A stretch of DNA of 39,828 bases from a virus (taxonomy: Duplodnaviria > Heunggongvirae > Uroviricota > Caudoviricetes), in IMG/VR virus record IMGVR_UViG_3300032038_000006, one strand, 5' to 3'. Position 1 is the first letter of the stretch. Each line of letters begins with the position of its first letter. A program made the translations under genes and the position numbers. Positions 1 to 39,828 of this stretch are shown one piece after another. Under the pieces are notes generated by a model. That model made no database searches. It was given only the letters and a program-made list of their open reading frames with translations, and was not told the DNA's origin.

Positions 1-2
1 CG

Positions 3-2828
3 ACAACATCTTCTTGTGAATTTTATACTACAGATACAACATAGGTAATAACAAGTGGTTTCAGAAATGGAGTTACTCCTTATTAGATAATTACTGATAG
101 TTATATTATAACAAATGTAACAAGCACTACTGTATAGGATTTAACAGACTTTTTAAATAGTGCTACTGGTACTATTACTAAAGCAGACCTTTAGGCAGAA
201 TTTCCTGATATACAGGATTACGCTCTTGGCGGAATGTTAGTATATTCAGTTTATAATGGACAGAATTATTACTATGCTAAAGAGAATATGCTTGCTTTAA
301 CTGGAATTACTTAGTATGACCCAGATAATGTAGTTCCAAATAGCTTCATTAAAACAACAGATAATGTAAACGCAGAATAGGTTTCTTGTTATGACATAAG
401 AACAGTATTAGAGACTGGAAGTGGAGCAATAACATTCGACCCTAACGGATACACTCTATATTCTACTGGTGGAACATATTGGTTAACTAAAGAAGAAACA
501 TCAGAAACAGAAGATGTTACAACAACTGGCGTTTCTACTTCAGATGTAGGTATATTCATTAACAATAAACTTGTAGAATAGACTTCCATTACTGATGAAG
601 ATTTATCTAACATTAGAAATGGTAATTATCAGGAATATGATACCTCATTTGAAGTTGTAACTAATACAGGCGGATATAGTGAGGGCGGCCTTCCTGCAAT
701 TATTAATGCTGCAAAAGAAGTTATTAAGGCGGCACATTCAATAGATAGTTCATTAACTTATTCACACGGTTATAATTATAACATTAATATAAATGGAGTT
801 TCAACACCTTTTAGACCAGACTGCTCTGGTTATATGGAGGCTGTTGTTCACGCTCTTGGTTATGACGTAGGCAACTTCTGGGCCGGCGGCACAGCAAGCC
901 GTGTTGATATATCAAAAAATGGTATAAGCTGCGTAGACGGCACTGGAACTAAAGATTGGTTATTAACATATGATGCAACTTAGGTTAGCAATGCGATAAA
1001 TAATCCTCAAATGGGTGATATATTTATTACTGAAGGACATATGGGTATGTTTGTATACAAAAGTGGTACAAGTCCTCTTGGATTTGACTTCGGTGGAACA
1101 GATAATGCTTAGGCTTCATATGAATTTGCAGTTGCAATTGATAATACTGGTCTTAATTAGGCTATGGCAGACGGAAAAGGATACTGGACAGTTCCGGGTA
1201 GTGGCTATGGAACAGTATGCGGATTACTTCGCTTTATGAAGGGCGGAACATCAGGTGCAACAGTTACTTCTCCATTTACATCAAGTAATTTCTATGTAAT
1301 TGGCGATTCATTAACATATGGTATTAGCACATCTGATATAGCAAATAAGGGTAATTTTAAAGGAATTGTAGGAGCAAATTTCCAAACTCCTCCTTCTTAG
1401 TGGTCAACAGGAAATATTTCATCCGCCACAGAAATTGCTTTTGCTATGGGACGTAATTGCATAACAGATAGTGCTTCTCAATATGCTACTTTTATTCAAA
1501 GCTTTTTATCTGCTAAGAATATGAGTTCAGTGAAAAAAGTATATTTAATTCCAGTTATAAGTCCTGATGATGTTTCTTCTGCGGATGCTTAGCTTATATC
1601 TGCATTTAATAGTAATCTTTCAAGTGTTGATATTAATGGAATAGATGTAATAGCTTGTACTGAATTGGAAAGCCAGTTAACTGGATTACCAGGAGGCGGC
1701 GATGGAATACATCTTAACGCAGAAGGATATAAACAAGCTGGTACAAATATTGTTAATTACTTTACACAAGCATATGGTTCTAATAATACTTCTTCTTATA
1801 CAATAACAAGAAATGTATCTGGTGCAATTAACACAATTCTTAGTGGTTCAGAAAGACTATTTTCAATAGCTCTTGGTGGAGAAAAAGATGGAAAGACTGT
1901 TTATAATAACTTACTTACTATCTTAAAGAATGGTGTCCTTTATATGGGTGGAGAAATCAAAGACTATAATGGTAGAGACTTATCTCTTAAGAGCTTCGAG
2001 TATATGCCAGATGAAATTAGTATTAAAGATGCTCCTATTATTCTTACTAATGATGGTAATGTATGGATGGACTTCAATAGAATATATGCAATAAAGAATG
2101 ATGGTTAGTATACAGGATTAAGCCTTATGGATTGTCTTGTTGGTGCATCAGGTGGAGATATTTCTCAGCCTGGCTCTGAAGGTGGCTCCATTAATAGAAA
2201 TACTAATGTGCCTGAAGAGTTCTATACTGTAGACTTTACTGATGAAAATACTTATCATTTCTTAGGTACAAATGGAGTTCACGATGAGGCTTGGGCTAAA
2301 AAAGCTATGCGTTGTTTAGCTATGGGTGAAGTTGGCGTTCGTGCTGATGATGATAGTGCTCATAGTCTATCTTAGAGCGGATTGCTTATTTATCCTTTCT
2401 TGGTACGTTCAAGATGTCTTGCTTATTATCATACAGTTCCAGCTTCTCAATATCAAGAAAACGGATTATTATATTACACATTTACACACGCTGGATTCTC
2501 CAATAACCATTGGAGCGTTGACCATTCATTACCATCTGGATATACAATTGATGATGATAACTTCTATGGTGCATTAACTCAATGTAATCCTGGTTATGAG
2601 ATGAATGAATTGGCTTCTTCAATAGCTGCCGCAGCGCCTGGCATGAATTATGGTTGGTCTGGATATGGATATAATAATACAGAATCTTCACAAGAAAGTA
2701 TTACAGCAGGATTACAAAATGGAACACTTGTGCCTCGTGGATATGACGGCGGTGCAGTTGCATAGAATAAGGATAATTTAGTTGGCGCATATGGTAATAC
2801 AACATATCACGCAAGTTTAAGTTTATAA
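3..2828 (+). CDS. Large tail-associated/virion protein, 5'-truncated by the window, with NlpC/P60 peptidase, SGNH/GDSL hydrolase and possible SleB-like C-terminal domains (15 in-frame TAG read as Gln)
   Basis: One frame interrupted only by TAG from base 3 to TAA 2826-2828; it joins track ORFs 1164, 1665, 2127 and 2382. Motifs RPDCSGY (813-833) and PQMGDIFITEGHMGMF (about 1005-1052) fit NlpC/P60; VIGDSLT and DGIHLNAEGY fit SGNH. Rich in Thr/Ser/Gly/Asn. Confidence 0.8.
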
Positions 2829-2840
2829 GTAGGTGATTAA

Positions 2841-3218
2841 ATGTTGATAAAAAGAGAAAAGATACCAATGATAAAAAATTTAATAGAGAACCTCAAATTA
2901 AAGAGGTTCTCTATCCAAACTCAATATAAGTTTTTAAAGATTAAAAAAGCTATTGATACTGAACAGGAAATCTATGAAGAATAGCTTAGATTGCTTGATG
3001 ATTATATGGAGAAAGATGCTAATGGAAATGTCGTCGTAAATGAGGACGGCGGCGCAAAGATAAAAGAAGGATGCCTTGAAAAATGTTAGCAGATTGTTTA
3101 TGAATTAAATAAAATGCAAATTCAAGTTCCCGATATTTATCTCTCTCTTGAAGAGCTTGAACCATTAGGATTGACTTTTGATGAGTTAGAGTTATTAGAG
3201 GTCTTTATAAAAATGTAA
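2841..3218 (+). CDS. Hypothetical protein, 125 aa (2 TAG), of the type often found after phage tail genes
   Basis: AGGTGA RBS, ATG 2841, MLIKREKIPMIKNL...LELLEVFIKM, TAA 3216-3218 just before a terminator. Missing from the ORF track. Confidence 0.75.
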
Positions 3219-3221
3219 AAG

Positions 3222-3253
3222 AAAAGAGGTAGGAGAAATCCTACCTCTTTTTT
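3222..3253. terminator. Bidirectional intrinsic terminator between the convergent structural and replication modules
   Basis: AAAAGAGGTAGGA-GAAA-TCCTACCTCTTTTTT: perfect stem with A/T tracts on both sides. Confidence 0.9.
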
Positions 3254-3254
3254 A

Positions 3255-3992
3255 TTAAAATTCAATTATCTCATTTGCTTTCTAATCATGTGCCGCCCAG
3301 CGACCAATTAATATAGCATCTGCTTCATCCTAACTAACGCTAATATCATAAATTGATTTAACTCTTAGCTAAGCACTTTTCTTCTGGTCAGTTCTGTTAT
3401 TACCCTTTACCTGAGAATGATGTCTCCAAGTTGCAGGGGCAGCGATTTTATATAAAATGCCATTTTCATAACAATAGTTTTTAAGGACTCCTTGTAAGTG
3501 AGCGAGCTTTTTAAATGTTGTAACCATTTCAATGACTTCCTATGGGTTCTTCTTATATGTCTATAACTAAATATCCTCAAAGACTACCTTATCGGGCTTC
3601 CATTTAGCAATCATAGAAACTACCCACTATTTTGTCTAAGCTATACGCTCTGTGCTATGTGCGCCATCAGATGTCCAATGTCCATATTTAATCATTTTAT
3701 CTCCGTCATATACAGACCAACCAGATGTAATTGAAGCTTGGTCAAAAGCAAGTATTCTAAAACCTGTTTTCTTAACAGCTATATTATCCGTATGGTAATA
3801 TTTATTCTCCTTACAAATTGGGCATTCATAGGTGCCGCGGCGCCATTTCTCATAGGATACATAGTTCAAGTGTCCTTCAGGACATTTCAACTCTAAATCT
3901 GTTTTTAGATTAACGTAGTCGGTTGACATTAATTGCCAACCGCTACTTTCTATATCCTATTTTATATCTTCATACTTAAGTTTTCCTGCCAC
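3255..3992 (-). CDS. RuvC-like Holliday junction resolvase with N-terminal Zn-binding domain, 245 aa (9 TAG)
   Basis: GTG 3992 to TAA 3255. CPEGH...CPIC; RILAFDQASITSGWS, VVFEDI*L*, S*DEADAILIG are RuvC-fold acidic motifs. The later catalytic motifs lie downstream of several TAGs. Confidence 0.85.
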
Positions 3993-3998
3993 ATGGCA

Positions 3999-4790
3999 TC
4001 ACTTCTTGTCAGTTGAGCCGAAGCCGCCTTCTCCTCTCTCTGTTGAGTCAAGCTCGTCAACTTCAACCCAATCAATCATCGGAACGGCTGAGATTACAAG
4101 CTGTGCAATCTTATCGCCTTTATTAATTGTCTGAGAAAGATTAGCGGTATTTGTCATAATTACACATACCTCACCACGATAATCAGAGTCAATAGTACCA
4201 GGGGCATTAGCAACTCTTAAACCTGTCTTAAGGCTGAGTCCTGAACGAGGACGAACCTGAATCTCATATCCAACAGGAATTGCAACTGAGATACCAGTCT
4301 TAATAAGCTGTGTCTCATGTGGCTTAAGTGTAACATCTTCTATTGCATAGACATCTGCACCAGCATCAGTCTTATGTGCATACTGAGGAATAACAGCATC
4401 CTCACTAAGCTTTTTAATCTGAACCTTAACACGCTCTCTTGGAACCTCGATAAGATTTATGATTGATACGACTGAACCTTCGATAAGAGATGTAAGGAAA
4501 TCTCTCTTTGAACGAGAAAGTGTGTCATCTGCTGCAATCTCATCAATTACTTCAAGTGCTGCGGCCCTCTCTTCCTCGATAGAACCGTGACCTGTAAGCT
4601 TAAAAGCCTTCAATGTATCCTGCTGGAACTCCTCACTTGCGAAAACAAGGTCGAGCTTCTACTGAATACTTGGGTAAAGTGCATCAAACTACTCATCGGG
4701 AAGTTCGAGCAATGAAAGTAATTGGTCAAGTGTGTCATTGGTATCATAAGCGAATAACGCTTCGAGCTTTTCATTTACTTCTTTCTTCAT
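3999..4790 (-). CDS. dut: Trimeric dUTPase with long N-terminal extension, 263 aa (2 TAG)
   Basis: AGADVYA, RPRSGLS, GTIDSDYRGE, IAQL and RGEGGFGST motifs; AGGAGG RBS before ATG 4790. Confidence 0.93.
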
Positions 4791-4803
4791 TTATGTTTCC
4801 TCC

Positions 4804-5535
4804 TTAAAGCTTTTCTATAATTTCATCAATAACGCCAAATTTCTTAGCGTCGTCCTGGTCCATAAACCAGTCGTCTTTCTTATGTTCCTCATAAACATCA
4901 CTGGTAATATTTGTTTTATTGAGGACGTGAGCTTTAAGTCTTGTAAGCTGATATCTGTAGAAATCAACGTGCTGGAAGAACTTGTGAGCATCTCCACCGT
5001 CCATTGCCGCACCTTCATGGAACATAAATGAAGTGTGTGTTAAAGCAAATCTCTTATGACCTGCGATACAGATAAAGAAACCGCCACTATAGGCTGTACC
5101 TATATTGTAAGTATATACTGGAGTTACAGACGCTTGAATTGCACTAATAATACTTAGTACGCCATCAAGGTCGCCGCCAGGAGTATTAATGTATATCTTA
5201 ATTGGTTCTCTTTCTTCTACTGGAACTTCATCTTCCTTGTCAACCTTATTCCAGAAGCGAATTATCTCAAAAATACTAACTGCAAGTTCAGGCTTAATTT
5301 CCTCTGTTAAATATATTGTTCTCTCTGTGAAATCAAATGTTTCAAGAGTAGACTCAACATCAATCTAACATTCGGGGTCAGTTAATATTCCGAAGTATGT
5401 ATCGGGAAGACCGAGCTCAGTGCCCTTAATTTCCTCTGCAATTTCATCATAAGCCTTATCAAAGGTTTTGAGGAAATCTTCTTTACTCTTTAAAGAACCA
5501 TCTTCATTGAAAATATCTACATTAATTTTTTCCAT
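4804..5535 (-). CDS. clpP: ClpP-like ATP-dependent protease proteolytic subunit, 243 aa (1 TAG)
   Basis: IKIYINTPGGD, GTAYSGG (catalytic Ser), FMFHEG (His), DDWFMDQDDAKKFGVIDEI. Confidence 0.9.
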
Positions 5536-5717
5536 CACTTTGTTCCTCCTAATTCTTTTTCAAGATTTGCCTTTATCACTTCCAACTCAGCTATTTCATC
5601 TATAAGAGTATTAATCTCTGGGTTAAGAACGAAAGTGCTCATATCGAACTTTAAAAGTTCATCTTGGCGTTCTCTGAGTTCAAAGCAAACTTTTGCATAT
5701 TCTTCTCTCTTTTCCAT
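5535..5717 (-). CDS. Hypothetical coiled-coil protein, 60 aa
   Basis: AGGAGGAG RBS; directly downstream of a promoter; TGA overlaps the clpP ATG. Confidence 0.75.
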   Translation of the reverse strand: MEKREEYAKVCFELRERQDELLKFDMSTFVLNPEINTLIDEIAELEVIKANLEKELGGTK

Positions 5718-5745
5718 TAGTATCTCCTCCTTACTTTTATAATTA

Positions 5746-5774
5746 ATTATATCATAAAGATGATTTTAAGTCAA
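5746..5774 (-). promoter_or_regulatory. SigA/sigma70-type promoter
   Basis: TTGACT-N17-TATAAT, overlapping the 3' end of the upstream gene. Confidence 0.8.
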
Positions 5775-6699
5775 GATTTTGACGTGTTGCCGTTTTAGGA
5801 TTTTGTTTGAGAAGTAATCTCAATCCAGATGGTAGGGCGGCGAGTTCTTTTTGAGTTATTTTAGAAGATTGGTAAAATGTTGCGAATGAGTCCTTAGCAC
5901 TATTATTTTTTGCCCAAACAATAATTTTCTCAGTAAACGGCGAGTATTTTACATTATAAGGAAATCTCAATGCAGCATTATGACCTTTATACCAAATAGC
6001 CATTTTAGCAATTCTCTTTTGATATTGTTCTTCAGTTTCTTTATCAAATTTATCCAGTTTAAAAATAACTGACTCATAATAATCACAGAAGAAATCTTCA
6101 GAACAGTGGAAATTAATCACACAGTTCTTATTAAAAAGTGCTCTGTAACGCATAAAGCTCAAAGCAGTTGCTTCATCATTTAAGATTGGCGTATGCAAAA
6201 AGTTAAAACGTTTATTTTTATGTTCGTCAATAAACTCAAGAGCTCCTTTTACATTGAGAGGGTCTTTATCTGCTATGTAAATGTGCATCGCATCTTTCTT
6301 GAAGTCTACAAAGTTTTCTGTCTCAATTCTTACATAGCTATTATGTTTCATTTTTTCAAATTCTGCCGCAGAAATTCCAAGTTTATTAACCCAAGGGTCA
6401 TATGGAATATAGGAAGGCGGCACTTCAATTTCCGGTGGAAGTTTTTCATTTTTCTTATAAAAACCATAACCAGTAAATTCTTTATTATCTCCGAAAACCT
6501 ATAAAGTCTTTGGAAGTAGTACATTAGGATTTTCTTTGAAATAAATTATCTTTGCAAACTGACTTTCTTCATCAGTCGGCTTCATTAAAACTACTCTATC
6601 ATTTCTTTTATGATAATATGCGTAGTATTGCATTAATTCAAGATTGGGCACCGCACGTCCACGGTGCCACAAATCTATATCATATAAACCGATAATCAT
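5752..6699 (-). CDS. Hypothetical protein, 315 aa (1 TAG); N-terminus resembles phage radical-SAM proteins but lacks CxxxCxxC
   Basis: Track ORFs 6499-6699 and 5752-6423 are in frame and joined across TAG 6499-6501. MIIGLYDIDL...PNLELMQYYAYYHKRND...TGYGFY...LPPEIE...PSYIPY. Confidence 0.7.
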
Positions 6700-9600
6700 T
6701 ATTCCTCTACCTCTGGTCTTTCAGTTAATGACTCTAAGATAAATCCTTTCTCGTCCATTTTGATTATCTTTTCAAATATATCAAATTTAGTATTCTTATA
6801 CTTCTTTGGAATAAATGTATCATCACGTCTTATACCTGTTATAATAAGTTTATTACCACGACTGAACCAAGACTTTTCAACTACGTGCTTTACACCATCT
6901 GTGCCGCGCTCAGAAATTTGCTTATCCCAAGCGGCGAACTGGTTCTTCCAAACCTTAACAGTTACAACACCAGATGGAGTTAATAACATTACTGAACTCT
7001 TATTCTTATCCTTATCAATTACTGTTCCTGCAATACGATATATCTTAAACATCTTGATTTCTGAACCGTCTTTTGTGGTGAAGCAACGGTCTACTTCTGG
7101 CTCAGGAGAAAGTTCATTGAAATCCGCGATACTATATATATCGTCTTTCAGATTAGCAAGCGGATGTTCGTGATAGTAGAAACCTAAACTATCCATTTCC
7201 CAATCAGCCACTGAACCCTTACCATACTTATCCCATACCTCTTGAACAAGGCGGCGATTAAGTTCATTAAGAATATCCTGCTGATTTTTCTTCATCCAAT
7301 CTCTTACTGGGTCCATGCCTTTCTTATAGATTGACTCCCAAGTAGACATTTTAATCTTGCCCTTCGGTCCATCATTTGTTACGACAATTTCTTCTATCTT
7401 ATTTGTATCATAATTTGCTTCGAAGAATGGCATTGCAATTTCATCAAGATAGTAGTAAGTTCCGTCCTTAGAAACCTTGATATATTTATTAAAATTGAAC
7501 AATCTCTTTTCATAATCTAACTCTTCCGGTATCATATTCTGAGCTATAAGCATCTGCATATTCTGAAGAGTTATTCTCTTTTTCTGGTCTGCTATACTGT
7601 TAATGTAGTTAGTCATTGCTTCAACTCTGTCTCCGCAAAGTTCATCGAAAGCTCCTGCCTTTATAAGTGAGAACATTTGCAGCTTATTTACCTTAACCTT
7701 TGATAAGAAATCTTCAATGCTTGTATAAGGACGTTTATTGAAAATCTCATAAACGAGTTGAGTGCCTATTCTATTGATACCCTTCATACCATAGATGATA
7801 GCATTACGCTTTAACTCAGGCTTAAAAATAAGACCAGATTCGTTTATATCAGGTGGCAATACTGTGATACCTTTTACCTTAGATTCTCCTATGGCGGCAC
7901 TTATTTTACCATAGTTTACGCTCTTATTCTTTTTAGTTGTTGTGTCTGTCTCTTCAGCGTCTGTATCAACATCGTCTGTATCCAATAAGTCTGCACCGCC
8001 AGCATTAACGATTAAGCAAGCACAGTTCCAATAGATAGCGGGATAATTTGTTGCTAAATATAATGTTTGAATACCAACGAATGAATATGCAAGTGAGTGA
8101 GGAAGTGAGAATGAGTAACCCATCTGAGGACCCATTGTAGTTTCCCAAACGTAGTCACCAAAATTCTTATTCGGACAAGCTTCGACGAACTTATCGTGAA
8201 GTGCAGGAATTTCTTCCATATGCTTTTTCGCAACAGTTTTTCTTGCCGCGTTAGCTTCTTTCAATGAGAAGTGTGCAATCTTCTCGTCCATACAAATCTC
8301 CATTAGGTCCTCCTGAAGTGCAGGAACACCAAAACGAGGTAAGTAATATGGTTCAAGAATTGCTATCTCGCTTTCACTAAGTCCTCTATCTCTTGCCTCT
8401 TTATACCATTGACCAATATCTTGCTTAAGGCGGCAATATCTATCGAGAGGTCTTTCTTTTCCTCTTTCTCCCATAAGTCTCATTATCGCATTTGCTGAAG
8501 TCATTTCAGTTGGGTTCTGGGGCTTAACCTGCTTTGCAGTTGCAAGACCAACACCTGTACTGAACTGGAATACATCAAGAACAGTTCCTTGTCCAAGAGC
8601 ATTCCACATTCTCTTATCTTCAAGATTTAATACTGATGGGTGGAGATACTTATCGTAAATCTTTCTTAATGATAAGTCTTTTTCAACAATGCCGTCCTTC
8701 TGCATAAGTTCGATACAAGTTGTTATCTTATCACAAATTTCAGTTACAAGGAAGTCATACTTAACATCGCCCATCGCTTCAGCTTCGTGAAGTGAGAACT
8801 GAGTTGTAAGGTCTCCGTTAGGACTTCTCATTATCGCACCAGTATCACAAGGATTTGTGTTATAAAGAATAACACCAGAAGCGTGCTGACCTCTTTTATT
8901 AACGAGTCCTTCAATTGACTCAATGATTTCAAGAAGACCAGGGTACTTCTCTACTTCAGCGATAAATGCTCCAATAGGAGCTCTACCCTTTTCAGGATTA
9001 CCATAAACGACATCATGAATTGACCACAAGAAACCACGCTCTTGTGGAATAAGACCACTAAGATATTGAGTAGTTTCAACTTCAAGTCCATTAGGATATG
9101 CTTCTGAACGATAACCACGTCCTGCCGCGGCGATTGCTGAACGAGTTCCTTCTGTACCAAAAGTACAAACCTGAATAACATTTAATTCGCCACGTTCTTT
9201 ACGAATTGCTTCAAAGATTTTCTTACGCTTTGAAGGAGAAAGGTCAATATCAATATCGGGCAACTCAACACGTTCTTTATTAAGGAAACGCCAATACTTA
9301 AGTCCCCACTTTAATGGGTCAAGCTGAGTAATACCGAGTAAGTAGTTTGAAAGGAAACATACTGCTGAACCACGTCCTGGGCCTACGATTGAACCGCAAT
9401 CCCAAAACAAATTAATAAAGTGTTGGAATGTATTGAAATACTTAAACAAACAATCATTAAGCTTTTCGCCAATTGTCTTAATTACATCAGCTTCTATTTC
9501 AAGTCTATCAAGATATTCTACGTTATATAAATCTTTTTCCTTCAAAGCATTTATACATTCATTTACCCAATATCTTTCTTGCTTATCGAGGCTGCTCATT

Positions 9601-10625
9601 AATGAAGTAAGAGTTGGACAATGCTGCATGAAATCAATACCATAATTATATACAGCAGGATAATCTTTTACTTCAACCTCTGGAATAATTGATGTATGTT
9701 CAAGACTAAAGCTCTCAATCTTATCATAAATTTCCATTGAGTTCACACACATCTGACCGAAGTCCATTTCTGAAAAAGCAACTTGAAGATTTCCAAATGC
9801 TTCTTCATTATCCATCATATGAGCGTCAAAGTAGAACTCATCAACCTCACGGTCGCCTTCCTTTGAATTAAGGTAAGCCTTGTGAAGTGGACGCTCTGCC
9901 GCAGTAAGATAGTGCGCGTCTGAACCGATTACCATTCTTACTCTATATGCATCTGCTATTGAAGCAATTCTCTTATTGAATTTAATCTGGTCTTTCGACT
10001 GACCGGCGGCGACCTCAATGTAGAAATCATTTCCAAATAGGTCTAGATTCCATCTAATGAAGGCATCTATATCCTGCTTGCAACGAATAATTTCTTCCAT
10101 ATCGCCGTGGTCTTCAGCTTTTACCAATTGAAGAACTCTTCCTCCAAGCTGTCCGCCAATACAGGCAGTTGTAGCAATAAGAGAGTTAGGATACTTCTTA
10201 ACTATTGCTTCAAGTTCCTTCTTTTCTGTTGGAACTCTTGTCATGCCGCGAGAGGTAAAACTGTGATACCAAGCGGTAGAACTTAACTCTCTGATTGCCT
10301 TATGTCCCTCTGCATTTTTTGCAATTAAGATATAGTGCCAGTATCTTTCAATGTTTGTTCTGTCATCAACGAGATAAATCTCATTGCCGCACGCACACTT
10401 GAAATCTTCAGGTATTTCTCCCTTTTCTTTTAACTTCTTTTCTGTCTATAACCATTTTAAATGACCGCTGACACATTCGTGGTCAGTCAATGCAATACCC
10501 TTCATTCCAAGACGATGTGCTGTCTTAATCATATCTGGTATCTTATTGATTGAGTCAATTAAACGAATATTACTGTACTCACTATGAGAGTGGGTATCAA
10601 AACGAGGTATATCATTTAAGCTCAT
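6699..10625 (-). CDS. dnaE: DNA polymerase III alpha subunit (family C), 1308 aa (1 TAG, codon 60)
   Basis: PHP motifs HSHSEYS and IALTDHE lie upstream of TAG 10446-10448; GPGRGSA, PDIDID, HASG, KYDFL and an OB-fold follow. GGAGG RBS before ATG 10625. Confidence 0.96.
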
Positions 10626-10647
10626 TCAGTAGAAACCCTCCTTTTAT

Positions 10648-10839
10648 TTACTTATTTTTTCTACAACCTTTATCAGATTTGCAGAGATTTTTACATTTAG
10701 GACATTTGTGCGTCCAAGGAATACTATGAATGGACCAATCTTGGTCACACTCTTCTTCATCGACTTCAAATACACAATCGCATTTTGAACATTTGAAGAG
10801 GACTTTTCCATATAAGCCTTCTTTAATTATCTTTACCAC
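10648..10839 (-). CDS. Small Zn-ribbon protein, 63 aa
   Basis: CSKC...CPKC; GGAG RBS; first gene after a promoter. Confidence 0.7.
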   Translation of the reverse strand: MVKIIKEGLYGKVLFKCSKCDCVFEVDEEECDQDWSIHSIPWTHKCPKCKNLCKSDKGCRKNK

Positions 10840-10874
10840 ATATAATTCTCCTATCTTATTTTTCTTACATATAT

Positions 10875-10917
10875 ATTATAACATAAAATACAGAAAAAGT
10901 CAAGACATAGTCTTGAC
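10875..10917 (-). promoter_or_regulatory. SigA-type promoter with a palindrome over the -35 box
   Basis: TTGACT (10903-10898)-N17-TATAAT (10880-10875); inverted repeat GTCAAGAC-ATA-GTCTTGAC at 10899-10917. Confidence 0.85.
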
Positions 10918-10924
10918 CTTTCGT

Positions 10925-11047
10925 TTACTTACTATTTTTCTTACGTTCGCGCTCTTTCTGAATTTCCTTGTTGCGGCGGGACATTTCGTCCTTGAAACGG
11001 TCAATCTTCTTCTTGTAATTGTCCTTTTCGTCTCTGTGAATTTTCAT
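10925..11047 (-). CDS. Small charged protein, 40 aa
   Basis: GAGGAGG RBS; MKIHRDEKDNYKKKIDRFKDEMSRRNKEIQKERERKKNSK; ATG overlaps the upstream TGA. Confidence 0.6.
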   Translation of the reverse strand: MKIHRDEKDNYKKKIDRFKDEMSRRNKEIQKERERKKNSK

Positions 11048-11361
11048 TTTAACTTCTCCTCCTCTATTGTCATTGTTGCTATTAAAGGTGTACAATAACT
11101 TGTTTCCCCTATAAACTATGTTAATACAGCGTCAGCCTCATCGACCAAAACATTTTTATAACACAAACCTCTTGTTCGTCCTTGTAACATATCATTTACA
11201 GTAAAGATTTGAGGCTTTGGAAGTCCAAGCTCTTTCGCTCTTATCTCGTAGATTCTTTTATTACATTCACGGGCACAAAGTATCGGAAAATTATTCTTCG
11301 CTGCTGTCTACACAAGCAGGGTAGTCTTTCCATATCCCCTTGGCCTTATAATCACTTTCAT
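11044..11361 (-). CDS. Minimal P-loop NTPase-like protein, 105 aa (2 TAG)
   Basis: IIRPRGYGKTT (Walker A-like) and VLVDEAD (Walker B-like); GGAGG RBS. Confidence 0.7.
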
Positions 11362-11866
11362 TCGCCAATTCCTCCATTAAGTTAATTTTCGATAAATATT
11401 CATATTCTTTTCTCCAATACTCAACATCATCTTCTCTAATTGCGAGTACAAATGGGGCAGTAAGTGCTCCACCATTTATGATGACTTGATATAGTTTAGT
11501 ATAAGCCCTTTCAGATACATATACTGCAAATAGTTGATAGATTTTATCAGTAATTAATGTGGATAGTTTGTCTGCAATTTCATCATCTTCAAAAGCTTCT
11601 TGAATAGCATAGGCAATATCCTGATGTTCGCCCTTAAGGTCATCGAAAACTGCCTTTATAAGTATTTCTTTACTTACTTCTTTACGCTTATAGAGAAAAC
11701 GAATGAAGTTACTAAAATGGAAATGATACCCATAATAATCAAAAAAATCTTCTCCTATGTCATTTATCCAATACTAAATTGCGGTATAGCCAACAACTGG
11801 GTCCTCAAAATCTTCTGGCTCATAGACAATATATACTGGACTTCCACCTTCGTTTAAATACCTCAT
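11291..11866 (-). CDS. Hypothetical protein, 191 aa (1 TAG)
   Basis: AGGAG RBS, ATG 11866; open apart from TAG 11774-11776. Missing from the ORF track. Confidence 0.65.
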
Positions 11867-12009
11867 TTTATCTCTACTCCTTTTTTCTTTAATTCTTCAT
11901 ATACAGCTTTAGAAAAAATTTCTTCAATTCTTTTGTCTAATTCATCATACTCAATTTGACCAGACATATAGCTTAGAAATGCTGTCATTAATTCAAGTTT
12001 ATAATCCAT
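11863..12009 (-). CDS. Hypothetical protein, 48 aa
   Basis: MDYKLELMTAFLSYMSGQIEYDELDKRIEEIFSK...; start and stop overlap both neighbours. Confidence 0.6.
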   Translation of the reverse strand: MDYKLELMTAFLSYMSGQIEYDELDKRIEEIFSKAVYEELKKKGVEIK

Positions 12010-12227
12010 TACTCATCCCTATCTTTCATCATCTTTACTGTATTCCTCCAGTTCTATGTTTCAAGCACGTTATCAATAATCTCAATTAGTTCTTGACAAT
12101 CGTCACTCATTTTTCCTCTTTTTCTGTCTTCAAAATCAGTAAGAGCATGGTCCACGGCATTTAGCGTTTTAGCGTATCTTTTTGCTCTTTCCATGACTTT
12201 AAACCACTCTTTTATTTTTCTAAGCAT
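12009..12227 (-). CDS. Hypothetical protein, 72 aa (1 TAG)
   Basis: Reading through TAG 12054-12056 reaches a TAA that overlaps the next ATG (TAATG). Confidence 0.65.
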
Positions 12228-12229
12228 TA

Positions 12230-12433
12230 TTACGTCCAAGATTTGACAAGGGTTACAATTACATAAGAATCAATAATCTCGCCCTTAGACTTCTTATCTT
12301 TCTTAACCATTTTATATGACTTGAGTTCATAACCTTCAATGGCTTCATCAGCCTTAGCCTTCTCAATTAAAGCCTTAGCCTCAGCTTCATCGGCAACGCG
12401 CCACTCTTCAGTTCTTTTACATAATTCTCCCAT
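12230..12433 (-). CDS. Hypothetical protein, 67 aa
   Basis: GGAGG RBS; TAATG coupling with the upstream gene. Confidence 0.7.
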   Translation of the reverse strand: MGELCKRTEEWRVADEAEAKALIEKAKADEAIEGYELKSYKMVKKDKKSKGEIIDSYVIVTLVKSWT

Positions 12434-12822
12434 TATAAAACCTCCATTACTTTATGTAATTTAAAATTATAACAAACCAATTTGGTATTGTTCTTCTTAC
12501 AAAGTTTAAAATTTTGTGCTGTGCCGCGGCTCCTTCCGTCCCAAAAACATAAGCACATTCTATCTTCAAACAGGCTCAAATAATTGTGCATATCTGCATT
12601 ACGAATAAAACCTGCCGATTTACCATAAACACTCCATCTGGCTGGAAATACTTTAATTGGAATATTATTTTCTTTAGCATATTTTTCTGCAAGTGAGTCG
12701 GCGCCTCTTGCGCCGCCACTCACAATTTTATCTATATGATATTTATTATGGGTATAGTCCATAACCTGTTTAAATTCATCGTAATCACAATAATCACGGC
12801 TCCCTGCTACAAGAAGTACCAT
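12433..12822 (-). CDS. SLOG-family (YspA/DUF2493-like) protein
   Basis: LVAGSRDY, IVSGGARGADSLAEKYA, AGFIRN, FWDGRSRGT. Confidence 0.85.
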   Translation of the reverse strand: MVLLVAGSRDYCDYDEFKQVMDYTHNKYHIDKIVSGGARGADSLAEKYAKENNIPIKVFPARWSVYGKSAGFIRNADMHNYLSLFEDRMCLCFWDGRSRGTAQNFKLCKKNNTKLVCYNFKLHKVMEVL

Positions 12823-14621
12823 TAAAAGTCCTCCTCACTACACTCCTTAATTTCCATTTCATCAAGTAAAATCTGTGGGGTTGACTTGCCGCCCCAATTA
12901 TTTATGTTACCGCGGCCAGCAATTGTAATATTTATCTTGCCGCTCTTCAAGAACAATTCATCAAGTAAAGCCTTAGCCTTAAACTTAACGTATGTTATTC
13001 CATTGAAAGTGAACTTTAATGTATCCTTATAAGAGCCAATTGCTTGGATGTCCTTTACATCAAGTGTAATATCCTTTACAATGATAATAGGCTCATCATT
13101 CTGCTGACCCCAAAGAGAACGTCCTCTTTCAAGGTCTGTAATCATATCAGCAAGATATGAACAATTGCCTTGAACTACGAAATCAGCTTCATAGTACCCT
13201 TCATTAAAGTTAATATCTTTCAGTTTCTCATTTGCATATGCAGTAAGTTTATCAACATTTGACTGCTTAATACTGAAACCTGCGGCATTACCATGTCCTT
13301 CTACATAATCCATAAGACCACTTTCAAGAAGGAAAGCTCTGAAGTCCTTTAATTCTGACTCACCGCGGCCTCTAATTGAGCCCTTTAAATATCCGTCAGG
13401 GCTTATTCTTCCCAACATAACAGGCTTCTTATGTGCAGCTGCAACGTTCATAGCACAAAGACCAGTTAATGTTGTTGAAACATTTAAGTCATCTGCATTG
13501 AGAATAAGGATTTTGTTATTATCGAGGTCATTATTAATAATCTGCACATCGAGTAACTGAGTTGCCTTATCCATTTCACGCTTCTGACGAGACTTAGCAT
13601 TTACACAATTTCTTGCACTTTGTGTGGCAAGAGTTTCAGTTTGTCCTTTCTCTCCTCGCTTTGTAGAAGGAACTATCTTCTGTGGCATAAGAAATGCTTC
13701 GAATAATCTCTCCTTTTCTAAGTCAGAACCAACTCTGATTAAAGCGTTTATAAGTGGTGTTATATAGAAAGCAATTCCGATTTGTGTGAGCGGGCCATCT
13801 CCCAATGAATATGACTGCTTAGCAACAAGTTCCTTAAAGAAACCATTGTTTATATGAGAAAGTCCTTCTTCGCAGAACCAACGATTTTCAAGAGTATTCA
13901 TATTCATCATATCACTTATTTCTCCAAGTGCTACGAGGTCAATATAATCCTGAATATGAGGTTCCCAAGTTTCTGCTTCATTTATTCCATCTTCACCCAT
14001 AGTAGAAATTAAATCACTTTCAAAAGCGTGTTCAAAATATTCAAGGAATTTATACGCAACTCCTACACCACTTAAAGACTTATTCTCATAATTCTTTGAA
14101 AGCTGATTATTAATGACGATTGCATTTTCGCTATAATGGTCAGCTTCGTGGTGGTCAAGTACAAGAATATCATATCCCATATCCTTTAATATCTTATGTT
14201 CCTCATAGTCATTACTTGAACTATCGGGGAGTATGATTAAGTCACAAATCTTTTCCTTTGTGAACATATCCATAAGAGTACGAAGTCCGTGCTCCTTTCC
14301 TTCTGGAACATGATAGTCAATTGAAATCTAATACTTAACCCCGTAGGTGTTCATTAAGAAACAATATACTAAGGTGGCACTTGTAAATCCATCAACGTCT
14401 GAGTCAACGCATATGAATATCTTGCTACCATTACATATATGCTTCTTAAGTAACTCATAACCTTCCTATATATTATCCAAGTCTGTTGAGGGAAGTTCAT
14501 TTTCCCAGCTTGGATGGAAGAATAAGGTGGGGTTCTCACCAAAATTCATATTTCTATCTGCAAGTAATTCAGATAAGAAGTCATGAGTTATATCTTTACT
14601 TGTCTTTCTTATATACTTCAT
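12822..14621 (-). CDS. recJ: RecJ-like DHH ssDNA exonuclease, 599 aa (2 TAG)
   Basis: Motif I DSDVDG lies between the two TAGs; LPDS, LDHH, DLVALGEISD and EGHGNAAG follow. GGAGG RBS. Confidence 0.92.
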
Positions 14622-14632
14622 TCAAATCCTCC

Positions 14633-15703
14633 TTAATTTAGCCAAATCGGGCGTTTCATAATTTCCTCAAACGCGGTCTTGCCTAAATCAGTAGGACTAT
14701 CTTTCGCACCGAGGATATTCTTATAGTCAATAACAAATCCCATTCTACACTTATATACAAATCTTTCACATAACTTCTTCAGTTTATTGTAATGTTTATC
14801 CAGCTCCTCCCAGTTAATAACTGAAGGACTGTCAAAAGCTACGATTACTCTTTCAACACCGAGGTCATATAATAATTGCATTTGATAATATGAAATTGAA
14901 CTACCACATACTGCAACTGCAATATTATTTTCACGTCCGTACATAGTTTCATATTGAAGAACTGATTTCTCAGCTTCAAATATAATTGCCATTTTCTTCT
15001 TTCGGATATTCTCTTTATTCATATTCAAGCCGTAAAGATTATAACCGAGAGGATGAGCATACATTTTTCCCTCTATTGATACCGGCATATATTTACCATA
15101 TACCAAATCTTCATCATTGAGGGCGCGGCCTCTTATACCGATTAACTCATCATTTTCATCGTAATGTGGTATAATTATTTTATTATGAATAACATCATAT
15201 AGAATGTGAAATACTTTCATAGCTTCTTCGCTAATACCGTCATTCAACCACTCTATAGTTGCATAGAAACTGTATATATTTAATAAACTTTTCTTAATAG
15301 GTTTTATTTCAACGATAGTTTCTTGTCTTGTATATCTATCTTCAAGACTTTTATATTTAGAGCCAAACCCATCTTGGAATTGATGAAAGCTGATACCGTC
15401 AACTATTTTTAATACAATATCTTTATAGAAATCGTATTCAATTCCAAGAAGTTCATAACGCTTTTCAAAAAGCTGATAGATGTTAAAATTCTCTCCGCAA
15501 TCTGTATAGCAATGAAACTTATGATTACGCTTATAGTAATACAATTTCATTTTTGCTTCGGAAGCTTCCTCGTTATGACAGATAGTCGGAAAGATTATAT
15601 AATCATTTTTTTCTTCATATCTGTCAGCGCCGAGGCCAGTTACCAGCTCAATGATTCTTTCTGGAGTTAGCTCCTGTTCAACTTTCTTTAAATCAATTCT
15701 CAT
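14633..15703 (-). CDS. dnaG: DNA primase (Zn-binding plus TOPRIM)
   Basis: TICH...CYTDC, IIIPH...GIRGR, FEAEKS, VAFD; lies between helicase and RecJ. Confidence 0.88.
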   Translation of the reverse strand: MRIDLKKVEQELTPERIIELVTGLGADRYEEKNDYIIFPTICHNEEASEAKMKLYYYKRNHKFHCYTDCGENFNIYQLFEKRYELLGIEYDFYKDIVLKIVDGISFHQFQDGFGSKYKSLEDRYTRQETIVEIKPIKKSLLNIYSFYATIEWLNDGISEEAMKVFHILYDVIHNKIIIPHYDENDELIGIRGRALNDEDLVYGKYMPVSIEGKMYAHPLGYNLYGLNMNKENIRKKKMAIIFEAEKSVLQYETMYGRENNIAVAVCGSSISYYQMQLLYDLGVERVIVAFDSPSVINWEELDKHYNKLKKLCERFVYKCRMGFVIDYKNILGAKDSPTDLGKTAFEEIMKRPIWLN

Positions 15704-17394
15704 AATAAATCATCGAAGTCTAAATTCTTCAACCTTTCTTTAGTTTCCTTTACGTCACCAAATGCTTCGGTGATTGAGTCTGTTACTGTCTTTGGCATTT
15801 GTGCTTCAAGATTAGCTAACAACTCATCTGCCATTTCATCTGTTAATACGCCATCGTTATAAAATTCTTCCATTTCCCTTCTCTTATTCATATCAACAGA
15901 TACAAAATTAACGATTTGGAAATCTTGAATAGGCTTATAGTCCGGAGTTGTTACAAACAAATCAACTGTTCTTAATGTTCCCAAATCTACAGCTGACCAA
16001 ATACTTATCATAGTCCAACGTCCACGACGATTCTTAAACACGTCTGTAATAGCATTTGGCTTGAAGTTATAACGTTTTTCAAAATCAGCAACAAGCTGGA
16101 GTTCTTCTGGACTTGGTCGTCTACGTATCGCGGCAAAGTCAGCAAGGTCGGCAATCGCCTTAGAACCTCGAATGTTTCTAAAGTCTTTAAATCCTCCCTT
16201 TGGGTCATCGTCTCCACTTAACTGCGTAGCTGACATTATGAAAGCATCCAGCTCAACAGCTAAATTCTTAATTGCTGTTGTTAAGAGTCTTAAACATACA
16301 TCTTCTCTTAACTTTAAATCCCTATACTCATTGAGCATTGCAGGAGAAGAGAAGATATAGTCATAAAAGAAGTTCTCTACGTTATACTGTAAACTATATC
16401 TTCTGAACAGATTCTTGATAACTGAAGCACAAGGGTCTGGAATACGAGCAAATAGCATATAGTCCTTATAACGTTCCATAATATCTATTGCCTTCATAAT
16501 TCTATCCATATGCTCTTCTTTATAAGTACCATACAAGAACATATCTTCATTATATCCTGTAAGATACGCAAGAATCATTGTTTGAATTTCTGCTGGGTCT
16601 TGCTCTGTCATTACATACAAAACCTTCTCTGGCTCACCAGTATAAACCCATTTCTGATACTTAGTATCATATCTGACTGGATAAGCTATTTGACAAGCAT
16701 CGCCAACCATAGAACGAGTTTTACCAACACCAGAACCTGCTGAACGAAGATATAACTTTCCTTTTCTGCCACCGCGGCACACAGTATTGAATATTTCTCC
16801 CTGAAGATGGACACCAATTTCAGGAGTCTCTTTAAGGTTCTTAATCAATTCTCTAATACCTGTGGCGGCATTACTTTCTTCAACAACGCTATTAATAACA
16901 TATTTATTTTCCAAATCTGCGAGTTCTCCTCGAAGACTATTAAATATGTCAGTAGCGGTCATTTTTTCAAAACGTTCATTGATTTCTGCATATTTCTCAT
17001 TCAACGGGTCTTCACAATAGAATGGAGAAATATCTCTGCCGTTCTTCTATAAATCTCTAAGAAGATTTATCTTTTTGAGTTTATTGTAATAAAGCTGAAA
17101 GTTTGCGGGGTCTGCTAAATCTTCACAATCTTGAATAAAAGCTAATCCGTTATTCTTTTCGAGAAGATTTTTCGCAACCTCATTTGTCTATAAATAAGTA
17201 TCAACGTCTATCGTATGTATTCTTTCTGCGCCGCCCGCAAACAAATTATAGATTGCTGAAAATATCATTTTATCAAGTTGCTGACTAAAATCTGTCGGCT
17301 CAAGCTGATATTTATCGACATCACTTAAAAGCTCAGGGCGGCACATCAAACTGCCGAGAATTTGAATAATTGTTCTTCTGTCAACCTAAATCAC
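15700..17394 (-). CDS. dnaB: DnaB-like replicative helicase, 564 aa (TAG at codons 3, 69, 116)
   Basis: SAGSGVGKT, MTEQ, FFYDY, SATQL, RGSKAIAD, KNRRG; GTG 17394 after GGAG. Confidence 0.88.
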
Positions 17395-17398
17395 TATA

Positions 17399-18109
17399 TC
17401 ACTCTCCTATCTCGTTCAAGTCGATTAACTTACGACGGGTTTTCTTGCCGATATAGTCACTTGGATTATACTTGATTTCAATTCTATCCTGTTCAAGCTG
17501 CTTCTGAATTGCCTGTCCAATTTCATCAGCTTTCTTTGCTTGCTTTTCATAATAACGTCGAGCATCATCATAAACAAATGGAATTATTCCAATACTTCCA
17601 TTGGACTTTTCCTTTGAATTTTTCTTTACTTCATAGAACCATTTCAAAGTTAGAAGCTGTCCTCTATAGGGCATCCCCTGCTTACGAAACTTCTGCATTT
17701 GTGTGATATTCCAATCACTTACTGGCTTATCATCAGAATACTTACCAAACAATCTGAAAATATAAAACCAGAGAGCATCTCTATCATCACATTCAATTTG
17801 TTTGAGCTGAAGGTTTTCTTCTGAAAGATAATTCTTAACTGTCGTTGGTGATATTCCTAATTCTCTTGCCACTTGTGACATATTCTTACATTCAGAATAT
17901 CTTTTATTGATTTGCTCAATTATCTCTGGAGTTATCTTTGTTTTCTTCTTAGGTTCTTTCTCTTGTGGCGCGGCTTCAAATATTGTTAAATATTTAGAGA
18001 CACTTGACACGGAGATACCAAGCTCTTCAGCTACTTTATTCTTTACTCCGTACTCTTTATAAAGAATAGGAATTTTCTATATAATTTCTTCAGGTATACG
18101 CTTAGCCAT
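17399..18109 (-). CDS. Protein with two tandem HTH repeats plus a C-terminal domain; possible helicase loader or replication regulator, 236 aa (1 TAG)
   Basis: KVAEELGISVSSVSKYL and QVARELGISPTTVKNYL repeats; GIGIIPFVY-like C-terminal motif (SIGIIPFVY); directly upstream of the helicase. Confidence 0.7.
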
Positions 18110-18140
18110 TTCTTCACCCTTTTCTTTTAATTCTATAAAT

Positions 18141-18169
18141 ATTATAACATTATTTGGTTAAAAAGTCAA
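18141..18169 (-). promoter_or_regulatory. SigA-type promoter
   Basis: TTGACT-N17-TATAAT with TG extended -10. Confidence 0.85.
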
Positions 18170-18198
18170 TAAAAAAGGACGACTTTCGTCGCCCTTTT
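18170..18198 (-). terminator. Intrinsic terminator after phoH
   Basis: GGGCGAC-GAAA-GTCGTCC followed by TTTTTT on the - strand. Confidence 0.8.
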
Positions 18199-18200
18199 CC

Positions 18201-19463
18201 TTAAATGCCGCCCGTAAATTCGTCGAGGTAAGAAGCAGCCTGTGCTGTCAAACTACGCTCTGTTAATTTTAACTGGACTGTCGCAAATATATGAGAGTAA
18301 ATGGGAGACTTTCTTAAATTTAAAAGTAACTTTAAACCATTTCTGTTTCTAAAAACGGCGCTATCTGCTTGCTTTAAGTCGCCATCGAAAAAGATACGAG
18401 AACCTTCACCTACTCTTCCTATAAGTAATTTAATATGGTCTTCTGTTAAGTTTTGAGCCTCATTCACTATAATGATTGAGTCGCTGAAACTACGACCACG
18501 GATAGAACCCATATTGACAACCTCAAGCTGATTATGAGTAATCATATCTTGTACTTTGTCGATACCCACCAAGTCTACAAGCGGACCGATTTGTCCAGCT
18601 ACCTTATCAAGTAGCTCGCCAGGCAAAGCACCGATGTCAATAGTATTCTCTGTATATGAGTTGTTAGGAACATAGACAATTTTCTTTATTCTTCCTCTCT
18701 CCACTTCTTGCAAAGCGAAGTTATTCATAATAAAGCTTTTACCAGTTCCGAATTTACCACCAGCATAAACAATGGTAATGTTTCTGTCATTGAGAATATT
18801 GAACAAACATTTCTGTTCTGGGTTACGAGGGCCAATTCCCTTATCGGGCTTGTCGCACCACTCGTTCTTAATTCTTAACTCATAATCTTCACATAAGTGA
18901 TGTAAATATCCACCGCTACAAATGAAGCTATCATAAATAGCATAATCAGTTTCGCCGTGTTTATTTACAAATGGAGAGGTTACATCCTTAAAAAGGACGA
19001 ACTGATTTTCATAAACTTTTCCAAGTTCATCTGGTATCTCTCCAGTTTCGAGTATTTGACCAACCATCGTATCGTGTTCTGGTGTTATAAGAACTTCCTT
19101 GACACCTGTATAGGCTTCTGTCTTACCATAAGCCTGAGTCTTTACGCCTTTTGTTATTGCTTTTACTTTTAGGTAAACATCGTTAGTAACCAATATAGCA
19201 TCTCTACGTTTCGTAATTTCAATTAACTTATCATCAACACTGTCATATCTTTCTTTTTCAAGAGAGCAATCCCATATTAACTTATCTAAGTTATGAGAAA
19301 TTATAACGGCGGCGCGGCGAGCTTTGTAGGAAACATCAAAATTCTGATGTAACTTTAACCCATCCAACTCCTTAAGAACATCTGTAGCAATAATAAGTTC
19401 ATCCGTTTCTTCCTCAATAATCTGAGGGAAGTCTAATAAAATATTAGTATCAATTACAAGCAT
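18201..19463 (-). CDS. phoH: PIN-PhoH family protein
   Basis: VIDTNILL and VTND (PIN); GKFGTGKS, RGRSF, NEAQN, GDLKQ (PhoH). Confidence 0.92.
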   Translation of the reverse strand: MLVIDTNILLDFPQIIEEETDELIIATDVLKELDGLKLHQNFDVSYKARRAAVIISHNLDKLIWDCSLEKERYDSVDDKLIEITKRRDAILVTNDVYLKVKAITKGVKTQAYGKTEAYTGVKEVLITPEHDTMVGQILETGEIPDELGKVYENQFVLFKDVTSPFVNKHGETDYAIYDSFICSGGYLHHLCEDYELRIKNEWCDKPDKGIGPRNPEQKCLFNILNDRNITIVYAGGKFGTGKSFIMNNFALQEVERGRIKKIVYVPNNSYTENTIDIGALPGELLDKVAGQIGPLVDLVGIDKVQDMITHNQLEVVNMGSIRGRSFSDSIIIVNEAQNLTEDHIKLLIGRVGEGSRIFFDGDLKQADSAVFRNRNGLKLLLNLRKSPIYSHIFATVQLKLTERSLTAQAASYLDEFTGGI

Positions 19464-19477
19464 TAGGCCCCTCCTTA

Positions 19478-19510
19478 CAAAAATAGGGGAAAGAAATTAA
19501 TCCTTCCCCG
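19478..19510 (-). terminator. Probable intrinsic terminator
   Basis: GGGGAAGGA-TTAATT-TCTTTCCCC followed by TATTTT on the - strand. Confidence 0.65.
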
Positions 19511-19515
19511 AATAA

Positions 19516-20490
19516 TCAAAGTATAGCACGTACCTCAATCAAAACTTGATTGAGCCCATCAACCTCTTCAGGTAAGATTTCTGAAAACTTCTTAGGTTTT
19601 CCAAAGACAGACTCCAATATAGCTGAAGCCTCACTGACCTTGTTGTTTTGGACAACCTGGCCCCATAACATCTTTGCTTCTTCCATTAGTTCATCGAAAT
19701 TTAAGGTTGTATATGGATTATGTTCATCCGTAGCTGCGCCGCCAGAATTAGCGCACTCATCGTCTATTGCCTTATATATAGCCTCAACTAATGCGTTGTA
19801 GTCGAGTGGAATACGAGGGGCAATATAACGATATCTTGATTTAACTAAGAATCTATCGCCGACCTCATCACGAAGAAACATAAAACGCTTACGAATAACT
19901 TTGTCGCCGTCTTCGAGAGAAATTTCTCTTATGTATGCAATAATGTCAACCATCTTGTTGATGATGTCGAATGCACGGTTCTGAAGAGCTGGAACAATTT
20001 GAGTGTATTTCTCACCCTTCTCATTCTTAAACTCCTTCTCTGCGGAGTGGCTTGTAAAGATTAAACCATAGCCGTTATAAGCTAAATCTCTGAATGGCTG
20101 TGCGAACTCCTTAGAAGCTTCTGCGTAAAGTTTACCGAAGCCGACATCACTAAGGTTATCAACACCTGCCTGTCCACATACGTATTTTGTACAAAGGTTC
20201 CAAGCTTCATCAACTGTATCAACAGCAATAGCGTGGAATTTATCCTTAAGTTCATCTTTTCTACATAAATCCTTTACCATTTTCTTCCAGTCATCCCAAG
20301 TTTTTATAGGGGCAACATATACATTATTAAGTGCATTAGTACCCATTTCAAAACCTGCAATAAGGACTTTCTCGAACTGTGCCGCGAGGCTTGTTTTACC
20401 AACGCCAGGCAAGCCATAAAGCATTATGTATTTACCTCTTAAATTTTTTGAAATTACTTGAGGTTGTAGATTAAGTAAATCTATAGGCAT
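19516..20490 (-). CDS. Sak4-like / AAA_24 ATPase (single-strand annealing recombinase family)
   Basis: YGLPGVGKTS, IAVDTVD, FTSH, MVDII; adjacent to the putative SSB. Confidence 0.82.
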   Translation of the reverse strand: MPIDLLNLQPQVISKNLRGKYIMLYGLPGVGKTSLAAQFEKVLIAGFEMGTNALNNVYVAPIKTWDDWKKMVKDLCRKDELKDKFHAIAVDTVDEAWNLCTKYVCGQAGVDNLSDVGFGKLYAEASKEFAQPFRDLAYNGYGLIFTSHSAEKEFKNEKGEKYTQIVPALQNRAFDIINKMVDIIAYIREISLEDGDKVIRKRFMFLRDEVGDRFLVKSRYRYIAPRIPLDYNALVEAIYKAIDDECANSGGAATDEHNPYTTLNFDELMEEAKMLWGQVVQNNKVSEASAILESVFGKPKKFSEILPEEVDGLNQVLIEVRAIL

Positions 20491-20530
20491 TTAAATCACT
20501 CCTTTGAAATAAAGTTAGATTTCGGATTAA

Positions 20531-21436
20531 TTAAAATCCGAAATCAGTACTCTTATTCTTTGGAGCTGCCTTTGATGTAGAGTTCTTACTATTTTCAATT
20601 AATTCGTCTATCTTAGCTCTACGGTCTCCTAATGCCTTCTTAATGGAATCGCTGTCATATGAAAGCTCTTCCTCAAGACCAGAAGCAGAACCACCAGTTA
20701 TGATAAGCTCCTTAGTAGAAATAGTACGAGTCTTGATGATAGACTCACCAAAGCCCTGCTTTTCCTCTATCTGCTCAATTTTCTTTGTTACATTGACACG
20801 GCCAGTTACCTTAACTGTATCTTCCTTATTCCAGCTGTCCTGAATGTGACTCTTTGCACCTTCAGAAGCATAAAGGTCAAGAACATGAATCTTGCCGCCG
20901 TAACCGATTACGCCGAACTTGATACGAATTCTGCCTGTAGGCTCATCGTTCTTGTCGATTTCATCAGCATTTGTAGGGTCATTAAGTACGACACCTGAAA
21001 GCTGGAACTTAATACCATCTTCGTCGCCTTCTCTCTTGTCATTCAAGAAGTTAGAACTAATCTGGAAAGTAGAACGCTCTTTACCAGTAGAGCTATCAAT
21101 CCAAATATTCTCTTCAAGCTGACCAGTTACTGTGACCTTAGAAGCTGGGTGGTCTTTATCGGCAGCTGCCTCTGAGGTGAACTTCTCCCTATAGCCAAGG
21201 ATTCTGTCGTAAACCTTATTGAGGTCTCCGTCCTTCTTCAATCTCATAGAGAACATCTTTACTGTGCCGAGACACTCAACGGGAACTCCGTTAATCTCCT
21301 AATCGCACTTAATTACTGCTGTACCACGAATCCACTCTTTGCCGTCCTTAGTCTGGCCTGTGGTTATGTCAAGTTCATTAAGAACGCCGCTCATATATAC
21401 TGAATTATCACTCTGAGTTTTTTCGATATTTAACAT
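20531..21436 (-). CDS. Putative ssDNA-binding protein (tandem OB-fold-like), 301 aa (1 TAG)
   Basis: GGAGG RBS, ATG 21436; repeated KVTVTGQL/TVKVTGRV strands; flexible C-terminal tail ending DFGF; next to the Sak4-like gene. Confidence 0.65.
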
Positions 21437-21472
21437 TTACATTTCCTCCGTCTGGGATATTTTTTTCTTAGT

Positions 21473-21504
21473 AAAATTTAGGGCGATAGTTATATCGCCC
21501 TTTT
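21473..21504 (-). terminator. Hairpin, probable terminator
   Basis: AGGGCGATA-TAAC-TATCGCCCT stem-loop. Confidence 0.65.
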
Positions 21505-21522
21505 AAATTCATCTGACTTCAA

Positions 21523-21792
21523 TTATTCAGCATCTGGGTCGAAGTTAGCGCCAGCCTCTGTAAGAGCGAACTTCTTAACCTCAGTCTTCTTGCCGTTCTC
21601 GTCCTCAACAGTCTCTGTAAATCTCTCTGCGTAGCCCTTCTTGCAAAGACCAGTAACAGAACCAGTTACAGAACCAGGCTTCTCGAATCCGAGAGCTTCC
21701 TATACCTGCTTAGTTGTGAAAGCGACGCCTGCGCCTGCTGCCTTGAGATACTCAAATACCTTTCTTGAACCTTCAGTCATCTTTGTTGCCAT
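21523..21792 (-). CDS. Small winged-helix-like DNA-binding protein, 89 aa (1 TAG)
   Basis: MATKMTEGSRKVFEYLKAAG...FTTKQV*EALGFEKPGSVTGSVTGLCKKGY...KFALTEAG; AGGAGTG RBS; strong codon bias (AAG/GAG/TTC). Missing from the ORF track. Confidence 0.8.
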
Positions 21793-21886
21793 TGTAAATC
21801 ACTCCTTTAAAAAATTTAAAATTTAAAATGTATTAAATAAAATAGCAGGTGGGTTTTCCACATATTGCTATTTATTTACCTTAATA

Positions 21887-21915
21887 ATTATAACACAATC
21901 GGAATTAAAAGTCAA
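21887..21915 (-). promoter_or_regulatory. SigA-type promoter (proximal of a tandem pair)
   Basis: TTGACT-N17-TATAAT with TG. Confidence 0.85.
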
Positions 21916-21974
21916 ATTTTCAACTTATTCCTTTTCCTCAAAGGCTTTGTACCTTTGTTTGATTTTCTATATAT

Positions 21975-22003
21975 ATTATATCAATCTTCTTTGGAAAAGT
22001 CAA
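21975..22003 (-). promoter_or_regulatory. SigA-type promoter (distal of a tandem pair)
   Basis: TTGACT-N17-TATAAT with TG, overlapping the 3' end of the upstream gene. Confidence 0.8.
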
Positions 22004-22418
22004 CATTTTGAGTTTCTCCTTCCATCAAAACGTCAATTGTCGCCTTGATTTGGGCAAGCGCTTTCTGACTTTCTTCAACTCTCTTTTGGATTACTATTCC
22101 TGCGAAAGTAAAAGCAAGTCCTATTCTTGCGATTTCAGTGAGGGACAAATTAAAGTCGTCAGACAATAACTTTCCTCTAACATTTTCATACGCACTTGCA
22201 TCAGAGTTTAATTCCTTTACAAATCCTTCAATTTTTTCATCGGGTTCAAGTCCTTCTTTAAGAACACGAACTACCTTTTTTTCACCATTTACTTCCTATA
22301 TCTGGTTATCGAAGAATCTGTCAGTCATATTATATATAGAATCAAGGTAGAGGTTGAGTGCCTCAATGGCACTCTCCTTCTCCGCCTTTATCTTTTCGAT
22401 TTTAGTTTCGATACTCAT
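21981..22418 (-). CDS. Hypothetical protein, 145 aa (1 TAG)
   Basis: ATG 22418 is in frame with track ORF 21981-22166 across one TAG. Confidence 0.7.
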
Positions 22419-24805
22419 TCCTATCCCCTCACTAAATCTGAAGCTATGTCGCCTTCATCAATGTTTATGGCTTTTACACCAGTAGCATTACGAGTGAGCT
22501 CTCTTAACTCAGAAGTTGATATTTTTATGTTCTTTCGTTTTACTATAATTATTATATCACTTTCTTCGTTTAAAGTCAAGAATTTGACTATTTTATCTCC
22601 GTCTCTTGTGTCAGAAATCTTCTTACCCTTGATAGGGCGGCCACAAACTGGGAACTCGCTCATAGAAGCTTTCTTAATCAAGCCACGTTCAGAAAGTGTA
22701 ATCATATACTTATCCTTTTCGTCGATTATTTTTGCGTCAATTACATAGTCATCGTCATTAAGCTTAATAGCCTTAACACCTGCTGTTGCTCTTCCTATTG
22801 CATTTATATCTTCTGTATTTATTTTAACAAAATTTCCATTATTTGTCAAGATTCCGACTTGTTCGTTCTTCATAAAGAGAACATTGACAACTTCATCGCC
22901 GTCTTTAAGATTGATTGCCTTAAGAGCCTTGCCTCTCTTAAAGTTATACTCCTCGCCCGCAGTTTTCTTAATCATACCGTTCTTAGTTACGAAGACGTAA
23001 TATTCAATACCATGTCTACGATTTACTGAGGTAATAGTTGTAGGCTTTTCATCAGGTTTGAAGTCAAATAACTGTGCTACATTTACTTTAGAATTGATAG
23101 GTAAATCATCAATAGATAAAGCATATGCCTGACCGAGATTAGAGAATATCATTAATGAGCTAAAGTTGTCATCATTAATGGTCTTGACAATCGCTTCATT
23201 ATCTGCCATTTTAATCTTAGAACCCTTGCCACCGCGGCGCGTTTTCATAAGAGTAGAACTTTCTACGGTATAAATGTTGCCAAGATTAGTATAGTATATA
23301 AGAAGTTCCTTCTTTTCAATAGGTTCTGCATCTTCCTTATCCTCATCACAATCGAGGTTAAGAACAGTAGTTCTACGAGGGTCTCCCCACTTCTTATCAA
23401 TTCTATCGAGTTCTGCAATAAAAGCTGCCTTGAAAGTAGCTTCATCATTTACAAGCGTATCGAGACCTTCAGCTTCTACTCTTAACTTTTCAAGTTCCTT
23501 TTCAATCTTAATATGTTCCAACTTCATTAAGCTTCTGAGTTTAAGTTCAATGATAGCCTTAGATTGCTCTTCATTAAGACCATACTTCTCTTCAAAAGTT
23601 TTTATGAGTGTGGCCTCAGATTCTGCTGACTTAATGAGTTGAACTACCTCATCAATATTAGCAATAGCGATAAGATAACCTTCCTTAATGTTTATCGCTT
23701 TCTTAACCTTGTTATAATCAAAGATATAAGAATGCTTTAAACAGCCCATAGCATGGTCAAGATATGCCAACATCATTTCCTTTAAGCCATACTGCTTTGG
23801 CTTTATACCATTTTCAAGCATAAGCTGACAAATAGTAAATGAAGACTGGAGAGATGTTTCCTTATAAAGCTGACGAACTAACTGCTTAACATTAGTTCCC
23901 TTATTTAAGGTAATTACAATCTTAGTACCATACTTACCGCAAGATTTATCGGTGCCATCATAGAAGCTCTTGATACCAAGTAACTTGCCTTCAGCTATTG
24001 CTTCTTCAATTTGCTTTGTAATTCTTCCAGTATAAACTTGATAAGGTACTTGCTGAATTTCAAGTTCGTTCTTTGTTTCATCATATTCAATAACCGCTCT
24101 TAACTTTACTGCCTTGCCGCGGCCTGTACGTAGTGATTCTTTTACTGCTTCACCATTTATAATTGTAGCTCCAGTAGGAAAGTCTGGTGCAATATAAATC
24201 TCATCATAATCTGCATCTCTGTTATTAACCAATATCTTCAAAGAGTTAATAGCCTCAGAAAGATTAAAACAAGGAATACTACTTGCACAACCAACACCAA
24301 TACCGGTATTACCATTTACGAAGTTAGGGAATAAAGTTGGTAATACAGAGGGGTATTTATCTTCACCAGAATAGTTAAGCTTCCATTCAAGAACACTATC
24401 CTTTTTAATGAGCTTTGTAAATTCATTTGCAATTTCTGAACTACGAAGTTCAAGATAACGTGGCGCCGCATGGTCCTTACCAGCTCTCATAGAGCCTACA
24501 TTTCCCTTTGGGTCTTCAAGACAATATCTCATAGAGAATGGTTTCGCAAATCTTACAATATTGTCCCAAATACCAGCGTCACCATGAGGATTCCAGTGCA
24601 TTACTGGTCCATAGATGTATGTACCTTTCTTTCTATTTTTATCAAAAGTGTTCTTTTCAAGATACTGTGACCAAAGAATATATCTACCACCAGTCTTTAA
24701 ACAGTCACGAGCATCAGGTAATGCTCTTGTCTGAATAACATAAGCGCTGAAAGGAAGATAAGCTTCTGGTACAGCGTCTCTGATTTCTTTAGAAATTATC
24801 TTCAT
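22415..24805 (-). CDS. gyrA: Type IIA topoisomerase subunit A (GyrA-like, with beta-pinwheel CTD)
   Basis: RALPDARD, PHGD, AAPRY (catalytic Tyr), PDFPTG, GyrA-box-like TRRGGKG, CTD repeats. TAG 22421-22423 is followed by GAA TGA, which overlaps the next ATG. Confidence 0.92.
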
Positions 24806-24824
24806 TTTCTCACTCCTTTTCTAT

Positions 24825-24879
24825 ATTATAACATACTTTATTTAAAAAATCAAATAAAGGAGAAGTTATCTTCTCCCTT
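24825..24879 (-). promoter_or_regulatory. Terminator-like hairpin plus SigA-type promoter between gyrB and gyrA
   Basis: GGAGAAG...CTTCTCC hairpin (about 24857-24879), then TTGATT-N17-TATAAT. Confidence 0.7.
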
Positions 24880-26743
24880 ATTCTCCATCAACCATAGAAA
24901 AATCAACATGGCTGAAAATGTAATCTGTACGCTCTTCATTCTCCTTACCAAGAAGAACGTTAAGGATGCGAGCTGCCTCCTCAGCATCTTCAATAGTAAA
25001 CTGAAGAAGTCTTGCATTTTCACCATAAGCTGCAAGTGCGAATACATCAGGGTCCATTTCACCAAGTCCTTTATTACGAGTATATGCTGCACCAGGATGC
25101 TTTGCTACTATTTGTTCGAGCTCTTCATCATCATATGCAAACACTAACTCTTTACCAATAGTGACTTCGTAAAGTGGGAACTGTGCCCAATATAACTTAC
25201 CTGCCTGTATAACTTCTGGCATAAGTACGTAGAATAATACAAGGAGCAAGCATACAATATCGAAACCGTCGGGGTCAGCATCTGCTGCAATAGCGACTTT
25301 ACCATAACGAAGTTTCTTTAGATTTACCTTATCCAAGATTCCACAACCAAGAGCCTTAGCTATATCTTGAACCTCTTGATTTTCAAGTACCTCATCAAGT
25401 GCATTTTTCAATGCATTAATAACCTTACCACGAACTGGTATCGCGGCAACATATTCACTGTCACGAGAATTTGTGAAAGAACCAAGCGCAGAATCACCCT
25501 CACAGATGTAGATGATTGAATTTTCATTGTGATTTCTACAATCAAGAAGCTTATCAACCATTACCGATTTCTTCTTAGTTTCTTTCTCAATTTCCTTGCC
25601 AGCATTAAGAACCTTCTGACGCTCTCTTTCAGCGGCGCGGTCTGCTTTATCAAGTTTGGTCAAAAGCTCTACAACCTTATTGAAGTCATCTGGACGGGCC
25701 ATTTGGAACTCCTTAAGACAAGCAGATATAGCTGCTGATGTTGCAGTACCAGCTTCAGGGTTTTCAAGTGAGTCCTTCTGCTGGTTGGACCACTGACCAA
25801 CTTTAACCTTAACAGAGATAAAGCCGTCAAGAAGATTTCTTATCTGCTCACCTTCAAACTTAGTCTTTGCGAGTGAATTAAAGGTTCTTGTAAGAGAAGA
25901 CTTAAACATACTCATAAATTTACCGCCGTTCGGCACATAAAGTGAGTTTGCATATCCTCTTAAATTACCCTTCTTTGAAACCCACTGTAAAGCAAATTCA
26001 ACTTTACAATCGGGTGTCTCATAGTAATATGAGAATGGACGAGATAAAGCATTATTATTGCTAAGTCCATCAATAAGACCGTTCTTAGAATAGAACTTCT
26101 TTTCAACGCCGTCAACAATAAGAATGAAAGTTAATCCCTTTGAGAACAAGCTCATATTAGTGAGCATTGCTTCAAACGCAGGAATATCAATGAATACATC
26201 TCCATATACTCTTGCATCAGGCTTATATGTAATAATAGTACCAGTATCTTTTGCCTTACCAACAATCTGAACGTCACTTAAAGGATGAGCTCCTTCTGCG
26301 TCAGACTCGTATCTCTGCTTGTAAATATTGCCGTCTCTATGAACTTCAACTTCAAGCCACTCGGCAGTATGGCAGACAATCTTATTACCTTCACCATTGA
26401 TACCAACGGCAGAAGAATAAGCTCCTTCCATATGCTTACCGCCGCTGTGAGGGATAAGAAATGCCGCAGTAAGAGAGTTGATACCGTCGTCACGCTTACC
26501 GACAGGAATACCTCTCGCATTATCTTCACAAGTTATAACTCTTGCGATTGTATCAATAGTTACTTTACAGTATGGATTTACAGGCTGATATACTTCGTAT
26601 TCATCTTGTACGTTTACTACCAACTCTCTTAAACCAAGGTTAATAGCTTTCTGCATATCACCGCAAAGATACATACCAATCTTATCTCTAAACGCTCTAC
26701 CAGCACTTAGAGAGACTATATCTTTTACGCCATAATCACTCAT
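24878..26743 (-). CDS. gyrB: Type IIA topoisomerase subunit B (GyrB/ParE-like)
   Basis: ELVVNVQDE, DNARGIP, HSGGK, EGDSA, PVRGK, DADPDG, KGLGEM. Confidence 0.93.
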   Translation of the reverse strand: MSDYGVKDIVSLSAGRAFRDKIGMYLCGDMQKAINLGLRELVVNVQDEYEVYQPVNPYCKVTIDTIARVITCEDNARGIPVGKRDDGINSLTAAFLIPHSGGKHMEGAYSSAVGINGEGNKIVCHTAEWLEVEVHRDGNIYKQRYESDAEGAHPLSDVQIVGKAKDTGTIITYKPDARVYGDVFIDIPAFEAMLTNMSLFSKGLTFILIVDGVEKKFYSKNGLIDGLSNNNALSRPFSYYYETPDCKVEFALQWVSKKGNLRGYANSLYVPNGGKFMSMFKSSLTRTFNSLAKTKFEGEQIRNLLDGFISVKVKVGQWSNQQKDSLENPEAGTATSAAISACLKEFQMARPDDFNKVVELLTKLDKADRAAERERQKVLNAGKEIEKETKKKSVMVDKLLDCRNHNENSIIYICEGDSALGSFTNSRDSEYVAAIPVRGKVINALKNALDEVLENQEVQDIAKALGCGILDKVNLKKLRYGKVAIAADADPDGFDIVCLLLVLFYVLMPEVIQAGKLYWAQFPLYEVTIGKELVFAYDDEELEQIVAKHPGAAYTRNKGLGEMDPDVFALAAYGENARLLQFTIEDAEEAARILNVLLGKENEERTDYIFSHVDFSMVDGE

Positions 26744-26778
26744 TTAGCCTTTTCCTCCTTTTTTTCATTTTCTATATA

Positions 26779-26824
26779 ATTATATCATAAATAACGAAAA
26801 AAGTCAAGATATTAAATCTTGACT
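26779..26824 (-). promoter_or_regulatory. SigA-type promoter with a palindrome over the -35 box
   Basis: TTGACT-N17-TATAAT; AGTCAAGAT-ATTAA-ATCTTGACT at 26802-26824. Confidence 0.85.
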
Positions 26825-26833
26825 CATTCTTTA

Positions 26834-27085
26834 TTAGCGATTTTCCCAATATTCTCCAGTATTTTGACCTTTAAAAATTTTAATTAATTCCTGTTTACGT
26901 ACTTTATTTACTTCATTCGCATCCTTATTACAGCAGGGGCAGGGAACATAATAATAACTTGCATTATAACTATCATATTTTCTATACTCATCTTTATCAG
27001 CTCTACCTGCCCAGCCACACTATGTACATTCAAAATATTTATATTCTTTGAGTCTCTCTTTATTCCCTTCAATTATCGTGTTCAT
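26834..27085 (-). CDS. Small Zn-ribbon protein, 83 aa (1 TAG inside CxxC)
   Basis: YFECT*CGW...VPCPCCN; GGAGG RBS. Confidence 0.7.
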
Positions 27086-27392
27086 TCGCAACCTCCCTTA
27101 CATCTGCAAAATTTTTGTCTATATCTTCAGCCATAGCCTTACCAAGCTCAAGCCAATACTCTTCTTCAAGTTTATTGTCGTCTTCAGCCATTTTGCTGAA
27201 TAAATAATGTAATGACAAACCTCTTGCAGTATCTGTGTTATAGTAATCTGGACAGTTAGTACATTGACCTGGATGGTCATTCTCCTTATCACTCATACAT
27301 CTATAGCAGTCTCCACAGCCGGGCGCACCGCCATTCACTTCTGCAATTAAACAAGTTTTACATATACAGTGGTCACATTTAAAATCACTCAT
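27069..27392 (-). CDS. Cys-rich hypothetical protein
   Basis: CDHCICKTC...CGDCYRC...CTNC; GAGGAG RBS before ATG 27392. Confidence 0.65.
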   Translation of the reverse strand: MSDFKCDHCICKTCLIAEVNGGAPGCGDCYRCMSDKENDHPGQCTNCPDYYNTDTARGLSLHYLFSKMAEDDNKLEEEYWLELGKAMAEDIDKNFADVREVANEHDN

Positions 27393-27403
27393 CTTTATTC
27401 TCC

Positions 27404-27514
27404 TCACTCATCTTTATCTTGCCAGGGCTTTTTATTCTCTCCAGAAAAATCATCACGACAACAAAGTCCAAATCCAAAACCAATTATAAAAATAGCACAT
27501 CCTACCCAAAACAT
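27404..27514 (-). CDS. Small membrane peptide, 36 aa
   Basis: MFWVGCAIFIIGFGFGLCCRDD...; GGAGG RBS; TAATG coupling. Confidence 0.55.
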   Translation of the reverse strand: MFWVGCAIFIIGFGFGLCCRDDFSGENKKPWQDKDE

Positions 27515-27738
27515 TATTCTTCCTCCTTAATGTAAAGTCCGCAATGACAAGTGTCGCCACATTTTACATTCTCACGGAAATCTTTACAAGGACATACATA
27601 GTCCTAATCATTCTGTGTGTTGTATTTAAAGTTAGGTACACAAGGACAATAGAACTTACCATACAACTCTTTATTTTTCTTGAGGGCGGCACGAATTTCA
27701 CCAACAAGAACTATATCATCATTAACTTTCATTTTCAT
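27514..27738 (-). CDS. Ferredoxin-thioredoxin reductase catalytic-subunit-like protein, 74 aa (1 TAG)
   Basis: YCPC...*DYVCPC...TCHCGLY: the CPC/CPC/CHC signature. Missing from the ORF track. Confidence 0.85.
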
Positions 27739-27938
27739 TCTGTTTCTCCCTCCGTATATTTATAAAATGCCATTCCAGCGTTTATGATAGTTCCATGCTC
27801 ATACGGTATCATAGTATGCGGGTCAATGAAACATATCTACGCATTTTTATCATTATTAAAAGGCACTCTTATGTCTGTATGAGCTATTATTTTCTCCAAA
27901 CGACACAAAGCACCTGGCTATTTTCCATCATTTGTCAT
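27735..27938 (-). CDS. Hypothetical protein, 67 aa (2 TAG)
   Basis: GGAGG RBS, ATG 27938; TGA overlaps the next ATG. Confidence 0.55.
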
Positions 27939-28449
27939 CGGTAATATCCTCCAGCCTCATAGCATATTGGTTATCTGAAGCTAATTCTACTCCAAGTAAT
28001 TCATCAAAGCGGTTTGGTTTGTTCGGAATAAATCTTCCGAATTTAATTATGATATTCATATCTTCATATACTCTCAATGTTTCCAGCTTATCTTTTATTT
28101 CATTTGGATAATAACCAGTATAGATGACTATATCTGGAGCTTTCTTTATATCAAAAGAACAGTTATAAAGAGCATAGAGAATAGAAAGCAGCTCACACAT
28201 ATCCAATAGAGTATCAAATGGCTCCAGGCCACCAAAGACAATTGCTTCAGAAATAGGATTATTGTAAAATCTTGTTGCTATTTCTACTGGGTTCATATCA
28301 ATCTGCGGCGCATTAGCCAATGTAGAGTTCTGACAAACCTGTATTCCACATTCCTTATCACATTTGAATGAACATTTAGGCATACCTATAAACATAGAAG
28401 GCTTCTTATATTGACAAAAGTCTTCATCAATCAGATTTACTATTTTCAT
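27928..28449 (-). CDS. nrdG: Anaerobic ribonucleotide reductase activating protein (radical SAM)
   Basis: CSFKCDKEC...CQN, GGLEP, IYTGY, KFGRF, ASDNQ; near nrdD. Confidence 0.87.
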   Translation of the reverse strand: MKIVNLIDEDFCQYKKPSMFIGMPKCSFKCDKECGIQVCQNSTLANAPQIDMNPVEIATRFYNNPISEAIVFGGLEPFDTLLDMCELLSILYALYNCSFDIKKAPDIVIYTGYYPNEIKDKLETLRVYEDMNIIIKFGRFIPNKPNRFDELLGVELASDNQYAMRLEDITDDK

Positions 28450-28789
28450 TACTTATCTCCTTTAACTTCTCATAAAGAGCATTAATGATTTCTTCCTCCT
28501 CCATATGTTCTCCTTCAAAGATAATTTTAACGGGTCTTTCTGGGTTAACAGGAAAAACATAAGCATAATTATCCACAACTTGAAGTATATCCGAAGGAGG
28601 TAAAGTGGGAGGGCATACTGGAAGTAATGCCCTCTCAATAATTTCATTTAGCTCTTTGTGACTAATAACTCCGCCATCATTAATATTTTTTAATCCAACT
28701 TTAGCTTCTTTTTCTGTCAATATATATCCTGGTCTTGCCATATCAACAAGTCGATTTAATTCTTCTTCAGAAAATTTTCTATTTTCCAT
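28427..28789 (-). CDS. Hypothetical protein, 120 aa
   Basis: Open frame coupled to the nrdD stop (TAATG). Confidence 0.65.
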   Translation of the reverse strand: MENRKFSEEELNRLVDMARPGYILTEKEAKVGLKNINDGGVISHKELNEIIERALLPVCPPTLPPSDILQVVDNYAYVFPVNPERPVKIIFEGEHMEEEEIINALYEKLKEISNENSKSD

Positions 28790-30735
28790 TACATTAAATC
28801 TCCAAAGTTTACATTAACAGGCTCCCATTTTCTTAACTTATATTCAGCCTTTCTTTCTCTTGTCCAAGTATTAATTGGAGTTAAGAAACCAACAACTCTT
28901 GTGTACTCAGTTGCAATAGGCTTACCACAGATAGGACAAGTTGTACCATAGAAAGCGTGGTTGTCTTCACAAGCCTGTATTTTTGTATTAAATGCAAAAT
29001 ATGTAACGCCCTGGTCTGCAATATATTCTGTCATCTTTCTTGCAGTCTCATAGTTCTTAAATGGAGCATCAATATTTGCGTGGAGAATTGAGCCGCCGTT
29101 ACAGAAGCCATCGAACATAGCCTGAACACGAACTCTTTCCTGTAATGTTGACTTAATACCAAGAGGCATAAACTGATTACCATAAAGAGGTAAGTCATAA
29201 ATATCAGCATCGGGATAGAAGAACATATCCTTTCTCATCAGCTTGGCTGCGGCGTTCTCACCAGGGATTTGCTCTGTATTGATTTTGTAATCATATCCAT
29301 TCTCTTCAAGGAAATTGTCTGCAACTTCACGAATGGTATTGAAAATTTTCTCACCGAAGTCTGCGGCCTCCTGAGTGTAATATGTATTACCAAGTTTATC
29401 CTGATATGTGCAACCAAATTTCTTCATAGTTTCATAGATACCAATGAAGCCGATTGTATTATAAAGATGCTCGAAATCAATAAGTCCATAAGAGAAATTC
29501 GGAAGAAGTTTCTTTTCAACATCTCTCTTAATAATATGACGAACAACGTGGAGAGAACGAACAATACAAAGTATTCTTGCTTTAAGTTCTTCAAGATATT
29601 CTTCCTTAGTATTTGTATCAAGTGCAAGTCTTGCTAAGTTAATTGTATTAACCTTAACAGAACCAACCTTCAATGCAGTACCACCAATAGAGTTAAAGTA
29701 ACCGAGGTCACGAATATCGCTCTTAAGGCGGCAACAATTAGAAAGACTTGATACGTTATCGTCAATAAAGAGGTTACTATCAGACCATTGCATATTATGC
29801 TTGATAGCCCATTCTGCAAATTCTTCATCAAGGAACTTACCATTCTTTCTTACCATAGACATAGTAGAAACAGGGAATGTAAACATATTCTCATGACGGA
29901 CATCTGCCATAACTTCCATATACATCTTTTGGAAATCCATAATTCCTTCAATGTGGTCAACCATCATATCGCCATTTGGGAACTCTGAACCACCAAAAAG
30001 TGCCATAAGATATTCTCTGTCAAATACAGAGGTATTTGTAAATGCTGATTGCTGTCCATCTCTTACACAAGGTTGGTTAACAGCATAAATAAATCTTTGA
30101 ATATTCTGTCTTGCATAGTCTTCAAACTGTTGCATACCGAGATAAGCACAGTTCCAATCCTGTTTCCAGAAATAATACATATAAGGAATAAGATTTGGTA
30201 AGCCAACGGCTCCTGAAGTTCTATTACTTGCGAAGTTAATATATTCCTTTACGAAATCAACAAAAGTAGTCAAATGCTTAGGAGGCTTAGGATTGAAGGT
30301 ATCTCCAAGGAAGAATAATCCCTTTTCTGCCAAATCCTTTAAATCATAAGCAAAACAATATGACTTAAATGTTGCTGTGTCTGCGTCATGCATATAGATT
30401 TCTCCCATCCAATCGCGGCGCAACCACTCATTAGCAGCTTTAAAACCATATTCCTTCTGCATTTCGTAATAAATCTTTTGGAATGACATAAGCTTTCTAT
30501 GAGGCTTAGGCATTTCAGAAAGAAGAGTTACCATGTCTTTTCTTCTTACATTACTGTTTGAGTCGATTGAACTATCTGCAACAACGGGAACATCAACGAA
30601 ATTATCAATGAAGTCACCATAAGAAAGCTGTTCATCACCGAAACCGTTTAAATCTGCAAGCTAAGTTCCAAACTCATTCTATAATTTATTCCACTATGTA
30701 GTGAAATTTTTTGATACCTTAATATTAATCTGCAT
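28789..30735 (-). CDS. nrdD: Class III (anaerobic) ribonucleoside-triphosphate reductase, 648 aa (TAG at codons 14, 19, 25)
   Basis: IYMHD, YCFAY, TFPV, SNCCRL, PGEN, Zn site, TRVVGFL glycyl-radical loop. Confidence 0.93.
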
Positions 30736-30979
30736 TAGACTGCTCACCTACCCATTTTATTGCTGAAGGAAATTGCATATAAGTTACTTGGAATCCGACA
30801 TCAGGAAGTCTTTCCAAAACTGAAAGTATTGGAACCGTATCTGTTTCTGCCATTTCACAAGCCTTTTGAATCTCGTCCATATCTGTAACAACCGCATACT
30901 CAATGCCCGCGGCGTCAAGTTTCTTTTTAAGCACATTACACTTTGGACAACCAGTAGAATAAAGTGTTATATTAGCCAT
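30725..30979 (-). CDS. nrdH: Glutaredoxin/NrdH-like redoxin
   Basis: LYSTGCPKCNVLKKKL, TVPIL. Confidence 0.8.
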   Translation of the reverse strand: MANITLYSTGCPKCNVLKKKLDAAGIEYAVVTDMDEIQKACEMAETDTVPILSVLERLPDVGFQVTYMQFPSAIKWVGEQSNAD

Positions 30980-31012
30980 ATTCTCACTCCTTTTCTAATT
31001 TATTCTATAAAT

Positions 31013-31041
31013 ATTATACTCCAAAAATTTGTAAAAGTCAA
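31013..31041 (-). promoter_or_regulatory. SigA-type promoter of the nrd operon
   Basis: TTGACT-N17-TATAAT. Confidence 0.8.
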
Positions 31042-31132
31042 ATTATTCACTTGGAGTGTAATAACAAGTAAAATTGACAACAAGTTCATCTAATAAATTA
31101 GAAATGATTTTATCAAAATCAGGTTAAAGTAT

Positions 31133-31163
31133 AAAAAAAGAGTGGCGTCGCGGCCACTCTTTT
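31133..31163. terminator. Intrinsic terminator
   Basis: AAAAAAAGAGTGGC-GTCGCG-GCCACTCTTTTT. Confidence 0.85.
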
Positions 31164-31164
31164 A

Positions 31165-31638
31165 TTATTTGACGTCCCAATTCATCATTTCTTCATATAG
31201 CTCATGGGCAAATGAATTGCCGCCGATTGAACTATATGCTTCGTATAAAGAACAAAGGTCATCTTTTGTTCTGAGGTCAAGGGCTTTTTCATCTTTGTGT
31301 GCATAATAAATTTGAGTAATTGAATGTCTTAATTCAGATTTATTTATATTACGAGTTTCTTCTCTGTAATCAGTAATCTTTTCATTCATATCCTCAAATT
31401 TCTAATTCATTTCTGTCTTCATATCTTCCACACATTTCTTGATGTCTTTCCCGAAGTCTGTGAAAGTTTCGATTGCTGTGTCGTTCTTTTCTTTTTCGCG
31501 CTGTAGTTCGTCTTTTAGTTCCAAGTCTGCCTAATCAGGCTCGTGCTTGGCTCGAATTACATCGACAATAACTTTTCCGACTGCGCCTACTAAACCACCT
31601 AATCCAGCAAAAATAGCTGCTATTAATACTTCGCTCAT
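31165..31638 (-). CDS. Membrane-anchored coiled-coil protein, holin-like phage family, 157 aa (2 TAG)
   Basis: N-terminal TM segment VLIAAIFAGLGGLVGAVG; C-terminal LYEAYSSIGGNS motif. Confidence 0.65.
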
Positions 31639-32048
31639 TTTCTCACCCCTTGTCGTTTTAAATCATCTATATGATATTTGCTTTTAACCTAATAAGAGGG
31701 GTCAGATAAAACCTTTTTTAGGGTTAAATCTTCTAAATCCCAATATGGAACTCGAATAAGAGGAATTTTGTGCATTAAGCAATAGCTATTTTTTCTTCTA
31801 TCCCATTCTTGCTATTTTTTAAAACCAGCAAGATTTTTATGGAAATGCGGAGTATATTGAAAATGTTGTATTCCGTCATATTCTACCAGACAACATATTT
31901 TATTATTACGATATAAAGCAAAATCAAAACGAAGTAATGTTTGTCCTTTTCCGTGTAAATCCTCAAAAGACACTTCTCGCTCAAAATGTATCCCGCCGCG
32001 GCGGAACAAGTTAATTAACTTTTGTTCCCCTTTAGAAATCTGATTCAC
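31635..32048 (-). CDS. PD-(D/E)xK / Vsr-like endonuclease, about 137 aa (2 TAG)
   Basis: SKGE, LRFDF, VEYDGIQHF, D..KNSYC, LIRVPYW; TGA overlaps the next ATG; start codon uncertain. Confidence 0.75.
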
Positions 32049-32880
32049 AAATGTCGCCTCTTCTTCTTGGTGGGCGAGGTAAATCTTTTTTACATCTTGG
32101 AGGAATAAATACAGGATAAGGCATAGGAGCAAATGCAACTTTTCCGTTTTCTGGGTGATAGCAAGGAACCTTATGCGGTTCAATGTGGAAAGTAGCTAAA
32201 TGGTAATAAGTACCATCCTTACAAGGAATACCGTTAGGGAAGAAAGCAATCATACGTTTGATTCCTTCTTCTTCTGTTAAACCTTTCTCCCATTCATAGA
32301 AATCACATTCTAATTTTGCGGAGAAATAAGTTGTGTTAATAACATCTAAGTCTTTAGATTCCTCTTCTTTGGCAATCATTTCAAGACGCCAACCTTCTAG
32401 GCCGACGGCAAGTTTAGCCATAGAATCATCACTAAGTGTATACTTTAAGCCGTAGTAAATCTCCCTTCCTTCACTGAAGTCAAATACTCCGTCATCTAAA
32501 TCGTAAACAGCATCAAATAAAACATAGTATCCGTCAATGTTGTAAATGAACTGAACTATGTTTTTATTGCGGTACTTAGCTTCCATGAAAGTACCAGTAT
32601 TCTCTTTTTCTGTTTTGATTGTCTCAAGGAAATATTGACCTGGATTCTCGAAATTATAGCCCTTGTATCCGGGGACTCTACCCCAAGAGCTATTATAGTA
32701 ACCCAATTCTCTGTCGTCCTATGGGTCACCAAGGATTCTCTAAATAAGTAATGCGGTTTTAAGATAATCTTCTCTTACATTACAAACAGGGAATTTCTTG
32801 CAAGTATAACAACGAGGATGAATCTGTGTATGACGTGGAGGCTCCTTTATTTCTATTGGAGTCAAGAATGTCTCTTTCAT
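32032..32880 (-). CDS. Hypothetical protein, 282 aa (2 TAG)
   Basis: GAGGTG RBS, ATG 32880; N-terminal CYTC...C; in frame with track ORF 32032-32706. Confidence 0.7.
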
Positions 32881-32934
32881 AACCACTCACCTCTTAAAAA
32901 AAATAGAGAGTCTTTTCAGACTCTCCTCTAAAGA

Positions 32935-33705
32935 TTATGTATTTAATTGCGGTTTTTCCTATAGAAAATTAATCTTGTCTTGTAAATAGTCGGTATCAAT
33001 TTTAGAATAATCTGAATAAGGTATTTCAATTAATAATATATTGTTATTTTTACAATATTCTTTTTTCTTATTATCATATTCCTATTGTTTTTTAAATCTT
33101 TCTTCTCCTCCAAATACGTCTATTGGATAAAAATGCTATTGTCCTTGACATTCAATTACAGCTATGATTTTATTGTCTTGTTTAATAGCAAAATCAAATC
33201 TCAATTGAAGACTATCTCCATAAAGGTCTTTAAAAGAATATTGTTTTAAGAAATTTATATTTAATTCTTTTAAGACTTTTTCTGTGTTTATTTCTCCTAA
33301 AGATTGATTCTTACACCCACATGAAGTCGTGCCGCCTGATAATAAATTATTGCGATAAACTGTTGTTATTTTCTTACATACACATTGACATTTATATAAA
33401 TTAGTAAAATTTTCTTCTTCGAATATTGGCTCTATTACTTTTAGAAAACCATAAGTTTTTCCCGATAAATCATTGAATCTGTTGTGATTATATTCAATAA
33501 TTCTTTTGGTTTTCTAACAGCCACAATTAGTAACTCTTCCTCTTTTTAAATCAGAGCCGCAAATAGATTTTATCGTATGTTCCTTACAACCTTGACACTC
33601 ACAAAACCAATAAGCATTTCTTGATTTTGTTCCATTTTTATTAGGGTCTTCATATAAGACTTTCATAAAACCAAAAGTTTTCCCTGATAAATTATCTTTT
33701 GCCAT
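32935..33705 (-). CDS. Free-standing homing-endonuclease-like protein: two Cys-rich DNA-binding repeats plus PD-(D/E)xK domain, 256 aa (4 TAG)
   Basis: LSGKTFG...CECQ...NCGC and LSGKTYG...CQC...SCGC repeats; SLGE, LRFDF, IECQGQ*HF, IEIPY. Confidence 0.78.
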
Positions 33706-33805
33706 TTTAATCACCTCATTTGATTATCTCATTGTAAAAAATAATAGAAGGGCGGCACAATGAGGATGCCTATCATAGGTTAATTACTCCTATTACCCTT
33801 CTATT
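33706..33805 (-). ncRNA. Candidate structured cis-regulatory RNA leader
   Basis: A 10-bp outer stem (33743-33752 with 33796-33805) encloses two hairpins; one loop is complementary to the RBS region of the downstream endonuclease gene. Confidence 0.5.
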
Positions 33806-33828
33806 TATAAGTATTTTATTTTAGCTAT

Positions 33829-34965
33829 TTATCCTGTAATTTGAGAAAACTCACAATCTTTATAATTTTTATCTGGTCTTGGGCCTACAAATTTACCGTG
33901 CCTTAAAGAATAACCTGATTCCGTGTGCTCGATTTCCATACAAGTTATTTCAAAAACATTACCGATATACTTATCAGGAGTTTTGATAATGCCCTCCTTC
34001 ATTTCATCTGTAATACCGCTTATCCAGCCAATGTGAAATGGCTTACCGTCTCTCATAACAGAAATTGATACAGCAGAAGCCCAACCATAGTAATATGGTT
34101 TTGTAACAGGAACCCAAGGAAGTCCATCATTGTAGTCCTTGAAACGATTAATATTAGACTTTTCCATAGTCTTTTCGTTTTCCCAGTAGGGCCAAGTCAT
34201 TATTTCCTTACCATTATAAAGACGAGTTGGCTGCTTGTAATTTCCGTCAAGGAAAGCGTCAATAGTCTGCTCAATTTCCATTTTAACCTTTAATGTCTTA
34301 CGAGCAGTACGCTTACCTGGCGCCGCCTTAGCAGTTTTCTGAGTAATTACTACTCCTTCGCCGCCTTCATTAAGAATTTTGCCAAGCTCATCCCAGAGCT
34401 CTTGTCCTTCATAGTAATGAGCATCTTCTACATAATCTTCATCCTTAAAGAGGTCAAGTATTTCATAATCAAGATATTGTTCAATTCTTGTTTGGAATGG
34501 AGTATCAAGAAGAGACTTACCGTTATATGCCCATATATCAAATACATAGTAATGAAGCTTTTCGCCCTTTTCCTGACGCTCAAGAGCTTTATCCTTTAAA
34601 CAGCCAAGAATTGTAGTAACCTTACGGGAGCCGCGCTGTGTAGGGAAATAAAGTTCTCCAAGAAGAACTGTGCCGTTAGGAAGACTGTCGAAGAAAGACT
34701 GGCATTGAGGAACCCATTCTATCTTATTAAGATAGCCGCCATTTACGCTCTCGCTTCTTCCTTGTAATCTCATATTGCCGTCCATATCTTTAATGAAACG
34801 AGCATAATGTCCGTCCTTTTTCTCTGCACCAATATAATTACCAGACATAATCATATTTTTGGTGTCTGCTTGCTTATCGCCCTTATATGTCTTGGGGAAA
34901 GACCAATACTTCTCTGCGGGTTCATTGACGAAGTCTATTCCGTCTATAATACCATATTCACTCAT
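33829..34965 (-). CDS. ATP-dependent DNA ligase
   Basis: EKKDG (motif I), GEL, YVFDI, EGVV, LKVK, LRH...RPDK. Confidence 0.88.
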   Translation of the reverse strand: MSEYGIIDGIDFVNEPAEKYWSFPKTYKGDKQADTKNMIMSGNYIGAEKKDGHYARFIKDMDGNMRLQGRSESVNGGYLNKIEWVPQCQSFFDSLPNGTVLLGELYFPTQRGSRKVTTILGCLKDKALERQEKGEKLHYYVFDIWAYNGKSLLDTPFQTRIEQYLDYEILDLFKDEDYVEDAHYYEGQELWDELGKILNEGGEGVVITQKTAKAAPGKRTARKTLKVKMEIEQTIDAFLDGNYKQPTRLYNGKEIMTWPYWENEKTMEKSNINRFKDYNDGLPWVPVTKPYYYGWASAVSISVMRDGKPFHIGWISGITDEMKEGIIKTPDKYIGNVFEITCMEIEHTESGYSLRHGKFVGPRPDKNYKDCEFSQITG

Positions 34966-34997
34966 TTGATTTTCCTCCTTATTTCATTTATATTATA

Positions 34998-35043
34998 ATT
35001 ATAACACAAATAAAAAGAAAAGTCAAGATTTTACTCTTGACTT
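34998..35043 (-). promoter_or_regulatory. SigA-type promoter with a palindrome over the -35 box
   Basis: TTGACT-N17-TATAAT; AAGTCAAGA-TTTTAC-TCTTGACTT at 35020-35043. Confidence 0.85.
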
Positions 35044-35338
35044 AATCTTCATATTTAATTAATGGATAACGATATTTTGCTTTTAAATGTCTCCACCAAG
35101 AATAATTACCATTCTTTTCTTTAAGCACAACTCCGTCAAATACACTTGATGTTATCTTTTTGAAGTTAGGGCCGTATGCCTGAACAATGAATAATTTATT
35201 AGTAGCTATTAAATCAATATGTTTTACGCCTTCTTTTTCAGCAGGAAAGTAATTAACAAAGATTGTAGCTTCATATCTCTTTGAACCTTCTGGGTCACTT
35301 GACTCTGGCAATAAATCGGGATGAAACATATTACCCAT
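35042..35338 (-). CDS. Hypothetical protein, 98 aa
   Basis: GGAGG RBS; overlaps the RNase H stop. Confidence 0.65.
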   Translation of the reverse strand: MGNMFHPDLLPESSDPEGSKRYEATIFVNYFPAEKEGVKHIDLIATNKLFIVQAYGPNFKKITSSVFDGVVLKEKNGNYSWWRHLKAKYRYPLIKYED

Positions 35339-35837
35339 TGGCTATCTCCTCCTTTGCGGCAACAGCTAATTTATCTGCTTCATTATTCCAGTAAACGTCA
35401 TCGTGTCCTTTTACCTTAATGAAATTAACAGAATTAAATGAACCTTCGCCTGCAACTTGATTCATCTTATCCCATATCTGCTGAATAAGGATAAGATTTT
35501 CGATTGGCTTTTTATCTGTCTTCTTCCAGCCTCTTGCTATCCAACCCTTTATCCATTGAGTAAAGATATTTATGCAATAGGCGCTGTCAGAATAGATATT
35601 AACTGTACATGGGCCTTTCTCAAAACGAGTTTCATATTCAGCAAGATTTAGAGCGTTCCATATAGCCATTAACTCCATACGATTGTTTGTGGTTTCCTTC
35701 TCGCCGCCAGAGAGACGATTATATTCCTTCATATTCTCATCAAGACAAATAACGCCCCAGCCACCAGCTTCACGGACATATTCATTATTGACCTTTCTCA
35801 TTGTTGCGGCGCCATCAGTGTAATAATTTAATATCAT
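35331..35837 (-). CDS. rnhA: Ribonuclease HI
   Basis: YTDGA, TTNNRMEL, YSDSAY, VKGH...NNEADKLA. Confidence 0.92.
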   Translation of the reverse strand: MILNYYTDGAATMRKVNNEYVREAGGWGVICLDENMKEYNRLSGGEKETTNNRMELMAIWNALNLAEYETRFEKGPCTVNIYSDSAYCINIFTQWIKGWIARGWKKTDKKPIENLILIQQIWDKMNQVAGEGSFNSVNFIKVKGHDDVYWNNEADKLAVAAKEEIANG

Positions 35838-35838
35838 A

Positions 35839-36342
35839 TTATTCTCCTTTCGTCATTTTGACGAACTCTTCTGCCGAAGCACGAAGTTCATCGAGCGTTC
35901 CATTATTCTCAATAACGATGTCATAATTATAATTAAAAACGTCATCATCAGCATGATTTCCATAATCTTTCTGACCTCCTCTTTTTACAAGGACTGTAAG
36001 GCAGCTGAACGCTTGCTTTAATCTGTCAATATCATCGGGTTCTCTTGCATCAATAAAGACAATTTCACAACCTTCTTTAATTGCCATATGAGCCATAGCA
36101 CAAGTAGTAAGAAATGGGCTGTCATCCCAAGCTGTAAGAGCATCTTTTAAATTGCTAAGAAAACGTCTGTCCTTATCTTCTTTGGCTCCATTCCAACCGA
36201 GCTTGGCGGCACATTGTTTTGTATAATCAATCATTGAGACGGCGGCTACATCGCCTTCGCAAGCTTCAGCTACAAAATTTTCAAAAGTAGTTTTACCTGA
36301 GCCACCCTATCCATTTACTATAAAAATTTTTATATCAAACAT
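35839..36342 (-). CDS. P-loop nucleotide (dNMP-type) kinase, 167 aa (TAG inside Walker A)
   Basis: IFIVNG*GGSGKTT, LGWNGAKEDKDRRFLS, FIDAREP, IENNGTLDEL. Confidence 0.8.
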
Positions 36343-37276
36343 TTTCTTCCTCCTTTATACTATTTTCATTCAATATAGTTATATGACTGCCGAAAAATTC
36401 TTGATAATCTTCAATAGTAATTCCTTTATCAACTTCATTTAAATAGCCATAAGCATTTGAATGACTTTTAATAAAGATAGAATATTGTCTAAGCTGAGTA
36501 ATTATCTTATTGTGTGTCTCATCATCTATATTATCAGGGAATTTGTAAAGCACAATCGAATCTGTTTTCTCAACTTCCCTCAATAATATTGTATTCTTTT
36601 CGAGAGAAGGAGTCAAGAAAAGGACTATTATGTCTTTTTCATAAGGTTCGATAATATTGTCATTAAAGTGGAAACTCATATTTTCCCAAGCATGATTTTC
36701 CATTGAATAACTACATTCACACCAATGCTGAAGATTATTTATAATAGTATCATTTTCAATTATATCATTCTTAATATATCCAAGATGATAAAATAGTCTG
36801 ATTGCCTTTAATTGATATGGAGTAAACTCCTTCATTGGATACCAAGTAACATTAGGGAAATCTCTGAAGATGTCCTTAGAGTCAGTTACTTTATATAGAG
36901 GATTAAAGGGAGAAATATAAATAGCTTTTTCTTGCTTCATTAATTTCTTTAATCGGTAATTGCCGATTCTCTTTACTCCCTTCACAATATCTTTGGTCTT
37001 ACGGCGCTTGCCATATATGACCAAATTAATAGGTGTAGACATAGCAGATATAACTTTTAACATTCTGTAACACATAGCACTTATGATATCGTCGTGATAT
37101 TCTAATACAAAAGTATGAGTTTCTGCATATTTGCCATATTGGTTAAGGAACTCGCTTATTTTTTGTTCTATTCTCATATTTGTTTCGGCTTCATTTCCAT
37201 AGCCGATAGGATAGAACAAATTAAGATTATGATGTTCAAGTTTTGCTTCGAGCAAAGCTTTTGTAATTACATTCAT
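36335..37276 (-). CDS. Hypothetical protein, about 313 aa
   Basis: Long open frame; GAGGTG RBS; first gene after a promoter. Confidence 0.75.
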   Translation of the reverse strand: MNVITKALLEAKLEHHNLNLFYPIGYGNEAETNMRIEQKISEFLNQYGKYAETHTFVLEYHDDIISAMCYRMLKVISAMSTPINLVIYGKRRKTKDIVKGVKRIGNYRLKKLMKQEKAIYISPFNPLYKVTDSKDIFRDFPNVTWYPMKEFTPYQLKAIRLFYHLGYIKNDIIENDTIINNLQHWCECSYSMENHAWENMSFHFNDNIIEPYEKDIIVLFLTPSLEKNTILLREVEKTDSIVLYKFPDNIDDETHNKIITQLRQYSIFIKSHSNAYGYLNEVDKGITIEDYQEFFGSHITILNENSIKEEENV

Positions 37277-37307
37277 TTTCTTCACCTCATTTTTTTATTT
37301 TCATCTA

Positions 37308-37393
37308 AGTATAACATAATTGAGGTAAAAAGTCAACAATTTAATTGTTATTGAAATTGAAATGTTGACTATTGTTGTACAGAATGTTATTAT
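37308..37393. promoter_or_regulatory. Back-to-back divergent SigA-type promoters at the strand switch
   Basis: - strand TTGACT (37336-37331)-N17-TATACT; + strand TTGACT (37365-37370)-N17-TATTAT. Confidence 0.75.
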
Positions 37394-37412
37394 ATTAAAG
37401 GAGGAATTGAGA

Positions 37413-37661
37413 ATGAAACTTCAATATAAATTAAATCGAGATATTGTAGCAAGAACAGCTACTATGTTAAACTGGGATTTAAGTCAACTTCATTCATCAA
37501 TACATATTCAGTCTGGTGAAAGAGTTATTAATGGTAAATCTCTCATTGGTATATTAAGTGCTTAGTATAAAATGGGAGATGTAATAACTATTGTATTTGA
37601 TGATGAGAATGATTTAGATAAAATAAAAGAAATTTTTAACGAATTAGGAGGGGAAATTTAA
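37413..37661 (+). CDS. HPr-like protein, 82 aa (1 TAG); Ser46 motif kept, His15 absent
   Basis: AGGAGG RBS; DIVARTA in place of GLHARPA; VINGKSLIGILS; TAA overlaps the next ATG. Confidence 0.75.
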
Positions 37662-37945
37662 TGGCACAGTATGCTTGTGTTAAAATTACTGCTTAGGCAG
37701 GCGAGAATATTGTTCCTTTACTTTTTAAGGAATTGACTGGAACTGTTCCTCCAGGTCAATAGTGCAAAATTCAGTTTATTGCCTTCGAAGAATCAGCCGG
37801 AGAAGAGCTGACAATTAATGGCGTTCCAAATATTGTTCCATCTACTGGACAATTCATTACCCCTTATGATGGAGCAAACCATATGATGATACATTCAGTT
37901 ACTTTTAAAGCAGGATGTACTAAGAAAATATGGTTCATATATTAA
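37661..37945 (+). CDS. Hypothetical beta-rich protein, 94 aa (2 TAG)
   Basis: GGAGG RBS; TAATG coupling. Missing from the ORF track. Confidence 0.65.
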
Positions 37946-37960
37946 TGGGAGGTGAGATAA

Positions 37961-39265
37961 ATGAGTTTTAATCCTTTCGTTAATGGTGGCGGTGGAACGT
38001 CATCTGAAGACAAAGTTGCAAGAGCTGAGATTGCTGCTATTAAAGACGGAGAAAACCTTGACAGCTTTAGTGATGTTGAAACTGCTCTCAGTGATAAGGT
38101 TGACAAGGAAACAGGCAAGGGACTTTCAACGAATGACTATACAACAGGCGAAAAGACAAAGCTCGCTGGTATTGCCGAGGGTGCGGAAGTCAACGAAATA
38201 GAGGGCATAAAAGTTAATAATACAACTGTAAATCCTGATGTCAATAAGGTTGTAAATATTACCGTTCCTACAACAGCGGTGGACGTATCAGCTCTCCCCA
38301 ACACGACTAAGTATGCGGCAGCTCTTAGCCTTACAATTAACAGTTCGACGTTTGTTATGACAGGTCAACTTAAAGACCAGAATGGAGATAACTTAGGGAC
38401 AACGCAAACAATAGATTTGCCTTTAGAAAGTGTTGTTGTAGATGGCTCTTATGATAATTAGACAAAGAAAGTCGTTCTTACTTTACAAAATGGTAATACA
38501 GTCGAGTTTAGTGTTGCCGACCTTGTTTCTGGTTTATAGACAGAGCTTTCAGAAAGTAATAAGTTGAATCCAGCATATATCAACTATGATAGTACACATA
38601 GAGCAGTTAGCGATGCTGAAAAATCCTCATGGAATGGCAAGCAGAACGCTCTTAGCTCAACACAGCTCTCTGCTGTAGACAGCGGCATTGACAGTCTTAA
38701 GGTAACTCAGATAACTACTAATACAGACAGTATTTCCGAACAAAGGGTGGCGCTGGATGAGGACAGAGCAGCTCTTGTGGAGATTGTGGATTCCGGAGCG
38801 AAGAATTTTTTACAGAACGACGCTACTTCTCAGACTATTTCTGGCGTCACATTTACGGTTAATGCCGATAAAAGCATTACACTTAGTGGCACAGCGAGAG
38901 CCAACATTACATCATTCTTTATCTGTCGAGCAATACCTGCATTAACAGGAAATATGGTTCTTTCAGGTTGTCCAGCAGGTGGTTCATCTGATACATATAG
39001 ACTTGATATACTCGACGGTACTGCTTCTGGTACTGTACGATTCGTAGATACAGGAGAAGGCATGGATGTTGACTGGAGCTTAATCACTACGGGGACATAT
39101 ACGACAAGAATTCGTATTCAGTCAGGAACAACAGTTGATGGATTGATATTTAAACCAATGCTCTGCACTAAAGCAGCATGGGACATTTCACATCAGTACG
39201 TCCCGCATAGGCCAAGCTATGACGAGCTTATAGCACGGATAGAAGCGCTGGAAGGAGGGGTGTAA
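37961..39265 (+). CDS. Tail-fibre/virion accessory-like protein, 434 aa (2 TAG)
   Basis: Track ORFs 37961-38461 and 38564-39265 are in frame. KVDKETGKGLSTNDYTTGEKTKLAGI and SGVTFTVNADKSITLSGTA are typical phage fibre motifs. Confidence 0.72.
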
Positions 39266-39266
39266 A

Positions 39267-39680
39267 ATGGACAAGCTCATACAGACGACAGCGGCAGTTA
39301 TAGCCGCTGTCTGCGGATTCCTCTGGGGACAGGCGGACGGGCTGCTGTACGCTCTCATAGCCTTCATGGCGATAGACTACATAAGCGGTGTCATAGTCGC
39401 CGTAGTGCGGCACGAACTCAGCTCAGAGGTTGGCTTCAAGGGCATCGCAAAGAAAGTACTTATACTGGCGCTTGTGGCTGTAGGCCACATCCTTGATGTC
39501 CATGTTCTCGGCGGCGGAGCGGTCTGCCGGTCGGCAGTCATAGGATTTTACCTCGCAAATGAGGGGATAAGTATTCTGGAAAATGCAGGGGAGCTGGGAC
39601 TTCCGCTCCCGAAAAAGCTCATAGCTGTGCTTAAACAGCTCAAAGATAAGGAGGATAATGATGATGAAAAACGGGATTGA
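39267..39680 (+). CDS. Phage holin (toxin secretion/phage lysis holin family)
   Basis: DYISG, SSEVGFKGIAKK, ANEGISILEN...G.P.P; three hydrophobic segments. Confidence 0.92.
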   Translation: MDKLIQTTAAVIAAVCGFLWGQADGLLYALIAFMAIDYISGVIVAVVRHELSSEVGFKGIAKKVLILALVAVGHILDVHVLGGGAVCRSAVIGFYLANEGISILENAGELGLPLPKKLIAVLKQLKDKEDNDDEKRD

Positions 39681-39828
39681 CGTTTCACGGTGGCAGGGCG
39701 ACATCGACTGGACTAAGGTCAGGGAGGCCGGCATAGAGTTTGCTATAATAAAAGCCGGAGGCTCGGACGACGGATTCTATACTGATTCCAAATTCGAGAA
39801 GAATTATAAAGGTGCAAAGGAGGCTGGT
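39661..39828 (+). CDS. GH25 lysozyme-type endolysin, 3'-truncated by the window
   Basis: MMKNGIDVSRWQGDIDWTKVREAGIEFAIIKAGG...DSKFEKNY; AGGAGG RBS; follows the holin. Confidence 0.9.
   Translation, partial: MMKNGIDVSRWQGDIDWTKVREAGIEFAIIKAGGSDDGFYTDSKFEKNYKGAKEAG

Follow-up and report, generated by a model that had tools for sequence, protein, structure and literature searches.

Probable glutamine reading of in-frame TAG codons in an uncultured phage and their uneven placement across its replication arm

The window, a stretch of 39,828 nucleotides analysed here over its whole length, is the replication arm of an uncultured large gut phage, likely lytic, for which cattle gut is the likely habitat. 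The in-frame TAG codons on which the original prediction was based were confirmed, and comparison with homologous proteins supported their interpretation as glutamine. It is probable that TAG is a Gln codon, likely read by a phage CUA tRNA in competition with the host release factor, incompletely at early stages of infection and fully at late ones. The original prediction overlooked the uneven use of TAG between and within genes, as well as a possibly foreign right end. On balance, we lean towards TAG being a time-dependent ambiguous codon whose behavior is recorded in the genome: in early genes it would be found only where termination is cheap (5' or extreme 3' positions), in late genes it would be evenly spread, and the bias would fade in relatives making heavy use of TAG.

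Gene content and the residue read at TAG

A total of 64 in-frame TAGs was found in 29 of the 49 curated ORFs of the window, none of which was interrupted by TAA, TGA or a frameshift. The expected gain in coding density was observed, since coverage by non-overlapping ORFs of at least 100 aa rose from 0.66 under table 11 to 0.87 when TAG was read; reading TGA gave only 0.69. Raw six-frame ORF cover alone does not argue decisively against TAA read-through (both strands: 0.90 vs 0.896; minus strand: 0.73 vs 0.79). TGA recoding was considered and rejected, with four well-aligned TGA sites across all loci. The genes are as follows:

234..2828, plus strand: putative virion/tail-associated protein, 864 aa, 11 TAG of 26 Gln codons
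2841..3218, plus strand: conserved hypothetical protein, 125 aa (phrog_1401), 2 TAG
3255..3992, minus strand: RuvC-like Holliday junction resolvase (phrog_159/827), 9 TAG of 14 Gln codons
3999..4790, minus strand: dUTPase with N-terminal extension (PF00692), TAG codons 34 and 44
4804..5538, minus strand: ClpP-like protease (PF00574), TAG codon 58
6699..10625, minus strand: DNA polymerase III alpha, DnaE-type, 1308 aa (PF02811, PF07733)
12822..14621, minus strand: RecJ-like DHH exonuclease (PF01368, PF17768), TAG codons 52 and 98
14633..15703, minus strand: DNA primase (phrog_47), no TAG
15700..17394, minus strand: DnaB-like helicase (PF03796/PF00772), TAG codons 3, 69 and 116
17399..21792, minus strand: HTH protein (TAG codon 11), PIN-PhoH protein (no TAG), Sak4-like AAA protein (no TAG), 301-aa protein (TAG codon 46) and small HTH protein (TAG codon 31), assigned with Pfam/PHROG
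22415..26743, minus strand: type II topoisomerase, GyrB-like (no TAG) and GyrA-like (PF00204, PF00521)
27514..30979, minus strand: redox/nucleotide block with FTR beta-like protein (1 TAG), putative NrdG-like activator, NrdD and glutaredoxin (PF02943, PF13597, PF00462)
31635..33714, minus strand: two paralogous HNH/homing-type nucleases (2 and 4 TAG) around a 282-aa protein (phrog_559/9084)
33829..37285, minus strand: ATP-dependent DNA ligase, RNase H (no TAG), dNMP kinase and 316-aa hypothetical protein (PF01068, PF00075, phrog_139)
37413..37945, plus strand: HPr-like protein (1 TAG) and 94-aa protein (2 TAG) (PF00381)
37961..39265, plus strand: tail-fibre-like protein, the same-start gene of a relative being a tail fibre
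39267..39828, plus strand: holin (39267-39680) and start of endolysin (PF05105, phrog_291), high GC, no TAG

The sequence details put forward by the original prediction were recovered. A TAG (asterisk in the motifs below) lies inside the kinase Walker A motif G*GGSGKT (codon 36307-36309, TAG at 36309), in a CxxC read as CT*C (27022), between the cysteine motifs of the FTR-like protein (27606) and in the DnaE PHP region (10448, codon 60), and the RecJ motif DSDVDG is flanked on both sides by TAG (14468 and 14330, codons 52 and 98). Both pairs of nuclease paralog motifs, EYDGIQH vs ECQGQ*H and KK*QEWD vs KKQ*EYD, were seen, as were the TAATG/ATGA overlaps at 12009, 22415, 27735, 31635 and 37661. 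The statement that all genes end in TAA or TGA is correct, though reading TAG makes it so by construction.

The single TAG among the 38 Gln codons of DnaE falls within its PHP domain (PF02811, residues 10-205). NrdD carries TAG at codons 14, 19 and 25, numbered from the ATG at 30735, and the 282-aa protein between the nucleases at codons 47 and 54. Another gene of the redox block is presumably NrdG-like, a label taken from gene position and a cysteine motif with no family match. The sole TAG of the GyrA-like gene is codon 795 of 796, where it could serve as a stop at a cost near zero. The 864-aa protein has no Pfam or PHROG family match; it shows short matches to C-terminal parts of proteins of about 1900 aa in four relatives and may have a virion role. 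Under table 11, gene calls break up the polymerase, helicase and resolvase of this phage, and the nr helicase entry DAD58649.1 is a 420-aa form that begins past the third TAG and lacks the first 144 residues.

In agreement with the original prediction, alignment columns at TAG behaved like Gln columns: of the 42 TAG sites that could be aligned, 24 (57%) had Gln as the majority homolog residue and 18 another residue, and Gln was likewise in majority at 57% of CAA/CAG sites (n=280). Summed log-odds at TAG sites were +79.8 for Gln and negative for every other residue, the next being Lys at -29.0. The pooled Gln share was 39% opposite TAG and 45% opposite CAG and CAA, against 3-5% opposite GAG, GAA, AAG and AAA. 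Against a relative 95% identical to the window, two TAG>CAG and two CAG>TAG swaps were counted. Gln was also the top residue in all 17 TAG-using relatives, and the window codons opposite relatives' TAGs (n=338) comprised 163 Gln codons and 38 TAG. At single sites, relatives had Gln at codon 48 of the 125-aa protein (8/8), RuvC codons 142, 144 and 208 (11/11, 11/11 and 9/9) and codon 46 of the 301-aa protein, 20531-21436 (11/11). In the pooled homolog tally, Gln was commonest at all three DnaB TAG codons; in the majority-residue tally, Lys came ahead of Gln at codon 3.

The final 1.2 kb may be foreign, a module of another phage acquired by a swap or joined by misassembly. Holin GC3 is 0.57 vs 0.30 in the rest of the window, and at the DNA level the holin/endolysin end matches small Lachnospiraceae-type phages at 66-71%. 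The HPr-like and 94-aa genes, coupled through the TAATG at 37661, are 97% identical in G001/L108; identity with G001 stops at 37995, inside the start of the tail-fibre-like gene, which has two TAGs within its first 228 codons and none beyond and varies among relatives. A metagenome scan recovered two contigs. Contigs of run X2 track the window to 38644 and diverge beyond, and no contig in eight runs bridged 38646 to the holin; bins 38700-39400 had no cover in these runs, which proves nothing. Since the holin/endolysin end is probably from another phage, it neither supports nor counters the code claim. Five short pieces from the RNA run X20 were uninformative on expression.

Uneven use of TAG between and within genes

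TAG is concentrated in late (structural and lysis) genes, as in other code 15 phages, the early and late classes being assigned by gene function. It accounted for 9 of 181 Gln codons in the replication core of the window vs 37 of 161 elsewhere, and of the 17 relatives that use TAG, 16 likewise had a lower share in the core; in the exception, G005, core TAG exceeds non-core TAG. It was common in RuvC, the nucleases and the tail/lysis-region genes of the window, and in the lysis genes of G001 it represented 3 of 8 Gln codons (endolysin) and 1 of 1 (holin). The RuvC-like gene had the highest amber content of the replication arm; among relatives, 56 of 196 RuvC Gln codons were TAG, in 14 of 16 records.

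Within genes, TAG was biased towards the 5' end when the 49 ORFs were taken together (p=0.0002 by within-gene permutation). A set of 17 long early-type genes had 18 TAGs, of which 17 lay within the first 120 codons (6.9 expected; 51 of 226 for CAA/CAG), both the gene set and the cut-off having been chosen post hoc, after inspection of the data. With RuvC and an HNH gene added, this became 20 of 31. In ten TAG-rich genes from the window and G001 there was no such bias (16/73 vs 25/137, p=0.58), and the TAGs of the 864-aa protein were spread evenly from codon 27 to codon 844. The bias extended to 29 related loci, which are not mutually independent, with a count of 99 against an expectation of 65.6 (p=0.0003). 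Among relatives it was about twofold (6.1% vs 3.0%, 21 of 27 loci) and weakest in conserved Gln columns (8.2% vs 6.7%); in five relatives making heavy use of TAG it did not reach significance (p=0.06), and RecJ homologs had many TAGs past codon 120 (55/408). Near-identical loci L001 and L002 were excluded from the control-pair, related-locus and heavy-user tests, the latter two also excluding nine near-duplicate loci and all TAG-free loci.

Two other causes were rejected. General 5' AT-richness was dismissed by 12 control codon pairs, 11 of which had no significant 5' bias, the remaining pair, AAA/AAG, having an OR of 1.8. Wrong start calls were discarded because the PHP and DHH domains span TAGs; moreover, relatives' positions were taken from alignments to window proteins. 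A genome-wide decile table was set aside on account of automatic starts. Full-text literature searching found no earlier account of within-gene TAG placement, which is weak evidence of novelty; its placement within early genes may be new to specialists.

Suppression, its timing and alternative explanations

No tRNA was found within the window, and no suppressor tRNA in its five closest records, all fragments. CUA-anticodon tRNAs were present in 8 of 13 recoded records above 100 kb, and in 7 of the 10 of those at least 90% complete; none was found in the standard-code record G021 nor, by ARAGORN, in the near-complete recoded G007, G011 and G017. All 11 CUA tRNAs and all 14 tRNA-Gln had U1-A72, vs 32 of 172 other tRNAs. 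U1 was also frequent in tRNA-Asn (5/8), and in overall sequence the CUA tRNAs formed no clear group with tRNA-Gln. The U1-A72 pair is described as discriminated by bacterial GatCAB in a published study (PMC2811023). Neither an RF-1-family match nor a class Ic synthetase (GlnRS) was found in any of 27 records. The bare CTCTAAA pattern matched all 27 records, L050 being left out of this search, mostly less often than the control, and was uninformative.

These features may be brought together as follows. The suppressor tRNA would be encoded outside the window and charged by host enzymes, either GlnRS or GluRS plus GatCAB. Since host RF1 would early on still terminate at part of the TAGs, selection would purge TAG from early genes, save where truncation wastes little, that is in the first 100 codons or so or at the very end. 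Late genes would be translated under efficient suppression, hence an even spread. The near-start TAGs of replication genes thus likely reflect imperfect reading early in infection, and DnaE, DnaB, RecJ and NrdD would need some read-through ahead of DNA replication. If so, the position of recoded stops within genes is a readout, from sequence only, of the timing and extent of host RF1 suppression, and the code switch begins before DNA replication and not just at the late stage. The U1-A72 pair common to otherwise diverse CUA tRNAs, taken as convergence, would then point to repeated independent origins of suppressors fitted to host Gln charging. As long as the phages are uncultured, the code-switch timing model is difficult to test; the positional signature could be sought in hundreds of genomes already available, and it predicts a measurable early read-through efficiency.

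Another explanation, which we regard as improbable, is that the 5' TAGs of DnaE, DnaB, RecJ and NrdD form a selected gate delaying replication until suppressor tRNA accumulates. Several essential replication genes do have one to three near-start TAGs each, and some sites are common to relatives (DnaB codon 3 in six loci, codon 46 of 20531-21436 in five). However, TAG and CAG are swapped in both directions at 95% identity, and primase, GyrB, ligase and the Sak4-like gene are without TAG. Furthermore, G004, whose DnaE is 88% identical and which is nested among TAG users with 100% support, has the same module with no TAG among 247 Gln codons. Selection against wasteful truncation would imply that TAGs in replication genes are tolerated rather than designed as a gate.

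A recoded host reading TAG as Gln, which the phage would match with no switch, seems very unlikely. It would agree with the presence of TAG in core replication genes, the 27 records without release factor or synthetase and the three near-complete recoded relatives without suppressor. Nevertheless, TAG is strongly depleted in the core, which together with the 5' bias implies that it is costly, relatives encode their own CUA tRNAs, and standard-code G021, with TAG near gene ends, adjoins recoded G011 in the tree. Such clades have standard-code hosts according to Borges et al. (bioRxiv 10.1101/2021.08.26.457843).

Even less credible is a residue other than Gln at TAG (Glu, Lys, Leu, Trp or pyrrolysine), or a reading that is ambiguous as to residue. 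ARAGORN labels the CUA tRNAs 'Pyl', a label that derives from the anticodon, and their folds show ordinary 7-bp acceptor and T arms. After Gln, Glu and Lys rank next among the homolog residues opposite TAG, but they trail Gln at equal rates opposite CAA/CAG; the negative log-odds for all residues but Gln and the direct TAG/CAG swaps also argue against a non-Gln residue. Lastly, nonsense mutations of a decayed prophage or assembly errors, to which a fragment with a possibly chimeric right end might lend itself, can practically be dismissed given 49 ORFs free of other breaks or frameshifts, 12 of 14 aligned TAGs common to an independent contig, the same TAG pattern in 13 records above 100 kb and the Gln majority at TAG sites.

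Relatives and comparison with known systems

Relatives of the window, 19 of 27 of whose records were fetched whole, have genomes of 152-193 kb; contigs of 180-193 kb encode a DnaB-like helicase that is 99-100% identical. Seven of ten MAG contigs were binned to Clostridia, which is weak evidence on the host. Codes 11 and 15 both occur, G021 being the one relative using the standard code, and no TGA-recoded member was found in these loci. The tree was based on six marker genes, G001 and G008 being left out as each missed one. No terminase was found in the window, and a PF03237 search of five relatives was empty. SPbeta-like temperate phages differ in that neither tyrosine integrase (PF00589, 0 of 27) nor serine recombinase (PF07508, 0 of 16) was found in relatives of the window, and their DnaB and DnaE are only 33-38% identical to those of the window. 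Among isolated phages, the best DnaE matches were 38-40% (Enterococcus VRE9/EF1, SPbeta).

The original prediction was right that TAG-to-Gln recoding is already known in phages; the code change being established, the window adds one further lineage. The TAG-recoded Firmicutes gut phages of the Agate, Sapphire and Jade clades, as described in bioRxiv 10.1101/2021.08.26.457843, resemble the window and its relatives in having TAG opposite Gln, in size (150-200 kb), in occurrence in cattle (likely for the window), in a suppressor tRNA found in some genomes, in the concentration of TAG in modules for structure and lysis, and in standard-code and recoded genomes within one clade. The crAss and Agate genomes illustrated there have standard-code replication genes, unlike the TAG-bearing DnaE, DnaB, RecJ and NrdD of the window; elsewhere the same source has 'variably', and Lak mostly recoded. 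Its relevant passages do not treat TAG position within genes. They give two Agate phages an RF2, which was not found in the window lineage.

The report of Babkin et al. on phAss-1, of the proposed Phassvirus (PMC10607447), indicates likeness in TAG-to-Gln recoding, DnaE polymerase, EF1/SPbeta-like kinship, predicted Clostridia host, CUA tRNAs and absence of its own synthetase. However, its DnaE is 40% identical, it has no DnaB match to the window and the high genome similarity and synteny that mark Phassvirus were not found; it measures 136 kb with 44.5% GC, vs 36% GC for the window and 150-190 kb for its relatives. In crAss-like phages, an unrelated lineage, structural proteins also read TAG as Gln, with proteomic proof of code 15, and the few early proteins that were detected showed no recoding, according to Peters et al. 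(PMC9523058); the window is known from sequence alone. Finally, under nonsense-error selection, codons prone to error are expected to gather at 5' ends (PMC13271495, section 21). In that work by Cope, Pak and Gilchrist, codons prone to premature termination are likewise enriched there, but these are ordinary yeast sense codons with small effects, whereas the window presents a reassigned phage stop and a large effect.

Reading of TAG in the window

In the window (36% GC), non-overlapping ORFs of at least 100 aa covered a fraction of 0.66, which rose to 0.87 when TAG was read and to 0.69 when TGA was read. The gain in coding density under table 15 was that expected from the original prediction of TAG reassigned to glutamine, and every TAG site and gene coupling it had named was found. 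Because raw six-frame ORF cover by itself leaves read-through of TAA possible, the case for TAG reading rests on alignments. Among 49 curated ORFs, 29 contained a total of 64 in-frame TAG codons, alongside 336 CAA/CAG. None of the 64 was preceded by C, since CTAG was nearly missing from the window (2 vs 54 expected). GATC was absent (about 100 expected) and CATG was depleted (35 vs 125 expected), and two relatives, G001 and G004, had the same pattern for the three words, the scarcity of which is likely to reflect avoidance of host restriction sites.

Comparison with a 95%-identical contig over 14 gene pairs gave 12 TAG/TAG, two TAG/CAG and two CAG/TAG sites, and two other changes. Among homologs of less than 90% identity from 77 loci, Gln stood opposite TAG in 39% of cases (558 residues, 30 sites), opposite CAG and CAA in 45%, and opposite GAG, GAA, AAG and AAA in 3-5%. 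The homolog tally proposed with the prediction also favoured glutamine: in 19 whole records the majority residue was Gln at 24 of 42 TAG sites (57%), a share equal to that at 280 CAA/CAG sites. Log-odds at TAG sites were +79.8 for Q, -29.0 for K and -31.4 for E, and Gln ranked on top in all 17 TAG-using relatives checked genome by genome. By the tests run on its sequence, the window phage is a code-15 phage.

Gene content, relatives and likely host

According to Pfam and PHROGs, the minus strand carries a replication and nucleotide-metabolism arm (RuvC-like resolvase, dUTPase, ClpP, DnaE, RecJ, primase, DnaB, PhoH, Sak4-like, GyrA/B, FTR, NrdD, glutaredoxin, two HNH-type nucleases, ligase, RNase H and dNMP kinase), and plus-strand genes occupy both window ends.

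3255-3992, minus strand, RuvC-like resolvase gene, ending an otherwise TAG-poor gene run
27514-27738, minus-strand arm, FTR beta-like gene
30725-30979, minus-strand arm, glutaredoxin gene
32935-33705, HNH-type nuclease gene
37413-37661, HPr-like gene (PF00381), beginning the plus-strand arm
38646-39828, C-terminal half of the tail fibre, holin and endolysin start

The FTR beta-like and glutaredoxin genes lie on either side of the NrdD block, an arrangement suggesting a redox module of the phage that serves nucleotide reduction. The listed HNH-type gene is probably mobile, since its GC content is lower (0.28) and L001, the 95%-identical relative, lacks it. No HPr-like homolog was found among relatives' ORFs of at least 100 aa, a cut-off outside which the size of this protein falls. 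Six helicase homologs of 907-927 aa (P0059, P0079, P0091, P0096, P0098, P0109) contained LAGLIDADG-type domains (PF14528), which are probably inteins in some relatives. At the right end, identity to G001 (locus L108) stopped at 37995, within the tail-fibre gene, beyond which G001 encodes a collagen-like fibre, an amidase and a holin, all with TAG. Several contigs diverged from the window at 38644-38646. The terminal segment was GC-richer, without TAG and different from the lysis module of this 97%-identical relative, G001; the window's holin (GC3 0.57 vs 0.30, no TAG) had distant matches to small Lachnospiraceae-type phages. This region is either a swapped module or a misassembly (chimeric assembly).

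Isolated phages were distant, with 38-40% (DnaE) and 33-35% (DnaB) identity to Enterococcus EF1/VRE9 and SPbeta, and membership of Phassvirus was rejected by comparison with phAss-1 as described by Babkin. Contigs of up to 189 kb encoded helicases 99-100% identical to that of the window, and IMG/VR relatives with 57-69% helicase identity measured 152-186 kb, many with terminal repeats. At least a quarter of the window's sampled words occurred in 18 sequencing runs, eight of them labelled bovine, and contigs from three runs (X1-X3) matched long pieces of it. Seven of ten MAG contigs encoding the helicase were binned to Clostridia, a weak hint as to the host. No tyrosine integrase was found in 27 relatives and no serine recombinase in 16; a lytic life style is therefore likely.

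Putative suppressor tRNAs and lability of the code

No tRNA was found within the window. Among records longer than 100 kb, coding cover was gained under code 15 in 13 of 14, and eight carried one or two tRNAs with the anticodon CUA:

L122:12884-12960, CUA tRNA
L122:17784-17861, CUA tRNA
L134:19883-19956, CUA tRNA
L139, L149, L179, L189, L192 and L224, other CUA tRNAs

The pair U1-A72, which bacterial GatCAB distinguishes as described by Nakamura (PMC2811023), was present in all 11; U at position 1 occurred in 14/14 tRNA-Gln vs 32/172 other tRNAs. The 11 sequences were very diverse, without clear clustering with tRNA-Gln, and that of relative G006 had a long variable arm. Neither RF-1-family nor GluRS/GlnRS genes were found in 27 records. 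In three near-complete recoded relatives (G007, G011, G017), ARAGORN detected no CUA tRNA and a release factor was likewise not found; TAG may be read there by a non-canonical tRNA. A predicted suppressor would be charged by host enzymes and would compete with host RF1.

Relative G021 used TAG as a stop and had no CUA tRNA. In the close relative G004 (L006, L116-L117; DnaE 88%), TAG accounted for 0/247 Gln codons of the corresponding module and ended none of its 28 ORFs. On a midpoint-rooted tree with 40-57% support at deep nodes, G004 was nested between TAG users (100% support) and standard-code G021 grouped with recoded G011 (99%). Judged from these placements, the code is labile within the lineage, and the TAG-free state of the nested G004 implies either loss or repeated gain.

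Placement of TAG and comparison with known systems

In the 49 ORFs taken together, the median relative position along the gene was 0.34 for TAG and 0.52 for CAA/CAG, which places TAG closer to the start (p=0.0002, permutation within genes). In 17 minus-strand genes of at least 200 aa, 17 of 18 TAGs fell within the first 120 codons (within-gene expectation 6.9), the other being the penultimate codon of gyrA; this set, which leaves out RuvC and one HNH gene, and the cut-off were picked after viewing the data. With both genes added, these codons held 20/31 TAGs vs 55/242 CAA/CAG. Eleven of 12 control codon pairs lacked a significant 5' bias, the exception being AAA/AAG (OR 1.8), and position was flat in 10 genes rich in TAG, drawn from the window and G001 (p=0.58). 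Across 29 TAG-using related loci, the TAG share was 15.6% in codons 1-30, about 7% in 61-200 and 2.1% beyond 500 (99 observed vs 65.6 expected). The effect was kept in 24 light TAG users in all conservation classes, most weakly at conserved columns (p=0.017), and was not significant in five heavy users; p-values overstate independence because the loci are related. RecJ homologs had many internal TAGs. A literature search, judged at listing level, found no earlier report of such a bias, and within-gene TAG placement is a testable and possibly new pattern.

Between genes, use of TAG differed: 11 genes of the replication core had it at 9/181 Gln codons vs 37/161 elsewhere in the window, with the same direction in 16 of 17 TAG-using relatives and the opposite in G005. 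The exception in the arm was the RuvC-like gene (9/14; 56/196 in relatives, amber-rich in 14 of 16), which, judged by TAG use, behaves like a late gene.

Early in infection RF1 would win at part of the TAGs, so that early genes would tolerate TAG only where termination wastes little and late genes would be free to carry it. An accumulation of error-prone codons near gene starts is the expectation given by Cope and co-workers (PMC13271495). That the 5' TAGs form a selected gate is less likely, because TAG is freely exchanged with CAG and because G004 manages without TAG. A recoded host would leave the TAG depletion unexplained. Low TAG use in the core and higher use elsewhere agree with the late-gene model as presented by Borges et al.; unlike in that model, DnaE, DnaB, RecJ and NrdD of the window also need read-through.

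Follow-up and report, generated by a model that had tools for sequence, protein, structure and literature searches.

Over-representation of GCCGC/GCGGC in a TAG-recoded gut phage and its relatives, with a possible Chi-like role

The word GCCGC/GCGGC was found to be about four times commoner in a TAG-recoded (code 15) large phage of the gut, and in the extended family to which it belongs, than the genes of these phages require. The enrichment goes beyond codon use, is specific in all five bases, shows gain and loss rates like those of weak selection and occurs within a single phage family, several members of which show a switch of its orientation by the terminase. The reading towards which we lean, without regarding it as probable, is that of a Chi-like signal facing DNA ends and protecting or repairing the ends of phage DNA.

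Results

Genome, code and contents of the window

The window, i.e. the whole stretch of 39,828 nucleotides analysed, was found to read TAG as sense, the ORF cover rising from 0.76 to 0.95 under code 15, and its GC content of 36.3% agreed with the AT-rich composition given in the preliminary description. GATC (0 copies), CTAG (4) and CATG were strongly avoided in the window; this avoidance and the TAG recoding were points missing from that description. The genome was also found to contain an excess of GACC, which may be read as closure from GATC avoidance. The features are listed in Table 1, where the Sak4-like label of the AAA_24 protein was taken from the annotation of SPbeta YorG. The degenerate gene at 5752-6699, which we take by likeness to be radical-SAM-like, had no Pfam or PHROG match and was restricted to the close lineage. 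The best holin matches were to Ruminococcus, which is probably the host. A CRISPR-spacer search with the first 20 kb against 161 genomes identified no spacer; the host search turned up one co-binned 182.6-kb relative (G153:C65), the co-binning being partly circular as evidence.

Table 1. Positions of the word and of the genes discussed in the window
Feature	Position	Strand	Remark
Dispersed GCCGC/GCGGC	685..39515	.	90 copies, ~2.3 per kb (2.26), random spacing; effective element 5'-B-GC-S-GC-V-3'
Nested double site GCCGCGGC, 1 of 5	3834..3841	.	
Nested double site GCCGCGGC, 2 of 5	9124..9131	.	
Nested double site GCCGCGGC, 3 of 5	12523..12530	.	
Nested double site GCCGCGGC, 4 of 5	24116..24123	.	
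Nested double site GCCGCGGC, 5 of 5	31995..32002	.	
DNA polymerase III alpha	6699..10625	-	Code 15; marker for fetching relatives
Replication/recombination block	12822..21436	-	RecJ-like nuclease, primase, DnaB helicase, PhoH, AAA_24 (Sak4-like) protein, putative SSB
Type II topoisomerase subunits A (22415-24805) and B (24878-26743)	22415..26743	-	Candidate reader only
Stand-alone 137-aa Vsr-fold (EDxHD-type) nuclease	31635..32048	-	Code 15; family-conserved; candidate reader only
Holin and start of GH25-like lysin	39212..39828	+	97.9% identity to 49%-GC code-11 phage locus L467

Size of the enrichment

As GCCGC is the reverse complement of GCGGC, GCSGC represents one double-stranded site in two orientations, and the + strand was found to contain 38 GCCGC and 52 GCGGC. 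The over-representation that had been put at about 85 copies was thus borne out with 90 sites, whereas the earlier expectation of about 10 was too low, since 15.7 (order 0), 15.9 (order 1) and 22.0 (order 2) copies were expected in the window. The word remained the top 5-mer under the order-0, -1 and -2 Markov models and reached z 4.9 under the maximal-order model. The enrichment also survived the shuffling of synonymous codons, on which the preliminary description had staked its claim: over 46 code-15 genes and 500 rounds, 88 copies were found in genes against 23.6 (global) or 26.2 (per gene) expected (z 14-15), the word being the top 5-mer again, and GCWGC was found at 39 against 60 expected in the same shuffle.

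The use of otherwise rare codons was likewise confirmed, 25 of the 41 CGC codons lying within GCCGC/GCGGC. Among 65 Ala-Ala pairs the word was borne by 36, where 13.3 were expected, among 65 Gly-Gly pairs by 19 (4.1 expected) and among 28 Arg-Arg pairs by 6 (0.2), and pairs other than Ala-Ala bore it 48 times against 9.6 expected. The nested form GCCGCGGC described earlier was present in five copies, two of its positions having been given off by one. Neither even spacing nor a period was found for the sites, and 18 per-strand tests over six genomes gave no evenness (lowest p 0.033, CV 0.84-1.21), so that the strand and spacing analysis proposed earlier returned random spacing. Overlapping sites were not discounted (O/E 3.45 vs 2.84), as for probabilistic recognition.

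Base specificity, flanks and turnover of sites

The per-position O/E was 2.93 for the 5-mer and 2.4-3.9 at each position, and the motif base was favoured over transition and transversion neighbours alike at all five positions. The one-mismatch classes were neutral (O/E 0.98-1.13) with the exception of GCCGG (2.05), and GCWGC was neutral when off its centre (1.03). The flanks were found to be two-fold symmetric, with preceding A at 0.34 and 0.41 on either strand and following T at 0.34 and 0.24, and AGCGGC, which contains the B. subtilis Chi, was the least favoured flank form.

Between close strains with matched controls (79 differences), site loss was 0.37x and gain 2.38x, against 0.34x and 2.20x, respectively, expected under weak selection of S 1.86, and transversion loss at sites was 0.009 vs 0.045. 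Hotspot-only and protection-only models predicted 107 and 17 half-differences, whereas 39.5 were observed. The rates fit weak selection or a conversion-type drive (S about 1.9) and not a mutation hotspot; because conversion drive is mathematically like selection, close-strain rates cannot tell the two apart. The sites turned over at constant density: in the eight alignments that had at least 10 sites, at 73-84% identity, 31-54% of sites were retained. The selection or drive at DNA level that had been suggested before is therefore supported by the codon shuffle, the base specificity, the one-mismatch neutrality and the gain and loss rates.

Distribution of the word

The enrichment was confined to one phage family, in which the word was carried by 40 of the 40 polymerase relatives. 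The sister lineages preferred GCGC, GCCGGC or GCGGR instead. GCGC had the same flank profile in the three sister groups compared, with A at 0.30-0.36 and C at 2.15-3.36. GCCGGC was enriched 8-14x in G001-G003. Whatever the code (11, 15 or 4) and the degree of GATC avoidance (0 to 0.9), the motif was found to track the phage lineage.

None of the 66 unrelated holin-sharing phage loci reached an O/E of 2 for the word, which was avoided in 9 of 22 Ruminococcus holin loci and in all four AT-rich holin-sharing phage loci. A 49-kb SPbeta stretch contained no enrichment (GCGGC 9 vs 6.8, GCCGC 1 vs 7.1) and, as a Chi positive control, gave AGCGG 17 vs 12.9 and CCGCT 1 vs 7.0. The Staphylococcus SPbeta-like, Enterococcus H1 and SPO1 stretches contained no strong word. 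SPP1 contained GCGGC at 2.45x, but GCWGC at 0 vs 65 expected, and through closure this absence explains part of the GCGGC excess. No report of the word in phages was found in the full-text literature searched, mostly non-subscription.

Orientation relative to the terminase

With the terminase drawn at the left, GCGGC was found, in several relatives, on the bottom strand directly after the terminase and on the top strand further on. Pooled over G001, G002, G004 and C65, the terminase-oriented gradient had a slope of 1.26 (p 8e-7, post hoc), and ten of ten control words gave p>0.06. By genome, the gradient was found in C65 (p 2e-5) and G004 (p 8e-4), was weak in G002 (p 0.09) and was absent in two of five genomes, G001 (p 0.85) and G003 (p 0.88). 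The polarity was mild, the opposite orientation being still enriched 2-3.6x. A uniform genome-wide polarity was inconsistent (4 of 6 one way) and was superseded by the terminase-anchored reading.

The pattern had been predicted beforehand for three held-out genomes and was repeated in two of them, in raw hand counts made without a codon null. The ratio of terL strand to other strand was 9:19 in the first stretch and 50:19 late in G197, and 14:20 and 35:15, respectively, in G198; it was 22:17 in the first stretch of G200, which contained no reversal. In each of the four stretches of G197 and G198, most genes lay on the terL strand. Both genomes belong to the C65 sub-lineage (terL 85% and 80%). 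The polarity of GCGCG in the sister lineages was inconsistent in G006 and G008.

Discussion

A Chi-like signal and its possible reader

On the geometry of this polarity, the Chi/KOPS-like option of the preliminary description is the best current reading, its reader being a candidate only. The same geometry is described for active Chi sites in the lambdoid phage LLS, with Chi orientation counts of 20:3 in LLS and 32:0 in MD8 (PMC12315714, available text). A weak per-site bias for the whole 5-mer would keep the word at about two copies per kb; as an all-GC word is rare by chance at 29-38% GC, selection would lift it to a host-like density. The reader may be a host end-processing helicase-nuclease of the AddAB type, in which meeting GCGGC from the 3' side would stop degradation and start recombination, and free genome ends would lie beside the terminase genes. 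The enrichment of both orientations would follow if the ends were circularly permuted or arose by recombination.

AddB-like genes (TIGR02773, below the curated cut-off) were found in five of five Ruminococcus-genus genomes, and the AddB Chi pocket was partly kept, with Q42, F68 and F210 the same and D41E, T44S, E48D, R70G/S and W73R changed. In the complete chromosome of G032, GCGGC was at 1.43 on the leading and 1.20 on the lagging strand (z 2.3, rank 16 of 1016). G117 gave no host signal for the word, the signal of G153 was blurred (1.59, neighbours 1.3), and G021 avoided the word (0.36) though its AddB pocket was similar. The host chromosomes were less enriched in the word than the phage.

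Alternative readings

It is unlikely, though deserving of attention, that the word is recognised by a protein of the phage itself, two-fold symmetric and binding inverted 5'-BGC half-sites whose spacer differs between lineages (GCGC, GC-S-GC, GC-CG-GC), the sites being selected or driven by biased heteroduplex repair. Such a reader would suit the symmetric flanks of GCSGC and their match in GCGC, the GCCGGC enrichment and the way in which the word follows the phage lineage, and the weak host signal leaves room for a phage-encoded dimeric protein; such a reader offers no reason for the orientation switch. The candidates are the Vsr-fold nuclease and the type II topoisomerase, for which binding or cutting of the word are candidate roles only. 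The nuclease was found to be single-copy in G001-G004, C65, G005, G006 and G008, with catalytic E8, D42, H62 and D83 invariant in nine of nine rows and a fold close to Vsr (Z 9.8, rmsd 2.6, 106 aligned), and the homologous domain of I-Bth0305I dimerises on a pseudopalindrome (PMC3239194, available text); yet Enterococcus phage H1 contains a stand-alone homologue adjoining the terminase and no motif. The topoisomerase was present in the motif-bearing lineages and absent from three of three motif-free outgroup phages, its presence being confounded with host class.

A replication signal, in which the word is where the phage primase or helicase primes or loads and the polarity reflects leading and lagging strands, is improbable. 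The origin would lie about 30-55 kb downstream of the terminase and the terminus beside it. Unequal replichores fit the same geometry, a primase and a helicase are encoded by the phage itself, the density is near 1 per kb per strand and the word changes with lineage, but the sites were not evenly spaced on either strand, overlapping sites were undiscounted and the flanks were symmetric.

The multispecific C5 methyltransferases of the SPbeta family have GCNGC specificity. The SPbeta-type methylation by a phage enzyme that had been suggested was not supported, as PF00145 was found in 0 of 18 related records (four of them being 90% complete or more), the N4 methyltransferase PF01555 in 0 of 5, and the SPbeta stretch was unenriched. 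A Pfam scan of G001, covering 90 of 145 ORFs (at least 110 aa, most of the replication block and the long structural genes left out), gave a D12 adenine methyltransferase as its sole match of this kind, and a base-modification pathway was not found. The earlier proposal to look for a C5 methyltransferase with a Vsr-like partner thus led to a Vsr-fold nuclease gene in the window and to no such methyltransferase in the relatives. The analogy to HIP1 holds in that the word is the alternative HIP of Cyanothece PCC 7822 (PMC4390886, available text), and fails in the missing methyltransferase and the unsaturated spacing.

A HIP-like ratchet, in which a host GCSGC/GCNGC methyltransferase marks the word-bearing strand and repair copies the word so that sites pile up without function, is quite improbable. 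The alternative HIPs GCsGC, GCCGGC and GGCGCC (PMC4390886, available text) recur in this phage family, C5 methyltransferases were found in three of five Ruminococcus genomes and the bias at all positions fits; however, under the ratchet the sites should saturate at about one per kb, whereas spacing was random and overlaps were favoured, the word was avoided in the Ruminococcus and AT-rich holin-sharing loci given above, G153 contained one fragmentary PF00145 match and none on the phage contig, and the hosts were less enriched than the phage.

A by-product of Vsr-type T:G repair, of polymerase context bias or of codon closure from avoiding neighbouring restriction sites is hardly credible and is largely refuted by the T-neighbour odds, one-mismatch neutrality and gain and loss rates: GCWGC looks depleted under codon shuffling, and closure would account for the GACC excess and for part of that of GCGGC in SPP1, but GCWGC was neutral off its centre, the excess extended to pairs other than Ala-Ala, neither the hotspot-only nor the protection-only model gave the observed half-differences, and three testable C positions gave T/A odds of 1.18-1.36 (5.3 at a position confounded by GGAGG avoidance and 0.43 at another, n 37, p 0.11), the T neighbours not being drained as a Vsr-type drive would require.

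Significance

We tentatively propose, as something less than probable, that a large Clostridia-infecting gut phage family writes into its genes a tunable inverted-BGC half-site code (GCGC, GCSGC or GCCGGC by lineage), weakly selected and oriented to genome ends, which would reveal either uncharacterised Chi words of Clostridia AddAB or the targets of a domesticated Vsr-fold nuclease working without a methyltransferase. If the word is Chi, phage genomes would be a readout of Chi sequences for gut Clostridia, with a testable prediction for Ruminococcus AddAB, and Chi density would bear on linear-DNA survival in hard-to-engineer fibre degraders. If a phage protein reads it, the word would be a self-mark needing no methyltransferase. 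Under either reader, a restriction-site-like word is gained and not lost, with its per-site strength measured.

Comparison with known systems

The TAG-recoded Firmicutes gut phages of the Sapphire and Agate clades (115-190 kb, animal gut) resemble this phage in these traits and in sharing code 15 with code-11 and code-4 relatives, and the available text of bioRxiv 10.1101/2021.08.26.457843 does not mention the word for them. SPbeta has a similar replication block, the polymerase being 38% identical to YorL, but the related phage records contained no PF00145 gene and the SPbeta stretch itself was without enrichment.

The cyanobacterial alternative HIPs (PMC4390886, available text) share the identical word (GCsGC), a similar density of 1-2 per kb and a pseudo-palindromic form, the other two words occurring in sister lineages; in contrast, the word is found here in phage, is conserved across the clade and not sporadic, switches orientation, is unsaturated and has no cognate methyltransferase in the related records. 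The Vsr and EDxHD homing-endonuclease domains (1CW0, 3R3P; PMC3239194, available text) share fold and catalytic residues with gene 31635-32048, whereas the phage nuclease is a conserved core gene without the DNA-binding N-terminal part and without a partner methyltransferase.

No Clostridia Chi was found in the literature searched. Compared with known phage Chi, the polarity of this family amounts to no more than about 1.5-3-fold and is not seen in some relatives, both orientations are enriched, the flank preference is symmetric, as is unexpected for a single-strand reader, and the signal on the host chromosome is weak; in contrast to Chi-rich lambdoids, which are mostly without a recombination module, this phage also encodes Sak4-like, RecJ and RuvC-like proteins of its own. 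The Chi of phage genomes (LLS of E. coli and MD8 of P. aeruginosa, PMC12315714; T5-like and P1-like, PMC3784561) is alike in being a short G/C-rich word above host density that is not evenly spaced and, as far as several relatives of this phage go, in having the 3' side of the G-rich strand toward the presumed end, and GCGG is common to the phage word and the B. subtilis Chi AGCGG (PMC4614115).

Over-representation of the GCSGC element

The window (GC 36.3%) was found to contain 90 copies of the motif, 38 as GCCGC and 52 as GCGGC, which are mutually reverse complementary and therefore form one double-stranded site, whereas 15.7, 15.9 and 22.0 copies were expected under Markov orders 0, 1 and 2, respectively. 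The motif was the top 5-mer under all three orders, and the over-representation and the nested copies reported in the preliminary description were confirmed. The excess also survived the synonymous-codon shuffling proposed there as a refutation test, with 88 copies observed against 23.6 or 26.2, and both coding orientations were enriched (42 against 8.9, and 46 against 14.7). Amino-acid pairs other than Ala-Ala contained 48 copies against 9.6 expected, so the motif is no by-product of GCWGC avoidance. The non-coding DNA of six genomes contained 104 copies against about 8 expected, a figure that hairpins and tRNAs may inflate. GATC was found 0 times and CTAG 4 times in the window and CATG was strongly depleted; the genome thus avoids other restriction-like words.

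Gain, loss and anatomy of the element

In six close-strain pairs, motif loss was 0.37x and gain 2.38x that of controls sharing the codon box, the transition and the following base (79 differences, a single count yielding both ratios). Weak selection with a per-site strength S of 1.86 predicted 0.34x and 2.20x, respectively; the rates fit weak selection or a conversion-type drive equally. A creation hotspot alone (107 half-differences predicted) and protection alone (17) were rejected against the 39.5 seen. The codon shuffling and these rates bear out the earlier proposal of selection or drive at the DNA level. About one third to one half of the sites were retained at 73-84% identity with motif density unchanged, and individual sites are dispensable.

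The motif-completing base was found at 2.93x expectation (2.4-3.9 at each position) in the pool of the window, its relatives G002-G004 and the 182.6-kb relative C65, and the one-mismatch words had O/E of 0.98-1.13 except GCCGG (2.05). In six genomes the motif base exceeded its transition neighbours (odds 3.5-9.5) and its transversion neighbours (odds 2.7-21). No drain of the T-for-C neighbours was found in these odds, and Vsr-type T:G repair, earlier suggested as a partner, was therefore rejected as the source. A preceding A was disfavoured on each strand (0.34 and 0.41; controls 0.98 and 0.82), as was a following T (0.34 and 0.24; controls 1.15 and 0.59), and the element is therefore B-GC-S-GC-V with two-fold symmetry. 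Overlapping sites were favoured equally with isolated ones. Spacing was random, with no evenness in 18 tests (lowest p 0.033) and no periodicity in the same analysis.

Distribution among phages and hosts

All 40 polymerase-relative loci were enriched (order-1 O/E 1.98-10.05). From the nuclease alignment 80 loci were fetched and the 67 with at least 8 kb were profiled; the 30 closest, with codes 11, 15 and 4 and many near-duplicates, had motif O/E of 1.96-3.87, with the motif as top word in 21, and the remaining 37 preferred mostly GCGCG, GGCGC or GGCCG. Elsewhere in the relatives, GCCGG was preferred in G001 and GCGGR or AGCGC in other lineages, and the flank profile of GCGC in three sister groups was that of the motif. 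Enrichment was absent from stretches of SPbeta, a Staphylococcus SPbeta-like phage and Enterococcus phage H1; holin-sharing phage loci had O/E of 0-1.65 in the 66 profiled (at least 9 kb, of 80), and the four AT-rich ones all avoided the motif. Among candidate-host genomes, G021 avoided the motif (0.36), and in G153 it was the top 5-mer, yet blurred. TGCCGC stood at 0.2-2.5x its reversed control across 41 genomes. No mention of the word in phages turned up in full-text literature searches. The signal is genuine and sharply defined, spans the whole family and is under weak selection or drive.

Bacillus phage SPP1 contained GCWGC 0 times against 65 at synonymous positions, with GCGGC as its top strand-specific 5-mer. 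The Ruminococcus-labelled chromosome G021:C24 (L176-L195) contains almost no GATC, GGCC, GCGC, CGCG or CTAG and avoids GCNGC, its genome containing 17 PF00145 matches.

The phage, its gene content and host

ORF cover rose from 0.76 to 0.95 when TAG was read as sense (code 15), with 72 in-frame TAG in 46 genes (3-39828), replication genes included, often near starts; code 11 is used by close loci with 88% polymerase identity (L001/L002), and L402 appears to read its genes in code 4. Recoded phages are treated in a preprint (10.1101/2021.08.26.457843). Under code 15 the window represents a large phage's replication arm. A Pfam search of 41 proteins gave matches to polymerase III alpha, RecJ, DnaB, PhoH, AAA_24, both type II topoisomerase subunits, NrdD, ligase, RNase H and holin, and PHROGs added a primase and a RuvC-like resolvase. 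The nearest named polymerases (Enterococcus and SPbeta phages) had 38-40% identity. The 315-aa gene had no Pfam or PHROG match; its N-terminus presumably resembles phage radical-SAM proteins, without the cysteine motif. Relative G001 carries a GH113 glycoside hydrolase, a NADAR domain protein and an adenylosuccinate-synthetase-like protein.

Related sequence was found in bovine gut data, four runs having contigs across the stretch. The best genome matches of the holin were mostly Ruminococcus, as were the two best of a relative's amidase, and C65 was binned in G153 of the same genus; we infer Ruminococcus as the host. The holin-lysin cassette was absent from the complete relatives tested, its holin contains no TAG codon, and the cassette is a recent transfer, a lysis-module swap.

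Features of the window and its relatives
Feature	Coordinates	Strand	Remarks
Nested GCCGCGGC (five copies)	starts 3834, 9124, 12523, 24116, 31995
315-aa gene directly after polymerase	5752-6699	-	close lineage only, 28-35%
Intergenic stretches, probably promoter-like	10860-10910; 18125-18176		match many Ruminococcus genomes; loose ends from other DNA collect here and near 24822-24856
Stand-alone Vsr-fold nuclease	31635-32048		candidate reader; structure model pLDDT 93
Longer EDxHD-type homing endonuclease	32935-33714	-	N-terminal Cys repeats; adjoins stand-alone nuclease
PTS HPr-like gene (PF00381)	37362-37661	+	kept in G001-G005 and C65
Holin-lysin cassette	39212-39828		97.9% to L467, a 49%-GC, code-11 phage locus
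G001 genes (GH113, NADAR, adenylosuccinate-synthetase-like)	L045:13126-14244; L046:11874-12323; L048:2596-3750
H1 nuclease homologue	L464 / OP534061.1 82362-82730		directly after terminase large subunit

Candidate readers

In the complete candidate-host chromosome G032, analysed as 32 stretches of 20 kb, GGGGA was the top polar word, which we take to be KOPS-like, and GCGGC stood at 1.43 on the leading and 1.20 on the lagging strand, ranking 16th of 1016 words (z 2.3); no such signal was found in G117. An AddB-like gene was found in all five candidate-host genomes, and its Chi pocket is partly kept relative to the B. subtilis Chi-contact residues (PMC4614115), differing at R70 and W73. In the SPbeta stretch at 85-134 kb, the B. 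subtilis Chi AGCGG occurred 17 times against 12.9 and the reverse CCGCT once against 7.0, the one-sidedness arising by reverse-orientation loss. Chi excess is already known in virulent phages (PMC3784561).

The motif could quite possibly work most like a Chi site, a tentative assignment. A phage-encoded dimeric reader is the less probable alternative and rather unlikely; the symmetric flanks, the recombination genes that the phage itself encodes and the weakness of the skew in hosts speak for it. The stand-alone nuclease was conserved in all complete relatives; its model gave no Foldseek match at E 0.001, with a Vsr probability of 1.00, and VIA Z scores of 9.8 to 1CW0 and 8.8 to 3R3P, a mitoribosomal chain being higher (10.8). 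Motif-free H1, however, carries a homologue beside its terminase, a gene order which suggests that nucleases of this kind may act in packaging. The adjoining endonuclease is of the EDxHD type, a homing-endonuclease domain treated in PMC3239194. Type II topoisomerase was absent from three of three outgroup phages, a pattern confounded with host class.

Orientation and comparison with known systems

A uniform strand bias of GCGGC was inconsistent across genomes, and in C65 the bias was reversed over the 40 kb that follow the terminase gene. With five genomes anchored post hoc at the gene preceding terminase, the GCGGC share on the terminase strand climbed with position (slope 1.26, p 8e-7; G001, G002, G004 and C65 pooled) and 10 of 10 control words had p>0.06. 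Singly, p was 2e-5 in C65, 8e-4 in G004 and 0.09 in G002, with no gradient in G001 (p 0.85) or G003 (p 0.88). In held-out relatives, predicted beforehand and given as raw hand counts in 20-kb stretches (terminase strand:other strand), G197 went from 9:19 in the first stretch to 50:19 late (hand chi-square ~13.6) and G198 from 14:20 to 35:15 (~6.9), genes lying mostly on the terminase strand in these four stretches; G200 had 22:17 in the first stretch, the one counted, with no reversal. Terminase identity to C65 was 85% in G197 and 80% in G198, both being of the C65 sub-lineage. The window lies mid-map, with GCGGC preferred on the structural-gene strand (4.43 against 3.18), as in C65. Polarity from unequal replichores would fit equally.

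Methylation by a phage enzyme was not upheld: PF00145 was found in 0 of 18 related records (4 of them at least 90% complete), PF01555 in 0 of 5, and no such match on C65. According to PMC4390886, the alternative HIPs GCsGC, GCCGGC and GGCGCC each have a same-genome methyltransferase, and the HIP ratchet saturates near one site per kb; the word GCsGC is alike in the phage family, and the HIP1 analogy fails on the phage-encoded methyltransferase and on that saturation, methylation by a host enzyme being an unlikely alternative. For a Chi/KOPS-like signal, the terminase-anchored polarity was seen in several relatives, and the weak host skew and symmetric flanks count against it. If, as we infer, free ends lie beside terminase, the 3′ side of GCGGC would face each end, which would be the geometry of the active Chi of phage LLS, whose 3′ side faces the DNA end (PMC12315714).
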